Shown: positions 1 through 64,000 of the stretch, one piece after another
Layout of the letters: each line of letters starts with the position of its first letter
Numbering within the stretch: position 1 is the first letter of the stretch
Assembly: GCA_045612805.1 (NCBI GenBank)
Contig: JAZKZR010000008.1
Location: 6,276 to 70,275, forward strand
Origin: Candidatus Enterousia sp.
Lineage (GTDB): Bacteria; Pseudomonadota; Alphaproteobacteria; Rs-D84
DNA length: 64,000 nucleotides
Direction of reading: 5' to 3'
The notes under the pieces: generated by a model
What the model saw: only the letters and a program-made list of their open reading frames with translations
Databases searched by the model: none
What the model was told of the DNA's origin: nothing
Translations under genes and position numbers: made by a program

Positions 1-2
1 AT

Positions 3-116
3 CGCCGGCGCGCACCACACCAATATATTTGGCGTGAAAATCATGCCGCCGCCGTGTGGGATTCGGCGATGCGCGTTATTGATGCGGCCGCGCGTGCCAA
101 AGGTTGGGTCGAATAA
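3..116 (+). CDS. 3' fragment of an upstream gene that ends at TAA 114-116; product unknown
   Basis: Open frame 3 runs from the window edge and ends ...SAMRVIDAARAKGWVE*. No motif recognised. Confidence 0.2.
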   Translation, partial: RRRAPHQYIWRENHAAAVWDSAMRVIDAAARAKGWVE

Positions 117-133
117 GTAAAAAGGATTTAATT

Positions 134-469
134 ATGGTTATTATTGGGTTTACAAAAAAATCTTCAAAAATTTTACCAAATATATTTTGTAAAAAATTTC
201 GGCACTGTGCGGTTATCGTGCGTGGGCGCGCGAAATTTACACTCTATCAATTCGTATCGCATGGACATATTGAAAAAATTAGCCTGGGCGCACGTGATAT
301 GAAAATGTTGCGGCAATATGGTTGGTGCTTTGTTTATGTGCCATGTGATTTACCACGAAATTTCCCGCGAAAAAATTGGACCTGTGTCAATATGGCCAAA
401 GATGCAATTAAAATGCGCGCACCGTTTATACAAACGCCCGATGCGCTTTATCGTGCGTTATCGGAATGA
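134..469 (+). CDS. hypothetical Cys/His-containing protein (111 aa)
   Basis: ATG at 134 preceded by aaaggat SD. The ORF is followed directly by a strong hairpin and T-tract. No recognisable family. Confidence 0.4.
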   Translation: MVIIGFTKKSSKILPNIFCKKFRHCAVIVRGRAKFTLYQFVSHGHIEKISLGARDMKMLRQYGWCFVYVPCDLPRNFPRKNWTCVNMAKDAIKMRAPFIQTPDALYRALSE

Positions 470-470
470 A

Positions 471-499
471 AAAGCCCGTCATAACGACGGGCTTTTTTT
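471..499. terminator. bidirectional rho-independent terminator
   Basis: aaagcccgtc-ataa-cgacgggcttttttt hairpin between the convergent 134-469 gene and yidC. Confidence 0.7.
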
Positions 500-2078
500 A
501 CTTTGTATTCAATCTGCGTTTGATGATGTATGTTTGGACTATGCCAAAAATGTTTGATATCGTCCAATACAAAACCAATCCCGCCGGCATCCATGCGAAC
601 ATTATCGTAAAGATAATTGGCAACCATTTCATCATGCGCCCCGTTTGTGCCGCAACATCGTTTGCATCCGCGCCCTTTGTGCGGCCGGTTTGCAGATATT
701 GTTGCAACCACATTGTCGCGCCCATAAGTATCGGCAAAATAAAGTATGGGTCCATCGCCGCCAAATCATTTATCCACAGGAAATGCGCGTTTCGCATATT
801 CACAGAAACAAGCAACGCTTTATACAGCGCAAAGAAAATCGGAATCTGAATCAGCATCGGCAAACAACCCGACATAGGCGAAGTTTTATGCGTGCGATAC
901 AGGTTCATCATTTCCATTTGCAAACGCACTTTGTCGTTCGCGTAAAGTTTTTGTATGCGTTTTAATTCGGGCTGCATCTGTTGCATCTTTATTGACGACA
1001 CATACGATTTACGCGTAAGCGGCCACATCAGTAATCGCAATAATATCGTTAGCAAAATTATCGCAACACCGTAATTCATCACGAACGAATTCAAAACATT
1101 TAACGCCCACAGTAATGGCCGCGCAAAGAACCAAAACCACCCGTAATCCAATGTTTCACCAATTCCGGGAATCGTTGTTTCCGCCGTATCCAAAACGCGT
1201 TGTTCACGGGGGCCGGCAAAAACCGTCGTTGTGAAAACACCGGTGTCGTTCGGTTTAACGATAATCGGCGCCGCGGTGGAATCCGCAACATATTTATCCG
1301 CGATTGATTTCACGCGCATCGTTTGGTCTGGCGATTTTATGTTTGCGATTGTTTGCCAGTATTGGTCTGCAAACCCAATAAAACCATTTGTTGTGGAATA
1401 GACATAAGATTTCTTGGCCATTTTACCCCAATCCACATAACGCACCCGCGAATTCGTATTCGTCACCGCGCCCGTTGCAACACCCGCCGAAGATTGCGCG
1501 GGCCCACGCACAATGCGCGCATACGGTGCAAACGAAATATCGCGCGCGGTATTGTTTTCGACACTGTCGGTAATCGTGACCAAGTATCCATCGACGCTTA
1601 TGTCGCGCGTGAACACAACCCCGTCCGAATTGCGCCAGGTCATTTTACCCGCACTGTCTTGCCAAACCGTATTCACATCTGGCGCGGTTGTGCCGGTTGC
1701 GTTCAGACCGACCTCCAGAAAATCATTTTCCGTGCCAAGCAATTTTACGCGTTCGGATTCCGCACCCGATGTCGCCGCAAAGTCCATCAATGCAACATTT
1801 GAAATGCGCAGTCCACGAACATTTGCAACAATTTTATCCGAAGAAATTTTATGCGCCGGCGTATCGGTGGTGGTTGCCGAAATAATCGCAACATCTGCAT
1901 CGGTCGGTGCGGGCACGTTCTTTGGCGATGTCCACATACTTATCAACCACCATGACCCGATGAACAAAATAAACCACCACAAAAACCCGCCGAACCTGGA
2001 TTTTGGTTTTGCGGTTGCATTACGATTTGCGTTCCATGCCGCAAATCCCGAATTATTGTTATCAAGAAATTTTACCAT
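498..2078 (-). CDS. yidC: membrane protein insertase YidC
   Basis: 526 aa with a large periplasmic domain and a C-terminal 5-TM core (PLTRKSY...MQPELKRIQ...GCLPMLIQIPIFFALY). SD aaaaggat upstream. Confidence 0.93.
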   Translation of the reverse strand: MVKFLDNNNSGFAAWNANRNATAKPKSRFGGFLWWFILFIGSWWLISMWTSPKNVPAPTDADVAIISATTTDTPAHKISSDKIVANVRGLRISNVALMDFAATSGAESERVKLLGTENDFLEVGLNATGTTAPDVNTVWQDSAGKMTWRNSDGVVFTRDISVDGYLVTITDSVENNTARDISFAPYARIVRGPAQSSAGVATGAVTNTNSRVRYVDWGKMAKKSYVYSTTNGFIGFADQYWQTIANIKSPDQTMRVKSIADKYVADSTAAPIIVKPNDTGVFTTTVFAGPREQRVLDTAETTIPGIGETLDYGWFWFFARPLLWALNVLNSFVMNYGVAIILLTILLRLLMWPLTRKSYVSSIKMQQMQPELKRIQKLYANDKVRLQMEMMNLYRTHKTSPMSGCLPMLIQIPIFFALYKALLVSVNMRNAHFLWINDLAAMDPYFILPILMGATMWLQQYLQTGRTKGADANDVAAQTGRMMKWLPIIFTIMFAWMPAGLVLYWTISNIFGIVQTYIIKRRLNTK

Positions 2079-2081
2079 TTT

Positions 2082-2612
2082 TTATCCTTTTAAATTACGC
2101 ATACAACGACGGCGCGCCAACCACCAATTCAAAATGTAAAGCAAAACACCAACGGTAATAAAGCTGTCCGCGACATTAAATGCCGGCCAATGTGCGCCAC
2201 CAATATGAAAGTCCAAGAAATCGATTACCGCGCCGAAACGCAACCTGTCCACGAAATTACCAAGTGCGCCACCGGCAATCATAACAAGTGGAACGCGTTC
2301 ATAATTTTTCGCACGCGCAAACAGGTAATATAAAATCAATGCGATTATTGCGCCCGTTGCAATTGTCATTATCATCGGTAAATTATCACCGAAATTCCGA
2401 AACAACGAAAACGCCGTGCCCGGATTCCACGTGAACACAACATTAAAAAAGTTTGTCACGTGCCGCATTAAATATGGCACCGGCACAACGGTCCACGCCG
2501 CGCCCCAAACAAATGCCGAACCAGTTATTAAATACAGCAGCGTGCCCTTGGTAATTTGGTCAATCAGAACGATTGCGATTATCGCGATAATTGCCCACAG
2601 TGATTTTTTCAT
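2082..2612 (-). CDS. lspA: lipoprotein signal peptidase II
   Basis: MKKSLWAIIAIIAIVLIDQITK...FNVADSFITVGV, LspA-like motifs. Start chosen at the internal ATG that has an aaaggaaag SD. The stop lies 3 bp before the yidC start. Confidence 0.85.
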   Translation of the reverse strand: MKKSLWAIIAIIAIVLIDQITKGTLLYLITGSAFVWGAAWTVVPVPYLMRHVTNFFNVVFTWNPGTAFSLFRNFGDNLPMIMTIATGAIIALILYYLFARAKNYERVPLVMIAGGALGNFVDRLRFGAVIDFLDFHIGGAHWPAFNVADSFITVGVLLYILNWWLARRRCMRNLKG

Positions 2613-2703
2613 TTTTCTTTCCTTTGTAAAGGTTTTGCACAATATAGCAAGATAGATAAATAAAAGCAAACATAAAAACGACGTGTGTGTGACGAATTAT
2701 TTT

Positions 2704-4413
2704 TTATTTATTTTTATCCGTAATTGCGTTATCAAGTTTCGAATAATTTTCACTGCGCATTTCTTGCAATGTGCGGGAAATTATTTCATCGGATACACCA
2801 AGTTTTTCCAAAACCCCGTGCGCCAACATCAACGAAGATTCCACTGTTTCCGGCCATGCTTCTTCGACGCCTTCGTTGGTCAGTGCGCGTGATTCACACA
2901 AATTGCGCGCACGTGCAAAAATTTTCACCTTTGGTGCGATGCCCCTTATTGTTAAAACCGCATTACGCGCGGTCGCCGCATTATCAAGCGCAACAACAAC
3001 CGCACGCACGCGACGCGATGCCAAACCAAATTCACGCAAAACCGTGTGATTCGTGCTGTCGCCATAAAATACATTGTACCCATGTTCACGCCCAAGCATG
3101 ACCGCATTTACATCCAAATCAAGTGCGACGTATGGTATTTTTCGCGCACGCAAAACATGCGCAATTATTTGCCCCACACGACCGAAACCACATATTAAAA
3201 CTTCGGGTTTTGTTTCATTGTCGGTTGCGTTTAATTGGCGCATACGCGAACGTGCAAACATTTTTTTCGAACGGAAAATTTTATCGTGCAAGGTTAGCAA
3301 GAACGGCGTTGACACCATAGATAAGATTATTATCGCGGTCAAAATTTCTTGGTCCGCGGCGGGCACGGCGGAAATGCCACTGGTTTTCATTGTCTGAAAC
3401 ATCAGCAACGCGAATTCGCCGCCCTGGCTTAACACCAATGCGATAAGGCGCGCATCAAAAACCGGAATGCCACGCACGCGCGACACCATAAACAGCGCAA
3501 AGAATTTTATAAAGACCAATCCGACCATACCGCCAATAACCCAATACCAATTCCGTGCAAGCACTTCAAGATTTAATCCCATCCCAAGCGATATAAAGAA
3601 TAACGACAAAAACAATAATGCATATGGGTCGATTTCTGCGCGGACCTGGTGACTGTATATTGTTTCAGACATTAGCATACCCGCCAAAAATGCACCAAGT
3701 CCCGTCGGCAATCCCAAAAGGTTCATCAACACCGCCCAAAGTGCGATGTTTAACATGATGGCAAGTAAAAATGCCTCTTTGGATTTTAATTTTGCCACAC
3801 GTTTTAGCACCGGATTCAAAACAAAACGGCCGATTACAACAACACCCAAAATCAATGTGACCGATGTCACCGTGACATCAATCAATGTTGCACCAAGGTT
3901 AAATGAACGTCCGGCAAACACCGGTAACATGGCAAGAAGCGGAATCGACAACAAATCTTGGAACAACAAAATTGAAAAAGTTTGATGTCCCATGGTCGTG
4001 TTTAACTGATTACGGTCGGTTAGTAATTGCAGGTCTTCGGACGTACTGGACATTGCGAACAAAAGTGAAATCGTGATTGTGCCAATCACCGACCATGTTG
4101 TCATTCCAAACAGAATTGGAAACAACATCATTGCAACCATTAAAACCTGGGTCGCACCGAAACCAAAAATTGTTCGACGCATGTTCCAAAGGCGTTTTAT
4201 ATTTATTTCCAAACCGATGGTGAACCACAAAAATAAAATTCCAAGGTCGCCAAGAAATGTCCATGTAGAATTCAGTTGAAACAAATCCAAAATATATGGT
4301 CCTGATATCATACCGGCGACCAAAAATGCAACCAATGCCCCAACACGCAACGTGCGCAGCAAGAACACCAGCACAAAAATCATCGCAAAAAATATCAGGA
4401 CCGATAAAGACAA
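2704..4413 (-). CDS. CPA2-family monovalent cation/H+ antiporter with a C-terminal TrkA-N (Rossmann) domain (KefB/KefC-like)
   Basis: About 12 TM helices, then a GFGRVGQIIAHVL Rossmann motif. Confidence 0.8.
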   Translation of the reverse strand: MSLSVLIFFAMIFVLVFLLRTLRVGALVAFLVAGMISGPYILDLFQLNSTWTFLGDLGILFLWFTIGLEINIKRLWNMRRTIFGFGATQVLMVAMMLFPILFGMTTWSVIGTITISLLFAMSSTSEDLQLLTDRNQLNTTMGHQTFSILLFQDLLSIPLLAMLPVFAGRSFNLGATLIDVTVTSVTLILGVVVIGRFVLNPVLKRVAKLKSKEAFLLAIMLNIALWAVLMNLLGLPTGLGAFLAGMLMSETIYSHQVRAEIDPYALLFLSLFFISLGMGLNLEVLARNWYWVIGGMVGLVFIKFFALFMVSRVRGIPVFDARLIALVLSQGGEFALLMFQTMKTSGISAVPAADQEILTAIIILSMVSTPFLLTLHDKIFRSKKMFARSRMRQLNATDNETKPEVLICGFGRVGQIIAHVLRARKIPYVALDLDVNAVMLGREHGYNVFYGDSTNHTVLREFGLASRRVRAVVVALDNAATARNAVLTIRGIAPKVKIFARARNLCESRALTNEGVEEAWPETVESSLMLAHGVLEKLGVSDEIISRTLQEMRSENYSKLDNAITDKNK

Positions 4414-4462
4414 TTCTCTCTCCGTACGACTCGCGATTTATTATAGCAAAAATTTGCGGTGT

Positions 4463-5290
4463 TTATGCAACAAGTTTTTTTGAAAGTTCAAGAAATTTTT
4501 CCGCCGTTAAATCTTCGGCGCGTTCCGTTCCCAATAAACCAAAACTTTCCCAATCAACATCGCGCATAATTCCGCGAATCATTTTTCGCCGCATTCCAAA
4601 AAGTTTTGCGGTTAAATTTTCAAGTGCCGAAATGTTTTCAATTTTCTTTATCTTTGCGGTGTTCGGAATTATTTGCACAACCGCGCTTTCCACCCGTGGC
4701 CGTGGCACAAACGCGGTTGATGGCACACCGAACAAAATTTTCGCGTCCGAAACGGTCGATGTTAAAACCGCCAAACGGCCATACGCATTATCACCCATTT
4801 TTGCAACAATTCTTTCCGCAACTTCGCGTTGAAACATTAGTGTCATTGATTTTATTGGTACGCCGTTCGCAATATCTTGCAACCAATTTACCAATAATTC
4901 CGTGCCGACATTATAAGGTAAATTTGCACAAATAGAAAATTCACCGCCCGCAATTTTTTTCATATCGACACGCAACGCATCATCATAGATAACTTGCAAC
5001 CGACCATTTGCGGCGGATTCAATTTGCGACAAAATTGGTTCAGTGGTTTTATCTTTTTCAATTGCAATTACGCGTCGCGCACCCGCGTGTAACAATGCCC
5101 GTGTAAGGCCGCCCGGTCCGGGACCAATTTCGATAATTGTTGTGTGTTCTAAATCTGGCACGGCGCGTGCGATGCGGCCGGTTAAATTTAGGTCAAACAA
5201 AAAATTCTGGCCGAATTGTTTTTTCGGTTCCAACCCCGCGTCACGCATCATTTCTGACACCGGCGGCAAAGATGAAATTTTATCCGTCAT
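4463..5290 (-). CDS. rsmA: 16S rRNA (adenine1518/1519-N6)-dimethyltransferase
   Basis: QNFLFD...IIEIGPGPGGLT, the KsgA SAM-binding motif. Confidence 0.9.
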   Translation of the reverse strand: MTDKISSLPPVSEMMRDAGLEPKKQFGQNFLFDLNLTGRIARAVPDLEHTTIIEIGPGPGGLTRALLHAGARRVIAIEKDKTTEPILSQIESAANGRLQVIYDDALRVDMKKIAGGEFSICANLPYNVGTELLVNWLQDIANGVPIKSMTLMFQREVAERIVAKMGDNAYGRLAVLTSTVSDAKILFGVPSTAFVPRPRVESAVVQIIPNTAKIKKIENISALENLTAKLFGMRRKMIRGIMRDVDWESFGLLGTERAEDLTAEKFLELSKKLVA

Positions 5291-5883
5291 ATTGTGCGCC
5301 GCCCCCCAAACGCCAACGATAATGTACCGTCATCGATGTAATCCAGTTCGCCACCCAACGGCACACCCGACGCAAGTTCGGAAAACTTTATATTTTCTTT
5401 ATCAATTATCGACATAATATATTGCTGGGTCGTTTTGCCTTCGATAGTGTTTGGCAATGCGAAAATAATTTCCGTGATTTTTTCGTCCGCAATTCGCGCC
5501 GATAAATTCGCCAAATTCAAATCTTCGGGCGTAATTCCCGCAACGCCCGAAAGCAACCCGCCAATAATATGATAACGTCCGCCAAAAACACCCGATTTTT
5601 CAAGTGTCCAAACATCCGATAAATCACGCACCACACACAGCATTCCATTCGCACGCCGCATATCGCGACAGTATTCGCATTTTTCCGCCCCCCTATCGGT
5701 CAGCACCCCACACACCGGGCATGCATGTATGTTTTCATTTGCATCAACCAATGCTTCGACCAATTTTTCAATGCGACCGGTTTTATCCTGCAAAAGTGCC
5801 AACACAATGCGTTGCGCCGCCCGATTTCCCACACGTGGCAGTTTTGCAAATTGTTTAATAAGTTTTTCAATCTTTGGATTCAT
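5287..5883 (-). CDS. recR: recombination protein RecR
   Basis: LPRVGNRAAQRI HhH motif, a C4 zinc finger (CPVCG...CEYC) and a Toprim region. Overlaps the rsmA start by 4 nt. Confidence 0.93.
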   Translation of the reverse strand: MNPKIEKLIKQFAKLPRVGNRAAQRIVLALLQDKTGRIEKLVEALVDANENIHACPVCGVLTDRGAEKCEYCRDMRRANGMLCVVRDLSDVWTLEKSGVFGGRYHIIGGLLSGVAGITPEDLNLANLSARIADEKITEIIFALPNTIEGKTTQQYIMSIIDKENIKFSELASGVPLGGELDYIDDGTLSLAFGGRRTI

Positions 5884-5899
5884 AACCGTATAATATCAA

Positions 5900-7021
5900 T
5901 CAATGAAACACATAGCAATCAATTCCCGCGGACGATGCGCGATTTTTTAAGTTTTGGGCCGCGGATTCGGAAAGTCCCGTCACACGCACACGATAAAGTC
6001 CCGCGCCGTTCGGTTCCAAATGCGCGGTCGCACCGGTCGCATTTTTAACACGCGCAATCATCGCGTTTGCGGAATCCGTACTGCCGAACGCACCAAATTG
6101 AACACCAACGCCGCCGGTCGCATAGGTCGGTGTGGTCACCGGCGCAACCCTTGGTGCATCGTCCGCGTATTTTTGGACGATGGGCGATGTCACGGGCGCG
6201 GGTTCAACGGTATAGTTTGCCGCCGCACCGATACCATATGTTTCAAAACCACGATTCAACAGCCGCGTTGATACCGCCGCACGAACATCTTTGTTTTCCG
6301 CCCCCAATACAACCGACAGCAAGTGATGCCCCCCACGCGCCGCCGTTGCAACCAACGAATACTTTGATTTATCCGTATAGCCCGTTTTCATACCATCGCA
6401 CCCCGGATATGTTTCCAACAATCGATTTCCGTTCGTGTATGTTTTTCCGTTATAGGTCCACGTTTTTATTCCAAAATATTTCCAATACTGTGGGAAATGC
6501 TTATAAACCGCCATGGACAGCAACGCAATATCACGCGCGGTGGATAAATGGTCGTCGTCCGGCAAACCGGATGAATTTTCAAAATTTGTGTGTGACAGGC
6601 CGATTTCGCGCGCGACACGCGTCATCAATGATGCAAATGTTCCCTCTTTGCCACCCTTAAGGTTTTCGGCCAAAACCCGTGCGACATCGTTCGCGCTGTA
6701 CACCGCAAGTGCGATTATCGCATCTTCGACACGAATCTTGGAACCGGCGGCAAGCCCCAGTTTCACAGACGGTGCGGCGGCGGCACTTTGCGACACAATC
6801 AAATAATCATCCAAATGCAAACGCCCGTGTTCCAACGCATCAAATGTCAAATACAATGTCATAATCTTGGTCAAACTTGCCGGATAATTTGCATCGTTCG
6901 CATGTTCGGAAAAAATCACGCGTCCCGTGTCCATATCCGCAACCAGTGCCGCACGATAATCCGCCGCAAACGCGCCACCACAAAGTAAAACCGCAATAAT
7001 AAAAGATAAAATTTTTCTCAT
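5900..7021 (-). CDS. D-alanyl-D-alanine carboxypeptidase (PBP5/6 class) with a C-terminal SPOR domain
   Basis: Signal peptide MRKILSFIIAVLLCGGAFA, active-site SLTK, and a C-terminal FGAFGS...YRVRVTG SPOR-like module. An alternative GTG start exists at 7051. Confidence 0.8.
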   Translation of the reverse strand: MRKILSFIIAVLLCGGAFAADYRAALVADMDTGRVIFSEHANDANYPASLTKIMTLYLTFDALEHGRLHLDDYLIVSQSAAAAPSVKLGLAAGSKIRVEDAIIALAVYSANDVARVLAENLKGGKEGTFASLMTRVAREIGLSHTNFENSSGLPDDDHLSTARDIALLSMAVYKHFPQYWKYFGIKTWTYNGKTYTNGNRLLETYPGCDGMKTGYTDKSKYSLVATAARGGHHLLSVVLGAENKDVRAAVSTRLLNRGFETYGIGAAANYTVEPAPVTSPIVQKYADDAPRVAPVTTPTYATGGVGVQFGAFGSTDSANAMIARVKNATGATAHLEPNGAGLYRVRVTGLSESAAQNLKNRASSAGIDCYVFH

Positions 7022-7071
7022 GCTTTTTATGTTATTAAAAAAATGTGTCACGGGTCAACAGGAAATTAGTG

Positions 7072-7200
7072 AATAGTGTTAGTGGTTAGTGGTTAGTGAG
7101 ATGCGTCACCCCGCTGAAAAGCGGGGCCTACGCGGAGTTGCAGAGAATTATTCTACGAATATGGCAACAAGATACCGCTTTACAGCGGTATGACGGAACT
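7072..7200. repeat. composite intergenic repeat element, copy A (TTAGTGG heptads + GC hairpin + GATACCGC hairpin)
   Basis: tagtgttagtggttagtggttagtg, then ccccgctgaaaagcgggg, then gataccgctttacagcggtatgacgg. The same architecture recurs at 31672, 39700 and 50540. Confidence 0.7.
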
Positions 7201-8985
7201 TTATTTTTCTTCCTGTAAAAATCCGCCGGATTGCATTTTCCAAAGTCGTGCGTATTCGCCACGTCGCCGTAAAAGCGCATTGTGCGTGCCGGATTCAACA
7301 ATTTTGCCGTTGTCCAAAACAACAATTCTATCCATGTTGCGTAATGTCGAAAGACGGTGTGCAATCGCGATTGTTGTTCGGTCATGCGACAATTTTTCAA
7401 ACGAATGTTGAATTGCAACCTCGGTTTCACTGTCCAGTGCGGATGTCGCCTCGTCAAGAATCAAAATCGGTGCATCTTTCAAAAACGCGCGTGCAATTGC
7501 GATGCGCTGACGTTGACCACCCGACATTTTTATTCCGCGGTCACCAACCAGTGTATCGTATTTCTTTTCCGTGCTACTGATGAATTTATCCGCCGATGCA
7601 AACCGCGCCGCATTTTTGATTTCCGCGAGGGTTGCGTCGGGGCGACCATATGCGATATTTTCACGAATCGTCCGATTGAACATCGCGGGGTCTTGGGGAA
7701 TAAAGGATATATTTTCACGCAAAGATTGCTGGGTTATCGTGCGAATGTCGGTGCCATCAATTAAAATTTCACCATGTGCAACATCGTAAAAACGCATCAG
7801 TAAATTTACAAGTGTCGTTTTTCCCGCACCCGATGGCCCAACAATTCCAACGCGTTCACCGGGTTTAATAGTAAGTGTCAAATCGCGCAAGACATATTTA
7901 TTTTTATATTTGAATGAAACATTTTTGAATTCAATTTTGCCACGTTTAACAACCAAATCCGGCGCATTCGGGGCATCGACCACTGTCAACGGGGTTGATA
8001 GTTCTTTATACCCCTTGTTCGCCGAAGCCATGCCATCAATTACAGTTGGTATTTTATTAATCAGGTTGCTTATCATACCCATAACATTATAATATACCGC
8101 CATACTGTAAACTATATCAGAAATTTTCATCATTCCGCGCGAATATAGGTATGCGCATAATACCAATGTTGCGCCAAACATAGCATCCCAGAAATATATC
8201 GGAACCGCCCATGATAAACGTTGCCAAAACGCGGCTGTCCTTATTGCCTGCACATGATCTTCACGCGGTTTCTCTAAATAGTCGTGTTCGTGCGTTTCGC
8301 CCGCAAAAAGTTTTACCGCTGTTTGATTTGCAAATCCGTCTAAAATTTTACCCGACAAAGCCGAATCTGTGCTGGCGCGGGTTTCAGCCGATTTTTTAAT
8401 TTTCTTGCGCAAAGCCCACACAAATCCGCCACGCAATATGAACATAATTATAAACGTCCACGCAATGTATTTGTTCACGGTAAATAATAATGTTGAATTT
8501 ATGGCAATCATTATTACACGCAAACATATCGCCCATACTTCTTGGATTAGTGTTTGCGCCCCATTTTGAACAAATCGTAAATTTGCGCTTACCGACCCAG
8601 CCATACGATTTACCCAAAACACCATAGATTGCAAATGAACATAATCGGTCAATACAGACGATATACGTTTGTTAACGTATGGTGTCATAACAGATAGACT
8701 GCGATTGCTTAAAATAGCAATTGTTGAGAAACTCATTTGTATACCAACCAGTAATAAAATTGTCGGCATTACATGGTGATATATTGCTGTCCCAAGTGGT
8801 GCACCTTCAAACATGGCGACTATCCACCGTTCAATAAATGGATAAACAACCGAACCCGAAAATTCTAAAAAACATAGAACCATAAATGGAATTATGTATT
8901 TATACAGGCCTGGAAAACACCGTTTAAAATAAAACCCAAGTAAAGTTTTTGGCATGAAATTATTTTGCGTTTCTGACTTTTTCAT
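7201..8985 (-). CDS. ABC exporter, fused permease + ATPase (MsbA/lipid A-exporter-like)
   Basis: N-terminal 6 TM, then Walker A GPSGAGKTT, signature LSGGQRQRIAIARA and Walker B ILILDEATSALD. Confidence 0.8.
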   Translation of the reverse strand: MKKSETQNNFMPKTLLGFYFKRCFPGLYKYIIPFMVLCFLEFSGSVVYPFIERWIVAMFEGAPLGTAIYHHVMPTILLLVGIQMSFSTIAILSNRSLSVMTPYVNKRISSVLTDYVHLQSMVFWVNRMAGSVSANLRFVQNGAQTLIQEVWAICLRVIMIAINSTLLFTVNKYIAWTFIIMFILRGGFVWALRKKIKKSAETRASTDSALSGKILDGFANQTAVKLFAGETHEHDYLEKPREDHVQAIRTAAFWQRLSWAVPIYFWDAMFGATLVLCAYLYSRGMMKISDIVYSMAVYYNVMGMISNLINKIPTVIDGMASANKGYKELSTPLTVVDAPNAPDLVVKRGKIEFKNVSFKYKNKYVLRDLTLTIKPGERVGIVGPSGAGKTTLVNLLMRFYDVAHGEILIDGTDIRTITQQSLRENISFIPQDPAMFNRTIRENIAYGRPDATLAEIKNAARFASADKFISSTEKKYDTLVGDRGIKMSGGQRQRIAIARAFLKDAPILILDEATSALDSETEVAIQHSFEKLSHDRTTIAIAHRLSTLRNMDRIVVLDNGKIVESGTHNALLRRRGEYARLWKMQSGGFLQEEK

Positions 8986-9065
8986 ATGAATATTCCCCCA
9001 CGATACAAACAGTCCTATTGTGGTGCAACACCCAAAAAAACGCAAGTGCATTTTTATAAAACAGG

Positions 9066-9093
9066 TTGAAAAATAAAATAAATTGGTTAAAAT
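9066..9093 (+). promoter_or_regulatory. sigma70-like promoter for tRNA-Glu (TTGAAA-16-TAAAAT)
   Basis: Hexamers seen directly. The predicted TSS is about 7 nt before the tRNA 5' end. Confidence 0.45.
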
Positions 9094-9107
9094 TGTTCTG
9101 TTTCGCC

Positions 9108-9182
9108 GGTCCCATCGTCTAGCGGTTAGGACATCGGATTCTCATTCCGGTAACACGGGTTCGATTCCCGTTGGGACTGCCA
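9108..9182 (+). tRNA. tRNA-Glu, anticodon CUC
   Basis: Hand-folded cloverleaf aligning to E. coli tRNA-Glu (GTCTAG D-arm, GGTTCGATTCC T-arm). Anticodon loop TTCTCAT, G1-U72 wobble, encoded CCA. Confidence 0.75.
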
Positions 9183-9188
9183 TAAAAA

Positions 9189-9216
9189 TTAAATTCGGCC
9201 TTGGCCGGATTTTATT
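9189..9216 (+). terminator. putative terminator after tRNA-Glu
   Basis: Hairpin attcggcc..ggccggat followed by ttttattttt. Confidence 0.45.
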
Positions 9217-9326
9217 TTTACACGTGTTTCTTGGAATCGAACCCGTGAGACACGGGTTCGAACCGTGGCCGAAAGGCAGGCGAAAGCATGCCGGCGAGCA
9301 CAGCGAGTGAGGCAAGGTGGCGAAGC

Positions 9327-9345
9327 ATTCCCGTTGGGACTGCCA
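9327..9345 (+). repeat. direct repeat of the tRNA-Glu 3' end (attcccgttgggactgcca); att-like footprint
   Basis: Exact 19-mer copy of 9164-9182, 163 bp downstream. The intervening DNA carries inverted T-arm fragments. Confidence 0.6.
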
Positions 9346-9407
9346 AATTTCGTTATTGCGCGCAAAGCGCACAATTAAGAAATTTGAGCATCGCGCCGTA
9401 GCAAAGT

Positions 9408-9803
9408 TTATCTTTTCCGTGGGTATAGATGTTCGGCGGCAAAGCCAAATTTCATAACGTTCATCGCGTTTGCGTATTCTTCGATTTCACGACGATTCAG
9501 GTCCGCACCCATAATTCCGCGCGTGTTCTTTTTATCCAATGCCGCGCGTATTTCCGGTGTGATTCCGTGAATCATCGGTTCGGTCGTGTAATCTAATTTT
9601 GCCGCAATCATGCGCACCATGTGACTTTGGTTATCAATAAACCCCAAAACATGCGGATTTAGAAAGACGGCAGCACGCATGAATTCTTCGGATGGATTTG
9701 GGGCGCGTAAAAACGCCGCGGGGCATTCCGCAATTTGCGGTAAAAGCCCCCTTTCAAATTCAGTCATATATGTCATACCGTTCATTTTAATTTTTTCCGC
9801 CAT
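9408..9803 (-). CDS. conserved hypothetical protein (131 aa)
   Basis: Intact ORF, last gene of the gyrA-merR-X co-directional set. No family recognised. Confidence 0.5.
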   Translation of the reverse strand: MAEKIKMNGMTYMTEFERGLLPQIAECPAAFLRAPNPSEEFMRAAVFLNPHVLGFIDNQSHMVRMIAAKLDYTTEPMIHGITPEIRAALDKKNTRGIMGADLNRREIEEYANAMNVMKFGFAAEHLYPRKR

Positions 9804-9814
9804 TTCTAATCCTT

Positions 9815-10273
9815 TTAATTCAGCAGTTCGCGCGCCTGGTGCAGTAAATCGACCGCGATATCCAACTTTGTTAAATCAATTGATGTGGCACCCGCGGGGC
9901 GTTCGTTCATAAAGTTATCATACACACTTTGCAACCGCGATTCCGGGTCGAAACTTTGCGGACGCGGTTCGGGACGCAACGCAGGCCGTGGGCGTGGCAC
10001 CGGTGTCCAAGACGCATTCGAATCAATCGCAGAAAATTCACCACTGCGTATCATTTTTTTGACCCCCGCGATGGTAAGCCCCCGGTTATACAATAAATCC
10101 TTTATCGTGCGCAGGCGCGCAACCATTTCGGCGCGATAATACCGTCGTCCGCCCGCACCCGCGACCGGGCGCACGACACTTGGAAATTGTTTTTCCCAAT
10201 AACGAAGTGTGTACGCTGGTATCCCAAGTTCTTGGGACACCGTATTTATTGATGCAAAATATTCGTTATCCAT
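9815..10273 (-). CDS. MerR-family transcriptional regulator
   Basis: HTH region [22 protein letters not shown]...RRYY, then a Pro/Arg-rich linker. Start taken at MDNEYF; overlaps the gyrA stop by 8 nt. Confidence 0.75.
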
Positions 10274-12998
10274 TCGTAACTTCTTCTGTTTCGGTTTCGT
10301 CTGCGCCGTCCGATTCAATAGATATTGCCGACATAACCTTTTCATTTTCCGCCGTGCGGAACAGTGTCACACCGGCGGTGCTGCGTCCGGCGATGCGAAT
10401 GTCCGATGCCGGCGTGCGGATGATTTTACCGCCGTCCGTCACCATAATAACATCGTTTTCCGCCGTAACCGGGAACGAACCCGCCACCGCGGTATTTTTC
10501 CCGCCAAGTTTGATATTTGCAAAACCGCCACCACCACGATGCGTTAGGCGATATTCATACGAACTGGTGCGCTTTCCAAATCCGTTTTCGGAAATCGTCA
10601 AAATGAATTCTTCGCGTGCCGCCAATTCCGCCATTTTCGCGTCGTCCAAGACAAGTGTTGTTGTTTCTTCTTCGTTGTCGGCCTCTTCTTCTATACCGGT
10701 GGCGGCACGACGCGCGGCGCGGCTTTGTTTCACATACGCCGCACGCACCGCGGAATCAGATTCGCCACGATTCAACATCGACATACCGATAATGCGGTCA
10801 TCTTTGCCAAGTGTGATTCCACGCACGCCCGTTGAATTGCGGCCGGCAAAGATACGAATTTCCGGAACCGGGAAACGAATACAACGCCCGCGATAGGTCG
10901 CCAAAAACACATCTTGGTCTTCGGTGCACGGCAACACGGAAACCAAACTGTCGCCATCGTCCAACTTCATTGCGATTTTTCCGTTCGCGCGAATTGAATC
11001 AAAGTCCGCCATACGATTGCGACGCACCGTTCCCGACGCCGTCACGAACATAAGGAAGTGTTCTTTGCCAGAATCCTTTATCGCCGCCACATCATCTTCG
11101 GGCACCGGCAAAATTGCGGTAATCGTTTCGTTTTCGGAAAGTGGCAACAGATTCACCAACGGCCGTCCCTTGGCCGCGGCCGCCGCCTCTGGCAATTTAT
11201 AGGTTTTTAATTTATAGCACAAACCACGCGACGAGAAGAACAACAATGGCGTATGCGTGTTTGCAACGAAAACCTGAACCACATAGTCGTCATCCTTGGT
11301 CGACATTGCGTTGCGGCCCTTGCCCCCGCGTTTTTGTGCGCGGTATGTATCCAAAGACACACGTTTGATATAGCCCGTATTGGAAACGGTCACAACCATA
11401 TCTTCACGGGCAATTAAATCTTCGATATCAATGTCGATTTCCGCATCAGAAATTTCCGTCCGACGTGGCGAAGCCCAATTATCGCGCACCGCGGCGGTTT
11501 CTTCACGAATAATTTGCACAATGCGTTCGTGCGACGCAAGTATGTCCAACAAATCGCGAATCTGCGCGCCCAATTCCACCAAATCCGCGTGCAATTTGTC
11601 GCGCTCAAGCCCCGTTAGCCGGTGCAATTGCAATTCCAAAATCGCACGCGCCTGGTCTTCGGACATATAGAACATGCCGTCTTTGTATTCCGTGTTTGGG
11701 TCATCAATAAGTTGAATATAATTTTCAATATCCGATGCCCGCCACCCGCGCGATACAAGTGCAATACGCGCCTCTTCTGGGTTGGCGGACGATTTAATAA
11801 GTTCAATAACTTCGTCCAAATTGCCAACCGCAACCGAAAGTCCCAACAATGTGTGTGCACGATTACGCGCCTTGTTCAAATCAAAGATTGTTCGACGGCG
11901 AATAACCTCCTCACGAAATTCAATAAACGCATCAAGGACACCGCGAACATTGAACAACATCGGCCGCCCGCGGTTTAGTGCCATCATATTCACAGGGAAA
12001 TTCGTCTGCATTTCCGTGTATTGGAACAGATGATTCAACACAACGTCCGGAATCGCATCGCGTTTCAGTTCGATAACGATACGCAAACCTTCCTTGGACG
12101 ATTCATCGCGGATTTCAGAAATACCTTCTATCTTTTTATCCTTGGTCAATTCGGCAATTTTGATAATCATTTGCGCTTTGTTTACCTGGTACGGGATTTC
12201 GTCGACAACAATCGCCTCGTGATCATGGAATTTTTCAGTATGTGTTTTTGCGCGAACAATTATCGAACCGCGTCCGGTCGTATGTGCCTTGTACGCGCCA
12301 GTGCGCCCCATGATAATCGCGCCCGTCGGAAAGTCCGGACCGGGGATAATTCCAAACAATTCATCATCGGAAATTTCCCGATTATCCAAAATCGCCAAAA
12401 TTCCATTACAAATTTCACCCAAATTATATGTCGGTACATTTGTCGCCATACCAACCGCGATACCCGAACCACCATTGACCAAGAAATTTGGAAACTTGGT
12501 CGGCAAAACAACCGGTTCTTGGAGTGTTCCGTCAAAGTTCGGTTGCCAATCAACGGTGTCTTTGTCCATATCTTCCATGAGTGACGCGCCAAGTTTTGAA
12601 AGGCGCGCTTCGGTGTAACGCATGGCGGCGGCCTTGTCCCCGTCGCGCGAACCGAAATTACCCTGCCCCTGGACCAGCATTTCGCCCATAGAGAAATCTT
12701 GACCCATGCGGACCATGGCCTCGTATATTGAACTATCGCCATGGGGATGGTATTTACCCATAACATCACCGACAATACGCGCAGATTTAACCGTTGGCTT
12801 GGTTGCCGGCGCAACATCGTTCATAACATATAAAATACGGCGGTGCACCGGTTTGCAACCGTCGCGCACATCAGGCAACGCGCGGTCAACAATAACCGAC
12901 ATCGCATAGTCCAAAAACGATGTCCGCATTTCATGTTCAATCGAAGATTGTGGAATTTTGATTGCGTTTATTTCGTTTGTATTTTCAATTTCTGACAT
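10266..12998 (-). CDS. gyrA: DNA gyrase subunit A
   Basis: Start at MSEIEN with aaggaaag SD. Contains the AMRYTEARL active-site Tyr region and C-terminal beta-pinwheel repeats; 910 aa. Confidence 0.95.
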
Positions 12999-13094
12999 GA
13001 TAAAACTTTCCTTATGTTTTTCGCATATAAAACATAGCAAATTTTTACCGCGCGGGTCAAGAAATAAAGCAAATTTTGCACACCAAAATTCAGA

Positions 13095-13123
13095 TTGACA
13101 AAGCGATTTGTTTGTAATACAGT
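13095..13123 (+). promoter_or_regulatory. candidate promoter (TTGACA-17-TACAGT)
   Basis: Perfect -35 hexamer and a 4/6 -10 hexamer upstream of the small ORF and rpmH. Confidence 0.4.
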
Positions 13124-13147
13124 TAAAATAGAACAAAAGGAAAACTT

Positions 13148-13249
13148 ATGAAATTATTTTTACCTTTTTATAATTTATTTGCGGCGTTGTTCGCGTGGCA
13201 CCTTGTTGTGTTGGCGTTGCAAAAATTGGGATTGACAAAAAGTAAATAA
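13148..13249 (+). CDS. possible small hydrophobic peptide (33 aa, [33 protein letters not shown])
   Basis: aaagga SD 8 nt upstream, a single predicted TM. Below the ORF-track size cutoff. Unproven. Confidence 0.3.
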
Positions 13250-13304
13250 AATATTTGCTTTTTTGCAAAAGGTATGGTTAAATATACACACAAAAGGATT
13301 TGAA

Positions 13305-13457
13305 ATGGCAACTAAAAGAACATATCAACCGTCAAAAACACGTCGCATTCGCACACACGGGTTCCGTGCGCGCATGGCAACCAAGGGTGGTCGCGATGTA
13401 TTAAATCGTCGCCGTGCGACGGGCCGCAAAAGAATCGCGGTTACGGCGGCAAATTAA
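13305..13457 (+). CDS. rpmH: 50S ribosomal protein L34
   Basis: [46 protein letters not shown]; SD aaaagga. Confidence 0.93.
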
Positions 13458-13485
13458 AAAAATCGCCAAATGGCGATTTTTTTTA
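13456..13485 (+). terminator. rho-independent terminator of rpmH
   Basis: aatcgccaaatggcgatt hairpin followed by a T8 run. Confidence 0.75.
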
Positions 13486-13591
13486 GTGGTTAGTGTTAGT
13501 GGCTGGTGGTTAGTGATAGCAAACAACAAAAACCGCCGGATTTCCGGCGGTTCACTAACTACTAACACTGGCCACTTAAACTAACCACTAA
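13483..13591. repeat. composite repeat copy B: TTAGTGG heptads as imperfect inverted arms around a GC hairpin
   Basis: ttagtggttagtgttagtggctggtggttagtg ... aaaccgccggatttccggcggtt ... cactaactactaacactggccacttaaactaaccactaa. The right arm supplies the last codons and the TAG stop of the 13581 gene. Confidence 0.7.
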
Positions 13592-14288
13592 TTTTTCCAT
13601 TTGTGGCGGTGATGTCGGCACCGATTTCAATTTTGCCGCCCGATTCACGCACAATCAATTCACCGGCACATATTTCCGCAAAATCAATTGTGCCGGACAT
13701 AAATGCATCAAATTTTCCCGCGGCAACCCATGCCAAATCCATCGCCGGGCAACCGGTTTCACGGACCGCACCAACGCCAAGCGGATTTCCCGCAATACCG
13801 TTGTATGCCGCCGTCATATCCGCCGGGTCTTTGATATTAGAAACGCGAATGCGCGCCGAATGAAATGCCGAATATGCAAATGCGCCCGCGCCCGATTCCG
13901 CATAATACAGATATTCATCAATTGGGGAATATATAAGTGCGATTTTCGTTTCATAACCCGTGCGCAGTGCAAGTGATATCGCAAATCGTGGATTTGCACG
14001 CACAAAATTTTCCGCCCCTGACAACGCCAAAACAAATTCATCGCGTCCGTCACCGTCACGCGTTAAATTCGGTGTCAAAAGTCCCGCCGACGGGCGAACA
14101 AGTGATAAATCTGATAAAATTTCTTCTTCGATTCGTGTGGCGGCACGATGCACAAAATCCCGCGCCCCGCGCAGGGATTGTTGCAGATTTTCAACTTCGC
14201 CAAAATCGTGACGCAAACCGGTTGCCGTTCGTTGCAACGCCATAAACATTTTATTCAGTTCCGGCGAACCCTTAATCAGCAAATCCAT
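13581..14288 (-). CDS. inositol monophosphatase family protein (SuhB-like)
   Basis: IMPase motifs LIYSPIDEY, WVAAGKFDAF and DFAEICAGELIV. C-terminal ...KISG* is encoded within repeat B. Confidence 0.8.
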   Translation of the reverse strand: MDLLIKGSPELNKMFMALQRTATGLRHDFGEVENLQQSLRGARDFVHRAATRIEEEILSDLSLVRPSAGLLTPNLTRDGDGRDEFVLALSGAENFVRANPRFAISLALRTGYETKIALIYSPIDEYLYYAESGAGAFAYSAFHSARIRVSNIKDPADMTAAYNGIAGNPLGVGAVRETGCPAMDLAWVAAGKFDAFMSGTIDFAEICAGELIVRESGGKIEIGADITATNGKISG

Positions 14289-14318
14289 AATGCGCCCCCC
14301 AAATGCATAAAGTTTTTC

Positions 14319-14531
14319 TTAGAAACCAAATCCGGCGTATTTCTTTTTGAAACTTTCCGTCCTGCGGCCCTTTTCACCGGTGTTTGAACGTTGACCGGTC
14401 CACGCGGAATGATTCAAATTATCGGTCGAAAGAACCAAATCTTTCTTAACCGAGGAATACATTTTAACCGTTTTGCCATCAGTCATTGTGACATTGATTT
14501 CATGATATTCTGGATGAATGCCTTTTTTCAT
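14319..14531 (-). CDS. rpmE: 50S ribosomal protein L31
   Basis: MKKGIHPEYHEINVTMTDGKTVKMYSS... Confidence 0.9.
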   Translation of the reverse strand: MKKGIHPEYHEINVTMTDGKTVKMYSSVKKDLVLSTDNLNHSAWTGQRSNTGEKGRRTESFKKKYAGFGF

Positions 14532-14597
14532 CGCTTTTACCCTTTTTGTTTTTTATTTGTCACGGGATTATACCGCCTTTTTTTGAAAAAGCAAGGG

Positions 14598-14637
14598 AAT
14601 TAGTGGTTAGTGTTAGTGGTTAGTGTTAGTGGGCGGT
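14598..14637. repeat. TTAGTGG heptad repeat block (copy C)
   Basis: ttagtggttagtgttagtggttagtgttagtggg between rpmE and the flavodoxin-like gene. Confidence 0.65.
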
Positions 14638-14638
14638 A

Positions 14639-15154
14639 TCAATACTGGCCGATGCAACCAAGATATGAATTTCCGGTCGATTCAAGGATATTTACAAACT
14701 TGTTCTTATCATGCCCGGCAAACAGTGCAAGTATTGTTCCCGCATCCGTCGCCAACATATCCGCAACGGTTGCGATTTCGGAACTCATTTTCTTGAAAAA
14801 TCCACTTGTTGGGTATATTTCCGCCGCGAACAGTTGGTGTGCCGCACGCCGGCCATGATGCGTTGCGGGCGCGCTTTCAATTACCATCAATTGGCATTCG
14901 GGGGAAACAATAACCTTGTCCGTTATGGCCGCGTCCCCACCCAGCAATTCGCCCCACCAACCGGTTGAACCGCAAAACACAGGGTAATAGATAACCGCAT
15001 CGGGGTGCGTGGCAAAAATATCGGCGACATTTAAATCGCCTGTGACAACTTCTGGCATTGCGCCAATTGCCGCATTTATAACTTTGCGCGCCGTCTGATA
15101 TGTGGTATCGGACTTCGTGCTGTGTGGCCAATAAAGAATCGGAAATCTACTCAT
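14639..15154 (-). CDS. flavodoxin-like fold NAD(P)H oxidoreductase family protein (KefG/MdaB-like)
   Basis: ILYWPHS...S N-terminal pattern and AVIYYPVFCGSTGWW resemble the Flavodoxin_2 family. Judged by eye only. Confidence 0.5.
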   Translation of the reverse strand: MSRFPILYWPHSTKSDTTYQTARKVINAAIGAMPEVVTGDLNVADIFATHPDAVIYYPVFCGSTGWWGELLGGDAAITDKVIVSPECQLMVIESAPATHHGRRAAHQLFAAEIYPTSGFFKKMSSEIATVADMLATDAGTILALFAGHDKNKFVNILESTGNSYLGCIGQY

Positions 15155-15223
15155 TGCTAAGAATTATATCAGATTCGGTGCGAATAAAAAAGGGGGGATA
15201 AAAAAATAAATTTCTTGATTTTT

Positions 15224-16519
15224 TTATTTTTTTAGGTTTTTCCACCATTTCCCAAGTGTTGCGCGGGTTAAATCGAAATCTTTTTTCGCCGTCACATAGA
15301 ATTTATCGGATATTTTGACATTGAATAATGTCTTTACCAGATTCGGTATCGATGTCATAAACACCGCAAAAAACGCCCCAAGCATTATGATGGACAACAG
15401 TCCCCCGTCCCGCAACATAAGGCCATCCATAAGAATTTGCGAATCGCCACTGGAAATTGCCGCCGCGATTCGGGATATTCCCCCAATGTGTCCCACAATC
15501 GCGTCTAAAAATGACAGACCAAACACCAAAAACACGACCGTCATGGCGATTCCGACCGTTCCGGTTATAACATCGTCTATCATGCCTTGGATATTTTTGC
15601 CACCCTTTGGAAAGATTTTATCCCACCCCTTAAACAGCCACGACAGCAACATCAGCGGCAACATAACCATATCCAGCGCAAGCGTCACGAATATTTCAAG
15701 AAAATAAAGCGGTATCGGCAAAAGTGCCATAAAATACAACGCCAAAACAAGAAGGCCTGCAAAAAATATCGGAACATTTGGGAAAATCGGAATATCCCAC
15801 ATAATTTTATGCATATATTCGGCGTTAAATGCCATATTCAACATTGTCCACCCAACCGTCATCCCAAGACCGGTCACTTGGTGCACATTGGCCAGTTCAC
15901 AGGTCAGACCACTGCGCAATTTTACCGGGAACGCCCCCGCCGGCATATTTCCGTTTGCCAATGATGTGCGATTCGCGTTTTCATCCAAAAGCGCCGTCGC
16001 CACCATACATTCGGAAAACTTTTCGGTGTCACCGATTATATGATTCACCGATAAACCAAGATTGAAAATCGGTTCAATAACAACGCCACTTATTAAACGT
16101 GGCAACGGAAATACCAACAACGCACTTACTATCGCCAATCGGATTAAATGCGTTCCAAAATTCGATGCCGTTGTCCAACCACTTTCAACCTTGCCGTTCA
16201 TAAAGTTTGATGCAAGTGTCCATGTGAAATACACCGCCGTAAGCATCGCCGCAATTGGAATTATGACTTCGCCGATGCCGTAATAAATCGGTGGTAAAAT
16301 GTTTGAAAGTTTCGCCATGATGGAAGAAAACATTTCGCATGTCCAACACGAAGAAAAAAAACTAAGCGCATCTTGCATATCAACCGGTGCCGTACTGCGC
16401 CAGATTGAAAATCCCGCAATCGTTGCCGCGCCCGCCGCAAGCAGCCATGGCAATATCGCGCCCGCCGATAATGGAAAGAACGATAAAAATACAATAAAAA
16501 ATTTTTTTAACTTGCTCAT
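15224..16519 (-). CDS. polytopic membrane protein, paralog 1 of 5 (candidate VirB6/TrbL-like)
   Basis: Signal peptide/TM1, a CWTCEMF motif before TM2, about 7 TM with a ~100 aa central hydrophilic loop, and a Lys-rich C-terminus. Divergent from paralogs 2-5. TATAAT lies 7 nt upstream of the ATG. Confidence 0.7.
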   Translation of the reverse strand: MSKLKKFFIVFLSFFPLSAGAILPWLLAAGAATIAGFSIWRSTAPVDMQDALSFFSSCWTCEMFSSIMAKLSNILPPIYYGIGEVIIPIAAMLTAVYFTWTLASNFMNGKVESGWTTASNFGTHLIRLAIVSALLVFPLPRLISGVVIEPIFNLGLSVNHIIGDTEKFSECMVATALLDENANRTSLANGNMPAGAFPVKLRSGLTCELANVHQVTGLGMTVGWTMLNMAFNAEYMHKIMWDIPIFPNVPIFFAGLLVLALYFMALLPIPLYFLEIFVTLALDMVMLPLMLLSWLFKGWDKIFPKGGKNIQGMIDDVITGTVGIAMTVVFLVFGLSFLDAIVGHIGGISRIAAAISSGDSQILMDGLMLRDGGLLSIIMLGAFFAVFMTSIPNLVKTLFNVKISDKFYVTAKKDFDLTRATLGKWWKNLKK

Positions 16520-16583
16520 TTCATTTAATTATACCACAATTTTGCCAAGATGTGATATAAATCGAATTATAAATGTAGGAAGT
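16520..16583. promoter_or_regulatory. divergent promoter region of the membrane-protein array
   Basis: 64 bp AT-rich spacer between P1 (-) and P2 (+). ggtataat sits on the P1 side and gtaggaagt SD on the P2 side. Confidence 0.4.
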
Positions 16584-17867
16584 ATGTTTTTACATCGTTT
16601 GCTTTTTGCAAAATTTTTAAGGCGGATTATTGTGCCGGCGTTATTGGTCGCGGCCTTTGTCACGCCGGGCGCGGCATTTGCAAAGTGGGAAATTGTTGAT
16701 AAATTAAATCTTGCGCCGTTTGTGCCACGTGTATTGGATGCGTTTATGATGGTTGCGCGTGGCGGTTATGAATACTTTGTGGGTTCGGGTGACGGAATCA
16801 TTTATATTTTTGTTTGGGCGTTTTTGGCGATATCTATTTTTATGTACGCGTTCAAAATGTATTTTCCAAAACGGTGGTTGGAATTTTTCGGAATGTCCGG
16901 CGGTGGCGAAATGTGGGACGGCAATGTTAAAGGTTTCACGATGGTTGAAACGGTCCTTAAAAGTGGTGTTCGCGCAATTGTTGCCGCGGTGTTGCTGTTG
17001 CAGGTTAGGCCGATTTATGTCACACAATGGTTGGTGAATCCGTTCTTGGAATTTGGTGCAATTTATACATCAGCGATTACCGACCAGGCGAATATCACCG
17101 GAGTAAAAAAGCAAAACATCGAATGTCCTGAAAGTATTTTATCAAATGATTGGATAAGTAAAAAAAGTTGCAATTTTTTAATACAACCAATATCTGATTT
17201 GTCGGCGGTGAATAATGCGGTTGTTAAACGCGGGTTTGAATTTGTGTCGCGTGGAATTCGTGGGTTATTCACTATATTTTCACACGGCGGTCAAAACATA
17301 ATGGATATGATAACGGGCGTGTTGTTGATATTTACCTTTGTTGGATGCAATTTGTTTATGGCGTTGCTAATTATCCAAGGTATATTTGATTTTGGCGTTG
17401 CACTTATTCTTTATCCGTTTAATGTTTTGGCATGGGTTGCAAAGAAAAGTGACAAGTGGCTTGATATCTGGCCGGCGTTTGATGGAATTATTACGGCACT
17501 GCGCAAACTGGTTATCACGATGATTGCGTGCGCGTTTATTATGATTATAAATGTTGCGATTGTGCATGCGTTGTTTGGTTTGAATAACAGTGTATTTAAT
17601 GTTGTGGCGGGCGGAACCGCGACAAGTAATTTGGTCACGAACAGTGCGATTGGATTTGGTGGACATTCTATGCTGTGGCTATCGTCGATACTTACGTTCT
17701 TTTTAATGAATGCGATATTTGAAATGACCAAAGACCAACTAAACAAATATGCGCCGGGCATGACAGGCATGTACGAACAGGTCAAAGGTGATTTTAACGC
17801 GACAACGGCAAAGGCCAAGGGAACATATGAATCAATAAAAAAGATATTGGGGCTTATTAAAAAATGA
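16584..17867 (+). CDS. polytopic membrane protein, paralog 2 of 5
   Basis: Start moved to ATG 16584 (SD aggaag, signal peptide MFLHRLLFAKFLRRIIVPALLVAAFVTPGAAFA). The longer 16299 ORF would overlap P1. About 6-7 TM, C-terminal KKILGLIKK. Confidence 0.7.
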   Translation: MFLHRLLFAKFLRRIIVPALLVAAFVTPGAAFAKWEIVDKLNLAPFVPRVLDAFMMVARGGYEYFVGSGDGIIYIFVWAFLAISIFMYAFKMYFPKRWLEFFGMSGGGEMWDGNVKGFTMVETVLKSGVRAIVAAVLLLQVRPIYVTQWLVNPFLEFGAIYTSAITDQANITGVKKQNIECPESILSNDWISKKSCNFLIQPISDLSAVNNAVVKRGFEFVSRGIRGLFTIFSHGGQNIMDMITGVLLIFTFVGCNLFMALLIIQGIFDFGVALILYPFNVLAWVAKKSDKWLDIWPAFDGIITALRKLVITMIACAFIMIINVAIVHALFGLNNSVFNVVAGGTATSNLVTNSAIGFGGHSMLWLSSILTFFLMNAIFEMTKDQLNKYAPGMTGMYEQVKGDFNATTAKAKGTYESIKKILGLIKK

Positions 17868-19084
17868 ACGGGATATTGAACGGTTTTGTTGATACCGCGG
17901 TGCAATGTTGGGGGTGCGCTGTGTTTGATAACCTGTTCCGCGTTGTGTCAAATGCGGGTGCCGCCGTTTATAATAAAATCGCCGACATATGTTTTATACT
18001 GTTTGCGGTGCTGTTTGTGTTCTTTGTTGTGTGGGCGGTGTGGAAACATGTGAACCCGAAAAAGCCGGAAACAGGCGACCCGTTTTATATGAAATCGGTT
18101 GTGCGCGTTGTTATAAATTCACTGTTTGCACTAACATTACTTGGCGTTGGTGTTGGGTTTCCACGCTTTATAACACGCGTCACATTTGAACCGGTTGCCG
18201 ATGTGACGTTGATATACAGCCAGGCAATGTTGCAAACGACCCCGGCGGCGGTTGATGAACGCGTACCATATAAGTTAGAAAAAATGAACGATGATGGTTT
18301 TTTTAGACCTGCGCTGCGCAACACAATTATATCGATAATGAAAACAACCGTGACAATGTTTCAAGATTATATGAAACTTGGGATTGCGGTTATGGACGGT
18401 GCATTTTCATGGAAACATATTCATAACCTTGGCGATATATTCCGACATATTATTATGTTTTTTGTGGGGCTATATTTGTTCTATGGATTTTTCAAGTTGT
18501 TTATAAAATTTTGTTTTTATTTCGTAGATGTGATTGTAGATATGGCGATGTTTGCGTTTCTGTTTCCGATTGGACTTATGATGATGTCGTTTCGTGGTGG
18601 TGAAATGCCCGATTGGATGTCGTCATTGGGCAAAGGTCTTGGCACAAACCAACTAAAAAAACTTATTAGTGCGATTATAACACTTGCATCGGCGGTGATA
18701 ACATACATGGTAATCCTTGCGATTATATCACGGTATTTTTCTGATGCCGGCATGGATACCAACGAATTGATGAACTCAATTTTATCGGGCGAAGTTTTTG
18801 CATCTGATTTATCAGAAGAAAACCTTGCAAGTATTACATTGATTGGCGCAATAATTTTGGTGTATGTTTTGAATTATATATACAAGCAAATTCCAAATGT
18901 TTCAAAAATGGTACTTGGGGCATTTGGTGCAAGTGACGGCGAAAATAAACTAAGTGAACAAATGGCAAACGATGCAGAAAAATTAGTTGCGCTTGTTACA
19001 AACGGGATAAAAAATGTCGGCAACAAAATTATAAATAACGGTGAAAAGAAAGACGAAAAAACGGGTGACGAGAAAACTAAATGA
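17864..19084 (+). CDS. polytopic membrane protein, paralog 3 of 5
   Basis: ATGA overlap with P2. A CWGCAVFD motif before TM1 aligns with the CWTCEMF of P1. Lys/Glu-rich C-terminal tail. Confidence 0.7.
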   Translation: MNGILNGFVDTAVQCWGCAVFDNLFRVVSNAGAAVYNKIADICFILFAVLFVFFVVWAVWKHVNPKKPETGDPFYMKSVVRVVINSLFALTLLGVGVGFPRFITRVTFEPVADVTLIYSQAMLQTTPAAVDERVPYKLEKMNDDGFFRPALRNTIISIMKTTVTMFQDYMKLGIAVMDGAFSWKHIHNLGDIFRHIIMFFVGLYLFYGFFKLFIKFCFYFVDVIVDMAMFAFLFPIGLMMMSFRGGEMPDWMSSLGKGLGTNQLKKLISAIITLASAVITYMVILAIISRYFSDAGMDTNELMNSILSGEVFASDLSEENLASITLIGAIILVYVLNYIYKQIPNVSKMVLGAFGASDGENKLSEQMANDAEKLVALVTNGIKNVGNKIINNGEKKDEKTGDEKTK

Positions 19085-20538
19085 AAAAATTATTCCTTGG
19101 GTATCTTGTTCGATTCTTGTTCGGCGCAATCGCGTTGGGTGTTGGCGTTTGGTATGTAAGTTCATCGCTATCGGGTGCGTCATTGACATACACCAGTATG
19201 GATGGATTCTTGCGTTCAATCGGTGCGGGGGACGGAAATGTTGCGTCCACCAATGGTTGTTTCCTTTGCAAATATGTGAATGATTTGTTCTTTGTCCTGG
19301 GCGATGCGTCGGAATCTTTTTGGCATGCAATTGTTTCACACCTTTGGATTTTAATGGTGATTGGGTTTGGTGTTTTCCTGTTTATACACAGTGCGAAATA
19401 TATTTACAAGGCAATGATGGAAACAACAAAATTGGACACGGGTGAAAAGAAACTTGCGTTCGGTCCGTGGTTCGATGATGTTTGGAAAAATGGCGTGCGA
19501 ATTATGATTGTCGGTGCAATTATCGGTGCGTTTGGTATGGGTGGCATATCATCAATAAAGGCATTATCAAACATAACGATTCAACCGGTGATGTATGTCG
19601 GAACGGAACTGTCCATGGCGGCAATGGGCATATCAAGTTCCGCACAATGCGTGCCGGCGGAAATCGGTGCGGATAATCCGATGTCATCGGTTTCAAATTC
19701 ATTTATGTGTATTGTTGGGAATATCAACAGTGTTATGCTTGCGGGCGCGGCGGGCGGATTCGCACTGATGAATTACGCGTGGATGGGATTGGGTGGTGGC
19801 GCATTCACATGGATTGCGGGATTGTTGGTTGTGATTATGTTTGTGGTGATTGGGTTCAATTTGTTCTTTGAAATTTTGTCGGTGATATTCAAACTTGTTT
19901 TCCTTGTGATATTTTTACCATTACTTGCGGCGGCGGCGGCATTTGAAAAAACATGGAAAAAGGCATCGGGTGTTGTGAACGGTGCGGTAAAAATGTTGAT
20001 TGAATCCGCGATCAAGGTTGTTGCAATATCATTAAAGGTTGTGATTGTTTACGCGATGGTGTTCTTTGCCGCCGACGAATTTTTCCCCGGGCCGGTGGAT
20101 AAATATAGTGCGATATTCCCACCATTGTTGGTTGGTGAAGTAATGCCAACCGATGCCACCGCGTTGTCCATAAGAAATGTTTTTGCAACATGTGAATCGG
20201 CGGCAACGATAAACGGCACGGTGGATAAAGACGCATTCAAAAATTGCTTTAATTTGCATCGGGCACAAATCGAATCACGATATCCGGGCGCATTTGATTT
20301 TATGCGTGACGGTTTTGGATTTTTGCTATTGATGGCGGGGTTGATATTTATATATTTCTATGTTTTGGCGCCACGTGTTGATAAACTTATTGCAAGTGTG
20401 CCATCATTTGAACCGTTTGGAAAATCCGATGATAGTGGCGGCGGTGTTGATAATTTTGGCACAGATTTGAAAAAATTGGTCAAAATGACATGGAAAAAGC
20501 CACAAGAATTTGCGGATAAATTGATAAAGGAAAAATGA
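19081..20538 (+). CDS. polytopic membrane protein, paralog 4 of 5
   Basis: ATGA overlap with P3. N-terminal signal anchor, a GCFLCKY motif, and an Ala/Gly-rich double TM. Confidence 0.7.
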   Translation: MKKLFLGYLVRFLFGAIALGVGVWYVSSSLSGASLTYTSMDGFLRSIGAGDGNVASTNGCFLCKYVNDLFFVLGDASESFWHAIVSHLWILMVIGFGVFLFIHSAKYIYKAMMETTKLDTGEKKLAFGPWFDDVWKNGVRIMIVGAIIGAFGMGGISSIKALSNITIQPVMYVGTELSMAAMGISSSAQCVPAEIGADNPMSSVSNSFMCIVGNINSVMLAGAAGGFALMNYAWMGLGGGAFTWIAGLLVVIMFVVIGFNLFFEILSVIFKLVFLVIFLPLLAAAAAFEKTWKKASGVVNGAVKMLIESAIKVVAISLKVVIVYAMVFFAADEFFPGPVDKYSAIFPPLLVGEVMPTDATALSIRNVFATCESAATINGTVDKDAFKNCFNLHRAQIESRYPGAFDFMRDGFGFLLLMAGLIFIYFYVLAPRVDKLIASVPSFEPFGKSDDSGGGVDNFGTDLKKLVKMTWKKPQEFADKLIKEK

Positions 20539-21815
20539 AAAACATAATTAAAAAATTTTTATTGTTTGTTGTTTGTATCGCTTTTTGCGGTGTGGCGGTG
20601 GCGGCGGAATCTAATTTGGTGACCGGCGACATTGGCGATTTCGGTGCATGGACAACCGAACACAATCGCGAAGAACTTATTCAAACCGTGCAAAATGATT
20701 TGGATGGTTTTGAGTCAGGATTCGAACGCGAATATGTTGAAACCGGTGTTCCGATAGAGGCAAAACTTGGGATATCTTTTATGAGTGCATTGACATACAC
20801 GGCACATATTTTGGATGATTCGTTGGTGCGGTTTGTAAATATATTTTTGATTGTCGCTTTCATTTTTTGGGTTATGTTCGAAGCGTACCGAATGATTAAA
20901 GATTCCAAAGTCAAAGCGATGCCGACGGTCGAAGACATAATAAAAAAAGGTATCACACTTGCGATATGGTTGATAATTTTGGGAATCGGATTGCCACGAT
21001 TGTTTGGAATGATTATGGGGCCGATTGTTGCGTTTGGTTCGTATGTTGCGAATCTGATTTTGGATACGGTTGCGAAAATTGGTAATTTTGAACTTTCCGA
21101 CACATGCGCCGCAATTCAAAATTATGCCGCGACACATATGACAGACACATCAATTGTTGATGCAAAAACCGCCGCAGATATTATGTGTGTGCCAACGCGT
21201 ATGTCCGGGTTTTATTATGGTGCGATAAAGTTCGGTTGGAAAATGATGGGCGCGGGATTGGGGACCAGCACATTTACATTTTTAATGGGATTGGTGTTTG
21301 TTGTCTTGTTCATATACACCGCATTTAAGTTTGCATTTGTTGCGTTTGGTGTGATTGCGGATTTATTTTTAGTGATAATACTGTTGCCATTTACGGCGAT
21401 TGCGGAAACGGTTCAAAAGACATCGTACAAAGGTATCGCCGGCGATATATATAATGGGTTCCTTGGCATATTCAAAACTTCAAATCTTTCGTCCCAGGTT
21501 AAAAAGTTCATTGATGCGGCGATTTATTTTGTCGCGCTTGCAATTGTTGTTTCGATTGGTGGCGCGTTGCTTGGTGGGGCGGTTCAATTAAACACGCAAA
21601 CACATATTATTTCTATATTGGACGGCAATGTTATCACATTACTTATGACCGGTGCGTTGGTTGCGTATATTGCAACGCATGCGGATGAAATTGCAAAGTC
21701 AATTGGTGGTGGAATTGATGCGGGAATCGGAACAAACCTGCAAAAAGATTTGAAAACACTTTATACCGACACCAAGAAAAAGGCCGAAGAATTTATCAAG
21801 GCGTTAAAGAAATAA
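20535..21815 (+). CDS. polytopic membrane protein, paralog 5 of 5
   Basis: ATGA overlap with P4, SD aagga. Signal peptide MKNIIKKFLLFVVCIAFCGVAVAA. The stop is 4 bp from the convergent uvrD stop. Confidence 0.7.
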   Translation: MKNIIKKFLLFVVCIAFCGVAVAAESNLVTGDIGDFGAWTTEHNREELIQTVQNDLDGFESGFEREYVETGVPIEAKLGISFMSALTYTAHILDDSLVRFVNIFLIVAFIFWVMFEAYRMIKDSKVKAMPTVEDIIKKGITLAIWLIILGIGLPRLFGMIMGPIVAFGSYVANLILDTVAKIGNFELSDTCAAIQNYAATHMTDTSIVDAKTAADIMCVPTRMSGFYYGAIKFGWKMMGAGLGTSTFTFLMGLVFVVLFIYTAFKFAFVAFGVIADLFLVIILLPFTAIAETVQKTSYKGIAGDIYNGFLGIFKTSNLSSQVKKFIDAAIYFVALAIVVSIGGALLGGAVQLNTQTHIISILDGNVITLLMTGALVAYIATHADEIAKSIGGGIDAGIGTNLQKDLKTLYTDTKKKAEEFIKALKK

Positions 21816-21819
21816 AAAT

Positions 21820-23901
21820 CTAATCGATAATTTTTACAAAACTTTCGGCAACTTTTTTAATTCCTGTGCGATTAAATGCAACCGTCAAAATTCCGCCGTT
21901 TGATTCAATAACAACACCACGCCCAAGTTCACCGTGTTCAACCAATTTTCCAACAATACTTTTAACCGTATGTGTTTTCTGTTGCGTTGGTCGTGCGGGC
22001 GTTTCATACCGCGGTGTACGTCCACCAAAGTCCAAATACCGATTATCCATTTCGGTTATGAATCGCGCCGGCGAATAGTATTGACGCGCACCGAAAATAA
22101 CACGTGACATTGTGTTTGTGATAATCGCACGCCGCCGCGCGCGTGTCAGGGCGACATAGGCCAAGCGGCGTTCTTCTTCCATTCCGCCTTCTTTGATTGA
22201 TTTATCATTTGGGAAAATTCCATCTTCCCATGCGGGCAAAAACACCGTATCAAATTCCAAACCTTTGGCGGCGTGAATCGTCATTATATTTACCGCCTGG
22301 GTATTATCGGCGATTTCATTATCGTTATCATCGGTTGTCATCAATGCCGCGTGTTCCAAAAAGTCCGGCAAACTGTCGTATGTTGAAATAACATTTGTAA
22401 TTAAATCACGAATGTTTGAAATTCTTTCTTCGGCGTCGGGGTCTTTGGATTCGCGCCAGTATTGCATATATTTTGCATCTTCAAGTAATTTTTTCACCGC
22501 ATCCGCCGGGCGCATAGATTGCCATTCAAAATCAAACACAGATAAAAATTCATTGGCGGCGATTCCTTGCTTGCCCCCAAAATTTGCCGCGCGCAATCCG
22601 GCCATCAGTGAACCGCCCGCCGCGCGCATTTTTGCAATTGCCGTTGGACCAAATCCGCGGCGCGGTCGCGCAATCACGCGGGCGAACGAAACATCATCTT
22701 CCGCATGCACCAACAAACGCACATATGCGATAACATCGCGAATTTCCATACGGTCATAGAACTTGGTTGTTCCAATCAACCGATACGGAATACGCGCATT
22801 TGCGAATTCTTCTTCGAATCCGCGCGAAAGTGAACCCGTGCGAATCAAAACCGCAAAATTCGAATAATTGCCATTTGCATATCGCAAAATTGTGTCGGCA
22901 ATCAGTTTTACTTCGTCATAATTTGATGGCACCGTTAGGACATAGACCGGTTCGCCAACGCTTTTTTCATCCGCCGGGCGCAGGTCTTTGCCCAATCGCC
23001 CGTTGTTGTGTCGTATCAATGAATTCGCCGCGCCAAGTATGTTTCCGGTACTGCGGTAATTTGTTTCAAGGCGTATGATTTGCGCGCCCGGAAAATTTTT
23101 TTCAAATTCCAAAATGTTTTTTATTTCCGCCCCGCGCCAAGAATAAATCGATTGGTCATCATCGCCCACGCAACACACATTAGGTTTTTCCACATCACGC
23201 GTTAGCAATTTTATAAACTGCATTTGCGCATTATTTGTATCTTGGAATTCATCGACCATAATGTATTTGAATTGCCGGGCGTATTTTTCGCGCACATCCG
23301 GCGCAGATTCAAACAATTTCAGAACAAGCAAAATAATATCGCCAAAATCAACCGCACCCAATCGCCGCAATTCCGCATTGTAATCACTTAGGATTTTTTT
23401 CGTGCGCGCACCGATGTCGGGGCTTTCGATATTTCCGCGGTCTTTGATATTTGAAATTTTTTCGACCCAATCGCCGGCATCGTATTCCTTGGCGTCCGCA
23501 CCCATCGCGGCAAAGACATTTTTCAAAACCGCCTTTTGGTCATCTTCGCCAAAGATTATAAAATCCGACTTTAACCCCGCGCGCGCGGCGTTCGCCCGCA
23601 AAATACGCAGACATATTGAATGAAATGTTCCGCACCATAAATCGCGCGCATAAAAATTGCCGCCGCCCGCGTTTAAAATTTCCGCGATGCGATTTTTCAT
23701 CTCGTTTGCGGCCTTGTTCGTAAAGGTCAGTGCCAAAATTTGCCACGGCAACGCCAAATTCATATTTAATATGTGCGCAACCCGCATAACCAGCACGCGC
23801 GTTTTTCCCGTTCCCGCACCCGACAGCACCAAAACCGGCCCCGCGGTTGTTTCGACCGCTTTCTTTTGTTCGGGGTTAAGATTTTCTAGATTTACATTCA
23901 T
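21820..23901 (-). CDS. uvrD: ATP-dependent DNA helicase, UvrD/Rep family
   Basis: Walker A GAGTGKT, motif II DEFQDTN, and the VALTRAR motif VI region. Confidence 0.88.
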   Translation of the reverse strand: MNVNLENLNPEQKKAVETTAGPVLVLSGAGTGKTRVLVMRVAHILNMNLALPWQILALTFTNKAANEMKNRIAEILNAGGGNFYARDLWCGTFHSICLRILRANAARAGLKSDFIIFGEDDQKAVLKNVFAAMGADAKEYDAGDWVEKISNIKDRGNIESPDIGARTKKILSDYNAELRRLGAVDFGDIILLVLKLFESAPDVREKYARQFKYIMVDEFQDTNNAQMQFIKLLTRDVEKPNVCCVGDDDQSIYSWRGAEIKNILEFEKNFPGAQIIRLETNYRSTGNILGAANSLIRHNNGRLGKDLRPADEKSVGEPVYVLTVPSNYDEVKLIADTILRYANGNYSNFAVLIRTGSLSRGFEEEFANARIPYRLIGTTKFYDRMEIRDVIAYVRLLVHAEDDVSFARVIARPRRGFGPTAIAKMRAAGGSLMAGLRAANFGGKQGIAANEFLSVFDFEWQSMRPADAVKKLLEDAKYMQYWRESKDPDAEERISNIRDLITNVISTYDSLPDFLEHAALMTTDDNDNEIADNTQAVNIMTIHAAKGLEFDTVFLPAWEDGIFPNDKSIKEGGMEEERRLAYVALTRARRRAIITNTMSRVIFGARQYYSPARFITEMDNRYLDFGGRTPRYETPARPTQQKTHTVKSIVGKLVEHGELGRGVVIESNGGILTVAFNRTGIKKVAESFVKIID

Positions 23902-23947
23902 TGTTTTATTATAATTGGCCTATGGATAATAAAACTATGGTGGAATT

Positions 23948-24625
23948 ATGGCAAGGGTAATTTGTTTTGATATTGAAACGACCGGATTCGAATACCTGCG
24001 CGGCGACCGGTGCATCGAAATCGGCGCGGTGGAAATTGTGGATGGAAAAATCACCGATAAAACTTTTCACGAATACATAAATCCCGAAGGTAAAATTATT
24101 CCGCCGGAAACATATATGGTTCATAAAATTTCAAACGCGTTTTTGGATGACAAACCGAAAATGTCCGTTGTTGCACCAAAGTTTTTGGAATTTGTTGGTG
24201 ATTCAACAATTGTTGCACATAACGGATTGGACTTTGACTTTCCGTTTGTGAATCACGAATTGGAAATGTTGCACTTGCCGCCGATTCCGCGTTCGCAAAT
24301 GGCGGACACATTGGTCATCGCGCGCAATCGTGTGTTTGGTCCAAAAAGTTATACACTGGACGCACTTGCGAAATGGTTTGGAATATCACTGACCGCGCGT
24401 GCTGATGCACACGGGGCGTTGATTGACTCTGAAATTTTGGCCAAGGTTTATTTGGAACTTGAAAACACCGCGCCCGCGCCGGAAATTTCGGAAATTGTCG
24501 CGAAACAGCACGAGGCATTTTTGAAACACCCAAAAATTGGTGCGAATTTTCCATACCGTCAATTCCCGGTGTCAGATGCCGAACAAAAAATCCACGACGA
24601 ATTCATGGCAAAGTTGGGGGAATAA
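23948..24625 (+). CDS. dnaQ: DNA polymerase III epsilon subunit (3'-5' exonuclease)
   Basis: Exo motifs FDIETTG, VAHNGLDFDFPF and HGALIDSEIL. Confidence 0.88.
   Translation: MARVICFDIETTGFEYLRGDRCIEIGAVEIVDGKITDKTFHEYINPEGKIIPPETYMVHKISNAFLDDKPKMSVVAPKFLEFVGDSTIVAHNGLDFDFPFVNHELEMLHLPPIPRSQMADTLVIARNRVFGPKSYTLDALAKWFGISLTARADAHGALIDSEILAKVYLELENTAPAPEISEIVAKQHEAFLKHPKIGANFPYRQFPVSDAEQKIHDEFMAKLGE
24585..24625 (+). repeat. direct repeat copy 1 (native 3' end of dnaQ: aaaaaatccacgacgaattcatggcaaagttgggggaataa)
   Basis: Matched by two further near-identical copies at 25261 and 26241. Confidence 0.8.
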
Positions 24626-24629
24626 AATG

Positions 24630-24658
24630 TTGTCAAACACCACAATTTATAATAAAAT
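24630..24658 (+). promoter_or_regulatory. promoter of the cassette-1 lipoprotein gene (TTGTCA-17-TAAAAT)
   Basis: Hexamers with a 17 bp spacer immediately after the dnaQ stop. Confidence 0.5.
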
Positions 24659-24684
24659 TATAATGCTATAAAAAAGGAGAAAAA

Positions 24685-25056
24685 ATGAAACCGCTATATG
24701 TTTTATCAATTTTATTGGGGTTGTGTGCTTGTGACAAAATAAACTTTCACGAAACAGATATAGAATGTTTGAATGTAACTTGTGTAGAGGAAGAATGCGA
24801 CAGTGTTTGGGACAAGTATAAGTCGCTTGATGTAGATTCCGAAAAAGCGGTGTTAAGAACAGATGACCGAACAATAGTGTTTAAACTATATACACAGGAT
24901 GCGACGGAAGAAACACCGGCGGTTTATGCAGATTTTCAAATCTATAAAAATGAAAACGATGAACAACCAATGTTCCTGCATTTTGTAGACAATGATACCT
25001 ATTCATTGGGAACAGATTTAAATCATTGGTCACAATGTCGTAAAGCGCGCAAATAA
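24685..25056 (+). CDS. hypothetical lipoprotein (123 aa)
   Basis: Lipobox LLGLCAC after the signal peptide; SD aaaggag. Confidence 0.6.
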   Translation: MKPLYVLSILLGLCACDKINFHETDIECLNVTCVEEECDSVWDKYKSLDVDSEKAVLRTDDRTIVFKLYTQDATEETPAVYADFQIYKNENDEQPMFLHFVDNDTYSLGTDLNHWSQCRKARK

Positions 25057-25086
25057 TTACTATTGGTAAATACATTAAAGAAGAAT

Positions 25087-25185
25087 TGTCATTGCGGCGT
25101 AGGCCGCAATAGGGCTAGGCATTTGTGACGAATATTTCGTAATAGTAAAATGTTTTTTGTCATTCTGAACTTGTTTCAGAACCCT
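25087..25185. repeat. two tandem GTCATT-hairpin elements
   Basis: gtcattgcggc-gtag-gccgcaat and gtcattctgaa-cttgtt-tcagaa. These belong to the same hairpin family seen inside the composite repeats. Confidence 0.55.
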
Positions 25186-25260
25186 ATGGCGGACCAGAAT
25201 CACCCAAAAAATGCTTTGCATTTTTTGGGGCCCGATGCCCGCCATGACAAAAAAACAACA

Positions 25261-25300
25261 AAAAACCCACGACGAATTCATGGCAAAGTTGGGGGAATAA
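25261..25300 (+). repeat. direct repeat copy 2 of the dnaQ 3' terminal 40-mer
   Basis: aaaaacccacgacgaattcatggcaaagttgggggaataa (1 mismatch to copy 1). Confidence 0.8.
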
Positions 25301-25301
25301 T

Positions 25302-26201
25302 TTATCCCATTACGGTCATCATTACACCAATACTAATCATGATAAAACATAATATTTTTTTTATCATGATTTGGCGTGATATATCTTCGTGAAAACGTTT
25401 GCCAAATAATTTTGCAAGAATGATTCCATATACGGCAACAAAAATTGGTTGAACTGATTGAATTCCCGAATCCACAATAATCGGTATCAATGCCAGTGCG
25501 AACACAAGGCTTAATGAAGCCAACCTGTCAAAACATTCCATCAATACAAACATGCCGAATTTTTTACGATATGCGCCGAAACTTTTTATGATATCTTGAC
25601 GAACGGGGCGAATAAATAACATTGTAAATTGTCCAATGAAAGATGTCACCATAACCCAAAATGCCACCGATACCCAGTTAGTATTTTCTAACAAGACCTT
25701 GTAAAAACTCCCTTCAAACGACAACATTATACTGGCCAAGCACATTAACCAAAAACCAGAATTTATCTTGATACGATTTTCATGGGTTAGATTCAAAAAC
25801 ACAGAAAACAATATTATTATACCAAAACCTATATATTGAATGGGATGTAAAGTTTCGCCAACTATTAAAAAAGCCCATAACGGAACAAAAACTTTTTCCA
25901 TTTGAAATAATGCGGCCACCACAGATGTATCAAGTTTATTCAATGCAGCAAAATATGGAAATTGATATCCAATCTGTATGATTGATAACAGACCAACGAA
26001 TAACCATGCTTCCAACGGCAATGAATGAATTTGGCCAAACAGTGGCAAACACAAAATCCCCAATATATTTGTCAAATTCATGTAAAAAATGGTTGTTGGC
26101 ACCCGCTTAAAAACACTACCCAATACATAGGAATCAAATATATTGGATACAGCCCACATCATAGGCCCAATAAAAGCAACCAAAATTCCAAACAAATTCA
26201 T
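25302..26201 (-). CDS. EamA/DMT-superfamily transporter (10 TM)
   Basis: 299 aa, two internally repeated 5-TM halves typical of the drug/metabolite transporter family. Confidence 0.7.
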   Translation of the reverse strand: MNLFGILVAFIGPMMWAVSNIFDSYVLGSVFKRVPTTIFYMNLTNILGILCLPLFGQIHSLPLEAWLFVGLLSIIQIGYQFPYFAALNKLDTSVVAALFQMEKVFVPLWAFLIVGETLHPIQYIGFGIIILFSVFLNLTHENRIKINSGFWLMCLASIMLSFEGSFYKVLLENTNWVSVAFWVMVTSFIGQFTMLFIRPVRQDIIKSFGAYRKKFGMFVLMECFDRLASLSLVFALALIPIIVDSGIQSVQPIFVAVYGIILAKLFGKRFHEDISRQIMIKKILCFIMISIGVMMTVMG

Positions 26202-26240
26202 AACATGGGAATTATATCATAAAACGGTTGGAGTGTAACA

Positions 26241-26280
26241 AAAAATCCACGACGAATTCATGGCAAAATTGGGGGAATAA
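26241..26280 (+). repeat. direct repeat copy 3 of the dnaQ 3' terminal 40-mer
   Basis: aaaaatccacgacgaattcatggcaaaattgggggaataa (1 mismatch). Confidence 0.8.
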
Positions 26281-26295
26281 AGGAATTAAAGTGTT

Positions 26296-27534
26296 TTAAC
26301 GGGCTTTGATGCTAAATTGACCAGTTAACATATTGATACACACATAATCGCCTTTTTTTATTTTTTCAAACTCAGCACGGCGGCCCCAAGTTTCCAAAAC
26401 TGTAAAATCAAGATTTTCACGCAACATATTACCATGATGCCCATATAGGCCATCGAATGGGGAATTTGACCAATCAAAATCAAACTTGAATTGCACCCCA
26501 ACAGAATTTTTGGTAAAAACATATACAGATTCACCAGATTTCCAAATATTTATATCATTATATTCTTGTGTTGGTACGGGCCTTATACTATCTATGAAAC
26601 CGACATAACCTTCTATAATTGGTTTGTCCAATGAAAATACGGATTTAGTGCTTGCATCTATATCGCGTCCATAAAATTCAGGCAAACAATATGGACGCTG
26701 TTGCACTATATTTATTTTATTATCTTTTGACACAACAAATTCCATATCCACAGGATAACCTAAATCTGGTTCCAATTCTGAACACAAAGCAGAAATTAAA
26801 AAATGATTTCGGTATGTTTCACGGTCCTGTGCGTAAACCCTTTGTGGTGAACCAGTAAAAGAGTTAGGATAAAACATCATATTATATTCTAAATTATCGA
26901 TACTGGACAAATTAAACCTGATCATCTTGTGGTTTTTATCAGAAATGGGTTTGGCTGTGGCAAATCTATGAAAATTAGAAAAATTTTTATCAGATAACAA
27001 TTTATCTGCAAAATCATTTTGAACATAATTCATTACGATAAAAGGTGCACCCAAAAATGTTTCAGAATACACAACGCCGGCCATTTGCGACGTTGGAACC
27101 ATTGATTGTAATATAACACCCATTTTGGCATTTGGCACATTTGCCGCAGATGCATAAACAGTATTTAGTGCCTTGGCCATATGTTCGCGTGTTCTTACAT
27201 TTAAAACACTTTCAAATTGACCCGAAAAAGTTTTCCCTTTTTTATCTTCTATATCCGCAGAAGAACGCACAGCGATATTGCCACCCAATCTGTCCATATA
27301 AAGCATCGCCGAATCTATTAAATCTTCTTGGATATACCCTTGTTTTTTATAATCATTAAACCTTGATACCGGAATCACAAATGTGTCTGGGACAATGAAA
27401 CCCGTTTTGTATTGCGCGTTATACTTTTCAATCAGTGTTTTTAATTGATAAAGCCCTGCAAATTTGCCGCCACCAATACTACTTGCGGTATGGGCGTTTA
27501 CATTTTCTAACGAAATGATTGTGTTATCTGTCAT
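26296..27534 (-). CDS. stand-alone PEP-utilising-enzyme N-terminal (PPDK_N, ATP-grasp-like) domain protein
   Basis: IGGGKFAGLYQL nucleotide-binding loop, RSSADIEDKKGKTFSGQFESVLNV, and DMEFVVSKDNKINIVQQRP match the ATP-binding domain of PEP synthase / PPDK / rifampicin phosphotransferase. No His swivel domain or PEP/pyruvate domain is present. Confidence 0.6.
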   Translation of the reverse strand: MTDNTIISLENVNAHTASSIGGGKFAGLYQLKTLIEKYNAQYKTGFIVPDTFVIPVSRFNDYKKQGYIQEDLIDSAMLYMDRLGGNIAVRSSADIEDKKGKTFSGQFESVLNVRTREHMAKALNTVYASAANVPNAKMGVILQSMVPTSQMAGVVYSETFLGAPFIVMNYVQNDFADKLLSDKNFSNFHRFATAKPISDKNHKMIRFNLSSIDNLEYNMMFYPNSFTGSPQRVYAQDRETYRNHFLISALCSELEPDLGYPVDMEFVVSKDNKINIVQQRPYCLPEFYGRDIDASTKSVFSLDKPIIEGYVGFIDSIRPVPTQEYNDINIWKSGESVYVFTKNSVGVQFKFDFDWSNSPFDGLYGHHGNMLRENLDFTVLETWGRRAEFEKIKKGDYVCINMLTGQFSIKAR

Positions 27535-27585
27535 TTTATATTTTCGGCACCAAACTTATTAAACATCGCCCGAATGGGCGGTGGA

Positions 27586-29970
27586 TTATAATTGTGCTTT
27601 TATTTCTTGGACTTCGTAACATTCAACGCGGTCGCCTTCTTTGATATCGTTATACTTATCAAAACTCATACCGAATTCGACACCGCCGGAAACCTCTTTA
27701 ACCTCGTTCTTTTCGCGGCGCAGTTCGCCGATTTTTCCATCGTACACCACAACATTGTCGCGCAGCAATCGCACAAACGCGTCTTTTTTAATCACGCCTT
27801 CGGTCATACGGCAACCCGCAACACGAATACCCTTGCCGACCGTGAACAGTGCGATAACATCGGCATAGCCAATAAAGTTTTCTTTCTTTTCCGGCGCAAG
27901 TTTTCCGGACAAAATTTCTTTGATTTCATCGGTGATACGATACACGACACTGTGATAACGAATATCAACATTTGCCGCGCGCGCCATATCACGCACCGCC
28001 GCATCCGCACGAACATTAAATGCGATTATGACCGCGCCCGACGCGGACGCAAGGCGCACATCGCCTTCGGTAATTTGACCAACCCCGGACGACAGAATTT
28101 CAACCGACGCCTTGTCCGTTTTAATATCACGCAACATGTCGTTTATCGCCTCTACACTACCCTGGACATCGGCACGCAAAACAATTGGCAAAGTCAATTT
28201 TTTATCGCCCGTTTGTTTTGCAAACAGTTCTTCGAGTGACGAACGTTTCATCGCGTTTGCACGGTCACGCGCGCGCTGTATGCGCCATGCCGCAACTTCA
28301 CGTGTTTGCGCTTCGGTTTCCATAACGTTCAACATATCGCCCGCCAATGGCACCGCATCAAGCCCCAATACCATAACGGGCTGTGCCGGTTTGACCATTT
28401 TCACGCGTTCGCCATTTGACATAACCAGGCCCCTTACGCGACCAAATGTTTCGCCGACAACAAACACGTCACCAATCTTTAATGTTCCTTCACGAATTAT
28501 AACCGTTGCAACCGCGCCCAGGCCCCGTTCCATTTTCGCCTCTACCACCGTGGCGACCGCCGGCATATCCGGGTCCGCGCGCAGGTCCATCATTTCGGCT
28601 TGCAATAAAATTGCGTCTTCCAATTTATCAAGCCCGATTTTTTGTTTTGCGGAAATTTCAACGCATTGAACGTCGCCGCCCATTTCTTCGACCTGGACTT
28701 CCTGTTGCAGCAAATCCGTTTTGACCTTTTGCGGGTTGGCTTCGGGTAAATCGATTTTGTTTATTGCGACAATAAACGGAACTTTGGCCGCACGAATATG
28801 ATTTATGGCCTCTATCGTTTGTGGCATAATCGAATCATTTGCCGCAACGACCAAGACCACAATATCCGCCATTTGCGCACCACGCGCACGCATCGCGGTA
28901 AATGTTTCATGTCCCGGCGTATCAAGGAAAGTTATGACCGCACCGGATTTTGTTTTAACCTCGTACGAAGAAATGTGTTGGGTTATGCCGCCCGCTTCGC
29001 CCGCAACAACGTTTGCATTGCGGAACGCATCAAGCAATGATGTTTTACCATGGTCAACATGTCCGACAACCGTCACAATCGGCGCGCGCGGTTTAAGGTT
29101 TTCCGGATTCGGCGCACGTTCCAACAAATCGGCGTATGGTTTAACCTCTACACGTTTTACGGTTGCACCAAATTCGCCGGCGATAATTTCCGCCGTGTCC
29201 GCATCAATAGATTGATTTTGGGAAACCATCATTCCCATTTCCATCAGTTTTTTGATAACGTTGCCAACCTTTTCCGCCATCGCCGCCGCCAAATCTTTGA
29301 CGACAATTGTGTCACCGATAACGACTTCGTGTGCGACCTTTTGCGGTGCATTGAACATCGCACGCGCCTTTTCGCGGAAACGTTTAAGTGACGCTTCGGA
29401 CCGGCGGCGATTTGCCCCACGCAGGCCGATTTCATCGTCATCATCGTCATTACCAATAACAATATCACGCAACGATATTTTCCCACCGCGTGCAAAGTCA
29501 CGCTTGCCACCAGATTTTTGATTCCGGCGCGTGGGCATGTTATCGTCATCATCTGATTTGTTTTGCCGATGTGCGGGATTTTTCTGGCCAAAATTGCGTG
29601 GAACGGCGACCGGTTCCGGATCTTCTTCGGTATTTTGCATCGCATTTTCACGCGCAGCAAGTTGCTCTTTGACCTGTTCATATTCGCGGGTTTCGCGGGC
29701 AATTTCTGCCTCACGCGCGGCACGGGCCGCGGCTTCTTCCGCTTCGCGTTGTTTGCGTTCTTCTTCGCGGGCACGTGCGGCCTCTAAGACCGCGCGCAAT
29801 TTTTCATCCGCCGGATTATTCTTTGTTGCGGTTGGCGCGACCGGTTCTTCGCGCAATTCGTTACTGCCCGGTGCAACAACACGGCGACGGCGTTCCACGA
29901 AAACAGAATCGCCCTTTTTGCTTTGCACCGCCCCCAAAGTCACAGATTTTCCAAGTGTCAGTGTCGCCAT
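27586..29970 (-). CDS. infB: translation initiation factor IF-2
   Basis: GTPase [20 protein letters not shown] and NKID motifs, with a charged, repetitive N-terminal region. Confidence 0.95.
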
Positions 29971-29993
29971 ATTTTGCCCTTTGTTTTTTTATT

Positions 29994-31547
29994 TTACCGA
30001 TTTTCTTCTTCGTTTTCCGCCACCGTTATACCGAATGCGATTTCCCGCGCCTTCATAATCACGCGACCGGCAAGGCGGTGACTCATTGTTTCTTCGCCAA
30101 GGATTTCAACCAATTCGTCCGATGCCAAATCCGCCAAATCAGAAAGTGTTTTGATTCCCGCTGCGCCCAACTTCATAATTATCGGGCGTTTGATAAAATC
30201 AAAGTTCAACAAATCGTCGGACATACCAAGGTTGTGACCCTGTTCAAAATAATCTTTTTCGATTTTTTCAAGATATGCCTTGGCGCGGTTTTGCAATTCC
30301 GTGGCCAATTCAGTATTGAAACCTTCGATTGATTCAAGTTCTTTTAATTCAACGAACGCAACTTCTTCGATTGTGCGGAAACCTTCGGATACCAACAATT
30401 GCGCAATCATTTCATCAACGTCCAGGCCCGTCATAAAGAGTTCGGTTTTTTCTTTGACTTCCTTAGCCCTACGTTCTTGTTCTTCGGCTTCGTTCAAAAC
30501 ATCGATGTTCCACCCCGTCAATTGTGATGCAAGGCGAACATTTTGACCACGACGGCCAATGGCAAGTGATTGTTGATCTTCGTTCACAACAACGACCGCG
30601 CCGCGCGTGTCTTCGTCAACGATAATTTTTGCGACCTTGGCCGGTTGCATGGCATTCACAATGAACACCGCCGGGTCTTCGGAATACAAAATAACATCGA
30701 TTTTTTCACCGTGGCATTCGTTGATAACCGGTTGAATACGTGTTCCCTTGATACCAACGGTCATACCAACCGCATCGATGGATGGGTCCTGGGTTTCGAC
30801 GGCGATTTTCGCATGTGAACCCGGCGCGCGTGCCACAGATTTGATTTTGATGATGCCTTCGTAAATTTCAGGAACTTCTTGGGTAAACAGTTTTTCCATA
30901 AACAACGGATGTGTCCGGGTCAAGAAAATTTGTGGTCCCGAATTTGAACGCGCAACATCCATAATTAGCGCGCGCACGCGGTCGCCAACCCCCAAACGTT
31001 CACCTGGGATAAGTTCAGTATTTTTAATGTAACCTTCGGCCTTGCCATTTATATCAACATAGACATTTCCGAATTCGATACGTTTTACAACACCATTTAT
31101 AATGTCGCCGATATTGTCTTTGAATTCTTCGTATTGACGACCCTTTTCCGCGTCACGCACGCGTGCAGTCATAATTTGACGCGCGGTTTGGAAAGCCATA
31201 CGGCCGAATTCCGGTTCCGGCAACGAATCTTCAACGACATCACCAACCGATGGATTTTTGCTATATTTCTTTGCCTCTGATACCGTAAGCATTGTAAACG
31301 GGTTATACTCTTCGCCCATAGATTCCGGCGATTCAATAACATCGAACAAACGCTTTACATGAATAGACCCGTTTTTGCGGTCGATGTTGGCGACGATGTT
31401 AAATTCTTCGCCATATTTATGCTTTGCAATTTTCGCGATTGCAATTTCCAATGATTCAAAAACGGTTTCACGATCAATCTGCTTTTCAGATGCCAAAGAA
31501 TCAATGGACAAAAGCAAATCTTGACGCGGCATAGAAACAAACGACAT
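29994..31547 (-). CDS. nusA: transcription termination/antitermination factor NusA
   Basis: N-terminal domain, S1 and two KH regions (VDIN...ARAPGS...IAIGRRGQNVRLA), and C-terminal acidic repeats. SD aagggagaaaa. Confidence 0.93.
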   Translation of the reverse strand: MSFVSMPRQDLLLSIDSLASEKQIDRETVFESLEIAIAKIAKHKYGEEFNIVANIDRKNGSIHVKRLFDVIESPESMGEEYNPFTMLTVSEAKKYSKNPSVGDVVEDSLPEPEFGRMAFQTARQIMTARVRDAEKGRQYEEFKDNIGDIINGVVKRIEFGNVYVDINGKAEGYIKNTELIPGERLGVGDRVRALIMDVARSNSGPQIFLTRTHPLFMEKLFTQEVPEIYEGIIKIKSVARAPGSHAKIAVETQDPSIDAVGMTVGIKGTRIQPVINECHGEKIDVILYSEDPAVFIVNAMQPAKVAKIIVDEDTRGAVVVVNEDQQSLAIGRRGQNVRLASQLTGWNIDVLNEAEEQERRAKEVKEKTELFMTGLDVDEMIAQLLVSEGFRTIEEVAFVELKELESIEGFNTELATELQNRAKAYLEKIEKDYFEQGHNLGMSDDLLNFDFIKRPIIMKLGAAGIKTLSDLADLASDELVEILGEETMSHRLAGRVIMKAREIAFGITVAENEEENR

Positions 31548-31583
31548 TTATTTTCTCCCTTGGTTGGTGTGTATCGTTTATCT

Positions 31584-31614
31584 TTAAGGGCGGGGTTTTT
31601 CGCCCCGCCCTTAA
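31584..31614 (-). promoter_or_regulatory. GC-rich perfect hairpin in the nusA 5' leader (candidate attenuator/regulatory stem-loop)
   Basis: ttaagggcgggg-tttttcg-ccccgcccttaa. On the sense (minus) strand it is not followed by a U-tract. Confidence 0.45.
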
Positions 31615-31639
31615 AATTTAATCTTTTAAGAACACGTTG

Positions 31640-31667
31640 ATTATAACACCGAATCGCACAAATGCAA
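31640..31667 (-). promoter_or_regulatory. near-consensus promoter of nusA-infB (TTGCAT-16-TATAAT on the minus strand)
   Basis: Reverse complement of 31640-31667 gives TTGCATttgtgcgattcggtgtTATAAT. Confidence 0.55.
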
Positions 31668-31671
31668 ATGT

Positions 31672-31850
31672 TTTTTTAGTGGTTAGTGGGGGGGAGTTGA
31701 TGGTTGGCAACGCCGTCATTCCGGCGAAAGCCGGGATCCCGTCGGATATGTCGCAATCCAATTCTCTGCAACATTGGTAGAGAAAAGATACCGGCCTGCG
31801 CCGGTATGACGTCAATGACACTTACACTAATCACTAACACTAATAATATA
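31672..31850. repeat. composite repeat copy D (heptads + GTCATTCC hairpin + GATACCGG hairpin + inverted heptads)
   Basis: ttagtggttagtggggg ... gtcattccggcgaaagccgggatcc ... gataccggcctgcgccggtatgacgtca ... cactaatcactaacactaa. Confidence 0.7.
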
Positions 31851-31885
31851 TTTGACGGGGTTAGTTTTCGGCACTATACTTGGTG

Positions 31886-32947
31886 ATGATGAAGACCATA
31901 AATGGGTATTTTATACGGCAACTAACCATGATATTTACGTTGTTGCTGCTTATTCTTACTGGACTTGCGTGGATGGTCCAGATTGTCGCTATGATGAAAT
32001 TCTTGGTCAATTATGGTGTGGAACTTAGCAGTTTTTTGGGCCTTACCGCCATGATGATTCCGTTTATTGTTTCCATAATTTTGCCATTTGTGACATTTAT
32101 TACGGTGCTGTTTGTATATAACAAAATGATTGGCGATAACGAGGTTGTAGTTATGGCATCGTCGGGTTGTTCCCCAGCGCAAATCGCGCGACCGGCATTA
32201 TTCTTGGCGGGGATTTTGGTTGCGGTGCATTTTATTTTAAACCTTTGGGTTGTCCCAATTACCCAGGCAAAGTTTTACGACACACAATGGAATTTGCGAT
32301 ATGGACTTGCGCATATGAAATTGCAAGAAGGCGCGTTTACGGAACTTTCCCGCGGGTTGGTTGTTTATGTGGATAAAGTTTCCGGACATGATTTAAGCCA
32401 GGTTATGTTGTCCGACATGCGCGACGCAAAATCCCAGGTCACAATTTTTGCAAAAACCGGTAAATTGGTCGCAACGATGCGCGGGCTTTCCATTGTAATG
32501 ACCGACGGTTCGTTGCACGCCGTAAATAATGGCAGTGTGATTGGAACATTTGATACATTTGATATGGATTTAAGTATCGCAGAAAAAAATAATGATACCG
32601 CGTTCAAGGCACGGCGTATGTCGACGGGGGCACTCTTTAAAAGTTTGCAAACGGAACTTGCGCCAAAGCAATATAAAACCGTTATGTCCGAACTTTGCAA
32701 TCGGTTGTTTGGCCCAACAATGAATTTTATCTTGGTGGCGATTTGTTTGGCGGTGCTGTTGCGTTCTTCGCTGCTGCGGCGGCGGACAAGTTTTGCACCT
32801 GCGATATCCGTCCTTTGCATGGGGGGCGTTATGGCGGCATTTATGTCGTTGTCGAATATGCTGGCGGGCGCTTTCGACCTTTGGTTGATGGGCGGTGGAA
32901 TCGCATTAGTTTTATGTATAACAATGGTGATATTGTTGCGGAAATGA
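31886..32947 (+). CDS. LPS export ABC permease LptF/LptG family
   Basis: YjgP/YjgQ-type: 3 TM, a periplasmic beta-jellyroll region, then 3 TM. Confidence 0.8.
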   Translation: MMKTINGYFIRQLTMIFTLLLLILTGLAWMVQIVAMMKFLVNYGVELSSFLGLTAMMIPFIVSIILPFVTFITVLFVYNKMIGDNEVVVMASSGCSPAQIARPALFLAGILVAVHFILNLWVVPITQAKFYDTQWNLRYGLAHMKLQEGAFTELSRGLVVYVDKVSGHDLSQVMLSDMRDAKSQVTIFAKTGKLVATMRGLSIVMTDGSLHAVNNGSVIGTFDTFDMDLSIAEKNNDTAFKARRMSTGALFKSLQTELAPKQYKTVMSELCNRLFGPTMNFILVAICLAVLLRSSLLRRRTSFAPAISVLCMGGVMAAFMSLSNMLAGAFDLWLMGGGIALVLCITMVILLRK

Positions 32948-34956
32948 GACGGTTTATTGTTGCCTTTTTATCGATTTTATGCACGCGCACCGCATTTCCA
33001 ATAACGGTGAATCAAAATGAACCCACAACAATCAAGGCGGATAAAATTGAATACAATCTTAAATCCGGCACTTTGAAAACCGTTGGAAAAACCGAAATTA
33101 CCAACAAATCTGGGCAAAAAATGACACTGCGTGATTCATACATTACAAATAATGGGAAAAATTTATCGGGCAATGATATTGAAATATGGTTGGGACCACA
33201 TGTTTATCTTGAATCTGAAAATGTTTCGCGCGATGGCGATATAACGGTTGCAAAGTCCGCGATATTTACCGCGTGCAAAAATTGCGACAGTTATGGCGAA
33301 GCGTGGGAAATAACCGCAAAAAAAGTTAAACACGACCTTGGTTCACGAATGCTTTATTTCAAAAATATGGTGTTTTGGATTTACGATTTGCCGGTTATGT
33401 GGTTGCCTTATTTCAGTATGCCAGACCCAGGCGTTAAACACAAGACCGGTTTTTTAACACCCACTCTGGAATCAACCAATAAAATGGGAACGCAAATAAA
33501 TATTCCGGTGTATTTTTATATATCGGACACACACGATTTGACAACAACATTTTCGTATTTGACCAAGGAAAATCCGCTGTTTCAATTGGAACATCGGTTG
33601 AATTTGTCGCATGCGGAATTTCGTTCGCGTGGTTCTTTTACCCATAATCGCGAAGGTGAAAATCGTTGGCATATCTTCAATGATGATATTATTGAACTTG
33701 GCGAAAATGCGCGTGCAACGGTGTTCTTGGACCGCGCGTCTGATAAAACATACCTCCAGAAATACGGATTCTATGAAGAACAACCGTATTTGGATTCTGG
33801 GGCGCGTGTTGAATTGTTCGGTCAATCAGGATATGTGACCGCGGATGCGCATATATTCCAAGAATTGCGTAATGATGTGTATAATTATTCTGTGCCGAAC
33901 GGAAATATTTTGCCAAATGTTCGCGGCATATATCAAACAAGTCCTTTGTTTGCCGCCACGTACGCAACATTTATGGGCGATATACTTGGTATATCGGGCG
34001 ATGGAATTTCATCTGAACGTGTAATTGGCGAAGCACGCATAACATCGCCATGGACGGTTTTGGGTGGCAACCGCATAACCGCAAGTATCGCCGCGCGATA
34101 CGATGTTTATAATTTCAAAAATACACCAATGGTTGATGGCGATATTTATTCCGGTGTTCGTGACAGGTTTTTACCAAGTGGATATTTGGAATGGGGATTG
34201 CCATTATTTAGGCCCGGTGAAAAATGGACAAATGTTGTTGAACCGCGCGCGCGAATAACCGTAATGCGGCACACACATGAAAATCAATTTGCGGTTGATA
34301 ATGATTCCGCCGGTGCATTGTTGTCGGATGCAACCTTGTTTTCGGCCAATCGTTTTTCGGGACTTGATTTATGGGAAAATGGAACATTCGCGGATTATGG
34401 GCTGCGTTGGGCGGCATTTAACCCAGATGGCGAAACAATTGAAACATTTTTTGGTCAAAGTTATGATTTTACACGGCGCGAAGCAACCGACCCCAACAGC
34501 GGTTTCCGCAACGGGCAATCGGACTATGTTGGGCGCATCGGGTATAATAATATGAAGTGGATGGATATATATTCGCGTTTTCGTTTTTCCCAGGAAAATT
34601 TTGGTCTGCGCCATATTGAAACAAATGCGGTTATCGGAACACCAAGAAATTTTGTAAATGTTGGGCATATTTGGTCAAAGCAATTTGTCGATGTGCAAAC
34701 CGTTGCGGAATCAATTCATGAATTTGCGGGCGGTGTTGGATTTGCAATAACCGACCGGTGGTCTGTGCGGTGGACGGGAATATATAACGCGACCAATGAC
34801 CGTTTTCAACAACACAGTGGTGCGGTATACTATGAACATCCGTGTTATTATCTAAGTGTTGGATATCGGCGCGATAATGCGTACAAGGAAGATTATGTCG
34901 GAAACACGACTTTTCAATTTAGATTCGGAATAAGTATGGACGGGAAACATTATTAA
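32944..34956 (+). CDS. lptD: LPS-assembly protein LptD
   Basis: Signal peptide, OstA-like N-terminal domain and a large beta-barrel. ATGA overlap with lptF/G. Conserved lptD-surA order. Confidence 0.88.
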   Translation: MRRFIVAFLSILCTRTAFPITVNQNEPTTIKADKIEYNLKSGTLKTVGKTEITNKSGQKMTLRDSYITNNGKNLSGNDIEIWLGPHVYLESENVSRDGDITVAKSAIFTACKNCDSYGEAWEITAKKVKHDLGSRMLYFKNMVFWIYDLPVMWLPYFSMPDPGVKHKTGFLTPTLESTNKMGTQINIPVYFYISDTHDLTTTFSYLTKENPLFQLEHRLNLSHAEFRSRGSFTHNREGENRWHIFNDDIIELGENARATVFLDRASDKTYLQKYGFYEEQPYLDSGARVELFGQSGYVTADAHIFQELRNDVYNYSVPNGNILPNVRGIYQTSPLFAATYATFMGDILGISGDGISSERVIGEARITSPWTVLGGNRITASIAARYDVYNFKNTPMVDGDIYSGVRDRFLPSGYLEWGLPLFRPGEKWTNVVEPRARITVMRHTHENQFAVDNDSAGALLSDATLFSANRFSGLDLWENGTFADYGLRWAAFNPDGETIETFFGQSYDFTRREATDPNSGFRNGQSDYVGRIGYNNMKWMDIYSRFRFSQENFGLRHIETNAVIGTPRNFVNVGHIWSKQFVDVQTVAESIHEFAGGVGFAITDRWSVRWTGIYNATNDRFQQHSGAVYYEHPCYYLSVGYRRDNAYKEDYVGNTTFQFRFGISMDGKHY

Positions 34957-34968
34957 AAAGGAGAAGAA

Positions 34969-35793
34969 ATGAAAAAATTTGTTTTGTTTATAATGTTGGC
35001 TTTTGTTGGATTTTATGCAAATGCGGCGACGGTTATTGCGACGGTTGACGGCAAACCGGTGACCGATACCGATATTACCGCGCGAACAAAACTTATGGCG
35101 CGTCAAGGCAACACATCGACCGACAATCGGCGCCAGGCATTACAGAATATAATCGACGACAGTGTGAAATTAAACTATGCCGCAAAGTTTAATGCGGTTC
35201 CGTCTGATAAAGATGTAGATAGTGAATTAAAACGTATGGATTTGTGTGATTTAAGTGCGTCTGAACGCGAAATGGCACGCAGCGCCGTCCGCGCAAACAT
35301 CGCATGGCAGGTAATAGTTGCACGAACAATTATGCCGACGGTTGACGTTTCTGATGAAGATATAAAAAACGAAAAAACAACACTTGAACGTGAACATGGA
35401 TTGCCAATTGAAATGACTATGGTGCGTTTGCTTTCCGTGCCGGATGATGTGATAAAAAAACTAAGCACCCCCAAAAGTTGCGATGATGCGATAAGTATTG
35501 CGACACGTCTTGGTGGGGCGCCACAAAAATTCACCGCGGTCCAGTATGAATTGGCATCTGATATTCGTGAACGCATTGCGGGGCTGAAAAAACTAACCTG
35601 GTCAAAGCCAACCGCGGATGGTTCGGTGTTTCTGATTTGCGACACGAAAAAGACCAAGGAATATGGAAAACTTGATAACATAATAAAACAAAATGCGATA
35701 TATAAACAATCTATGTTTATCGCGGACCAGCAACTTAAACAATTACGCCGGCGTGCGGTTGTAATTATAAATGACAACAGGTATAAAATATAA
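34969..35793 (+). CDS. SurA N-terminal-domain periplasmic chaperone (no PPIase domain seen)
   Basis: Signal peptide and a SurA_N-like helical region. Position downstream of lptD. Confidence 0.6.
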   Translation: MKKFVLFIMLAFVGFYANAATVIATVDGKPVTDTDITARTKLMARQGNTSTDNRRQALQNIIDDSVKLNYAAKFNAVPSDKDVDSELKRMDLCDLSASEREMARSAVRANIAWQVIVARTIMPTVDVSDEDIKNEKTTLEREHGLPIEMTMVRLLSVPDDVIKKLSTPKSCDDAISIATRLGGAPQKFTAVQYELASDIRERIAGLKKLTWSKPTADGSVFLICDTKKTKEYGKLDNIIKQNAIYKQSMFIADQQLKQLRRRAVVIINDNRYKI

Positions 35794-36878
35794 TGAAAAC
35801 CGTATTATTTAATTTAACCGGCGCTGAATTGGAAAAGTTTGTCACCGATATGGGGCAACCGCGTTTTCGCGCAAAACAGATTTCAGAATGGCTGTCGCGC
35901 GGGGCACCTGATTTTTCGGCGATGAAAAATTTGCCGGAAAAATTGCGTAATGATTTGGACGCGTGTGCGGAAACTTTGCCGGTAAAAATTGTGAAAAAAT
36001 TACAATCTTCCGACGGACAAACGACCAAGTTTTTATTGGAACTGTGCGATGCGGAACAAATTGAATGCGTTTTAATGCGAACCAGTTATGGCAACAGTGT
36101 TTGTGTCAGTTCCCAGGCTGGATGCGCAATGGGGTGCAAATTTTGTGCAAGTACATTACTTGGACTTAAACGCAATTTAACCGTAAACGAAATTTTTGCA
36201 CAAATACTTGTTGCCCAATGGGAATTGCGAAATGACAAATTTTCTGAAAAAACAATTCATGCAAACGGCGATGCAAACAATGATGATGTGTCGCATATCG
36301 TGATTATGGGCACGGGCGAACCATTGCAAAATGTGCAAAATGTTATTGGGTTTATGGAACGCGCGAACCGTGAAATGGGAATTGGGTGGCGACGTATCAC
36401 GGTTTCAACCTGTGGAATTGTGCCGGGGATATATGAATTGATTGATTGGGGGCGACCGATAAATTTGGCAATATCGTTGCATGCGCCGAACGATGAATTG
36501 CGCCGGAAATTGATGCCGATTGCGAACAAATATAGTATTGCGGAAATAATGGATGCGGCGCTTCAATTTACCGACTTGCATAATCGGCAATTGATGATAG
36601 AATACTTGCTGGTTGCGGACAAAGACGGCAATTTATTGAACGCAACAAATGAATGCGCGGAACAATTGTCGGACCTGGTACGTGGGAAAAATTGCATGGT
36701 GAATTTAATTCCATGGAACACGGTTGCGGAACGTGAATTTACCGCGCCATCGGGCAATGCGGTACATCGATTCCAAGATGTGCTAATTAAAAACGGAATT
36801 CATGCACGCATACGCCGCGAACGTGGAACGGATATTGGTTCGGCATGCGGGCAATTGCGAATTAAAAGAAATAATTAA
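35793..36878 (+). CDS. rlmN: 23S rRNA/tRNA (adenine-C2)-methyltransferase RlmN (radical SAM)
   Basis: CAMGCKFCAS radical-SAM cluster motif and the second Cys motif GSACGQL. Confidence 0.92.
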   Translation: MKTVLFNLTGAELEKFVTDMGQPRFRAKQISEWLSRGAPDFSAMKNLPEKLRNDLDACAETLPVKIVKKLQSSDGQTTKFLLELCDAEQIECVLMRTSYGNSVCVSSQAGCAMGCKFCASTLLGLKRNLTVNEIFAQILVAQWELRNDKFSEKTIHANGDANNDDVSHIVIMGTGEPLQNVQNVIGFMERANREMGIGWRRITVSTCGIVPGIYELIDWGRPINLAISLHAPNDELRRKLMPIANKYSIAEIMDAALQFTDLHNRQLMIEYLLVADKDGNLLNATNECAEQLSDLVRGKNCMVNLIPWNTVAEREFTAPSGNAVHRFQDVLIKNGIHARIRRERGTDIGSACGQLRIKRNN

Positions 36879-36924
36879 TAGGGACATATCGGGGAGAGAG
36901 CAGGATTTATAAAAAGGAGAAAAC

Positions 36925-37701
36925 ATGAACATAGAATATATAACCTGCAGTGGTATCGGTCCACATAACGATATATCAGAAATTATCAATCTTGGTAAAA
37001 ATTATGAAAATGCAGAATTTGCGGTTCAGGTAAGTCGTGAAAAATTTTTCCCATATAATGATAGGTATAATTTCTTTCGAACATTGGTTGCCACATGCAC
37101 CGTGAATGACGTGAATCTTGCAATGCATGTGAATCTTGAATATAGGACAGATTTGTGTCGCGGAATTGTCCCGGAATTTTTTCAAGATTTATGGAGTATC
37201 AAGCGTCAAAAAGGAACACAGAATGCGGACAAACCTGTTATCGGTCGGGTTCAAATAAATATAAACGGCGGAAATGATAAATTTACGTTTTATGCCGATA
37301 AAGTCGCAGACATAATTCGCGCATACCCGGGTATTAAATTTATTTTTCAATATGCGCCGGAACAATACGAGCGCATTTCGAAACTTGATAAAAGACATGT
37401 ATCATTTGCGTTATTGTATGATGCATCAGGTGGACGTGGTATTTCCCCAGAAATGTGGGATGCACCGGTTTTTCAGAATCATCAAATGGGATACAGTGGG
37501 GGTATGTCGCCGGATAATGTTGTTAATAACTTAAATGATATAAACGAAATTTTACCCATGGATTATTCGACCTGGATTGATGCCGAAGGAAAATTAAAAA
37601 GTCCCGATGATAATGGCAAAAAACTGTTCGATACGACACTCGCCGAAAAATATATTAAAAACGCATGCGCATGGCAGATGAAAAACGGGTATAATCGGTA
37701 A
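36925..37701 (+). CDS. TIM-barrel protein resembling phosphoribosylanthranilate isomerase (TrpF-like)
   Basis: FALLYDASGGRGISPEMWD...GYSGGMSPDNV follows the TrpF pattern (LLD..GGsG..fdW...laGGl.p.NV). AT-rich relative to neighbours. Confidence 0.45.
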   Translation: MNIEYITCSGIGPHNDISEIINLGKNYENAEFAVQVSREKFFPYNDRYNFFRTLVATCTVNDVNLAMHVNLEYRTDLCRGIVPEFFQDLWSIKRQKGTQNADKPVIGRVQININGGNDKFTFYADKVADIIRAYPGIKFIFQYAPEQYERISKLDKRHVSFALLYDASGGRGISPEMWDAPVFQNHQMGYSGGMSPDNVVNNLNDINEILPMDYSTWIDAEGKLKSPDDNGKKLFDTTLAEKYIKNACAWQMKNGYNR

Positions 37702-37704
37702 AAA

Positions 37705-37733
37705 ATATCGCCGAATTTCGGCGATGTTTTTAT
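37705..37733. terminator. bidirectional terminator between the TrpF-like and ACP-like genes
   Basis: atcgccgaa-tt-tcggcgat hairpin followed by gttttta. Confidence 0.65.
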
Positions 37734-38080
37734 TAATATCTTTCTTTTGTTTTGCTATATAACCCGTCACGAAGTAATGATTTTTTTTGATTGATTTGTT
37801 TAATCTGGGTTTGAACATTCATGTTATTATACAAAAAATCTATAATATCGTTCACGGTTATATTCGATTTGGTTGTTAAACCATCCTTGGGGTCACAATT
37901 CATTTCGGTACCAAATTCGTGTTCCAAATGTTCCCAAAGGTTGTACCAATCGAATGAATCTAGGGCCAACAGAATATCGCCATTATTCTTGGATTTAACA
38001 CTAATAATATCGCAAGCATACAACGCGTTATTCAGTTTATTTTGAATTTCTGGCCGGGTCCAGTTTTTATTTTTCATCAC
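37733..38080 (-). CDS. acyl/peptidyl carrier protein-like protein
   Basis: LALDSFDWYNLWEHLEHEFGTEM aligns with the ACP helix II ([21 protein letters not shown]), with Ser in DSF. Confidence 0.5.
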   Translation of the reverse strand: MMKNKNWTRPEIQNKLNNALYACDIISVKSKNNGDILLALDSFDWYNLWEHLEHEFGTEMNCDPKDGLTTKSNITVNDIIDFLYNNMNVQTQIKQINQKKSLLRDGLYSKTKERY

Positions 38081-38225
38081 ATATCTCTTGATTTACAGGC
38101 GATACCATAGCATTGAAATATAGTATTGTCAAAAAAATTTCAAATTGCCACTATTACCCTATTGACTTTTTTTTATAAATAATGCTAGGATTTGGGTGGA
38201 TTAGTAAAATCAAAGGAGAAAACAC

Positions 38226-38603
38226 ATGAAAAAAATACTTATCTATGGTGTCGCGGTCGCCGCTATTGCGGGATGTTCGACAAAGGAAGAAACAAAAGAA
38301 GTCAAGGTTTTTGATGCATCTTGTGAAAAGGTCGCCGTTTTCGAACAGGGCGATATGATTGTGAAATGTCCAATCAATGAAACACTGTCTTCGTTGCAAG
38401 ACCAAACCCCAACTGGCATGTTTGTTCCGCACGACAATTTCAACGTTTCAGAATTGGCTGCGGATGCGGAACATGTCTATGTGAACGTTATTCCGGCGGG
38501 CGCGTATGAATGGGCGACATATAAAGAATACCGCATAATGGTGAAAAATCCGGTTATGGATGAAAATTCCCTTTATACCGTTAGCGTTGTGGTTCAAGAA
38601 TAA
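38226..38603 (+). CDS. hypothetical lipoprotein (125 aa)
   Basis: Lipobox AIAGCS; SD aaaggag. Confidence 0.6.
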   Translation: MKKILIYGVAVAAIAGCSTKEETKEVKVFDASCEKVAVFEQGDMIVKCPINETLSSLQDQTPTGMFVPHDNFNVSELAADAEHVYVNVIPAGAYEWATYKEYRIMVKNPVMDENSLYTVSVVVQE

Positions 38604-38616
38604 ATATCTTTGAAAC

Positions 38617-38644
38617 AAAACCGCCATTTGTTTGGCGGTTTTTT
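38617..38644 (+). terminator. rho-independent terminator
   Basis: aaaaccgccatttgtttggcggtttttt. Confidence 0.75.
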
Positions 38645-38650
38645 ATTATA

Positions 38651-38679
38651 TTGCAAAATTGGGTAAATTGGAATATAAT
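38651..38679 (+). promoter_or_regulatory. near-consensus sigma70 promoter (TTGCAA-17-TATAAT)
   Basis: Exact hexamers with optimal spacing, followed by SD aaaggag and the 36 aa ORF. Confidence 0.6.
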
Positions 38680-38707
38680 CATAATGTATCAACAAAAGGA
38701 GTAAAAA

Positions 38708-38818
38708 ATGCTAACCCTTATATTTGTGATATTAAAACTAACAAACGTGTTAAATTGTTCTTGGTGGTGGATTGTTTTAACATTGTTATTGGATTTTGGT
38801 GTTATACGGATTTTGTAA
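38708..38818 (+). CDS. small hydrophobic peptide, 36 aa (MLTLIFVILKLTNVLNCSWWWIVLTLLLDFGVIRIL)
   Basis: Complete expression unit of promoter, SD (7 nt spacing), ORF and terminator. Below the ORF-track cutoff. Confidence 0.45.
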   Translation: MLTLIFVILKLTNVLNCSWWWIVLTLLLDFGVIRIL

Positions 38819-38838
38819 TTGCCACAATAAAACCACAG

Positions 38839-38864
38839 GGCCCGCGCACGGCGGGTCTTTTTTT
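38839..38864 (+). terminator. rho-independent terminator of the mini-gene
   Basis: gcccgc-gcacg-gcgggt hairpin followed by a T7 run. Confidence 0.65.
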
Positions 38865-38889
38865 AGCATAGATTTAAAAGGGGAATTTT

Positions 38890-39168
38890 ATGAATACTTT
38901 TTGGGGCGAAATCGTGGGTTATTTATCCGGTGTTTGCACGACACTGGCATTTTTACCCCAGGCAATAAAGTCCATTACCACAAAAAACGTGTCGGGGCTT
39001 TCCCTGTATATGTATATCATATATTGCATGGGGTTGGTGTTTTGGATTCTTTACGGTGTGTATTTGCATTCATTTCAAATAATGTTGTTCAACAGCATTA
39101 CACTGGTGTTCAATGGAATAATATTGTATATGATAATAAAATCTGGAACGCGGCGTAAGAAGAAATAA
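38890..39168 (+). CDS. SemiSWEET / PQ-loop sugar transporter (3 TM, 92 aa)
   Basis: TLAFLPQAIKS PQ-loop motif and 3 TM; SD aaagggg. Confidence 0.75.
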   Translation: MNTFWGEIVGYLSGVCTTLAFLPQAIKSITTKNVSGLSLYMYIIYCMGLVFWILYGVYLHSFQIMLFNSITLVFNGIILYMIIKSGTRRKKK

Positions 39169-39263
39169 GATTATGCGCGCCAATTATTCACGAAAATTTC
39201 ATTTTCGTATGGCACTGTCGTGCCATGGCGCTCTTGCGCATCCACCCACCCCACATTGCAAAA

Positions 39264-39296
39264 TAAAAAATGACCCAAACGGGTCATTTTCTATTT
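39264..39296. terminator. bidirectional terminator (SemiSWEET / tRNA operon)
   Basis: aaaatgacccaaacgggtcatttt flanked by A/T runs on both strands. Confidence 0.7.
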
Positions 39297-39383
39297 TGGT
39301 GGGAGTGGGTGGATTCGAACCACCTCAGGCTTAAGCCAACAGATTTACAGTCTGCCCCGGCTCTCCAACTCCGGCGCACGCCC
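39297..39383 (-). tRNA. tRNA-Tyr, anticodon GUA
   Basis: Hand-folded. Anticodon loop CTGTAAA, long variable arm, T-arm GGTTCGAATCC, encoded CCA. One acceptor-stem mismatch as read. Confidence 0.75.
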
Positions 39384-39478
39384 GATCTCTAATCTGCCCG
39401 TCTCTGTGTGCTTCGCACACTCCGCCGCGGCACAGGATTTTCTTAATTGTGCGCGCTGCGCGCAATAATGAAAATCCG

Positions 39479-39553
39479 TGGTGCGGGCAGCGGGACTCGA
39501 ACCCGCATATCAAGCTTGGAAGGCTTGCGTACTAGCCCTTGTACTATGCCCGC
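39479..39553 (-). tRNA. tRNA-Gly, anticodon UCC
   Basis: GCGGGCA acceptor stem, anticodon loop CTTCCAA, T-arm GGTTCGAGTCC, encoded CCA. Confidence 0.8.
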
Positions 39554-39699
39554 AACGAGTTCACAGTACGCAGATTATATAATATATTTGATAAAAATCA
39601 AGTGGTAAATTGTGGGACAGTGTTATCCGTCTTCGTCCGTCACCGCGAAGCGGTGCCGCGACTACGCCGAGACTGCGCCAGGGCTTTCGCCCCGGCTTG

Positions 39700-39850
39700 G
39701 TGTAAGTGGATAGTGATTAGTAAAGAACAAGTCATACCGCGGAAGCGCGGTATCTGGTGGGTTCAACGGTGACGACAAGATACCGCCCGAAATCACCCAC
39801 GCAAAACAAAGTTTTGCGCGGGGCCTGATACGGCGGTATGACGGGAATTT
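39700..39850. repeat. composite repeat copy E (heptad-like + GTCATACCGCG hairpin + long nested GATACCGC hairpin)
   Basis: gtaagtggatagtgattag ... gtcataccgcggaagcgcggtatc ... gataccgcccgaaatcacccacgcaaaacaaagttttgcgcggggcctgatacggcggtatgacgg. Confidence 0.65.
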
Positions 39851-39867
39851 TTTTTGGGCGTGAAAAA

Positions 39868-41073
39868 TTACTTTACTGATTGATTTTTATTTTCGCATTT
39901 TTTGATTGCCGCATTCCAATGTTGACCTTTGCTACAAAGAACACAATTTTTGTATTCCGATGGACTTGATTTCATCCAACATTTTCCAACATTGTGCATC
40001 CCGTCTAACAAATCTTTTGCATACAGCGTATATTCAACACACTTTTCACCGTTGACACCTTGCGTTTTGGTCGTTGCGCACGGAATACATGTTTTATTTT
40101 CATCAAGCCCATAGCCATCTATGCAAGTATATTTTTGGCACGTTCCATCTTTGTATATTTTGTAATTTTCTGTGTAACTAGTTGGTTCAGACCAACCACT
40201 GCACCATCCATTACTAGATTGATTATCGTTGTTGCATTCACAAGCAGTAGCATCGCTGTTTGGCACATAACCATCATAACACAACAATACAGGGCTTTCA
40301 TTTGAATATGCGGAACTTATCCAGCTTTTTATTCCACCACCAGTTTTACTCCGTTGTCCGACAATTTTAATTGGTGCAACCTTTATTCCATGCGCAACTT
40401 TCCCAACAACCCCAAGGACGACATGATCTGTTTTACGGTCTTCATCATCTGTTCCATACTTACTGGTATAAGATATTACTTCCATTTCCGTCGTATGGCG
40501 ATAGGTAGTCCCTGTTTCAGCATAATAACTCGTATATTCTGAGCGTAGATTTGTCCATTTTGGTAACCCGGTAAAATATCCAGTTGGTCCACGTCCCATT
40601 AAACCGCCACCTTGTGAGGCAGGTGTACCTGTCACAGAACACATCTCAGCACCCGGCACCCCACATGTTGCTCCAGTATACCCTTTGACACAGACAGTTT
40701 TGCAATTTTTCCAAACATCGTCGTCATTGTTCCAATAATAATCCAGCCAAACCCAATATTTACCATTTTTATTAGCGGCCTGTATTTGCACTGGGCAAAA
40801 TTCCGCACCGTTATCATAAATTTTTCGTGCCGCCCAGATTATAATCGCCCCTTCGTCATCGTATGTACCATGTCGAACGTGATTTTCGTTTTTGGCAAAT
40901 TCCGCCTCCACGTCCGGATAAAAATCTGTAATACTCGTTGAAAAAGAATTGCTTGCCTTCCACCATGGTGAAACTTGTGTTTTTTGAGGCTCGGGTAACC
41001 AACTTGGGACTTCTGCCCCCATCGCACCGCTGGCCAAGATTATTCCGCAAATTGCAATAATTATTTTTCTCAT
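39868..41073 (-). CDS. secreted Cys-rich protein (401 aa) with CxC..GY..C repeats; family member C
   Basis: Signal peptide MRKIIIAICGIILASGAMGA, plus modules CKTVCVKGYTGATC, CYDGYVPNSDATACEC and CIDGYGLDENKTCIPC. Confidence 0.65.
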   Translation of the reverse strand: MRKIIIAICGIILASGAMGAEVPSWLPEPQKTQVSPWWKASNSFSTSITDFYPDVEAEFAKNENHVRHGTYDDEGAIIIWAARKIYDNGAEFCPVQIQAANKNGKYWVWLDYYWNNDDDVWKNCKTVCVKGYTGATCGVPGAEMCSVTGTPASQGGGLMGRGPTGYFTGLPKWTNLRSEYTSYYAETGTTYRHTTEMEVISYTSKYGTDDEDRKTDHVVLGVVGKVAHGIKVAPIKIVGQRSKTGGGIKSWISSAYSNESPVLLCYDGYVPNSDATACECNNDNQSSNGWCSGWSEPTSYTENYKIYKDGTCQKYTCIDGYGLDENKTCIPCATTKTQGVNGEKCVEYTLYAKDLLDGMHNVGKCWMKSSPSEYKNCVLCSKGQHWNAAIKKCENKNQSVK

Positions 41074-41167
41074 TGGAATTCTCCCTGATTAAAAATCCTT
41101 TCGGGTTTAGCGTAGCAATTTCATATCGCACTTGCAAATGAATTTTTTTTATTTTACAATTAAACTC

Positions 41168-43207
41168 ATGAAATTAAAAAAAGTTTTTCGTTTCTTTCTG
41201 CATGTGATTTTTTGGTGCGTGGTCGCGGGAATTGCCGCGGTGGCCGCGTTGTTTTTGATATATGGTGGGAATTTGCCGGACTATCGGAAACTTGCCACAT
41301 ACGCGCCACCGGTTGCAACCCGGCTTTATGCCGCGGACGGTTCGTTGCTGATTGAATATGCCGAAGAACGTCGCGTGTTTATTGACTTTGAAGATATGCC
41401 GCCGCAACTTGTGAATGCATTTGTCGCCGCCGAAGATCAAAATTTCTGGACCCATCCGGGGATTGATATTCAGGGAATTTTGCGCGCATCGATAAATAAT
41501 TTTATGCGCACACTTGGGTTCAATACGACTTTTACCGGCGCGTCAACCATCACGCAACAGGTTGCAAAAAATTTCTTTCTGTCGTCCGACCGCACGATTT
41601 CGCGCAAGATTAAAGAGGCGATTTTGGCGTTGCGCCTGGAACGCGCGTTTTCGAAAAAGCATATTATGACGCTTTATTTGAATCAAATCTTTTTGGGTGC
41701 GCGCGCGTATGGTGTTGGGTCGGCGGCGCTGATGTATTTTAATAAACCGGTAAAAGATTTAACACTATCAGAGTGCGCGTTTTTGGCATCGTTGCCAAAG
41801 GCACCAAATGACCGCGCGCGCGCCGAAGAACGCCGGAACTATGTGTTGCGCCGCATGGCCGCGGAAAAATATATCACACGCGAACAGGCCGATGCCGCCG
41901 CCGCGGAACCGTTGAACATCAACAGTGGTTTTACCGCACAAATGGAAGATGATTTTCAATACTTTGCCGAAGATGTACGCCGGCAATTGCTAAATCAACT
42001 TGGGCGCGAAACACTTTATAATCAAGGGTTATATATAAAAACAACAATTATTCCGGAATATCAACGCGCCGCGTCCGCCGCGCTAAACAAAGCGTTGGAT
42101 GCGTATAACGAAGGGCGCACGGAAAAATTACAGGGCGCAATTATCGTCATGAATCCGCATACCGGGCGAATACTTGCCATGGCGGGCGGACGTTCATTCG
42201 CACAAAGTTCGTTCAACCGCGCGACCCAGGCGATGCGCCAGATTGGCAGTACGATAAAACCGTTCGTGTATTTGGCGGCGTTGGAACGTGACTTTTCACC
42301 CGAAGGTTTGATTTCGGATACGCCGATTGTTGGGTGGCGTGAAAATAATATGCAATGGAAGCCGGAAAATTACGATAAAAAATTCCTGGGCGATGTGCCG
42401 TTGCGTTTGGCATTGGAAACTTCGCGTAATGTCCCAAGTGTTCGCATGGTTGATAAGATTGGTGTTGAAAATGCCGTAGAGGTTGCAAAACGATTCGGTG
42501 TATATCCCGAAGATATGAATAATTTGAACCTGTCGATGGCACTTGGGTCGGGCGAAACGACACTTGAAAGATTGGTGCTTGGGTATTCCGCGTTTGTGAA
42601 CGGTGGCCGCCGGATTCAACCGAAAATGGTGGACTATATCGAAGACCGGTATGGTAATGTCATCGGCGGCAACAAAACCGAAATTATCGAATGGGTTGAT
42701 GGTATGGAACCCGAACCCGAAGTGGCGGATTCCGAACCTTTGTCCGACCCGCAAAGTTTATATCAATTGGTGTCGATTTTGCAAGGTGCGGTTGAACGCG
42801 GAACGGGACGCCAGGCCGCCGTTGCCGGGCATACAATTGCCGGAAAAACCGGAACGACCAACGATGTCAAAGATGTTTGGTTTGTCGGATTTACAAAAAA
42901 CCTTATTGCGGGTGTGTATTTGGGTTATGACACGCCAAAACCGCTTGGCAAAGGCGCGGGCAGCCATATGGCCGCGCGTGCATTTGCGGACTTTATGACC
43001 GTGGCACTTGCCAACGAAAAGAATCAGCCGTTTGCCGTGCCGGACGGATTAAACTTTGTGCGGGTGAATCGTGCGACCGGTGTTTCCGCCGCCGAAGACC
43101 CGTCGGGCACCATTATTACCGAAGCGTTTAAGCCCGGGCAATATCCAAACCCCGCAAAGGCGAAAACAACCGAACAATCCGATGCGGTTGTCGGTGGAAT
43201 TTTCTAA
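41168..43207 (+). CDS. mrcA: penicillin-binding protein 1A (bifunctional transglycosylase/transpeptidase)
   Basis: GT51 motifs EDQNFWTHPGID and RKIKE, plus the transpeptidase SXXK (STIKP), SRN and KTGT. Confidence 0.9.
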   Translation: MKLKKVFRFFLHVIFWCVVAGIAAVAALFLIYGGNLPDYRKLATYAPPVATRLYAADGSLLIEYAEERRVFIDFEDMPPQLVNAFVAAEDQNFWTHPGIDIQGILRASINNFMRTLGFNTTFTGASTITQQVAKNFFLSSDRTISRKIKEAILALRLERAFSKKHIMTLYLNQIFLGARAYGVGSAALMYFNKPVKDLTLSECAFLASLPKAPNDRARAEERRNYVLRRMAAEKYITREQADAAAAEPLNINSGFTAQMEDDFQYFAEDVRRQLLNQLGRETLYNQGLYIKTTIIPEYQRAASAALNKALDAYNEGRTEKLQGAIIVMNPHTGRILAMAGGRSFAQSSFNRATQAMRQIGSTIKPFVYLAALERDFSPEGLISDTPIVGWRENNMQWKPENYDKKFLGDVPLRLALETSRNVPSVRMVDKIGVENAVEVAKRFGVYPEDMNNLNLSMALGSGETTLERLVLGYSAFVNGGRRIQPKMVDYIEDRYGNVIGGNKTEIIEWVDGMEPEPEVADSEPLSDPQSLYQLVSILQGAVERGTGRQAAVAGHTIAGKTGTTNDVKDVWFVGFTKNLIAGVYLGYDTPKPLGKGAGSHMAARAFADFMTVALANEKNQPFAVPDGLNFVRVNRATGVSAAEDPSGTIITEAFKPGQYPNPAKAKTTEQSDAVVGGIF

Positions 43208-43283
43208 AGCCAAAAAAATTTCTAAATAACATTTCACTATTCAAACTATTGTGATAAAATATAGGCATAAAAAAGGAGAAATT

Positions 43284-44372
43284 ATGCTTACGGATTATTT
43301 GTTATCACACGGGTTTGGATTGTTCTTTGGCGGTTGGACGCAGTTTGGCGCGGCGTTTGGCACGGCGTTTATTATTATGATGCTGTTTGGGCGGCCGTTT
43401 ATTCGCGCGATGCACGCGTGGCAGAAAAAAGGTCAACCGATTAGTGAAAATGTCCCGGAATCGCATCGGCAAAAGGCGGGAACACCGACGATGGGCGGAA
43501 TGCTGATTGTAATTGCGACATTGGTTGGGGCGATTTTGTTTATGCCGGTCGATAGTATGACGGGGTGGATTGCGTTGCTGTCGCTTGTTATGTTTTCAAT
43601 TATCGGGTTTATCGATGACTATAAAAAAGTGACAAGCCAATCGAAAAAGGCATCAAATGGGCTTTCGCCGGCGCTACGTTTGATTGTCGAAGGTGTTTGC
43701 GTTGTGGTGCTTGCGTATCTTATCAACCTGACTATGCCGTCGTATATTCCGGATAATTCGCTTGCGTTGCCGTTTGGAATAATCTTTCCACTTGGGATAT
43801 TTTACTATGTGTTTGCGTATTTTGTTATATGCGGTGGTGCGAACGCGACAAATATCACGGACGGGTTGGATGGAATGTTGGTTAAACTTTATATTCCGGT
43901 GTTGATTGTGTTGGTTGTTGCACTTTATGGTGCAACGCGCATCGGGTTTATGGATACGGTTTTATTTATGCCGGCGACCAGTGGTTTGTACCCGGTCCTT
44001 GGGGCGGTGTTTGGTGCGGTCCTTGGGTTTTTGTGGTTTAATGCGCGGCCGGCGGCGATATTTATGGGCGATGTTGGGTCACTTGCACTTGGCGGATTTA
44101 TGGGAACGGTCGCGATGTTGTTAAAATCCGAAGTCATCATGGGTATTGCGGCGGCGATGATGGTGTTGATTTTGCTGTCGTCATTTTTGCAAACGATGTT
44201 TTTCAAAATCACAAGACATGCAACCGGCACAGGACGGCGGATTTTCCTGCGCGCGCCGTTGCACCATCATTTTGAAGAATTGGGGTGGCCGGAAACGAAA
44301 ATCGTGGATAGGTTTTTTGTATTGTCGATTTTGTTTTCGGGACTTGCGTTGATGTTGTTGAAATTTGCATAA
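43284..44372 (+). CDS. mraY: phospho-N-acetylmuramoyl-pentapeptide transferase
   Basis: SD aaaaaggaga. Conserved NATNITDGLDG and the HHHFE motif. Confidence 0.93.
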   Translation: MLTDYLLSHGFGLFFGGWTQFGAAFGTAFIIMMLFGRPFIRAMHAWQKKGQPISENVPESHRQKAGTPTMGGMLIVIATLVGAILFMPVDSMTGWIALLSLVMFSIIGFIDDYKKVTSQSKKASNGLSPALRLIVEGVCVVVLAYLINLTMPSYIPDNSLALPFGIIFPLGIFYYVFAYFVICGGANATNITDGLDGMLVKLYIPVLIVLVVALYGATRIGFMDTVLFMPATSGLYPVLGAVFGAVLGFLWFNARPAAIFMGDVGSLALGGFMGTVAMLLKSEVIMGIAAAMMVLILLSSFLQTMFFKITRHATGTGRRIFLRAPLHHHFEELGWPETKIVDRFFVLSILFSGLALMLLKFA

Positions 44373-44385
44373 AGGAAAATCGCGT

Positions 44386-45531
44386 ATGTTTAAACGGACG
44401 GAAGAAAGCAAACTTACCAGTTGGTTTTTCGAAATCGATAGACGATTGCTATATATGGTTTTGTTGCTGATGCTGATTGGTATGTTCTTTGCCGTTTCCG
44501 CCGGCAGTGTCGTTGCGTATCAAAAAGGATGGCCGTGGTATACGTTCTTGGTCAAAGGGTTGCCTTTTTATGGATTGGGACTGGTGTTTTTGTTCGGGGC
44601 AAGTTTGTTAAACAAAAAAACGATTTTGAAATTGTCGTTTTTGGATGTTATTGTTGGCCTTGTATTGCTTGCGGTCACATTTATTGCACCGACCAGATTA
44701 AATAATTCCGACCGTTTTATTGTTATTTCGGGTTTGCCCAATATTATGCCGGCCGATATTATGAAACCCGGATTTATTATTGTTACCGCGTGGTTTTTGG
44801 CGGAAATGCACCGGCGGTTTGGTGAAAAACTTTTTACCGCGCGTGACGCGTGGAAATGGCGCGCACCGAATTGGTGGATGTATATTGCGGTGTTTATTCC
44901 GGCATTGGCAATAATTTTCCAACACCCTGATGTTGGCACAAGTTTACTTTACCTTGGGGTTTTGATTTGTATGTTGTTGATTGCGGGATTGCCATGGTTG
45001 GCGGTTGGTGGTATGGTCGGCGCGGGCGCGGGGCTTTTAACACTGGCCTATTATATTGTGCCGCATGTACAAAAACGTATAAACACATTATTTACCGGTA
45101 CCGGTGATAATTTACAGGTCAGCCGATCTGTTCAGTCAATCCAACACGGTGGTTTTTTTGGCAGTGGCGACAACGCGTTCGTCAAAGAAGGCCTGCCCGA
45201 TGCGCATACTGATTTTATCTATGCCGCAATTGTCGAAGATTTGGGCGCGATATTGGCGGTTATTATGTTGTGCCTTTTGATATATGTATTGAAATTGTTG
45301 GTGACGGATGCAATGAACGCACGCGATAGGTTCGTGTTCTATGCGGTTGGTGGCACGGCGGCGCTGTTCGGGATTCAGTGTTGTATAAACCTGGTATCGA
45401 CATTGGGACTGTTTGCGCCAAAGGGTATGACTTTGCCATTTATATCGTACGGGGGTAGTTCGCTGGTCGGATTTTGCCTGCTGTTTGGAATGGTACTTGC
45501 CATTGTGCGCGAAGATAAATGGCGCGGATAA
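44386..45531 (+). CDS. ftsW: SEDS-family lipid II flippase/polymerase FtsW
   Basis: 10 TM SEDS protein directly after mraY. No murD between them. Confidence 0.85.
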   Translation: MFKRTEESKLTSWFFEIDRRLLYMVLLLMLIGMFFAVSAGSVVAYQKGWPWYTFLVKGLPFYGLGLVFLFGASLLNKKTILKLSFLDVIVGLVLLAVTFIAPTRLNNSDRFIVISGLPNIMPADIMKPGFIIVTAWFLAEMHRRFGEKLFTARDAWKWRAPNWWMYIAVFIPALAIIFQHPDVGTSLLYLGVLICMLLIAGLPWLAVGGMVGAGAGLLTLAYYIVPHVQKRINTLFTGTGDNLQVSRSVQSIQHGGFFGSGDNAFVKEGLPDAHTDFIYAAIVEDLGAILAVIMLCLLIYVLKLLVTDAMNARDRFVFYAVGGTAALFGIQCCINLVSTLGLFAPKGMTLPFISYGGSSLVGFCLLFGMVLAIVREDKWRG

Positions 45532-45555
45532 TTTTTTGCCAAAAAGGGGGTCAAA

Positions 45556-46602
45556 ATGAAAATCTGGATTGCAACTGGCGGAACAGGTGGACATGTTTTT
45601 CCGGCACTGGCGGTGGCGGACGAAATTGCCGCACGCGGACATAAAATAATTATTTCTTGCGATGGGCGCGTTCGTAAAATGGTTGCAGACGGCGCACCGC
45701 GCGGTGCAAAACGCGTTCACATTTGGGCGGCGGGTGTTGGCGCAAAAAGTCGCGTACATCAAATGTGGGCATTGTTTAAAATTGGCGTTTCGGCCATCGC
45801 ATTGGTTTTGCGATTCGCGTTCACACGTCCGAACCGGGTCGTTGCGTTCGGCGGATATGCGTCTGTGCCGGCGGTTTTCGCAGCGCATGTGTGGAAAATT
45901 CCAACATACCTGCATGAACAGAACGGCGCAATCGGGCGCGCAAACCGTTTTACCATGCGTTGGGTTAAAACATTGATGACCAGTTTCCATGATGTTTCCG
46001 GAATTCCAAAGAATAAAAATGTGCGCGTGGTTTATACTGGACTGCCGGTGCGGCGTGATTTTATCGAACGCGCGGGCGCACCGTTGCCAAAGAAATCACA
46101 CTTACTCGTGACGGGCGGGTCATTGGGCGCGCAAATCTTGGACGATGTTGTGCCGCGCGCGGTTGCGGCGATGGGCAATAAAAAGATTTTCGTCACGCAC
46201 CAAACACGACCGGAAAATGTTGTGCGTTTGCAAAAATTCTATGCCGACAACAAAATTCACGCAAATGTGTTGTCGTTTATTCGTGATATGGCGGGCGCGA
46301 TTGCGGATTCGGACCTTGTCATCGGGCGCAGCGGGGCCAGCACCGTCGTCGAACTTATGACCATCGGCCGGCCGGCGATATTGGTGCCATTGGCCATCAA
46401 TCCAGACCAGGCGGCAAACGCGGCAAACTATGAAAAATTGGGTGGTGGATTTGCCATAGATCAAAAGAAATTCACCGAAAAATGGTTGTCGGCGACATTG
46501 TCCGAATTGTTTGAAAACGAGGCACGTCTTGAAAAAATGGCAAAGAAATCATTGGTGAAAAACACCGCCGTTGAAATGATTGCAGATACGGTTTTGCGTT
46601 AA
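45556..46602 (+). CDS. murG: UDP-GlcNAc:undecaprenyl-PP-MurNAc-pentapeptide GlcNAc transferase
   Basis: ATGGTGGHVFPALAVA N-terminal motif; SD aaaagggggt. Confidence 0.92.
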   Translation: MKIWIATGGTGGHVFPALAVADEIAARGHKIIISCDGRVRKMVADGAPRGAKRVHIWAAGVGAKSRVHQMWALFKIGVSAIALVLRFAFTRPNRVVAFGGYASVPAVFAAHVWKIPTYLHEQNGAIGRANRFTMRWVKTLMTSFHDVSGIPKNKNVRVVYTGLPVRRDFIERAGAPLPKKSHLLVTGGSLGAQILDDVVPRAVAAMGNKKIFVTHQTRPENVVRLQKFYADNKIHANVLSFIRDMAGAIADSDLVIGRSGASTVVELMTIGRPAILVPLAINPDQAANAANYEKLGGGFAIDQKKFTEKWLSATLSELFENEARLEKMAKKSLVKNTAVEMIADTVLR

Positions 46603-47156
46603 AAACTGTATCCAATCGACAGGCCGGCAAAGTTAAACCCAAGGTTCGTTTCGGTAAAATCGCCGTTCGAAAAGTGCAATGTAAAAAATTCCACACGTGT
46701 ACGTTCGGCAATACGGGCGCCGATGAAAAACTTTTCACCAAAGACCAGGCGACTTGATACCCAACGGTCGTGGTTATCACGATAATACGGTCCAACACCG
46801 ATTCCCGCATAGATTCCGTGCCATGAAATCGGCGCGATATCCCACGAAATTCCACCACCGAAAAATGACAATCCGTCCGCAGAATTGTATGCGATATTTT
46901 GAATCAGATTAAAATTCATACGCGCCGGAAAACGAAAAATTGTCATTGGTTGTGAATACTGGACCATAATTGATGTCATCGGAACGATTTCCCAAATTCC
47001 CGGATACATAAGGTGCAACAGTGAACCTGAACCCGTACTTTGCGCGACATAAATTGACAATGAATTTTCATCCGTATCGTCAAAGAAAACATTGTCCGTC
47101 GCGTTTGCCACACCAAATAAAGTAAAAGCAAAAATTGCAATAAATATCTTTTTCAT
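46599..47156 (-). CDS. outer-membrane lipid A 3-O-deacylase-like protein (PagL family)
   Basis: Signal peptide, HFSNG catalytic His/Ser motif, and a C-terminal aromatic ...SIGYSF barrel signature. Its stop overlaps the murG stop (shared ttaa). Confidence 0.55.
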   Translation of the reverse strand: MKKIFIAIFAFTLFGVANATDNVFFDDTDENSLSIYVAQSTGSGSLLHLMYPGIWEIVPMTSIMVQYSQPMTIFRFPARMNFNLIQNIAYNSADGLSFFGGGISWDIAPISWHGIYAGIGVGPYYRDNHDRWVSSRLVFGEKFFIGARIAERTRVEFFTLHFSNGDFTETNLGFNFAGLSIGYSF

Positions 47157-47259
47157 AATGCGATTATATTGCGAATAAGGTTCATGTGCAATAAAATAAA
47201 CCTATTGACTTTTTTATGTAAAAATACTTACCATAAAGCGCATACAAAAGGGAGAAAAA

Positions 47260-47556
47260 ATGAAAAAGATATTTGTATTGGGAATACTTGTCGGTGCCGT
47301 ATCTGTTTATGGGGCGCGCGCGGAACTTGTCGAAACCGTCACCACCACGGAAAGCGATGTTGTTACGGTTGAAAATCCAACAGTGGCAGAACCGGTTGCC
47401 GAACCAACGGTGGTCGCGGTGGAACCTGTGGCCGAACCGGTCGTTGTCCAAGAAGAATTTGATGAAACAATCGAAGAAGTTGTTCCACCAGAAGAAGAAC
47501 CGGAACCCGAACCAGTAGAAGAATATCCGGTGCCAACCGAAGATATTCCGGATTAA
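47260..47556 (+). CDS. small secreted acidic Pro/Glu/Val-rich repeat protein (98 aa)
   Basis: Signal peptide, then a low-complexity run of (EPVAEP / EEEPEPEP) repeats. Confidence 0.5.
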   Translation: MKKIFVLGILVGAVSVYGARAELVETVTTTESDVVTVENPTVAEPVAEPTVVAVEPVAEPVVVQEEFDETIEEVVPPEEEPEPEPVEEYPVPTEDIPD

Positions 47557-47572
47557 AAATGATATGTAAAAA

Positions 47573-47598
47573 TTACCCGCCGTGTGGCGGGTTTTATT
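47573..47598 (+). terminator. rho-independent terminator
   Basis: acccgccgtgtggcgggt followed by tttatt. Confidence 0.65.
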
Positions 47599-47627
47599 GT
47601 TTACAAAAATTTATAAATCTGATATAA
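47599..47627 (+). promoter_or_regulatory. promoter of the Cys-rich A gene (TTTACA-17-TATAAT)
   Basis: Perfect -10 hexamer and a 5/6 -35 hexamer. The 5' UTR carries a 16 bp perfect palindrome, agttcgcaatcgaact, at 47647-47662. Confidence 0.55.
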
Positions 47628-47706
47628 TGACATGTGATAGTAGTATAGTTCGCAATCGAACTGTGCGGTGAAAGGGTTGGAATTCCGGGACATTTAGGAG
47701 AGTTTG

Positions 47707-49764
47707 ATGAAGAAAAATTCTTTGCAAAATTTTGGCAAAAATGCATTGGGCACGATGTTCTTGCTGGTTGGTGCGTTTTTGGTTTGTTCAACATTTTTAT
47801 CGATGCGGGTTGTGTTCGCCGATCCGATTGGACCGATGCTTGGGAATGACGAAACCGCGGGTGATGGTTTAACACTGGGGTGGCAAAGTCCGCGCAATAG
47901 CACGGGCCGTAATGTTCGCGCAACCGCGCCGCGGCCCACAACCGGGGTGGCCACAACAACCGCAACACGTAATGTTGTGCAACGCCCAACAACCGATATT
48001 GCACGTGGTGCGACCGCACGCGGTGTCGTTTCACGTGAATTGGCGCGCCGTTCTTCGCGCGCGACCGCGCCGACACGCACCGTTCGCGCACGCACCGCAA
48101 CGACAAATCCCGCGCGCGTGTCTTTACAGGGCGATGCAATTCGTGGAACCAAAACCATTAGCGGGACATATTACACATATTTGAACAGCAAACTTTACAC
48201 CGGGAATTACAGCAATATCGTTGATTCTTCGACGGGGCTTATTTCCGCGGACGCGTATAGCAACTGTTTGGAATCGTACTATACGTGCATGGACGAAATC
48301 TGCACCGCCCGTAACGAGGCACAACGCCGTTGCGCATGCGCCGGCCGGGTCAAAGCATTTGCAGAGGCGGAAAATGCACTAAATTCCGCGAATGAAGAAT
48401 TGATTAAAATTTCCGGACAGTTGGCATTGCTGATTGCAAACAAGGGCAAAGAGGTTAGTGCGGCATTCGAACTGACCGATGCAGAAAGGGTTATGAATTG
48501 CGTTTCATGGCGAGAAGCGAGTGATAACGGAACGAATTCTAACAAATTTGGCGATTGGTGCGCGGAACACGGGCTCTTTAGTTCTGGCGGACGTGACGTT
48601 TGTTCATATAATCAGGCACCATCGTATTGCACAAGCGAACAGGTTTATGGGTTTAATGTCGCCAATTTGGATGGGGCTGGGTCTGATATTTTGGCATCAC
48701 TTTCGGCATGGGCGGATGAAGTAAAGGCGAACACCGATACGATTCTGGCGGATAACACAGATTCCGTGTTCCAAGCGATGGAAAATGTGACAACAATTTT
48801 GAATGGAATCGGCGGTTCGACCGCGTCAATAATCAACGAAGAAACACGCGATACACTTGCGGAAACATGGGGATACGATTTGTTCCGCTATGCACATAAT
48901 AATGTTTGTGCACGTGTTTTGGATTCTTGCTTTAACGGAATATACGAAGGTTGTGGCACACCGCCGTCGGGTGGCCGTTGCGCGAACGGTGCAACATCGT
49001 CTTGTCCGTTTAATTACAACAGCAAAGTGACGATTTCTTCGTCTGGCGATGTAAAATTAAACGAACGCAGCAATATCGGCACCGCCGCGAATGCGTCTTG
49101 CTTTGGTTACAGTTCTTCGAACGACCCGTATGAAAACCTGCGTGGACCGGTTGCGGATGCGCGGCGCAGCGTGATGCAAAAATACTTGCTGGATGCGAAC
49201 GCGGATTGCGATTTGTACGGCGAACAGTTAAAGGCAACCGCACAAAAGATTGCATATCAAAAGGTTGCTGCACAACAGGCGTTGCAACAAAAACGGTTAG
49301 AGTTTTATAACAACGAACGCGATGAGGTCTTGTCCAAGGCGACCGCCGCGGGGACGAACTTTAACGAATGTATAAGTGAACTTTGGGATTGTTATGAAAC
49401 CCAGGCGCAGTCAAATGAAAATTGGCCGGATGCGCGTATTAAAACATATTGCGCACAGATTGCAAATGTTCCGCATTGCTATCAAGATATGATTTGCAAT
49501 CCGTCGTATGCACAATTTCGTGCGGTTATTGACAAACCAGATGGTTCTTGTACATGGAACGCAAGTGATTATACATTAAATACTTGTCGTAATATTGTGA
49601 CATTGAACGAGATATTAAATGGTGCCTCGTCAAATTACGGCAATCCACCAATGCCAAATGGTAGTGGTAATTCTGCGGATTTCCGTGAACAATGCCTGCG
49701 TGATGCCCTTGGGTGTCCGGGCGATGGATGTATCCGTAACTGGCGACGTTCCAGTGGTAATTAA
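47707..49764 (+). CDS. large secreted Cys-rich protein, paralog A (685 aa)
   Basis: Signal peptide, an Arg/Thr/Ala-rich low-complexity region, a conserved CLESYYTCMDEICTARNEAQRRCAC block shared with paralog B, a coiled-coil-like middle, and a Cys-dense C-terminus. SD aggaga. Confidence 0.7.
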   Translation: MKKNSLQNFGKNALGTMFLLVGAFLVCSTFLSMRVVFADPIGPMLGNDETAGDGLTLGWQSPRNSTGRNVRATAPRPTTGVATTTATRNVVQRPTTDIARGATARGVVSRELARRSSRATAPTRTVRARTATTNPARVSLQGDAIRGTKTISGTYYTYLNSKLYTGNYSNIVDSSTGLISADAYSNCLESYYTCMDEICTARNEAQRRCACAGRVKAFAEAENALNSANEELIKISGQLALLIANKGKEVSAAFELTDAERVMNCVSWREASDNGTNSNKFGDWCAEHGLFSSGGRDVCSYNQAPSYCTSEQVYGFNVANLDGAGSDILASLSAWADEVKANTDTILADNTDSVFQAMENVTTILNGIGGSTASIINEETRDTLAETWGYDLFRYAHNNVCARVLDSCFNGIYEGCGTPPSGGRCANGATSSCPFNYNSKVTISSSGDVKLNERSNIGTAANASCFGYSSSNDPYENLRGPVADARRSVMQKYLLDANADCDLYGEQLKATAQKIAYQKVAAQQALQQKRLEFYNNERDEVLSKATAAGTNFNECISELWDCYETQAQSNENWPDARIKTYCAQIANVPHCYQDMICNPSYAQFRAVIDKPDGSCTWNASDYTLNTCRNIVTLNEILNGASSNYGNPPMPNGSGNSADFREQCLRDALGCPGDGCIRNWRRSSGN

Positions 49765-49784
49765 AGGTTTTCTGACTTCTATTA

Positions 49785-49811
49785 AAACGGCGCGATGGCG
49801 CCGTTTTTTTA
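49785..49811 (+). terminator. rho-independent terminator
   Basis: cggcgc-gatg-gcgccg hairpin followed by a T7 run. Confidence 0.7.
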
Positions 49812-49858
49812 TTAACCGCCGGCACAAACCGTCTTGCATAAAATTTTCAACAAAACAC

Positions 49859-49886
49859 TTGACTTTTGGTATAAAAAGCGTAGTAT
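49859..49886 (+). promoter_or_regulatory. promoter of rplU-rpmA (TTGACT-16-TAGTAT)
   Basis: Hexamers about 45 nt upstream of the rplU ATG. Confidence 0.5.
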
Positions 49887-49929
49887 TTGCATAAACTTTT
49901 AGACAAAAGTTAAAATAAAAGGAAAAAAT

Positions 49930-50229
49930 ATGAGTGACTTTGCAATCTTTCAAACCGGCGGAAAGCAATATCGCGTAAAGGTCGGTGATGTTATCAAGGT
50001 TGAAAAATTGGATGCGACCGGCGATGTCACATTTGACCACGTTCTGATGTTGGGCGAAACCGTTGGAACGCCAACAATCGATGGGGCGCGGGTCGTGGCA
50101 ACCGTTGTCGAACAAAAACGCGCGCCTAAGGTTTTGGTGTTCAAGAAGAAACGTCGTCAAAACTATCGTCGCACACGCGGTCATCGCCAATTTATAACCG
50201 TGTTGAAAATCAAAGAAATCAAGGGCTAA
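49930..50229 (+). CDS. rplU: 50S ribosomal protein L21
   Basis: [24 protein letters not shown]. Confidence 0.93.
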
Positions 50230-50247
50230 AGTTAAAGGAGTTTAATT

Positions 50248-50514
50248 ATGGCACATAAGAAAGGTGGCGCGAGTACCGCAAACGGGCGCGATTCAGCGGG
50301 ACGCAGATTGGGGATTAAAAAATCCGGTGGCGCACGCGTGATTCCGGGCAATATCATTATTCGCCAACGCGGAACCGCCGTTCATCCGGGTGAAAATGTT
50401 GGTATGGGCAAAGACCACACCATATTTGCCAAGGTTGCCGGCAAGGTTTCGTTCAAACGCGGTTTCCGTGACCGCAAGACCGTATCGGTTATCCCCGATG
50501 AAAGCGAAAAATAA
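50248..50514 (+). CDS. rpmA: 50S ribosomal protein L27
   Basis: [24 protein letters not shown]... Confidence 0.93.
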
Positions 50515-50515
50515 C

Positions 50516-50541
50516 AAAAAACCGCCATTTGGCGGTTTTTT
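50516..50541 (+). terminator. rho-independent terminator of rplU-rpmA
   Basis: aaaaaccgccatttggcggttttttt. Confidence 0.75.
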
Positions 50542-50685
50542 TAGTGTTGGTGTAAGTGGTTGGCGAGGGCGCATTAGCACCCGTCATTCCGCGGCAACGC
50601 GGAATATCATCATTTTATCGTAATTCTATTTTCTCCGAGGCATCCTGCGAAGATACCGCCTTTCGGCGGTATGACGTCACTTTTA
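50540..50685. repeat. composite repeat copy F
   Basis: tagtgttggtgtaagtggttgg ... gtcattccgcggcaacgcggaat ... gataccgcctttcggcggtatgacgtca. Confidence 0.7.
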
Positions 50686-50727
50686 TCTTTTTTCCCTTTT
50701 TGTTTTGTGATATAATTACAGGTGAGT

Positions 50728-53301
50728 ATGAGGGTTTTTACACTTGGATTTTTAATTGCGCTGTATGCGCCGACCACGGTTTGCGTGGCGGCGGTGCCAT
50801 CGCGTGTTATTCCCGGAACAAATGCGACAATGGGTGGCGACAACGCGACCGCGACCGAAGAAAGGTCGGTTGCACCGGTTCGCACGGTTTCTGCAACGCG
50901 GACAACAAATGAAAGTCCCGACCGTGGTGCAATCACACGCAATATCGTTCGCACAATTCCAACAGATACAACACGCGAAGTCCAAACGACGACGCGTTCG
51001 GCGGGGCGCGCGGTTTCCGTGACCCGGTCACAAACGAATAAAGATTCAACGCGCAACAATCTGGATGCCGCGGTCCACAATGTTGGTCGGTCACAGCGCA
51101 CCGAATCCGCAAGTATAAACGCAAATCCGGCGGTGCGGCGTATGGGATTGACGTTGCGCCCATCCACCGCAGAGGTTGGCGGTCGCGCGATATTGGAATC
51201 CGGCGCCCAGACCGGGTCAAATATATCATCGGAAATTGGCAACCTTAGCCCGCGTATCGCGACGGTGCAAACACGTAAAGAAGAAAAATTAGACCCCGCA
51301 TCAATCGCCCAGGCCAAAGAACAATTGGAACAAAAGGCGGCATTGAATAAATCTTGCCAAGACCAATATAACGATTGCATGGACCAATTCTGTGCGGTGA
51401 TTGATGCGAATCAAAAGCGGTGTTCATGTTCGGCGAATTTATCAAAATATGTCGCGGTCGAAGAAGCCGTCAAAGAAGCAAATACTAAACTAAATGAAAT
51501 CGCGCAAAATATACGCTATGTGGGGCTTTCCGCCGATGAAATTACCGCGATTATGTCCGCGACCGAGGCCGAAGAGGCCATGACCGATATCACCGATACA
51601 ACGGAAAATCGCATGTTGTTATCAAGAATCGAACAAATGATAAAAGACCCAAAAACAACAAGTTCTTCGTCGTATGCGGTTGATTCATATGGATTGCTTG
51701 ACATAGATTTAGATTTTTCGTCCGAAGATTTGTCGGATATGTTTAGTTTGGATTTTCTTTCTGGGGCAAATAATGGTTTTTCAAACCTGCGCGGGGGCGA
51801 ATTATACAAGGCCGCAAAGCGTCGCTGTGAAACCGTGATAAAACAATGTCGCGATGTTGGCGCAACAAGTGACCAAATTACCGGCAATTATGATTTGGCG
51901 ATTGATAAAGATTGTATCGCGTATGAACAAGGTTTAACCAAGATGAATGAAACATTGGTATCCAATGTGCGCAGTGCAACGCGTATGCTGCAAAAGGCGC
52001 GACTTGCGGTGTTGCAAAATCAAAATACCTATGACGCGATTGGTTGTATTGGCGCACTTGAAAATTGCATGAAAGACGATATGGTGTGTGGCGACAACTA
52101 TTTCAAATGTATCGACCCGACCAAGAAGTATATCGATGAAAACGGTAATGTTGTTTTGGGGCAAAATATAAACAATATCCAAAAATTTATGGCAAATTAC
52201 AGCAACGCCGAAATCAACAGCACAAAATTGCAACAGGCATACGCCATGACATCGTTGGATGACCCAACCTGTTCAGGAAATAACGCAAATGACGGGCGTT
52301 GCGTGATAAAATACCTGCTAAGCAAAATCGGAACCCAGGCGGACGCGACCGCCGAGGGGCTTTGCCGACCGGTTTTGGATAAATGTCGCGCATATACATA
52401 TGATGACCGTGGCGCATATAAATCATATAACGATATTGTTGTGAACTATGTCCAACGTGCGATGGTGAATATAAGTGCCGCCCAGCATCAAATTGTGGCG
52501 GATTATGCGTCAACATGCCTAAACGATATTGCGACATGTTATAATAACCAGGTTTCACAGATAAATTCTTGGTCGGCGACGGCGGCGGCATCCAGTGTAT
52601 ATAACATTATGCGTGGCGCATGCCGTAATGTCGCCCTTACATGTGGATATGCGGTGTTTTCGGCGGACAGCACCAGTTGCCCCGACACCAACCCAACTAA
52701 GTGCATAGAAAGCATTTCAGAGATATTCTATCAATCGTTGCTCTGTCCGGATAATTCTTTCTATACCACTACACGTGGTTCCATTGCCGCAAATAATCAG
52801 TGGGGGTATGTAAACCCAATGTGTATTTGTAATGATGGGTATGTGGTGTTTTCTGGCCAATGCCTGCCCATATGTCAAGAAGGCGGCTATAACCGCAACG
52901 GTGTTTGCGATTCTAATTTGGCATGCCCAGATCATTCTTATAGCGTATTAAACAACACGGGTAATGTTAATGGTGGCAAATGTCAATGCGATGATTCGTA
53001 TGTCGCGTTTAACAATACTTGTGTCCAATGTCCCGAACATTCACAACCGGTGACATCTGGTGGTGACGCGTATAATGGTGCATGTATGTGCGACGCAGAC
53101 GATGAATATGTTTATATAACACGCAGTAAAACATGCAGAAAATGCCCGCAAAATTCCGACTATGTTCCAGCAACGGCCAATTCAAAGAGTAAATGCCAAT
53201 GCACAACAGAGGGGTATTCGTGGGATAGAATGTTTAATGTTTGTATGGATATGACACCGTCTATTGGTGTCGTTACACCCGGTGGCAATGCTAATGATTA
53301 G
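50728..53301 (+). CDS. large secreted Cys-rich protein, paralog B (857 aa) with C-terminal CxCxDxYV..C..CP repeat modules
   Basis: Signal peptide MRVFTLGFLIALYAPTTVCVAA. KSCQDQYNDCMDQFCAVIDANQKRCSC aligns with the paralog A block. The C-terminus carries 4 tandem ~30 aa Cys modules (CICNDGYVVFSGQCLPIC, CQCDDSYVAFNNTCVQCP, CMCDADDEYVYITRSKTCRKCP, CQCTTEGYSW). An extended -10 TGaTATAAT lies just upstream. Confidence 0.7.
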   Translation: MRVFTLGFLIALYAPTTVCVAAVPSRVIPGTNATMGGDNATATEERSVAPVRTVSATRTTNESPDRGAITRNIVRTIPTDTTREVQTTTRSAGRAVSVTRSQTNKDSTRNNLDAAVHNVGRSQRTESASINANPAVRRMGLTLRPSTAEVGGRAILESGAQTGSNISSEIGNLSPRIATVQTRKEEKLDPASIAQAKEQLEQKAALNKSCQDQYNDCMDQFCAVIDANQKRCSCSANLSKYVAVEEAVKEANTKLNEIAQNIRYVGLSADEITAIMSATEAEEAMTDITDTTENRMLLSRIEQMIKDPKTTSSSSYAVDSYGLLDIDLDFSSEDLSDMFSLDFLSGANNGFSNLRGGELYKAAKRRCETVIKQCRDVGATSDQITGNYDLAIDKDCIAYEQGLTKMNETLVSNVRSATRMLQKARLAVLQNQNTYDAIGCIGALENCMKDDMVCGDNYFKCIDPTKKYIDENGNVVLGQNINNIQKFMANYSNAEINSTKLQQAYAMTSLDDPTCSGNNANDGRCVIKYLLSKIGTQADATAEGLCRPVLDKCRAYTYDDRGAYKSYNDIVVNYVQRAMVNISAAQHQIVADYASTCLNDIATCYNNQVSQINSWSATAAASSVYNIMRGACRNVALTCGYAVFSADSTSCPDTNPTKCIESISEIFYQSLLCPDNSFYTTTRGSIAANNQWGYVNPMCICNDGYVVFSGQCLPICQEGGYNRNGVCDSNLACPDHSYSVLNNTGNVNGGKCQCDDSYVAFNNTCVQCPEHSQPVTSGGDAYNGACMCDADDEYVYITRSKTCRKCPQNSDYVPATANSKSKCQCTTEGYSWDRMFNVCMDMTPSIGVVTPGGNAND

Positions 53302-53365
53302 TCGGTTTCACTACCAAAACCCGCGCCATTTGGCGCGGGTTCACTTACACTAAACACTTTCAATA
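53302..53365. repeat. partial composite repeat copy G, containing the ppdK terminator hairpin
   Basis: cactaccaaaa ... aacccgcgccatttggcgcgggtt ... cacttacactaaacactt (inverted-orientation heptad relatives). On the minus strand the hairpin is followed by a T-run. Confidence 0.55.
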
Positions 53366-53376
53366 ACACTCTTGTG

Positions 53377-56034
53377 CTACTTCCGTGGGAATTTGACCGC
53401 CGCCTGGGCCGCGGCTAAGCGTGCAATTGGCACACGGAACGGACTGCACGAAACAGAATTGAATCCGCATTTGTGGAAGAATTCAATCGATTCCGGATCA
53501 CCACCGTGTTCGCCGCACACGCCAAGGTGGATTTTGTCACCCTTGGTCGCGCGTGCCTTTTGCACCGCGTCTTTTATCAGAAGCCCTACGCCCAATTGGT
53601 CAACCGATGCAAATGGGTCGGCAACATAGATTCCGCGCGCACGGTATTCATCCAAAATCTTGCCCGTATCATCACGCGACATTCCAAGTGTTGTTTGTGT
53701 CAAATCGTTTGTGCCAAATTCAAAGAATTCGCAACTTTCCGCGATTTCGTTCGCCAAAACCGCCGCACGCGGCAATTCAATCATAGAACCAACCGTGTAT
53801 TCGACGCTTTCGCCCGTTTCCGCAAACAGTGATTTCGCCGTCGCATCAATTACGGATTTAACAATATCGACTTCTTTTTTCGAACCCACAAGTGGCACTT
53901 CGATTTCAGGATGCACCGAAACGCCCGCCCGTTTGCATTCCAATGCCGCCGACAATATCGCGCGTGTTTGCATTTCGCAAATTTCCGGATATGTAATCGC
54001 AAGACGGCATCCACGATGCCCAAGCATCGGGTTTTGTTCATGCAACGCATCCGCACGCCCCTTTACGAATTCCACCGGTTTACCAATGTGTGCGGCAAGT
54101 TCCGCAATATCCGCATCGGTATGTGGCAAGAATTCATGTAATGGCGGGTCAATCAAACGAATGGTGACCGGCAGGCCGTCCATAATCTTGAACAATTCGA
54201 TAAAGTCCGCCTTTTGATACGGCAACAGTTTTGCCAACGCCGCACGGCGACCGTCTTCGTCTTCGGCCAAAATCATTTCACGCATATCTTGGATACGCGC
54301 CGGATCAAAGAACATGTGTTCCGTCCGCGCAAGTCCGATACCTTCGGCGCCAAAATCGCGCGCCTGTTTTGCGTCCTTGGGCGTTTCGGCGTTTGCCTTG
54401 ACGGTAAGTGTTTTGATTTCATCAACCCATTGCATAAGTGTTCCGAAATTACCCGTCAATTCCACAGAAACCGTTGGGACCGCGCCTTCGATAATTTGCC
54501 CTTTGGCCCCGTCAATGGAAACCCAATCGCCTTCGTGGATAACCGCCCCGGATGTCGTCTTCATCGTTTTGGATTCATAATCGATTTTGATATCCGGGCT
54601 GCCCGAAACACATGGTGTTCCCATACCGCGCGCAACCACCGCCGCGTGTGATGTCATACCACCACGTGCGGTAATCACACCTTGGGCCGCGTTCATACCC
54701 GCGATATCTTCGGGCGATGTTTCAACGCGGATAAGCATAACTTTTTTACCCGCGGCCGCCCATTTTTCGGCATCTTCGGCATTGAACACCGCCTGACCCA
54801 CCGCGGCACCCGGGGACGCAGGTAACCCGTTCGCAATAACCTTGCGTTCCGCCTTGGGGTCCAACATCGGGTGCAACAAGTGATTCAATTGGTCGGCACC
54901 AACGCGCAAAATTGCCTCTTCTTTGGTAAGTAAACCTTCGTTCACCATTTCAACCGCCATGCGAACCGCCGCCGCCGCCGTGCGTTTACCATTACGGCAT
55001 TGCAACATCCAAAGTTTCCCATGTTCGATGGTGAATTCCATATCTTGCATATCTTTATAGTGTTTTTCCAATTTTTCACGCACATCGCAAAGTTCACGAT
55101 AAACATTTGGCATGGCTTCTTCCAATGACACGCGGCCGGAATCATCCTTGCTCATCGGTTGCGGGGTACGAATACCGGCAACAACGTCTTCGCCTTGGGC
55201 GTTAATCAGGTATTCACCATAGTATTTGTTTTCGCCGGTTGCAGGGTCACGGCTGAAACACACACCGGTCGCACTGTCATCGCCGGAATTTCCAAAGACC
55301 ATCGCTTGGACATTGACGGCGGTGCCCCAATCGCCCGGGATATTATTTAATTTGCGGTATGTGATGGCCTTTTTGCTCATCCATGAACCGAACACCGCGC
55401 CGATACCAAGTTTTAACTGTTCCCATGGGTCCTGGGGGAAAACCTTGCCAATTTTAACACCGATTTCTTTGAATTGTTCCACCAATTGTTTCAAATCGTC
55501 GGCGGTCAGTTCGGTGTCAACCTTGTATCCCTTTTCTTCCTTCATGCGTTCCAAAGTGTGTTCGAACAAATCGATATCCGCGCCCAACACAACGTCACTA
55601 AACATCATGATAAAGCGGCGATATGAATCGTATGCAAATCTTTCGTTACCAGAGATTTTTGCCAACGCCCGCACCGTTTCATCATTCAAACCCAAATTCA
55701 AAACCGTATCCATCATCCCCGGCATAGAAACGCGCGCACCCGAACGCACCGACACCAAAAGTGGATTTTCCATATCGGCGAACTTTTTGCCCATAATCTT
55801 TTCAATATGCGCGATACCGGCGCGAACCTGGTCCATCAAATCCGCCGGATATGTTTGGTTGTTTTCATAGTAATATGTACAAACCTCTGTCGTGACGGTA
55901 AAGCCCGCCGGAACCGGCAACCCAACCAAATTCATTTCCGCCAAATTTGCACCCTTGCCCCCAAGCAAGTTACGCATATCGGCGCGACCTTCGGCATGAC
56001 CATCGCCAAATGTATAAACCCATTTATTACTCAT
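53377..56034 (-). CDS. ppdK: pyruvate, phosphate dikinase
   Basis: 885 aa from MSNKWVYTF (SD aaggaga). GGKGANLAEM ATP-grasp loop, phospho-His region GGMTSHAAVVARGMG, and a C-terminal PEP/pyruvate domain. Confidence 0.95.
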   Translation of the reverse strand: MSNKWVYTFGDGHAEGRADMRNLLGGKGANLAEMNLVGLPVPAGFTVTTEVCTYYYENNQTYPADLMDQVRAGIAHIEKIMGKKFADMENPLLVSVRSGARVSMPGMMDTVLNLGLNDETVRALAKISGNERFAYDSYRRFIMMFSDVVLGADIDLFEHTLERMKEEKGYKVDTELTADDLKQLVEQFKEIGVKIGKVFPQDPWEQLKLGIGAVFGSWMSKKAITYRKLNNIPGDWGTAVNVQAMVFGNSGDDSATGVCFSRDPATGENKYYGEYLINAQGEDVVAGIRTPQPMSKDDSGRVSLEEAMPNVYRELCDVREKLEKHYKDMQDMEFTIEHGKLWMLQCRNGKRTAAAAVRMAVEMVNEGLLTKEEAILRVGADQLNHLLHPMLDPKAERKVIANGLPASPGAAVGQAVFNAEDAEKWAAAGKKVMLIRVETSPEDIAGMNAAQGVITARGGMTSHAAVVARGMGTPCVSGSPDIKIDYESKTMKTTSGAVIHEGDWVSIDGAKGQIIEGAVPTVSVELTGNFGTLMQWVDEIKTLTVKANAETPKDAKQARDFGAEGIGLARTEHMFFDPARIQDMREMILAEDEDGRRAALAKLLPYQKADFIELFKIMDGLPVTIRLIDPPLHEFLPHTDADIAELAAHIGKPVEFVKGRADALHEQNPMLGHRGCRLAITYPEICEMQTRAILSAALECKRAGVSVHPEIEVPLVGSKKEVDIVKSVIDATAKSLFAETGESVEYTVGSMIELPRAAVLANEIAESCEFFEFGTNDLTQTTLGMSRDDTGKILDEYRARGIYVADPFASVDQLGVGLLIKDAVQKARATKGDKIHLGVCGEHGGDPESIEFFHKCGFNSVSCSPFRVPIARLAAAQAAVKFPRK

Positions 56035-56231
56035 GGTGTCTCCTTTTTTTATTGTTATTATTTTTGCGAAGCAATTTTTCAAAAAAAAATTCACGATTGC
56101 AACGAAAAATATTTTTATTTTGATTTTTTTGTGGTATAATATATGTATACAAAACAACAACAAACAAAGGTCTGCGTTCAATGCGATAAAACGTGTTGAT
56201 GCAGATTTTTTATTTTTAATCAATTTTATAC

Positions 56232-56260
56232 TTTACAAAAATTTGCAATATTGGTATCAT
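56232..56260 (+). promoter_or_regulatory. candidate promoter (TTTACA-17-TATCAT)
   Basis: Upstream of the 56292 secreted-protein gene. Confidence 0.4.
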
Positions 56261-56291
56261 TAAGACAAAGGAATTCTTTGAAAGGGCGGGA

Positions 56292-56846
56292 ATGATGCAT
56301 TGTTTTCATAAAGTTTGTTTGTTTTCTGTGCTTGTGATGATTGCCGTGCCGTTTGGCGCGATGGCAACCGAAATTATGGCAACCAAGGAATATGTTGATT
56401 TAACCACAGTAACAAAACACCAAGGAACACAGGGGCAAATGTTACAGGTTAATAGTAGTGGTGATGTGGCTCTTGTCACGCCGTCAAGTACGCCGACGAA
56501 TGGTTCCACGCTTCCGATTACATCAGGTGCGGTTTATGATGCGTTGGAAGGCAAAGAAGATGTAAGCAATAAGTTAAATGGAACGTCAACGTCGGGGCAA
56601 AAGATTGGCGACCTTGCCGCCGGTAGTGGCGATGGCCAAGACCAGGTTATGTATCCATCTGCCGCCGCGGTCAAGGAATATGCGGTTCGTAAGCCAACCA
56701 GCGTAAGTAACGGCAAAGTTTTAACATATACAGGCAACGACGTAAATAGCCGGCCAGAGGCAAAATATATTCAGGTTCCGATGGCGACTGGTGATCCGGC
56801 AACCAGTGGCACAGTAAGTGGTGTGGCATCAATTTGGTTGCAATAA
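56292..56846 (+). CDS. secreted hypothetical protein with a thrice-repeated (K/Y)EY(V/A) / AVYDAL-like motif
   Basis: N-terminal hydrophobic signal; Gly/Ser/Thr-rich. Motifs ATKEYVD, SGAVYDAL and SAAAVKEYA. Confidence 0.5.
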   Translation: MMHCFHKVCLFSVLVMIAVPFGAMATEIMATKEYVDLTTVTKHQGTQGQMLQVNSSGDVALVTPSSTPTNGSTLPITSGAVYDALEGKEDVSNKLNGTSTSGQKIGDLAAGSGDGQDQVMYPSAAAVKEYAVRKPTSVSNGKVLTYTGNDVNSRPEAKYIQVPMATGDPATSGTVSGVASIWLQ

Positions 56847-56873
56847 AAAAATCGGCTTTGTGCCGATTTTTTT
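56845..56873. terminator. bidirectional terminator
   Basis: aaaaaaatcggctttgtgccgattttttt between convergent genes. Confidence 0.75.
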
Positions 56874-57609
56874 ATAATTCTTCCCAATAACAAACAATTT
56901 GTGCATTTTCGGGGGTATCGGCGGTCCGAATACGATGACGCGTGGTAAGCCCATCGAACGCGACATCAATATAAACCTCTGGCGTTGTGGGACTTATTTC
57001 ACGTTTATAGTTTAATTCTATGCCGCGCAGTTTATGCGTGTTACGGAATTCGTATCCGACACTTTCCGTTGCCCAAACCGCATAGACCGCGTTATTTATA
57101 TGCTGATTTTCATCAATATCATCAAAACGACATTTTAGCACATGCGTCTTGGTCGCTTCAAAATCCGGGAAACGTTCGAATTTTCGGTCATACGCACGAA
57201 TAACATCGTCCGGCCATTTGCAATTTAACCATTCGTCCAAACGCAACGGCCGACGGCGGTCAAGGTCAATCAACACCCATTGCGACGTCGCACGCACGCG
57301 CAATTTTCCGCTTTCATCACGTATTTCAAAATCGCGTGTCGCACGCAGGTTATCTTGGACCGCGGGCCATGATGAATAGGTCAAAATTTCGCCATTTCGT
57401 GGCATATCAACAATGTCCACAAGGTAATGTGTCACAACCCACGCGATATTGTTTTCATGAATAAATGTCCGCCCGCATCCAAGCAATTCCGCATGCGTGT
57501 CGCCCATGCCTTGGAGTTCGTTCATCAAAATCCCGGGGCGAATATTGCCATACCGGTCGCATTGATACGCCAATAATTCGCGCGTCTTGATAAGTTTTGC
57601 ATCGGACAT
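56872..57609 (-). CDS. acyl-ACP thioesterase family protein
   Basis: Double hotdog fold. DIDENQHINNAVYAVW matches the DxNxHVNNxxY motif of acyl-ACP thioesterases. The start overlaps the valS stop. Confidence 0.7.
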   Translation of the reverse strand: MSDAKLIKTRELLAYQCDRYGNIRPGILMNELQGMGDTHAELLGCGRTFIHENNIAWVVTHYLVDIVDMPRNGEILTYSSWPAVQDNLRATRDFEIRDESGKLRVRATSQWVLIDLDRRRPLRLDEWLNCKWPDDVIRAYDRKFERFPDFEATKTHVLKCRFDDIDENQHINNAVYAVWATESVGYEFRNTHKLRGIELNYKREISPTTPEVYIDVAFDGLTTRHRIRTADTPENAQIVCYWEEL

Positions 57610-57610
57610 T

Positions 57611-60010
57611 TTATTTATCCCCCGCATCCGCCACGACAAAGTCAACCGCATCACCCGCAACAATGTTATTTGCACGCGCACCGGATTTTATAAGGCCATA
57701 AAGCGCGGTCGGCACGTTTTGTGGCACGGTCAATGTTTCAAGTTTTGCGCCGTTTCCAATCTTGCGTTCCGTGCGCAAACCACGAACGGCCTTTATCGTG
57801 TCGATTGCATATTGCATATCTGACACATCGGTATCATATTCCGCGTTTACCATTGGATATTCGGTCAAATGGAGCGTTTTGCCACCTTCGTATGGTTGAT
57901 ATATCTTTTGCCACAATTCTTCGGTCAGGAACGGAATAAACGGCGCATACATACCAATTATCGCACGCAATACCGTCCACAATGTCCACTGGGCCGACAG
58001 AACCGATTCCGCACCATATTTTTCCGGCGACCAAAAACGGTCCTTGATAAATTCGACATATTGGTCACAGAATATGTCATAGAAAAATGTATCAATCGCA
58101 CTGCGTGCATTGAAACTGTCGTATTTATCAAGGTTTTTACGCACTTCGGCAATCGTTTTATTTAATTCGGACAAAATCCAACGGTCCTCAATCGGGCGCG
58201 TTTCAACCGCCGGCGCGTCACCCGTCGGTTCAAAACTTTCCAAATTCCCCAAAACAAACCGCGCAACATTCCAAAGTTTGGTTAGTAATTTTGAACCACG
58301 TTTGACCTCTTCATCACTGTACCGGATATCGGTTCCAATCGGTGCGGTTGACACGAAATAACGCAACGCGTCCGCGCCGAATTTTTCCACCGTGTCCAAC
58401 GGGTCAACACCATTGCCCTTGGTCTTTGACATCTTTTGCCCCTTGGCATCGCGGACCAGGCCGTGGAAATTTAGTGTTTTAATTGGGATATCGCCCATAA
58501 CATAAATTCCAAACATCATCATACGCGCGACCCAGAAAAATATAATATCCGCCGCAGTATAAAGCAAATCCGTCGGATAATAACGTTTTAATTCCGGCGT
58601 ATCATCCGGCCACCCAAGTGTCGAAAACGGCCAAAGCCCCGATGAAAACCATGTATCAAGTACATCCGGGTCACGGGTAAGTGCTTTGCCGCCCGATTGT
58701 TTAATTGCCGCTTCTTCGGTTTCGGCGACATATACTTGACCCTCCGCATCGTACCACGCCGGTATATGATGCCCCCACCAAAGTTGCCGTGAAATTGTCC
58801 ACGGACGAATATTCTTCATCCACGACATAAACAAGTTATAACGGTGTTCCGGCAAAAATTGCACTTTGCCCGATTCAACCGCCGCGATAACCGGTGCCGC
58901 CAATTTTTCGGCATCCACAAACCACTGGGTCGTAAGCATTGGTTCAACCGGCACACCACCACGTTGCGAATACGGTGTCGGAATAATTTTATCTTCGATT
59001 TTTGTTATAAGACCGGCGGCCTCTATATCCTCTATTACCGCTTTGCGTGCCACATACCGGTCCATACCACGATATTTTTCCGGCACGGGCGCGGCATCTA
59101 TCAATTTTGCATCGGGTGTTAAAATACAAACCGGTGTTAAATTATGACGCACACCAACATCCCAGTCATCAAAATCGTGTGCCGGTGTAATTTTCACCGC
59201 ACCAGTTCCCTTTTCCGGGTCCGCATGAACGTCCGCCACAATCGGAATTTCAATATCGGTAAGTGGTATTATCGCCCTTTTGCCAATCAAATGTTTTAAC
59301 TTTTCATTTTCAGGGTGAATTGCAATCGCCGCGTCGCCGAATAATGTTTCCGGGCGCGTTGTCGCGATTTCAACAAACCCACCATCCGCAAGCGGATAAT
59401 TGAAATAATAAAATTTGCCGTGTTCTTCGCGGGTTTCAACCTCCAGGTCTGATACAGATGTTTGTTGGCGCGGACACCAGTTGACCAGGCGTTTTTCACG
59501 ATATATCAAACCTTCGTTATACATTTTCACAAACAGTTTCGTGACCGCGCGCGACAGACCATCATCCATTGTAAACCTTTCACGTTTCCATACCGGTGTC
59601 ACACCCAAAACGTGCAATTGGTTTAATATCTGACCACCCTTTTCATCCTTCCATTTCCATGCATAATTCAATTTTTCATCCAGTGACAATGCATGCGGGT
59701 TTATTCCACGTTTTGACAGGTCGCGTTCCACCAAAAGTTGTGTTGCAATAGACGCATGGTCGGTTCCCGGTTGCCATAAAACATCAAAACCGCACATACG
59801 TTTATACCGGCAAATAATATCGGTCATAACATTATCCAACGCATGCCCCATATGCAAATTTCCGGTGACGTTCGGTGGTGGCATCATAACACAAAAAGGT
59901 GTTTGTTTTGAATTTACATCGTTCGACCAAAAATCGTTTTCATCCCAAAACTTTTGAATACGCGCCTCTATATCACGTGGCGCAATATTTTTGCCCAAAT
60001 CTATTTTCAT
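57611..60010 (-). CDS. valS: valyl-tRNA synthetase (short ~800 aa form)
   Basis: Class I motifs PPPNVTGNLHMGHAL and KMSKTKGN. Start taken at MKIDLG (aagggtaaag SD). Lacks the long bacterial C-terminal coiled-coil extension. Confidence 0.93.
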   Translation of the reverse strand: MKIDLGKNIAPRDIEARIQKFWDENDFWSNDVNSKQTPFCVMMPPPNVTGNLHMGHALDNVMTDIICRYKRMCGFDVLWQPGTDHASIATQLLVERDLSKRGINPHALSLDEKLNYAWKWKDEKGGQILNQLHVLGVTPVWKRERFTMDDGLSRAVTKLFVKMYNEGLIYREKRLVNWCPRQQTSVSDLEVETREEHGKFYYFNYPLADGGFVEIATTRPETLFGDAAIAIHPENEKLKHLIGKRAIIPLTDIEIPIVADVHADPEKGTGAVKITPAHDFDDWDVGVRHNLTPVCILTPDAKLIDAAPVPEKYRGMDRYVARKAVIEDIEAAGLITKIEDKIIPTPYSQRGGVPVEPMLTTQWFVDAEKLAAPVIAAVESGKVQFLPEHRYNLFMSWMKNIRPWTISRQLWWGHHIPAWYDAEGQVYVAETEEAAIKQSGGKALTRDPDVLDTWFSSGLWPFSTLGWPDDTPELKRYYPTDLLYTAADIIFFWVARMMMFGIYVMGDIPIKTLNFHGLVRDAKGQKMSKTKGNGVDPLDTVEKFGADALRYFVSTAPIGTDIRYSDEEVKRGSKLLTKLWNVARFVLGNLESFEPTGDAPAVETRPIEDRWILSELNKTIAEVRKNLDKYDSFNARSAIDTFFYDIFCDQYVEFIKDRFWSPEKYGAESVLSAQWTLWTVLRAIIGMYAPFIPFLTEELWQKIYQPYEGGKTLHLTEYPMVNAEYDTDVSDMQYAIDTIKAVRGLRTERKIGNGAKLETLTVPQNVPTALYGLIKSGARANNIVAGDAVDFVVADAGDK

Positions 60011-60078
60011 ATCTTTACCCTTTGTGGTTAATTTTATCAAATTTTACCAAATCGAAAATGAATTTCAAGTATCTATAT

Positions 60079-60822
60079 TTATTCCGCGCGGACAACACGG
60101 CAAAAGACGACGCCATATACCCCCGCCGCGCCCGCACGCCGCAGAACGCGCGAAAGTTCATTAAATGTTGCACCCGATGTCATAACATCATCGACCAATA
60201 AAATCTTTTTCCCGCGCAACGCATCGCGGTTTTTAACACTGAATACGCCGCGAATATGTTGTGCGCGCTGTGCGTGCGTTTTGTGTCCCATATTTGGACG
60301 ATATTTACGATGCACACTGTTAAAGTCAATCGGCGCACCATACGCACGCGCGATTTCCCGCGACAGCAATGTTGCCTGGTTATATCCGCGTTGAAACAGG
60401 CGCCGATTCGCAAGTGGCACTGGCATAATCAAATCCGGTTTAATATCAACATCGCGCAGTGCCCATATCATCGCATGCGACATAAATCGTGCGAACTTTA
60501 TGCGGCCGCCATGCTTAAACGGCAACATAACAGACCGCGACATATCATCATATCGACATGCGGCACGAACATATTCCAATTCGTTCTTGCCCGCGGCGCA
60601 CACCGGACACAAAGATTTCTTGTTCGATTCGTATTCATCGGGGAACGGATAGCCACAGCATGCACAATGCGCCCCATCAATCCAATCAAAATACCCAAAA
60701 CAATCATCGCACAATTCACCGTGCTTTTTCACCCGCGCCGAACATATCGGACAAGACGGCGGAAACAAAAAATCAATGATTGAATTAAAACATTTGCGAC
60801 AAAAAGACCCGAACACAGACAC
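60079..60822 (-). CDS. comF: ComF-family phosphoribosyltransferase-domain protein
   Basis: N-terminal Cys4 zinc finger (CPIC...CDDC) and a C-terminal PRTase motif ILLVDDVMTSGAT. Confidence 0.75.
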   Translation of the reverse strand: MSVFGSFCRKCFNSIIDFLFPPSCPICSARVKKHGELCDDCFGYFDWIDGAHCACCGYPFPDEYESNKKSLCPVCAAGKNELEYVRAACRYDDMSRSVMLPFKHGGRIKFARFMSHAMIWALRDVDIKPDLIMPVPLANRRLFQRGYNQATLLSREIARAYGAPIDFNSVHRKYRPNMGHKTHAQRAQHIRGVFSVKNRDALRGKKILLVDDVMTSGATFNELSRVLRRAGAAGVYGVVFCRVVRAE

Positions 60823-60828
60823 GGTGCA

Positions 60829-62184
60829 TTACCAACTTAAACTTTTATATTTTTTCGAACTGGTCCCGTATTTATTGCGCGTTTGCTTGGTAAGTGTTTC
60901 ATATTGTTCATTTGAAATCACACGCAGGACAAAACCTTCTTCGTCACGACTTGATAAAATCGGAACAATGCGATTTTCCGAAACGCCCGTATCGCGCAAA
61001 ACCTGTTCCACAATTGCCAGACGTCGCGCTGCAAGTTTCCGCGCATCGGTTGTTTCGGTTGCAACCGCCGGAATTGCGATTTGAATTGCGCGCTTTGGAT
61101 TGCTGACCACTATGCCGGCGTATTCCGAAAGTAAATTGTAATTTTCACGCGACAATGCCGAATCGGTATTTTTGAATTTTATTTTTATTTCCAACGGACG
61201 AATTCTGTCAGATTCTTCGGACAAATCACGCGTGGATGTAAAACCTTCAATGGATGTGTCAATATCACTTGCCGCATCAAAACGGTCATCAATCGGGTAT
61301 GTAGAAAGGTGTTTGTTTTCCGACAAAAATGTTTTCCTGAACGCGCGACGCAATTCCGACGGTGTCATATTTTTCATATCGTTTCGAACTTCTTCGATTT
61401 TAGGTGACGCGTTTTTGCGTGCGACACGGGTGATTACATCGTCACCATCTTCGTCACGTGGCACCACAAGACGCGAAAGTTTTACACCATCGCCCACAGG
61501 TTCCGCAACACCGGCCAGTGTTCGTGTTGGCACCCGTTCCGGTGTGGCCGCAATTTCACGCGTTGGATTTATTGCGACCGACCCGGAAGAATAAATGTTT
61601 GTTTCAACCGATGGTAAATCCGCAACCGGACGCACCGCGACCGATTCTTCGGCGCGACGTTGCATATCCATTAAACGCGTAATCTGTGCATCCAGCGCAC
61701 TGGTCCGGACGGCCAATTCAGAAATTTCGTCATCGCGGTCATTGTTGCGCGCAACCACGGGAATCGGCGCCGGCGCAATCTCTTCCTCTGGCAAAACATC
61801 ATTTGATGTTAGGATCGAAAATTCATTCGCATGCGGCATACGCAATGGCGTGTCATTTTTTGCCCACAAATCAGAACTCGGCCGATTCGGAAGCAAATAA
61901 TCCGCCATAACCGCACTGCGCGTATTTACATCATTTGCGAAATTTTGTGTGGTGGCCGTGCGTGCGACAACACGTTTTTTATCCGTCACCGGATGCACCG
62001 AATCCGCAACCCGCGACGCAACAACCGACACCGGGCGCGCGCCGCGCGTTGATACCGTTGTCAAACCGTATTGTTCGCGTGCCGAAACCGCCGCCCCTGA
62101 TGTATTTACCGCCGGCAACCGTGCGCCCGCAAAGGCCGGCAAAACCAACAAAAATCCCAATCCAGAAACCAGAGTTCGTTTCAT
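60829..62184 (-). CDS. secreted protein with a C-terminal OmpA/MotB-like peptidoglycan-binding domain
   Basis: Signal peptide MKRTLVSGLGFLLVLPAFAGA. The C-terminal DARKLAARRLAIVEQVLRDTGV...RVI resembles the OmpA_C fold. Confidence 0.5.
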   Translation of the reverse strand: MKRTLVSGLGFLLVLPAFAGARLPAVNTSGAAVSAREQYGLTTVSTRGARPVSVVASRVADSVHPVTDKKRVVARTATTQNFANDVNTRSAVMADYLLPNRPSSDLWAKNDTPLRMPHANEFSILTSNDVLPEEEIAPAPIPVVARNNDRDDEISELAVRTSALDAQITRLMDMQRRAEESVAVRPVADLPSVETNIYSSGSVAINPTREIAATPERVPTRTLAGVAEPVGDGVKLSRLVVPRDEDGDDVITRVARKNASPKIEEVRNDMKNMTPSELRRAFRKTFLSENKHLSTYPIDDRFDAASDIDTSIEGFTSTRDLSEESDRIRPLEIKIKFKNTDSALSRENYNLLSEYAGIVVSNPKRAIQIAIPAVATETTDARKLAARRLAIVEQVLRDTGVSENRIVPILSSRDEEGFVLRVISNEQYETLTKQTRNKYGTSSKKYKSLSW

Positions 62185-62242
62185 GTTCCTTTCCTTCCTT
62201 ACCCCATCATAGAACAATTCACGAATCGCACGCAAGTGTTTT

Positions 62243-62275
62243 TTATAGTGCAAGTGGAAAGTGTTAGTGGTTAGT
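62243..62275. repeat. partial heptad repeat copy H
   Basis: gtggaaagtgttagtggttagtatcgg. Confidence 0.5.
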
Positions 62276-62301
62276 ATCGGATAAAAAACCATATAATCAA
62301 T

Positions 62302-62970
62302 TTAACGACCGGTGTTTGCAATATCGGCAATCGGCACCCCCGCATTTATTGCCGCAAGCCGGGCCTTTTTTGCCGCACAACTTCCAAGTTCTGATAAATG
62401 TTCCGATAAAACCTTGCCACGACGTTCAATAAAGTTTTTATATCGTGGATTATTAATTACATTTATTTTATCCCCAACGCCATCCGCAATAAGTTCATAT
62501 TTATCTTCGCCATTGTAATAAATTTTCCACTGGTCAACCTGTTGAACTACGGAATCTATATTGGCCATACTGCGATAATAACGACGACGTATAACATCTT
62601 CGGGAACATCGTGCCCACCAAGCGCAACACGTTGTTTAACACGCGCAATATTTTGTTCCAGTGACGCCAATAGCACATAAACAAAAATTATTTGATACCC
62701 GTTTTCACGTGCTTGCTTTATATAATTATTGTTTCCCGAAAGTGTCGTTTCAAAAATAAAAGAATCGTGTGTAGAAAATAATTCTTTCATTTTTTGTAAA
62801 ACGATACGACCGGCAACCTGGGGGCGAACATTGTTTTCGCGCTGAACATCGTCGGTATTAAGAAATTTTATTCCCGGATTTTCACCGATAATTTCCCGTG
62901 CAAGTGTGGTTTTACCCGAACCATTAGGCCCCGCAATAAGATAAAGAATTTTGCTGTTATAAATTTGCAT
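62302..62970 (-). CDS. zeta-toxin-family P-loop kinase-like protein
   Basis: Walker A LIAGPNGSGKTT and a ...LGGHDVPEDVIRRRY region typical of the Zeta_toxin / AAA_33 kinase fold. No adjacent antitoxin-like gene. Confidence 0.55.
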   Translation of the reverse strand: MQIYNSKILYLIAGPNGSGKTTLAREIIGENPGIKFLNTDDVQRENNVRPQVAGRIVLQKMKELFSTHDSFIFETTLSGNNNYIKQARENGYQIIFVYVLLASLEQNIARVKQRVALGGHDVPEDVIRRRYYRSMANIDSVVQQVDQWKIYYNGEDKYELIADGVGDKINVINNPRYKNFIERRGKVLSEHLSELGSCAAKKARLAAINAGVPIADIANTGR

Positions 62971-63029
62971 AATATTAAATCCCGCCTAATCATAACATTC
63001 TTTTTTATATTTGCAAGCAACAAACAATC

Positions 63030-63057
63030 AAAAACCCGCAAAAATGCGGGTTTTTAT
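63030..63057. terminator. terminator of the 63073 gene (minus strand)
   Basis: aaaaacccgcaaaaatgcgggttttta. Confidence 0.65.
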
Positions 63058-63072
63058 CTAAGATTATTTTCT

Positions 63073-63372
63073 TTAATAACACCCCCCACAATATTCGGCA
63101 CGTGTCGGGTGTGGTGCACAATCAACAACTGGGATATTGTTGTAATTTACGGCCGGTGCCGTATAAACTGGTGTGCCCCCAGCAACCACCACGGGCTCAA
63201 CGCGCGCATATTCACAGTTTACTTCGGTAATAACCGCACGATGTTCGCGCGCCGCACGTTCCAATGTTGCACGCATTGCCGCCGGGTCGCAATTATTCGT
63301 ACGAACACGATAGTAATCCGCCATTGCCGGCACAGTCGCCATCGCAATCAAAGCAAAAAATAATTTTTTCAT
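63073..63372 (-). CDS. small secreted Cys-containing protein (99 aa)
   Basis: Signal peptide MKKLFFALIAMATVPAMA and 6 Cys in the mature part. Confidence 0.45.
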   Translation of the reverse strand: MKKLFFALIAMATVPAMADYYRVRTNNCDPAAMRATLERAAREHRAVITEVNCEYARVEPVVVAGGTPVYTAPAVNYNNIPVVDCAPHPTRAEYCGGCY

Positions 63373-63558
63373 TTTTAATCCTTTTGTTTTTTACACCATG
63401 CAATATAGCACAAACATTATTGTTGTCAAGCAAAGATTCGATTTTTTAATAATTGCATAATTAGGAAAACAAGCAACGGAAAAACCTCTTGTCCTAGGAA
63501 CATATTTCAATTATAATAAGAACATACAAATAAAATCTAGTTTTATCAAAAAGGAGAG

Positions 63559-63810
63559 ATGATGACACATGATGATTTATGGCGGGCGATAGTTAAACTT
63601 GCGGCATCGCGGAATATGTCTTGTTCGGGGTTGGCCAAGTTTGCGGGACTTGACGCAACGACATTTAACAAAAGCAAGCGGTTTAGCAAATATGGTCAAC
63701 CGCGTTGGCCATCAACATACAGTTTGGCCAAAGTTTTGAACGCCACTGGCATCACCATGTCTGAATTTGTGCATTTTATGCCGGAACAGAGCAAAGATAC
63801 ACAAAAATAG
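63559..63810 (+). CDS. small HTH DNA-binding protein (phage-repressor-N-terminal-like, no peptidase domain)
   Basis: MSCSGLAKFAGLDATTFNKSKR...WPSTYSLAKVLNATGITMSEF HTH pattern; SD aaaggagag. Confidence 0.5.
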   Translation: MMTHDDLWRAIVKLAASRNMSCSGLAKFAGLDATTFNKSKRFSKYGQPRWPSTYSLAKVLNATGITMSEFVHFMPEQSKDTQK

Positions 63811-63817
63811 GCACAAA

Positions 63818-63848
63818 AAATCCCGCCCACACGGGCGGGGAATTGGTT
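63818..63848. terminator. bidirectional hairpin terminator
   Basis: cccgccc-acac-gggcggg; a T-run follows on the minus-strand side. Confidence 0.55.
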
Positions 63849-64000
63849 ATTTGTTATGGGACATGAGATGTGCAATTCTTTGACACCAATACTTGTGACG
63901 TAAATCGTCCGGCATATCACATGCTGTCTTATAATTTTTTACTGTAATTTTACCAGAATCATACTTAATAACAACAACCGGTTTATGACCCCGAAAATGA
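63847..64000 (-). CDS. 3' end of a gene continuing beyond the window (…DMPDDLRHKYWCQRIAHLMSHNK*)
   Basis: Open in-frame to the window edge, followed by a terminator. Function unknown. Confidence 0.25.
   Translation of the reverse strand, partial: HFRGHKPVVVIKYDSGKITVKNYKTACDMPDDLRHKYWCQRIAHLMSHNK

Follow-up and report, generated by a model that had tools for sequence, protein, structure and literature searches.

The composite intergenic repeat of the window (the whole 64,000-nucleotide stretch that was analysed) is probably, in this uncultured alphaproteobacterium from the gut or rumen, a lineage-specific mosaic assembled from two independent kinds of small, selfish-looking palindromic DNA: CGTC-tagged REPs and palindromes with arms of tandem heptads. 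Judging from the sequence, the mosaic is BIME/NIME-like and not a single MITE. Its REP part is an ordinary, known class. The novel part is the heptad-armed family, in which runs of TTAGTG(G) units are the arms of a separate, lineage-specific and apparently undescribed palindrome family.

Recurrent modules in the window

Recurrent (T)TAGTG(G) arrays and tagged GC hairpins had been proposed in the first-pass annotation, and every site listed there was found, no more than a few bases from the coordinates given. The pattern AGTG-N2-3-AGTG-N2-3-AGTG has 12 matches in the window (expected 0.00; the best of 100 dinucleotide shuffles had 0). A generic hairpin finder returned 15 hairpins compared to 7.9±2.9 in shuffles; because this background is high, significance rests on the specific hairpin family rather than on hairpins generally. 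The following features were identified by motif and hairpin scans, folding and comparison with relatives.

7064-7199 (+): copy A, a 136-bp insertion (comparison with relatives), with the stop codon of the ABC-transporter gene on one side and the S11-peptidase -35 on the other
7066-7099 (+): 5-unit heptad array of copy A, reading CACTAA on the - strand and ending 6-7 nt before the TTGACC -35 (promoter 7058-7029, -)
7104-7130 (+): CGTC-tagged REP of copy A, CGTC-ACCCCGCT-GAAA-AGCGGGGC-CTA, its own hairpin in the fold
7169-7195 (-): CGTC-tagged REP of copy A, ATACC type, CGTC-ATACCGCT-GTAA-AGCGGTAT-CTT, head-to-head with the 7104-7130 REP
13483-13591 (no strand assigned): heptad-armed palindrome (fold) without REP; TTAGTG arm 13483-13515, terminator hairpin 13530-13553, CACTAA arm 13553-13591; rpmH and the suhB-like gene converge on it
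14599-14641 (+): 5-unit heptad array and half-REP remnant (GGCGGTATCA), directly upstream of the rpmE promoter (- strand)
25087-25252 (+): REPs of the dnaQ cassette, a TGTC-tagged REP (25087-25113) and a head-to-head pair (25158-25185/25190-25252)
31676-31844 (+): copy B (hairpin and repeat scan), between the divergent nusA and lptF/G promoters; short TTAGTG arm 31676-31690, ATTCC-type REP 31714-31740, 44-nt spacer, ATACC-type REP 31785-31811 (-), CACTAA arm 31818-31844
39634-39843 (+): copy C cluster (fold -54.2 kcal/mol, z -5.5); short-stem CGTC REP 39634-39661, degenerate heptads 39702-39722, REP 39730-39756, 22-nt spacer, inverted REP 39779-39843 with a nested hairpin at ~39790-39833
50541-50676 (+): copy D; degenerate TTAGTG arm 50541-50565 directly after the rpmA terminator, ATTCC-type REP 50582-50608, spacer, ATACC-type REP 50650-50676 (-)
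53302-53361 (-): terminator hairpin with heptad units on both sides; the 854-aa gene and PPDK converge on it
62244-62276 (+): 5-unit heptad array between a zeta-toxin-like gene and the next gene's promoter, both on the - strand
Heptad arrays (motif scan): 7066-7099, 13483-13515, 13553-13591(-), 14599-14631, 31676-31690, 31818-31844(-), 39702-39722 (degenerate), 50541-50565 (degenerate), 53342-53361(-), 62244-62276
Tagged hairpins, 8-bp stem and 4-nt loop: 7105(+), 7172(-), 31715(+), 31788(-), 39731(+), 50583(+), 50653(-)
Tagged hairpins of the dnaQ cassette: 25088(+), 4-nt loop; 25159(+), 5-nt loop
Shorter tagged hairpin, 6-bp stem: 39638(+)

The high background of the generic hairpin search is what could speak for a chance likeness among unrelated terminators. 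This reading was rejected, its probability being negligible, on the excess of heptad triple cores (none expected), on the recurrence of this tagged hairpin, paired in the same way, in >119 contigs, and on an exact 19-mer held by >120 metagenome contigs. The architecture is modular and recurrent, as had been claimed, but the claim of one composite element did not stand: similarity among the four full copies does not extend beyond REP-sized modules of ~27-33 nt. The spacer motif regarded as common, gttgcagagaatt, occurs only in copies A and B, in opposite orientations, and aattct alone is uninformative.

CGTC-tagged REPs

The two hairpins of the full copies, previously described as separate types, belong to one family and are inverted relative to each other (pattern [C/T]GTC-A(T/C)NCCNNN-loop-...). 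Hairpin 1 had been described as often of GTCATTCC type; this does not apply to the copy at 7072-7200, where it is CGTCACCCCGCT... The REPs consist of an unpaired [C/T]GTC tag, an 8-bp stem starting with A-T, a 4-nt loop and a 3-nt tail, and are predicted to fold as separate hairpins. Among 35 distinct REPs, seven of the eight stem pairs vary on both sides. They are mostly arranged as head-to-head heterodimers with the tags outside, an ATTCC, ATCCC or ACCCC stem facing an ATACC stem 20-50 bp away, and form therefore REPIN/BIME-like units.

In copy C (39700-39850) the second hairpin is present as reported, but it is broken by a 44-nt hairpin nested in its loop, which had been missed; this sub-architecture also occurs in the related locus L125 (9786-9899). 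The hairpins of the dnaQ cassette were confirmed as hairpins but not all as solo ones, a fifth head-to-head pair (25159-25252) being among them. The second REP of this pair (25190-25252) also has a 44-nt hairpin nested in its loop.

A search with AGATACCG-N8-CGGTATGAC matched >119 contigs from many phyla. An inverted tagged partner was present within 160 nt in 68 of the 125 matches (median spacer 31 nt), whereas only 1 control window contained a partner. In many other phyla the REP pair was found without heptads.

By their sequence, both hairpins are CGTC-tagged REPs of class CGTC-1, as defined by tag, stem, loop and tail (Di Nocera, De Gregorio & Rocco 2013, PMC3733652), and relatives of Neisseria dRS3, which the class includes together with Rickettsia RPE-6 (PMC3733652). 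They share with it the unpaired CGTC or TGTC tag, the 8-bp stem starting with A-T, the 4-nt loop and 3-nt tail, the mostly head-to-head dimers with outside tags and spacers of 20-100 bp, the predominantly alphaproteobacterial occurrence, the extragenic location with some copies touching or supplying gene ends, and the lack of an adjoining transposase gene. They differ from it by tails in which CTT or CCC often replaces CCA, by the recurrent sub-type with the nested 44-nt hairpin, and by the heptad arms, which regularly enclose REPs here and are undescribed for CGTC-1.

No transposase dedicated to CGTC REPs emerged from the 2013 survey (PMC3733652). Neisseria ATTCCCGCGCAGGCGGGAATC, a member of the same class, is treated as a REPIN, with a Group 2 RAYT linked to it (bioRxiv 10.1101/2021.07.10.451892). 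As in REPIN-RAYT systems (Bertels & Rainey 2011; bioRxiv 10.1101/2021.07.10.451892), two inverted REPs are separated by a short spacer, and there are signs of insertion without target duplication. Unlike in those systems, near-identical doublets around a master sequence are absent, because the spacers are unrelated, and with an approximate query neither the window nor the tiny sample of ~1.7 Mb of related loci yielded a RAYT or another transposase.

Heptad arms and exchange between strains

In 120 metagenome contigs (the exact 19-mer is present in >120) 207 heptad arrays were counted, a typical array comprising about five (T)TAGTG(G) units. The polarity of the arms was strict: 36 pairs had the order (TTAGTG)n…(CACTAA)n versus 0 in the opposite order. 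Among the interiors a 42-nt CTGGAAT...ATTCCAG core is the most frequent, and a canonical unit of arm, core and arm (~110 bp) is present in relatives. Only ~9% of the arrays had a REP nearby (3′ of TTAGTG arrays 18 times, 5′ 2 times). Arrays are positioned between a terminator T-run and the -35 of the next promoter. Arm-arm pairing closes the predicted folds with z from -4 to about -10 (copy B: -72.2 kcal/mol, z -6.6). The suggestion that heptad arms around a hairpin form a long, MITE-like palindrome was borne out at 13483-13591 (118 nt, -59.3 kcal/mol, z -10.2).

The arms bracket a slot, the content of which varies by strain. At loci B and D the arms, terminator and promoter are conserved, and the interiors differ among strains: L131 and L132 carry the copy B arms around other modules, and at locus D six related strains have another interior, with a CACTAA arm in place of the 50650-50676 REP.

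Copy A is missing in L001 (96% identical DNA) and in the ~77% outgroup (L002, L003 and L005). Its junctions are GGGTCAACA(G/A)GA on one side and TTTATTT on the other, and comparison of filled and empty sites in the relatives revealed no target-site duplication. The insertion carried a heptad array into a site previously without one; therefore the REP and heptad families are not always independent. Recombination with another locus, rather than transposition, could have brought copy A in as a copied patch. The 53302-53361 feature is an empty site: in L125, L126, L128, L129 and L130 a 30-nt mini-REP (TCCGTCTCCGCAAAGCGGAGCCGAGACAAG) splits the array between TTA and GTG (53349/53350), and it is absent from the window and from L127. 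Comparison with related genomes, proposed as a check, thus found presence/absence polymorphism at these two sites, the only clean filled/empty pairs seen, and here the elements behave as inserted or mobile DNA, as the MITE-like description had implied.

Three genes obtain their stop codons from arrays. The suhB-like ORF 13581-14288(-) ends ...TATNGKISG, with its TAG stop within the array, as had been noticed. The 96%-identical relative ends ISD, likewise in heptads, and a ~78%-identical one ends KISVE with no heptads, which upholds the view that the array invaded the coding 3′ end and replaced the native one. The 62244-62276 array is kept in L125 and L126, in which the upstream gene stops at the first TAA of the array. 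In the L001 ortholog of the 14599 array, length and cores are kept and the unit pattern is different.

Possible origin and role of the mosaic

As in E. coli BIMEs and Neisseria NIMEs, REPs of alternating orientation form intergenic patchworks interleaved with other short modules, at sites where strains differ in content. The host lineage is another one, and the partner modules are different: heptad arms, CTGGAAT core, CCCCTC hairpin and nested CCCGCAAAA hairpin. Between the arms there would be a slot that takes up or exchanges REPs and other small hairpins. For the spread of the REPs, an HUH/Y1 (RAYT-like) enzyme with its gene at another place in the genome may act on them as single-stranded hairpins, or dispersed copies may recombine with each other.

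The inverted arms of copy B and 13483-13591, the arrival of copy A as one block (array and both hairpins) and the canonical ~110-bp unit of the relatives would also suit a single MITE family, with the arrays as terminal inverted repeats and the two hairpins as conserved interior of a unit moved by a DDE transposase. This is improbable: copy A is one-armed and lacks a target-site duplication, likeness among the four copies is confined to REP-sized modules, orthologous loci keep their arms and change their interior, ~91% of arrays have no REP nearby, and REP pairs occur without heptads in many other phyla. Conserved arms around strain-specific interiors could likewise point to DNA-uptake or recombination signals, strains exchanging the enclosed cassettes by transformation and homologous recombination; in their placement as inverted pairs around terminators the arrays resemble Neisseria uptake sequences. 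However, known uptake sequences are fixed 10-12-mers present inside genes too, whereas these arrays were seen only in intergenic DNA, as variable short tandem units, and we regard such a function as highly improbable.

It is unlikely that the elements are host-evolved regulatory punctuation, originating where they stand as terminators, RNA-stability elements or insulators, maintained by selection and immobile. In favour of it, every copy is intergenic, arrays adjoin terminator T-runs and, for at least five of them in the window, lie within 5-8 nt of a -35, three genes end in array stop codons, orthologous arrays change in unit pattern but not in AGTG cores or length, and the G-free, C-rich CACUAAC reading might fit a Rho loading site. 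Against this stand the clean presence/absence between close strains, the exchanged interiors and the dispersal of the same REP class across unrelated phyla. The copies had been said to sit always at gene ends, possibly as terminators, but 31672-31850 (copy B) has the nusA and lptF/G promoters diverging from it, where there is nothing to terminate, 14599-14631 and 62244-62276 immediately precede promoters, and some arrays abut a -35; the elements are therefore not simply terminators. Most REP hairpins lack a U-run, only two being flagged as weakly terminator-like, and promoter-like and terminator-like counts in the repeat regions did not exceed those of shuffled controls. An RNA-stability role is possible. 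In the mosaic reading, the transcribed hairpins and the arm-arm stem would serve, in a secondary role, as stabilisers of 3′ ends or as processing sites and would not be dedicated terminators.

Two further likenesses serve as leads only. Neisseria Correia elements are short, palindromic and intergenic, adjoin promoters and terminators and have no known transposase; eukaryotic foldback transposons have inverted arms of short tandem repeats. Unlike for these elements, a TA duplication was not seen here, and there is no sequence relation beyond a TAGTGG string in the Correia end.

In relatives, heptad arms also tightly enclose a 23S-rRNA-IVS-type four-helix-bundle gene (PF05635), the last codons of which (LTTNTNH and stop) are encoded by the arm. 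The 23S rRNA IVS of Coxiella burnetii (S23p/PF05635) has a 28-bp stem cut by RNase III (PMC4990558). The cassettes resemble it in having a PF05635 gene within terminal inverted repeats, here the heptad arms, and a long predicted transcript stem. Unlike the Coxiella IVS, they lie in mRNA leaders (rbfA-lepA, dxs/rnhA) and not in 23S rRNA, their arms are tandem heptads, and ORF-less copies are dispersed over intergenic regions.

Composite repeats and their CGTC-tagged hairpins

The window has a G+C content of 44.7% and derives from an uncultured alphaproteobacterium: its proteins match those of gut and rumen 'Alphaproteobacteria bacterium' MAGs, and LptF/G of a goat-omasum MAG (GCA_017427405.1) matches its window counterpart at ~91%. 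These protein matches ruled out a Neisseriaceae origin, which had been prompted by the GTCATTCC...GGAAT hairpin; the Neisseria-like look of that hairpin is explained by the CGTC-1 class of repeats, which is common to both.

The first-pass annotation had described one composite intergenic repeat consisting of heptad arrays and two hairpins. All eight sites that it named are present in the window, and its observation was confirmed, whereas its interpretation proved correct in part. The composite copies (A to D) and the tagged hairpins of the window are the following:

7064-7199, copy A
31676-31844, copy B
39634-39843, copy C
50541-50676, copy D
7105, tagged hairpin, 8-bp stem and 4-nt loop
7172, minus strand, tagged hairpin, 8-bp stem and 4-nt loop
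25088, tagged hairpin, 8-bp stem and 4-nt loop
25159, tagged hairpin with a 5-nt loop
31715, tagged hairpin, 8-bp stem and 4-nt loop
31788, minus strand, tagged hairpin, 8-bp stem and 4-nt loop
39638, shorter tagged hairpin
39731, tagged hairpin, 8-bp stem and 4-nt loop
50583, tagged hairpin, 8-bp stem and 4-nt loop
50653, minus strand, tagged hairpin, 8-bp stem and 4-nt loop

Triple AGTG cores spaced by 6-7 nt occur 12 times in the window, as opposed to none in 100 shuffled sequences, and Tandem Repeats Finder detected array periods of 7 and 13. A loose hairpin finder gives a high background, thus the evidence for the hairpins rests on the specific family, of which ~12 members (REPs) lie within the 64 kb. 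Rfam, which the first-pass annotation had suggested as a check for small RNAs, contains no curated covariance model matched by the repeats: in the window three tRNAs alone reached the gathering score, and copy B gave nothing meaningful at E ≤ 10. No rRNA gene was found in the window.

The two hairpins that had been considered distinct belong to one known family, whose common layout becomes visible after strand reversal. On the opposite strand GATACCGC...GCGGTATGACG reads CGTC-ATACCGC...GCGGTAT-CTT, and shares its layout with CGTC-ATTCCGGC-GAAA-GCCGGGAT-CCC. To judge by their sequences, both types match the superfamily of CGTC-tagged REPs, class CGTC-1. CGTC REPs were defined by an unpaired CGTC or TGTC tag, an 8-9-bp stem opening with A-T, a loop of 4-5 nt and a 3-nt tail; in class CGTC-1 the tag is CGTC (TGTC or CCTC allowed) and the unpaired 3′ tail has the consensus CCA (PMC3733652, Di Nocera et al.). 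They are predominantly alphaproteobacterial, are dispersed in tens to thousands of copies per genome, mainly as head-to-head ('HH') dimers with outward tags and 20-100 bp spacers, and have no dedicated transposase gene reported; the Neisseria element dRS3 was equated with CGTC-1 (PMC3733652). In a preprint the Neisseria REP ATTCCCGCGCAGGCGGGAATC was treated as a REPIN tied to a Group 2 RAYT (bioRxiv 10.1101/2021.07.10.451892).

The window and its relatives yielded 35 distinct REPs in a search with the seed [CT]GTCA, which were filtered for pairing (at most one stem mismatch). Tag positions 2 to 4 (G, T, C) were invariant with C or T in position 1, and the first stem base was A in 35/35, an invariance that is partly due to the seed used for the collection. 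The partner of this A was U in 26/35, and the second stem pair was U-A in 31 of the 35. The 96% pairing is circular because of the filter, so that covariation alone counts as evidence: seven of the eight stem pairs were altered on both sides. The loops are 4 nt long (GAAA, GCAG, GAAG and others). The tails (CCA 8, CTT 5, CCC 4, CTC 4, and others) start with C like the CGTC-1 consensus CCA, yet are variable. The REP component is a further member of an already catalogued class, and the REP pairs by themselves add an uncultured gut and rumen alphaproteobacterial lineage to it.

The window contains five HH pairs with spacers of ~22-48 bp, except for the pair at 25159-25252, in which the spacer is ~4 bp. 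Scanning a single genome per species for AGATACCG-N8-CGGTATGAC gave matches in at least 119 contigs. The matches listed include gut and rumen Alphaproteobacteria (Ca. Enterousia among them), Rickettsiales, Thermopetrobacter, Sphingomonas and Binatia, as well as Methylotenera, Thalassotalea, Desulfobacterales, Ignavibacteria and others. An inverted tagged partner lies at most 160 nt away in 68 of the 125 matches listed, with stems ATCCC, ATTCC, ACCCC or ATACC and a median spacer of 31 nt, whereas among the control windows placed 500 nt away only one had such a partner. Because pairing is general, the arrangement described earlier as hairpin 1, spacer and hairpin 2 is an ordinary HH heterodimer of REPs. 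Head-to-head combinations of an ATYCC/ACCCC-stem and an ATACC-stem REP, ~31 nt apart, recur in distant phyla (related loci L006-L124; Binatia, Methylotenera, Thalassotalea, Desulfobacterales, Ignavibacteria and Thermopetrobacter), a recurrence which suggests that the two stem types serve as distinct left and right ends.

Copy C is predicted to fold into one long hairpin, and the REPs of copies A, B and D to fold separately, into two hairpins each (z -2 to -4). An inverted REP pair with a short spacer that folds as a single unit, as in the REPIN-RAYT system, is thus represented by copy C, whereas the population of near-identical doublets around a master, characteristic of that system, was not seen in this very small sample. 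Copies A to D match one another, and all other sequences fetched, over REP-sized modules alone, and their spacers are unrelated. A 44-nt hairpin, GGGCCCCGCAAAA...TTTTGCGGGTGA, is nested in the loop of the second member of a REP pair, in constant orientation relative to the tag:

39790-39833, nested hairpin in copy C
25200-25243, nested hairpin in the REP at 25190-25252
L125 9840-9885, nested hairpin within 9829-9899
L086, L109 and L201, nested hairpin in further related loci

Heptad arrays and heptad-armed palindromes

The heptad arrays, runs of (T)TAGTG(G) units, are a second family, separate from the REPs. Among the genome matches listed they are confined to gut and rumen alphaproteobacterial loci; the exact 19-mer TTAGTGGTTAGTGTTAGTG occurs in at least 120 metagenome contigs, and none was found in viral contigs. 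In 120 metagenome loci (median G+C 44.7%) we counted 207 arrays. Arrays comprised between 3 and 18 units, most often 5 (33 nt), a spread that rules out a constant array length of 33 nt. Seventy-two arrays formed 36 inverted pairs within 300 nt, and the polarity of the arms was (TTAGTG)n...(CACTAA)n in all 36, the reverse order being absent. The interior seen most frequently is a 42-nt core, CTGGAAT-(AT-rich palindrome)-ATTCCAG, which together with its arms makes a ~110-bp palindrome (predicted fold, -58.3 kcal/mol, z -8). This core is absent from the window. The remaining interiors are terminators, several further small hairpins and REP pairs. CCCCTC-N-GAGGGGAACTTTG and GGTGCCGGGTAGCACCCGGCGGGG hairpins recur within arms (L142, L184, L186, L215, L228 and L132 9872-9930); the motif GTTGCAGAG(A/T), found in the spacers of copies A and B, is part of the CCCCTC-N-GAGGGGAACTTTG module.

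REPs were found 18 times 3′ and twice 5′ of TTAGTG arrays, and a REP lies within 90 nt of only ~9% of the arrays. Copy B and the site at 13483-13591 have both arms; copies A, C and D and the sites at 14599 and 62244 have one. In the predicted folds the two arms at 13483-13591 pair to form a 118-nt hairpin (-59.3 kcal/mol, z -10.2), and those of copy B close the entire REP pair.

The literature on heptad strings yielded just unrelated primer or telomere-control matches, and the heptad-armed palindromes look like an undescribed, abundant repeat family. A heptad variant contains GCTGGTGG (13502-13509), the E. coli Chi octamer; this is probably a coincidence. Likeness to DnaA or CtrA boxes, to the UAG repeats of HutP/TRAP type or to a Rho loading site may be noted as resemblance only.

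The arrays occupy a fixed place between terminators and promoters. In the TTAGTG direction they come after the T-run of a terminator (rpmH, rpmA and eight such cases); in the CACTAA direction they end 5-8 nt short of a -35 element. In three of five cases (S11-peptidase, lptF/G and nusA) the -35 adjacency was confirmed by a promoter scanner, and for rpmE and the gene at 60829-62185 it was read by eye, with a good -10 and a weak -35. The same adjacency was seen in several metagenome loci, e.g. CACTAAAAAAACATTGACA. Promoter-like counts in the repeat regions showed no excess over shuffles, thus the adjacency is a positional pattern and no proof of function. Between the nusA promoter and start codon there is a strong 14-bp hairpin (31583-31615, TTTAAGGGCGGGG...CCCCGCCCTTAAA), which is kept in L131/L132 and may be an autoregulatory attenuator. 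GC skew was rejected as a guide to the replication strand, as it tracks gene orientation alone.

The claim that the repeat supplies the stop codon of the SuhB-like gene held: the array provides the TAG in the window and in the 96% relative, and the gene of a ~78% relative ends with KISVE*, without heptads. In L125/L126 an array gives the TAA stop to a zeta-toxin-like gene. The suggestion that the repeats are transcription terminators did not hold for the REPs. Two were flagged as terminator-like, each with a weak tail, most lack a U-run, and the true terminators adjoining the arrays are separate hairpins. Copy B sits between divergent promoters, downstream of no gene. Dedicated termination is therefore an insufficient explanation. 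By analogy with REPs elsewhere, those of the window might act in 3′ stabilisation, attenuation or protein binding.

Such modules give rise to spurious ORFs, contribute stop codons and flag spacers prone to recombination, which matters when MAGs of this kind are annotated and binned. The heptad palindromes owe their interest to their strict polarity, their fixed terminator-promoter place and their link to the poorly understood PF05635 family; the palindromes and this link appear to be the new part.

PF05635 genes between heptad arms in relatives

In relatives of the window, a gene for a '23S rRNA intervening sequence protein' (PF05635; E 5e-35 and 3e-40, and a weak match to bAvd) lies between paired arms that are 340-370 nt apart. 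No PF05635 gene was found within the window.

L146 1518-1880, arm-enclosed PF05635 gene
L147 1480-1895, arm-enclosed PF05635 gene
L190, arm-enclosed PF05635 gene
L219 1843-2285, arm-enclosed PF05635 gene
L233, arm-enclosed PF05635 gene
L254 2430-2900, arm-enclosed PF05635 gene
L258 2440-2920, arm-enclosed PF05635 gene
L260, arm-enclosed PF05635 gene

The ORF starts a few bases past the TTAGTG arm and terminates in frame within the CACTAA arm, which encodes its last seven codons (C-terminus LTTNTNH*). Of the 120 closest homologue clusters, ~45 possess this tail, with identities as low as ~60%; more distant homologues lack it. In many contigs the cassette is located between rbfA and lepA; it adjoins rnhA in a Rickettsiales MAG and is elsewhere in L219. 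The arms, being downstream of a promoter, are probably transcribed, and a 24-bp arm stem is predicted to close the ORF.

ORF-bearing intervening sequences (IVSs), inserted in a helix of 23S rRNA, have terminal inverted repeats that are cut by RNase III (PMC4990558). The cassettes of the relatives (L147, L219, L254, L258 and L260) resemble them in carrying the PF05635 ORF inside stem-forming terminal inverted repeats, but differ in lying outside rRNA, at rbfA-lepA or rnhA. REPs are partners of a single-copy RAYT gene that is itself flanked by REPs. By the same logic the heptad arms would have a candidate partner in the PF05635 protein, which we put forward as a hypothesis only.

Enclosure of the gene by arms in at least three unrelated genomic contexts, and the LTTNTNH* end within an arm, are the grounds for a more specific, rather improbable reading: the heptad palindromes might be non-autonomous partners of a single-copy gene for a four-helix bundle (PF05635, distantly Avd-like) located in the same arms. 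The protein would then bind TTAGTG/CACUAA repeats as DNA or RNA, the arms would make an RNase-III-type stem rendering insertions into transcripts harmless, and IVS-like elements would have colonised ordinary intergenic DNA of gut, rumen and termite alphaproteobacteria. If true, the arms would be the first concrete cis partner for the PF05635 family; were the link functional, rRNA intervening sequences would be tied to a broader class of elements, and a function could be suggested for a family that has none.

Gain, loss and exchange between strains

Comparison with related genomes revealed presence/absence differences, for which the first-pass annotation had proposed to look. Copy A (136 bp, array and both REPs) is absent from L001, which is 96% identical, and from the ~77% outgroup (L002, L003 and L005), while its flanks, a stop codon and a TTGACC promoter, are otherwise colinear; copy A is therefore a derived insertion, and it demonstrates that arrays and REP pairs can be gained jointly. 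A 30-nt CGTC-tagged mini-REP, TCCGTCTCCGCAAAGCGGAGCCGAGACAAG, splits a heptad unit (TTA/GTG) in five related strains and is absent from the window (53349/53350) and from L127. Neither filled/empty comparison revealed a target-site duplication. The filled and empty sites show that, among ~96%-identical strains, a CGTC REP pair and a mini-REP were gained recently and without target duplication.

At loci D (between rpmA and the 854-aa gene) and B (between nusA and lptF/G) strains share the terminator/promoter frame and the arms but vary in the interior: REP pairs in the window, arms and core alone in L131, core and another hairpin in L132. L125-130 carry different modules, with a right arm in the position of a window REP; in L127 window-type sequence turns into L125-type within a REP. 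The first-pass annotation had called copy B MITE-like. Together, the two filled/empty differences without direct duplications, the exchanged interiors and the restriction of similarity between copies to REP-sized modules argue for a BIME/NIME-like mosaic with turnover, rather than for a single MITE.

Whether CGTC REPs are still multiplying, and by what means they move, was not settled by the 2013 survey (PMC3733652). One mechanism would be the handling of single-stranded REP hairpins by an enzyme of HUH/Y1 type. It fits the lack of target duplication, the hairpin-defined ends and the tag: RAYT-processed REPs have GTAG in the position held here by CGTC. A tblastn search for RAYT (Y1/HUH, PF01797) gave no match in the window or in 264 loci (~1.7 Mb), which, with an E. 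coli RAYT sequence as the query, is a weak negative, and a Pfam search with ten unannotated ORFs of the window revealed neither a transposase nor a PF01797-type domain. Recombination between dispersed arms or REPs would be another route for the exchanges seen. For probing an HUH-type mechanism the filled and empty sites offer concrete junctions.

Other rearrangements were also observed. The 3′ terminus of the dnaQ-like exonuclease gene is copied in three 45-bp direct repeats (24582-24626, 25257-25301 and 26237-26281, 96-98% identical), which bound cassettes, a 123-aa ORF with REPs followed by EamA. The first cassette is missing there in L131/L132, and L132 has a related segment after EamA. By sequence comparison, this looks like cassette integration or shuffling at the dnaQ end.

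A 7-kb segment (~49810-56860; rplU-rpmA, the 854-aa gene, PPDK and a 184-aa gene) has the same orientation in the window and L127, and is inverted in L125, L126, L128, L129 and L130. The breakpoints coincide with bidirectional terminator hairpins (49784-49807 and 56845-56871); in L125 one junction carries two extra genes and a REP pair. L001 has a 1.4-kb insertion (3486-4866) between the suhB terminator and rpmH, at the place of an inverted heptad arm in the window (13491-13525), with a 361-aa secreted-looking ORF that has no Pfam match. Four large membrane-protein ORFs with no obvious annotation lie at 16299-21815 in the window, and type IV secretion genes (TrbI, VirB8, CagX) adjoin the syntenic block in L001 (19562-21785) and L002 (18356-21791); this may represent a conjugative or T4SS region whose content varies.

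Follow-up and report, generated by a model that had tools for sequence, protein, structure and literature searches.

What kind of DNA settles behind a bacterial tRNA gene, leaving the gene intact and, a short distance downstream, a second and isolated copy of the tRNA's own 3′ end? Where the 3′ end of a tRNA gene is found duplicated, an integrase footprint is the routine reading, and such duplications serve to delimit genomic islands; the original prediction for the locus described here was likewise an integrase-mediated insertion, followed by near-complete loss of the element or by repeated integration and excision. In the window (the whole 64-kb stretch of DNA that was analyzed), a 144-bp insert lies directly behind the CCA of a tRNA-Glu gene, and its distal end is a perfect 19-bp copy of the tRNA tail. 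All of the evidence that we bring to this locus is comparative.

The tRNA-Glu gene and its neighbors

The tRNA-Glu(CTC) gene (9108–9182, plus strand) is intact with its CCA encoded, is recognized by ARAGORN and by the Rfam model RF00005 (61.7 bits), and is identical in relatives, as is the sigma-70-like promoter sequence upstream of it (TTGAAA-16-TAAAAT, 9066–9093, plus strand). It is flanked by housekeeping neighbors, with an ABC transporter gene (7201–9051, minus strand) on one side and merR (9815–10345, minus strand) and gyrA (10266–13136, minus strand) on the other. Between the insert with its trailer and merR lies a 131-aa ORF (9408–9803, minus strand) to which no function is assigned; its homologues come from MAGs of rumen and gut origin that bear the label Alphaproteobacteria or “Candidatus Enterousia”, a lineage of reduced genomes (PMC12306168). 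The window itself belongs to an alphaproteobacterium of the rumen that resembles “Ca. Enterousia”. Exact-protein look-up returned no record for this ORF or for the protein P0001, and by Pfam the window ORFs of suitable size are housekeeping genes only.

Anatomy of the 144-bp insert

The direct repeat that had been predicted holds exactly. The last 19 nt of the tRNA, from a T-loop A to the CCA (ATTCCCGTTGGGACTGCCA, 9164–9182, plus strand), recur as an isolated tRNA 3′ end at 9327–9345 (plus strand, 19/19 identical), 163 nt downstream from start to start; the 19-mer has exactly these two sites in the 64-kb window and no others even with 3 mismatches, and with 3 mismatches allowed none of 100 dinucleotide-preserving shuffles contained a match. 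The distal copy, probably the displaced original tRNA end, is without function and continues to be a hot spot for recombination. Because the 19-mer begins at T-loop A58, much as a retroviral primer-binding site does, tRNA-primed reverse transcription was considered as well; it was set aside, no reverse transcriptase having been seen near any copy.

The left part of the insert (9183–9220, plus strand) is a predicted intrinsic terminator, comprising a hairpin (stem 9191–9212, z = −4.4) and a T-run, and it appears palindromic enough to function on both strands. It is a replaceable component, an unrelated terminator occupying this position in the distant copies of loci L024 and L026. The bulk of the insert thus lies behind a strong intrinsic terminator, and no promoter of its own is visible. 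With the tRNA-Glu intact and the insert supplying a strong predicted terminator, the practical consequences of the insert in the window are modest, and the feature is probably of little consequence for the cell.

Further inward, two pieces of the T-arm face each other. The piece at 9233–9247 (GGAATCGAACCCGTG, minus strand) is an inverted copy of the T-arm 5′ half and T-loop, being the perfect reverse complement of CACGGGTTCGATTCC at tRNA positions 9154–9168 (0/500 shuffles), and the piece at 9250–9261 (ACACGGGTTCGA, plus strand) repeats positions 9153–9164, the T-arm 5′ half as far as the T-loop, in direct orientation. The palindrome of tRNA pieces that was described earlier is therefore confirmed, as 11 perfectly paired bp (9237–9247 with 9251–9261) around a 3-nt loop; folded as DNA it reaches −14 kcal/mol (z = −4.9), and one compensatory pair is seen in it across copies of the insert. 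The direct fragment, 65 intervening nucleotides and the distal 19-mer together contain the entire 30-nt 3′ part of the tRNA, split within the T-loop, and the breakpoints of all tRNA-derived pieces lie in or next to the T-loop.

The intervening segment (9262–9326) is not significantly structured (z = −0.3). It consists of a G+C-rich filler with small GNRA-looped hairpins (ggc-GAAA-gc; 9262–9301, plus strand), conserved among copies, and of a 25-nt right terminus (9302–9326, plus strand) whose sequence is common to the GIY-YIG element of L027 and L028 described below. The proposal that these 25 nt are a decayed continuation of the tRNA copy was rejected, there being no similarity to the tRNA. 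The two ends of the insert, taaaaatt... and ...ggcgaagc, do not form inverted repeats, and the flanking duplication measures 19 bp. Beyond the second 19-mer follows a trailer module that we call ctx A (9346–9402, plus strand), with a hairpin at 9344–9386 and then gagcatcgcgccgtagc; its relatives stand after a tRNA-Gly in the window and after a GIY-YIG element at a tRNA-Ser(TGA).

Three alleles at one site

Is this architecture the product of an insertion? Comparison of the tRNA-Glu locus in relatives, as suggested at the outset, revealed three alleles between identical flanks: an empty site (L008), the 144-bp unit with its 19-mer (the window and L005, whose filled structure is the same), and a 400-bp element with its 19-mer (L027). 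In L008 the CCA is followed directly by aatttcgttattg..., that is, by the window sequence after the second 19-mer, and the difference between the two is a clean 163-bp indel equal to 144 bp plus one copy of the 19-mer. The empty site confirms a real insertion at the tRNA 3′ end; a matching empty site for another flank, ctx B, is present in L015.

The third allele lies on a JGI rumen contig, L027, found by search with a conserved 25-mer: a first metagenome pattern (GGCCGAAAGGCRGGCGAAAGCATGCC) gave no matches, and a better-conserved pattern led to L026–L028. The L027 tRNA is the same as that of the window, its trailer is 98% identical over 57 nt, and both filled alleles carry the duplicated 19-mer. 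Over window positions 9302–9345, which comprise the 25 nt and the 19-mer, identity with the right end of the GIY-YIG element (L027 5522–5565) is 100%. At their left ends and in their interiors the two inserts lack similarity, and for the interior the idea that the unit arose from the GIY-YIG element by deletion was rejected on that ground; the sole exception is a weak match (18/24, reached in 6/500 shuffles) of the reverse-complemented terminator with the 3′ end of the GIY-YIG ORF.

Recurrence of the unit

The 144-bp unit recurs in L005, L006, L007, L020/L021 and L022/L023, and twice each in L024 and L026. It is 93–99% identical in genomes whose adjacent gene is only 84–96% identical: between the window and L020, for instance, the unit is 99.4% and the 131-aa gene 87.4% identical, and between the window and L006 the respective values are 93.9% and 95.5%. 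The identity of the unit is thus discordant with that of the neighboring gene. Its right neighbor is ctx A in the window and L005 and ctx B in L006, L007, L020 and L022; its left neighbor is the tRNA itself or, in L020, L024 and L026, the end of a single-gene module (...gtatgtcCTGCCA), and in L020 and L024 it is detached from the tRNA. At least three combinations of flanks thus surround the unit, and one array contains it twice; the copy counts are one in the 64-kb window and two in the L024/L026 array, and all were seen at the tRNA-Glu locus only. On these comparisons of sequence the unit is an entity, not random debris, and near-complete loss of a larger element, as originally suggested, is probably wrong, the recurring unit being 93–99% identical from one setting to another.

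The more distant copies are instructive in another respect. In L024 and L026 a core of about 99 nt plus the 19-mer is kept at about 86% identity (the core is 86–100% identical across copies), and the tRNA there has a T-stem change with its compensation (acaTggg...cccAtt). The resident tRNA's variant is repeated in each of the three tRNA-derived pieces of these units, the inverted piece reading cccAtg.

Module arrays in the variable interval behind tRNA-Glu

In relatives, tRNA-Glu is followed by chains of small modules, each with a CCA-terminated stretch at its tRNA-distal end. In the unit and in the GIY-YIG element this stretch is the perfect 19-mer, and the ctx A module ends in ...ggatGCCA. 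Single-gene cassettes with a cargo of 177, 282 or 292 aa share a common end of about 70 nt (consensus ctttcccaaa..gcaacaa...agttcgKgaattgcacagtatgYMCTGCCA); no Pfam family was found in the scanned 282-aa protein and none is on record for the 292-aa and 177-aa products. L022 reads, in order, tRNA, unit plus 19-mer, ctx B with a 282-aa gene and ...ACTGCCA, and another trailer, and in L028 a cassette end (...CCTGCCA) is followed by the GIY-YIG element and its 19-mer. The repeated use of the site that had been predicted is upheld by these arrays; the agency of an integrase, the other part of that claim, is not. The hairpins of the modules (AGTTCG...CGAACT) were also compared with integron attC sites, a class that was rejected, since their sequence departs from the core consensus of attC and intI is absent.

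Otherwise, the stretch from the tRNA to merR varies extremely among relatives, its contents being a hydrolase, an MFS transporter, a phosphorylase-superfamily (PNP_UDP_1) protein, an LRR protein, or GmrSD plus a methylase. One relative carries restriction/defense-type genes behind tRNA-Glu, and in L002 the interval is an inversion breakpoint.

A GIY-YIG element family at tRNA ends

What, then, is the 400-bp element of the third allele? The L027 insert consists of a long hairpin of about 100 nt, one ORF and a short tail that ends in the 19-mer. The hairpin starts flush after the CCA (tccgctttcgc...; z = −4.6), and the ORF encodes, from a conserved ATG, 79 aa with a Pfam GIY-YIG match at E = 1e−14. 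The nearest solved relatives of this protein are the stand-alone UPF0213 protein BH0048 and eukaryotic SLX1, the latter a structure-specific endonuclease. We found in it no domain beyond GIY-YIG, no NCBIfam model match and no recognizable DNA-binding domain. Stand-alone prokaryotic Slx1-like proteins represent the minimal GIY-YIG form, and their roles are unknown (PMC1564403). At least 149 relatives of the 79-aa protein exist at E ≤ 1e−5, mostly of 79 aa, and those named by source come from MAGs labelled as Alphaproteobacteria-type.

Three further GIY-YIG clusters were examined for their genomic location, namely P0051 at a tRNA-Ser(CGA), P0072 at a tRNA-Ser(TGA) and P0094 at a tRNA-Thr(GGT). 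All begin flush after the CCA with the same left hairpin, the flush start having been scored in every inspected place whose upstream DNA is included. The right ends are less uniform: a 19/19 copy of the tail is present at tRNA-Glu (0/1000 shuffles) and an 11/11 copy at tRNA-Ser(TGA) (1/1000 shuffles), the likeness at tRNA-Ser(CGA) is degenerate, visible by eye and not significant, and tRNA-Thr(GGT) has no copy. Where tail copies are visible at the right ends, they start in the T-loop. Sequence comparison of these places demonstrates a GIY-YIG element family attached to tRNA ends, and this compact nuclease-linked family seems to be undescribed: the limited full-text collection that was searched contained no account linking small GIY-YIG genes with the 3′ ends of bacterial tRNAs. 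The window insert itself is without a nuclease ORF, which is present only in the alternative allele of L027 and L028.

Searches for integrase, phage, plasmid and RNA signatures

Scans of 18 ORFs of the window, of 10 proteins from the variable region of relatives and of the L024 and L026 arrays found no integrase domain. In L001, an IMG/VR contig, the C-terminus of a tyrosine integrase lies 170 bp from a 30-nt fragment identical to the 3′ end of the window tRNA; tblastn of this integrase fragment against the window and the loci, which is a weak check, gave no match. Under an integrase reading, the predicted attP or circle junction would read ...ggcaaggtggcgaagcATTCCCGTTGGGACTGCCAtaaaaatt. The 19-mer occurs in IMG/VR contigs once only, in a G+C-rich unrelated contig, from which collection the internal 28-mer of the unit is absent. 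Neither arm of the unit (taaaaattaaattcggcc... after the tRNA and ...ggcaaggtggcgaagc before the 19-mer) matched viral contigs or phage records, and plasmid records gave only short, 30-nt matches at chance level; the 144 bp were therefore rejected as part of a phage or plasmid.

That the distal 19-mer belongs to a second functional tRNA gene, the refuting outcome named at the outset, was not borne out. Neither ARAGORN nor Rfam (E ≤ 10) finds a tRNA, tmRNA or other Rfam family in 9183–9500; only 12-, 15- and 19-nt pieces of the tRNA 3′ part are present, with no cloverleaf, and a second, split or intron-bearing tRNA and a permuted tmRNA were rejected by the same programs. Against known RNA families, the broader interval 8950–9500 has chance-level matches only at E ≤ 10, and covariation across the unit copies offers too few independent changes to support an RNA.

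Proposed mechanism

We read the 144-bp insert and its distal 19-mer as a candidate non-autonomous and gene-less representative of a family of nuclease-associated mini-elements at tRNA ends, and we give this reading slightly less than an even chance. Such a family would target the DNA that encodes the T-loop-to-CCA end of tRNAs in rumen and gut Alphaproteobacteria; its coding members of about 400 bp would have the 79-aa Slx1-like GIY-YIG gene as their only gene, in a placement that may allow read-in from the tRNA promoter. The predicted nuclease would cut the tRNA-gene DNA at or near the T-loop and let inserts enter, after which an element-bearing copy would template the repair of the break in a homing-like manner. 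The tRNA would stay intact, and a second copy of its last 11–19 nt would come to lie at the far end of the insert. The gene-less unit may spread or be exchanged likewise, either with the nuclease acting in trans or by homologous recombination across the tRNA and the 19-mer; that the nuclease acts in trans is an assumption, since no GIY-YIG gene was found in the 64-kb window (tblastn) or in the unit-bearing loci. Finally, the T-arm palindrome could be a scar of break repair, left by fold-back synthesis at the self-complementary T-arm, and as such it would fit break repair better than conservative site-specific recombination.

Several points count against this reading. The unit and the GIY-YIG element share only the right 25 nt and the 19-mer, and a significant terminal tRNA copy is absent in two of the four GIY-YIG/tRNA pairs. 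To our knowledge, classical homing produces no 19-bp duplications, and sequence-specific homing is not obvious here because the 79-aa protein is a catalytic domain without a recognizable DNA-binding domain. Moreover, ordinary homologous recombination among strains could yield much of the patchy distribution.

Weighing the alternatives

The explanation with the strongest prior is the integrase footprint, in which a tyrosine-integrase element would have entered the tRNA-Glu 3′ end through a 19-bp core and later been deleted down to its att arms (an “inside-out attP”), the remnant still being excised, reinserted or exchanged by an integrase encoded elsewhere, as a minimal CIME. It accounts for the exact T-loop-to-CCA duplication and for the empty-site allele, for the terminator right after the tRNA, which integrative elements usually supply, and for the tandem CCA-terminated modules, which are as expected from accretion at att sites; the tyrosine integrase of L001, near its tRNA fragment, indicates that such integrases exist, and in 2002 Williams reportedly described T-loop crossover as a known sublocation for tRNA-targeting integrases. 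We nonetheless judge it rather unlikely, and insertion by an integrase, as first proposed, was not borne out: no integrase turned up in the window ORFs tested or in the related loci and arrays examined, and the only coding element that shares the site and the right end encodes a predicted nuclease of the GIY-YIG type and no recombinase. The 19-mer is found only once in IMG/VR, and the interior of the unit is unmatched in viral and phage records. Close GIY-YIG elements at four tRNAs, with the same left end, are hard to reconcile with a core-specific attP, and conservative recombination leaves the palindromic T-arm scar unexplained.

Could the locus have arisen without any dedicated element? A single local duplication of the tRNA 3′ end, by slippage or by repair of a spontaneous break at a highly transcribed tRNA gene, might have been inherited and then shuffled by homologous recombination, the GIY-YIG gene being a mere neighbor that uses the tRNA promoter. 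This runs against the same architecture at tRNA-Ser(TGA) with a homologous GIY-YIG gene, the two unit copies in one array, the detachment of the unit from the tRNA in L020 and L024, and the way in which the tRNA-derived pieces track the resident tRNA variant. On the other side, allele exchange would find homology in the tRNA at one end and in the conserved 131-aa ORF, merR and gyrA at the other, relatives differ strongly over the whole interval, such exchange explains the patchiness, and the unit is seen only at the tRNA-Glu locus; we consider this scenario improbable, more so than the integrase footprint. Least probable of all, and in our view very unlikely, is a functional RNA or regulatory 3′ trailer, in which 9221–9345 would fold in a tRNA-like manner, with the T-stem halves joined around a 65-nt insertion and a CCA end, or would act as an antisense or decoy for tRNA-Glu. 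Its core is 86–100% conserved across copies, one-sided stem changes all keep G-U or Watson–Crick pairing while one pair is changed on both sides, and the tetraloop is GNRA in all copies (GAAA, GGGA or GAGA). The sole compensatory change, however, is the tRNA's own and is equally explained by copying from the tRNA, because the identical change is present in the tRNA itself; a strong terminator separates the tRNA from the segment, with no promoter seen, no Rfam family matches, the acceptor 3′ strand has no partner, and the 65-nt segment shows no folding advantage over shuffled sequence (z = −0.3), the whole 130 nt attaining no more than z = −2.25.

Implications

Returning to the nuclease-associated mini-elements, a bolder version can be formulated, which we hold to be somewhat doubtful: these would be undescribed minimal selfish elements of gut and rumen Alphaproteobacteria, about 400 bp long and with an Slx1-like GIY-YIG gene only, that home to the T-loop/CCA end of tRNAs, duplicate the last 11–19 nt and thereby preserve the tRNA, rely for expression on read-through from the tRNA promoter, give rise to gene-less derivatives such as the unit of the window, and build arrays of CCA modules together with the cassettes of ~70-nt tRNA-like ends, the T-arm palindrome being the repair scar of the cut. 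Were the nuclease to drive insertion, this would be a new way for selfish DNA to exploit tRNA genes as safe harbors, it would provide the first biological role for the widespread stand-alone bacterial Slx1/UPF0213 GIY-YIG proteins, and it would explain the hot spot of gene turnover behind tRNA-Glu in reduced gut genomes. The tRNA-end signature is linked here with a family that has a single gene, for a minimal predicted nuclease of the structure-specific type, at a scale of 0.14–0.4 kb that island finders ignore. For annotation, isolated tRNA tail fragments are not necessarily the marks of lost prophages.

Relation to known systems

With the islands, prophages and CIMEs that are bounded by tRNA attL and attR sites, the locus shares an exact direct repeat of the tRNA 3′ end, an intact tRNA, empty alleles, tandem modules and a breakpoint in the T-loop. 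It differs from integrase islands in that no integrase was found in the family loci examined and the inserts measure 0.14–1.3 kb, as compared to kilobases to tens of kilobases; furthermore, the elements at four tRNAs share a left end flush with the CCA, and their only family-specific gene encodes a predicted nuclease. In being small, gene-less, hairpin-rich and G+C-rich in an A+T-rich spacer, the unit is reminiscent of MITEs, REP sequences and Rickettsia RPE-like repeats, and like MITEs it probably depends on a protein encoded elsewhere. It is not a MITE, because it lacks terminal inverted repeats and is flanked by a 19-bp rather than a 2–10-bp duplication, and unlike MITEs it is strictly tied to a tRNA end or its surrogate.

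Phage T4 offers another parallel, its segB being a free-standing GIY-YIG homing endonuclease gene in a tRNA gene cluster (PMC2330249) whose product drives segmental amplification of tRNA loci (PMC13096335). As with segB-type genes, a GIY-YIG gene is located in or next to tRNA genes, its presence is polymorphic, and break repair is proposed. Unlike SegB, I-TevI and the Seg proteins, however, the protein found here is a minimal 79-aa Slx1/UPF0213-type domain without a DNA-binding domain (PMC1564403). Further departures from segB homing are the bacterial chromosome as host, the 19-bp duplication and a window copy without the nuclease gene.

A last comparison can be drawn with endonuclease ORFs of fungal mitochondria. 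In the atp6 gene of Allomyces, Paquin et al. are said to have described in 1994 a mobile endonuclease ORF that brings a replacement 3′ end and leaves the original downstream. The mini-elements differ in their bacterial tRNA target, their far smaller size, and their gene-less derivatives and arrays; in both cases the host gene is saved by duplication of its 3′ end, the ORF is of GIY-YIG type, and a displaced fragment of the host gene lies downstream.

Repeated modules at tRNA ends

The 5′ end of the tRNA-Glu gene also gathers small inserts, bounded by duplications of ~20 bp, since a palindromic unit of ~59 bp (ggtcccatcgt-tctggc-ctgc-gccaga-atgacaaaacgacaatgggacc-ttgtttcgcc) repeats the leader together with the tRNA's first 11 nt. 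This unit separates the promoter from tRNA-Glu in many relatives, occurring in tandem pairs at two of their loci (L005, 4794–4915; L027, 4949–5071, the allele with the GIY-YIG element) and also upstream of tRNA-Glu in L006, L008, L012 and L017; the corresponding stretch of the window, 9094–9107, lacks it. The inner hairpin shows compensatory changes across genomes, ttctggc/gccagaa in some and ttccgat/atcggaa in others.

Other inserts lie farther upstream, in the stretch that separates the tRNA-Glu promoter from the ABC transporter gene. The relative L004 carries there a G+C-rich insert of ~170 bp (4130–4300) with the terminal inverted repeats gccccgcccttgcggcggggc ... gccccgccgcaagggcggggc, and at the same place L006, L010 and L012 carry different palindromic inserts, also G+C-rich, that contain a cgtcattcc/ggaatgac motif. 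The window lacks the L004 insert. L006 further contains, upstream of the tRNA-Glu promoter, a tract of tagtggttagtg similar to that found in the window between rpmH and the inositol-monophosphatase gene, where tagtggttagtg-like units form a long inverted repeat (13467–13600) with a terminator hairpin in between.

The trailer that follows the second copy of the 19-nt tRNA-Glu end, “ctx A” (9346–9402), also belongs to the repeated modules linked to tRNA ends, as shown by a hairpin after tRNA-Gly (39439–39473) that shares 91% identity with the hairpin at 9348–9382. The spacer between tRNA-Gly and tRNA-Tyr measures 95 nt in the window (39384–39478) as compared to 12 nt in the relative L015, and the extra DNA begins directly after the tRNA-Gly CCA with this hairpin. 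A further copy related to “ctx A” follows the GIY-YIG element at tRNA-Ser(TGA).

Gene content and rearrangement downstream of tRNA-Glu

Single-gene cassettes of differing cargo (177-, 282- and 292-aa products) share a conserved end of ~70 nt adjoining the gene start (L002, 3540–3690; L020, 1445–1530 and 2466–2553; L022, 3860–3950; L028, 320–393; L007, 4565–4640; and L024/L026). This end closes with ...agttcgKgaattgcacagtatgYMCTGCCA, which resembles the 3′ end of tRNA-Glu in degenerate form, and meets the next module exactly at the position expected for the CCA of a tRNA. No Pfam family was found for the 282-aa protein, and none is on record for the 177- and 292-aa products.

In the relatives L024 (1216–3358) and L026 (4296–6450), the variable interval from merR to the tRNA-Glu array holds genes for a GmrSD/HNH nuclease and for a methylase of the EcoRI type, and thus the hot spot also houses defence-type genes. 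A 136-aa “gene” called in the same two loci (L024, 4917–5327; L026, 7997–8407) is probably a spurious open reading frame across the repeat, because it overlaps a copy of the 144-bp gene-less unit together with its 19-mer. The block ctxA-131aa-merR-gyrA-rpmH (9346–13580 in the window) appears inverted in L002 and L003 when these are compared with the window, with breakpoints in the region downstream of tRNA-Glu and beside the inositol-monophosphatase gene.

Comparison with a conventional integrase–att arrangement

One IMG/VR contig, IMGVR_UViG_3300037607_000024 (L001), is a G+C-rich viral or proviral sequence that encodes the catalytic C-terminal part of a tyrosine integrase (HDLRHTYAT...LGHHSIKFTLDQYYH; 25–408) and, after ~170 bp, a 30-nt fragment identical to the 3′ end of the window's tRNA-Glu (575–604). 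The contig carries no tRNA, and it represents a conventional int–att arrangement from an unrelated host.

Follow-up and report, generated by a model that had tools for sequence, protein, structure and literature searches.

The five-gene array at positions 15224-21815 of the 64 kb window, the whole stretch of DNA analysed here, is probably a divergent form of the known VirB6 multicopy arrangement, set in a five-gene block without a nearby secretion gene. VirB6, a polytopic protein of the inner membrane, makes up the pentameric stalk base and the platform for pilus and substrates in type IV secretion systems (T4SS). We assign a probability of roughly 60 % to the reading that the array, like that of Rickettsiales, is a multicopy VirB6 module belonging to a scattered T4SS, possibly as a hetero-pentamer. 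The host, Candidatus Enterousia, is a gut bacterium of the GTDB order Rs-D84 in the Alphaproteobacteria, with a genome of less than 1 Mb (~0.9 Mb). A few NCBI records of this lineage are loosely labelled 'Rickettsiales bacterium'.

An ORF scan recovered five ORFs of 406-485 aa, one divergent gene and four ATGA-joined genes, at the positions given in the preliminary description; their standard annotation is "hypothetical". P1 (15224..16519, minus strand, 431 aa) is divergent from the plus-strand genes P2 (16584..17867, 427 aa), P3 (17864..19084, 406 aa), P4 (19081..20538, 485 aa) and P5 (20535..21815, 426 aa). The ORF of P2, the most divergent of these VirB6-like paralogs, opens at 16299, yet P2 orthologs are called at 430-431 aa, so the ATG at 16584 was chosen. 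The ATGA overlaps noted earlier were seen at all three junctions (P2/P3, P3/P4 and P4/P5), as was the 64 bp spacer between P1 and P2 (16520..16583), which presumably acts as a shared control region. Both strands of this spacer carry one promoter-like match, which on the minus strand is ATCACA-17-TATAAT (end at 16528) and on the plus strand TTGCCA-17-AATTAT (end at 16570). Since promoter-like matches occur across the array region at chance frequency (24 found, 21.2 expected), the TATAAT near P1, which had been highlighted earlier and is indeed present, is by itself no evidence of a promoter. The convergent uvrD gene (21820-23901, minus strand) lies 4 bp beyond the end of P5, and terminator prediction gave no terminator-like site in this gap, both in line with the earlier account.

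The five proteins are true, ancient paralogs, as judged from sequence comparison, and their likeness exceeds generic hydrophobicity. The pairwise alignment proposed in the preliminary description was carried out, and the paralogs align despite identities of only 19-26 %. BLASTP linked P1 and P3 with an E-value of 1e-13 over 362 aa, P4 and P5 with 5e-10, and P3 and P4 with 6e-4. The hhalign comparison of ortholog profiles gave colinear, near-full-length matches, with probabilities of 97.9 % for P1-P3, 94.1 % for P1-P4, 91.5 % for P3-P4, 91.1 % for P2-P5, 81.4 % for P1-P5, 76.5 % for P1-P2 and 74.7 % for P4-P5. The suggestion that the family arose by expansion in situ does not hold: all five paralogs are older than the split of several deep lineages, and L091, L092 and L094 have the P1 to P5 gene order.

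A hydropathy scan found about 6-7 hydrophobic segments in each protein. Each also has a hydrophilic stretch of about 95-105 aa in its centre and a C-terminus rich in Lys and Glu, in agreement with the architecture first described. The resulting layout, a polytopic protein with a large loop before a conserved transmembrane (TM) cluster, follows the same order as in TrwI, the VirB6 of R388. An N-terminal signal or anchor segment had been proposed for all five proteins, which does not hold for P3: it lacks a signal peptide and begins directly with a CxxC helix (C15/C18). P1 combines a signal or anchor segment with a CxxC (C58/C61) and a loop cysteine pair (C171/C207), and P4 has a CxxC (C60/C63), a loop pair (C190/C210) and a further pair (C371/C389). 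The cysteine motif reported for P1, P3 and P4 was thus found in these three and is missing in P2, which has a signal-peptide-like N-terminus and the loop pair C181/C196, and in P5, which has a signal peptide and the loop pair C191/C218. Across 45 orthologs of P3 the CxxC does not vary, and in distant relatives it hardly does. Based on the loop cysteine pairs in P1, P2, P4 and P5, the helical mid-domain may face the periplasm, and in P1, P3 and P4 the CxxC helix at the N-terminus would likewise lie on the periplasmic side.

All five proteins contain a conserved segment P-[LFI]-x6-8-[FW]-x2-[TS], which reads LPLMLLSWLFKGW in P1, YPFNVLAWVAKKSDKWLDIW in P2, FPIGLMMMSFRGGEMPDW in P3, LPLLAAAAAFEKTW in P4 and LPFTAIAETVQKT in P5. 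The canonical motif of TrwI (PLFILALIWQPT) and Ti VirB6 (GPLILTGYIFDRT) aligns with LPLMLLSWLFKG, YPFNVLAWVAKK, LPLLAAAAAFEKT and LPFTAIAETVQKT. As it does in TrwI and VirB6, this segment would mark the boundary between the TM cluster and the cytoplasm. P1-P4 have a Trp in the segment or beside it, whereas P5 has none; the Trp in this segment was reported to be essential in A. tumefaciens VirB6 (PMC2653234).

Direct searches did not detect the relationship to VirB6. The Pfam TrbL profile search proposed earlier (PF04610, hmmscan) returned nothing for P1-P5 at E<=10, no T4SS model was matched in NCBIfam, and the PDB sequence search with the array proteins was empty. Comparing the ortholog profiles with TrwI or with TrwI and VirB6 in hhalign yielded probabilities of about 5 % or less, including a weak match between P1 278-328 and TrwI 171-214 (5.4 %). 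An exhaustive HMMER search with the P3 profile against 1.84e9 representatives found only 133 relatives, and all ten of the relatives' clusters whose names were checked came from uncultured Alphaproteobacteria. PF04610 was matched by 20 of the 56 distant full-length relatives, in the best cases with 32.6 bits (P0241) and 29.3 bits (P0236), both above the gathering cut-off of 25.9 bits, and colinearly with the P3-profile match. The HMMs of P1, P3, P4 and P5 each match TrbL-positive proteins; that of P1 matches P0206 (72 bits), P0231 (54 bits) and all five paralogs of the L094 array.

This L094 array consists of five tandem genes (551, 675, 663, 510 and 833 aa) whose best HMM matches follow the order P1 to P5. 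Its 551 aa member exceeds the TrbL cut-off with 28.1 bits, and its 510 aa member is a P4 ortholog (P4 HMM E-value 4.5e-22) that matches TrbL with an E-value of 0.0015. In L087, an array of 1+4 genes, three are TrbL-positive, two of them above the cut-off (L087_687 with 29.9 bits, L087_705 with 29.3 bits). The homology of P1-P5 to PF04610 members is therefore transitive, through intermediates and orthologs. Because the direct Pfam scan is empty, an absent profile hit, which the preliminary description had regarded as refuting its VirB6/TrbL guess, would wrongly have led to its rejection.

The AF2 models of P1 (pLDDT 78, pTM 0.70) and P3 (pLDDT 62.7), run independently, share the same two top structural matches, both T4SS stalk or channel proteins. 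The alignments span 93-95 % of the TrwI chain, and the matches stand clear of the background (13.8 and 10.4 against 8.4). For P3, the top Foldseek match was TrwI (8rt9_F, E-value 0.025, probability 0.99). On the basis of these models, P1 and P3 are predicted to share the VirB6 fold of the R388 stalk (7O3V/8RT9). Three independent lines support placing P1-P5 in the TrbL/VirB6 superfamily, as had been guessed, despite the empty direct scans: the bridge through the P3 profile, TrwI as top structural match and TrbL-positive orthologous arrays close to virD4. Another possibility is an unrelated family of helical membrane proteins, for example transporters or envelope factors, whose likeness to VirB6 would come from a generic helix bundle and hydrophobicity. 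The empty direct searches, the weak Foldseek E-value and low TM-scores (0.31/0.41) are compatible with this idea. It is nevertheless very unlikely, given the agreement of the two models, the HMMER E-values of 1e-7 to 1e-4 (library of 1.84e9) that connect the family with proteins exceeding the TrbL gathering cut-off, the shared boundary motif at the expected position and the presence of virD4 close to the arrays of relatives.

The P1|P2-P3-P4-P5 block belongs to the core chromosome of the Enterousia clade, in which it is conserved as a unit. All five genes are kept in 75 of 84 related loci with identities of 43-99 % and 1:1 orthologs for each paralog (for example, P2 in 80 and P5 in 82 loci), and the array stays syntenic with uvrD, dnaQ and an inositol monophosphatase gene. 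In all lineages, the array lies amid envelope and housekeeping genes (PBP1A, MraY, FtsW, MurG, uvrD, dnaQ). A conserved gene of 171 aa (14639..15154), encoded like P1 on the minus strand, follows downstream after 69 bp and adjoins P1 in L001-L004, L028, L044, L063 and L091 with 66-76 % identity. It was formerly labelled flavodoxin-like, a label for which Pfam, NCBIfam and PDB gave no match, and it may perhaps belong to the array module.

Neither the 64 kb window nor the ±10 kb surroundings of the 84 related Enterousia loci encode VirB2-B5, VirB8-B11 or VirD4, so that not even VirB4 accompanies the array at its locus. This fits the idea of an orphan, repurposed VirB6 module whose T4SS ATPases and outer-membrane core were lost or never present, and which would act as an autonomous inner-membrane channel or platform, either in envelope biogenesis or for taking up metabolites, lipids or macromolecules or exchanging them with another cell as partner. 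The constant setting among cell-envelope and housekeeping genes is in line with it, as are the compact Enterousia proteins, which have drifted past Pfam TrbL detection, unlike those of relatives with virD4 nearby. The published analysis of Rs-D84 metabolism makes no mention of a secretion system and describes a lack of standard transporters and a probably partner-dependent lifestyle (PMC12306168). None of the 120 best relatives of a VirD4 from a gut alphaproteobacterium could be traced to a known Enterousia contig. However, relatives with the five-gene array do have a lone virD4 amid housekeeping genes 8-10 kb away; in L094 it is on the array's own 33 kb contig and in L087 about 10 kb off. Even in genomes with a T4SS component, the array thus normally stands without one close by, and the earlier description of the array as orphan or detached holds only locally. 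Moreover, the window covers only about 7 % of the Enterousia genome, and no VirB6 family member is known to work without VirB4. An orphan module is thus a possible but less probable explanation than a scattered T4SS.

The closest known counterpart of the array is the Rickettsiales rvh system. Rickettsia carries five arrayed VirB6 genes (RvhB6a-e) that are about 80 % divergent, with a T4SS scattered in islets (PMC2653234), and the rvh T4SS has duplicated VirB4, VirB8 and VirB9 and no VirB5 (PMC11077975). Both arrays comprise five tandem VirB6-family genes in a reduced-genome alphaproteobacterium, with strongly diverged paralogs that are each conserved across species; the scattering of T4SS genes in islets instead of one operon (PMC2653234, PMC11077975) would be a further shared feature. 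In contrast, virB3-virB4 precede the rvh array (islet A) and are absent upstream of it in Enterousia, including the 84 loci, where the flanks are the 171 aa gene, the inositol monophosphatase gene and uvrD. The Enterousia proteins are also shorter (406-485 aa compared to 668-1154 aa), lack long flanking extensions and a detectable Pfam TrbL domain, and carry a CxxC motif specific to their clade. In addition, one of the five genes runs opposite to the rest, and the host belongs to Rs-D84 and not to the order Rickettsiales.

TrwI/VirB6 of R388 (7O3V, 8RT9) is the best structural match of both models over nearly the whole resolved chain. Together with A. tumefaciens VirB6, it shares with the Enterousia proteins N-terminal TM segment(s), a large periplasmic helical region and a subsequent TM cluster that opens with a P-L-x-x...F/W-x-x-T segment. 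The differences are an identity of 9-12 % without a direct profile match, an additional N-terminal segment and additional TM helices at the C-terminus in Enterousia, five heterologous genes instead of a single gene whose product forms a homopentamer, and a chromosomal core locus instead of a conjugative operon. The inner-membrane channel protein DotA (9NGY) of the Legionella Dot/Icm T4BSS is pentameric, as is VirB6, and is said to have structural features in common with it (PMC12981334). However, no sequence relationship to the Enterousia proteins was detected, and DotA is far larger, with a chain of 857 residues. DotA works with IcmX, while no IcmX or VirB5 analogue was seen at the array.

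In a Rickettsiales-like module, P1-P5 would be made in matched amounts, P2-P5 through translational coupling and P1 from the shared divergent region. They may co-assemble in the inner membrane into a VirB6-type platform or channel that is a hetero-oligomer, possibly a 1:1:1:1:1 hetero-pentamer, and the partner T4SS genes would lie one by one at separate chromosomal sites, as they do in the rvh system. Most Anaplasmataceae (PMC2653234) and Wolbachia (PMC 2025 preprint) carry four VirB6 copies, which counts against a hetero-pentamer, a stoichiometry that we purely infer.

A more far-reaching version, in which Enterousia lacks any VirB4, VirD4 and outer-membrane core and P1-P5 form an autonomous hetero-pentameric channel for cell-cell exchange, is doubtful. 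If true, a T4SS stalk protein would have turned into a machine of its own in a minimal, transporter-poor and partner-dependent bacterium. In a milder version, the constant number of five in four deep lineages and in Rickettsia would reflect a one-of-each replacement of the VirB6 homopentamer. This would explain the long-unexplained proliferation of VirB6 in rvh systems.

ORF calling recovered all five array genes at the positions first proposed for them, and this region holds no others. P1 is encoded on the reverse strand (15224-16519 (-), 431 aa), and P2 to P5 follow on the forward strand. The ORF of P2 spans 16299-17867 (+). Translation most likely starts at the ATG at 16584, giving 427 aa, since this start yields a divergent spacer of 64 bp and agrees with the 430-431 aa orthologs in other assemblies. 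Given this start, the length of 64 bp described for the presumed control region between P1 and P2 is borne out. P3 (17864-19084 (+), 406 aa), P4 (19081-20538 (+), 485 aa) and P5 (20535-21815 (+), 426 aa) are joined to P2 and to each other by ATGA overlaps at all three junctions, uvrD ends 4 bp past P5, and no terminator-like hairpin was found between the two genes.

A Kyte-Doolittle scan confirmed that each of P1-P5 contains six to seven hydrophobic segments and, in the middle, about 95-105 aa of hydrophilic sequence. An N-terminal signal peptide or anchor had been ascribed to all five proteins in the preliminary description; P3 has no signal peptide. The TATAAT noted near the ATG of P1 is no evidence in its own right, as promoter-like matches occur in this region at chance density. 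CxxC sites are located in P1 (C58/C61), P3 (C15/C18) and P4 (C60/C63). Additionally, a cysteine pair that the preliminary description had not noticed is located in the central stretch of P1 (171/207), P2 (181/196), P4 (190/210) and P5 (191/218). A redox function resembling that of DsbB was weighed for the CxxC and the loop cysteine pair but not adopted; P2, P3 and P5 each lack one of the two elements.

The five proteins are mutually related, as had been supposed. BLASTP linked P1 to P3 (1e-13, 23 % over 362 aa), P4 to P5 (5e-10) and P3 to P4 (6e-4), with weak ties of P2 to the other paralogs. Orthologs of each paralog were drawn from 84 related loci, and hhalign of the five resulting profiles gave near-full-length colinear matches for P1-P3 (97.9 %), P1-P4 (94.1 %), P3-P4 (91.5 %), P2-P5 (91.1 %), P1-P5 (81.4 %), P1-P2 (76.5 %) and P4-P5 (74.7 %). 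Of these 84 loci, 75 carry the complete array with its gene order unchanged, and the remaining ones are interrupted by contig ends. Each paralog shares 43-99 % identity across species, compared with about 20-25 % between paralogs, which indicates that the duplications are ancient and that every copy is under purifying selection. By sequence comparison, P1-P5 are thus real and old paralogs, and a recent expansion in situ is rejected by the ortholog sets in related loci together with the arrays of distant relatives. The order of ribosomal protein L31, inositol monophosphatase, a 171 aa gene, P1, P2-P5, uvrD and dnaQ forms a conserved core synteny. This synteny, along with a composition like that of the surroundings, rules out an origin from a mobile element. 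Overall, the array is real and conserved, and it had not been annotated before.

The 171 aa gene (14639-15154 (-)) directly follows P1 in the same direction of transcription and is conserved beside the array with 66-76 % identity in Enterousia and a sister genus. Its former label as flavodoxin-like is unsupported, since searches of Pfam, NCBIfam and PDB sequences returned no match. Elsewhere in the window, three large ORFs of 401 aa (39868-41073 (-)), 686 aa (47704-49764 (+)) and 859 aa (50722-53301 (+)) each encode a signal peptide and many cysteines, and Pfam and NCBIfam gave no match for any of them. In the two larger ones, which seem to be mutually related, the N-terminal part is of low complexity and rich in T/R/A. 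As candidates for surface or adhesion proteins, all three would suit a partner-dependent bacterium. The window also encodes a 412 aa protein matching the PPDK_N ATP-binding domain alone (26296-27534 (-)) and a full-length PPDK of 948 aa (53377-56223 (-)); the shorter one may be a truncated paralog.

Assigning the array to the VirB6/TrbL family was not possible by direct comparison. A direct hmmscan of P1-P5 against Pfam and NCBIfam returned no match, no PDB sequence was matched by P3 or by its 45-sequence profile, and a tblastn search of P3 against plasmids found nothing. The hhalign comparison of the ortholog profiles with TrwI, the VirB6 of R388, alone or combined with Ti VirB6, gave probabilities of about 5 % or less. 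These results would be expected if the array had no relation to VirB6, and the preliminary description had named an empty profile scan as sufficient to refute the idea. This verdict is overturned by three independent lines, namely fold, a sequence bridge and the arrays of relatives, which make an unrelated origin very improbable.

Regarding the fold, a Foldseek search with the predicted model of P3 ranked TrwI first (8rt9_F, E 0.025, prob 0.99). At the sequence level, the boundary segment reads PLFILALIWQPTHRFFDQW in TrwI and GPLILTGYIFDRTRDIAAKW in Ti VirB6, and counterparts of it can be recognised in each of P1-P5. With a broad alignment, the best local hhalign match to TrwI, again at a probability of about 5 % or less, fell exactly on this segment. 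The sequence bridge further rests on an exhaustive HMMER search in which the P3 profile was compared with 1.84 billion representatives and matched only 133 proteins at E<=1e-3. Those distant full-length matches whose source was checked stem from uncultured Alphaproteobacteria, and 20 of 56 distant full-length relatives also match PF04610 TrbL, some of them above its gathering score of 25.9 bits, such as P0241 with 32.6 and P0236 with 29.3. The TrbL match is colinear with that of the P3 profile, with positions ~82-100 of the TrbL model corresponding to ~185-200 of P3, and the TrbL-positive relatives are matched independently by the HMMs of P1, P3, P4 and P5. Together with the arrays of relatives, sequence and structure prediction support VirB6 superfamily membership and place P1-P5 in a branch of the VirB6/TrbL superfamily beyond the reach of PF04610, a model that overlooks this whole branch. 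Some VirB6-like relatives (P0227, P0229, P0251) are fused to Peptidase_M23, with lengths of 650-1300 aa. Peptidase_M23 is a peptidoglycan endopeptidase, and cell-wall remodelling is a VirB1-like task; such a fusion would unite it with the VirB6 platform in a single protein.

The arrays of relatives provide the third line. Five paralogs each were found in a sister genus with the synteny of Enterousia (L091) and in three distant relatives (L092, L094, L087). L092 carries five tandem genes with orthologs of P1, P3 and P4 (E 3e-29, 2e-22 and 9e-34). The L094 array consists of 551-675-663-510-833 aa proteins, whose best HMM matches run from P1 to P5, and that of L087 of a 705 aa protein and 497-687-634-605 aa proteins; several members of both match TrbL at or above threshold. 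In L094 and L087, the coupling-protein gene virD4 is located on the contig of the array, 8-10 kb away and alone among housekeeping genes, and it is also isolated in L096. The isolated copies lie at 1-524 (L087), 10001-12112 (L093, for L093/L094) and 9773-11878 (L096). Their neighbours in these gut alphaproteobacterial MAGs are PPDK, ribosomal proteins, recF-like, mutL and iPGM, and virD4 does not close a virB8-11 operon. This scattering is more extreme than the islets of Rickettsiales.

Upstream of the arrays of L092 (3562-7212) and L094 (2313-5986), a divergently transcribed set on the minus strand encodes a small RHH_4 protein and unannotated proteins of ~141-148, 172-188, 268-370 and 438-564 aa; homology connects the protein of 172 aa with that of 188 aa (E 3e-15). 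The Enterousia array has no counterpart of this set at that position. The set may encode regulators or T4SS components that have escaped recognition. The 438 and 370 aa genes of L094, which are conserved, have no PDB sequence match. NCBIfam gave nothing significant for these two or for the 188 aa gene, the one weak hit of the 438 aa gene being spurious, and a VirB8-10 label is therefore not justified. Directly upstream of the five-gene array of L094, a protein of 88 aa (6061-6327 (+)) contains two TM segments; by size and position it would fit a VirB3-like protein, although it has no family match beyond a spurious weak hit. Directly beside the P5 end of the L091 array (MAG GCA_024402715.1), a Fic/RhuM-domain protein (3488-4483 (-)) and an unannotated 1035 aa protein are encoded. 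Fic proteins are often T4SS effectors.

As first described, no T4SS gene adjoins the Enterousia array: Pfam detected none of VirB2-5, VirB8-11 and VirD4 in the window, which covers ~7 % of the genome. Queries from R388 (VirB2-B6, VirB8-B11, TrwB) and Ti (VirB2-B4), along with fragments of VirD4, gave only self hits in tblastn searches of the window and ±10 kb of the 84 Enterousia loci. With a VirD4 fragment of 173 aa as query, all homologs recovered were fragments, and none of the best 120 relatives found with 407 aa of a gut alphaproteobacterial VirD4 (at least 53 % identity) was traced to Enterousia. The published survey of Rs-D84 makes no mention of secretion systems (PMC12306168). Taken alone, these results would suit an orphan or repurposed VirB6 module; however, T4SS genes stand singly in array-bearing relatives, so local absence is expected even with a T4SS present, and this alternative is considered rather unlikely. 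That P1-P5 belong to a scattered T4SS is the favoured reading, with an estimated probability of about 60 %.

Multicopy VirB6 is listed as a hallmark of the rvh T4SS, and rvh as a signature of Rickettsiales (PMC11077975), and its purpose has been called a mystery (bioRxiv 10.1101/2025.08.29.673095). The closest analogue of the array is Rickettsia RvhB6a-e, five tandem genes that are ~80 % mutually divergent, each conserved, and that belong to a T4SS split into islets (PMC2653234). In contrast to rvh, the Enterousia array has no virB3-virB4 upstream, and its proteins are compact, without extensions and without a Pfam hit. Further differences are the clade-specific CxxC, one inverted gene and the non-Rickettsiales lineage. 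On the evidence of the window and the related loci, the array cannot be assigned to rvh, since it lacks one of the defining features of that system.

In R388, a VirB6 pentamer forms the membrane-embedded stalk base and is a proposed platform for pilin and substrate passage, and DotA is a pentameric protochannel (PMC12981334). Enterousia encodes five different VirB6-type proteins, a number constant in four deep lineages; the copy number is four in Wolbachia (bioRxiv 10.1101/2025.08.29.673095) and most Anaplasmataceae (PMC2653234). With P2-P5 presumably expressed as a translationally coupled operon alongside the divergent P1, the most economical mechanism would be co-assembly of P1-P5 into a single hetero-oligomer that acts as stalk base or channel and may contain each protein once. 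The helical mid-domain with its cysteine pairs and the CxxC helix would be periplasmic, and the C-terminal Lys/Glu tails cytoplasmic. The match between five paralogs and the pentamer stoichiometry of VirB6 and DotA observed by cryo-EM makes a hetero-pentameric stalk base a testable idea and suggests a stoichiometric explanation for the multicopy state of VirB6.

The VirB6-like proteins of the Enterousia group had escaped annotation entirely. All 613 homologs of P3 (E<=1e-3) are nameless or termed hypothetical protein and are devoid of Pfam domains; wherever an organism is given, the homolog stems from Alphaproteobacteria MAGs. When one genome per GTDB species was scanned, 244 relatives were recovered, including Candidatus Enterousia, rumen and gut MAGs and a circular chromosome of 958,618 bp (OZ007020.1). 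Enterousia belongs to the order Rs-D84, whose members are thought to depend on partner cells; its genomes are smaller than 1 Mb and lack most biosynthesis and standard transporters (PMC12306168). Multicopy VirB6 extends beyond Rickettsiales to different, very abundant gut Alphaproteobacteria with genomes below 1 Mb. The copy number of five and the gene order agree in all lineages that were compared, including four with deep divergence between them. These compact, extension-free sequences are useful for multimer modelling and co-evolution analysis. In this minimal gut symbiont, the array may prove to be a VirB6 machine that works independently of a T4SS, and it offers a first molecular handle on a possible interaction of Enterousia and Rs-D84 with partner cells.
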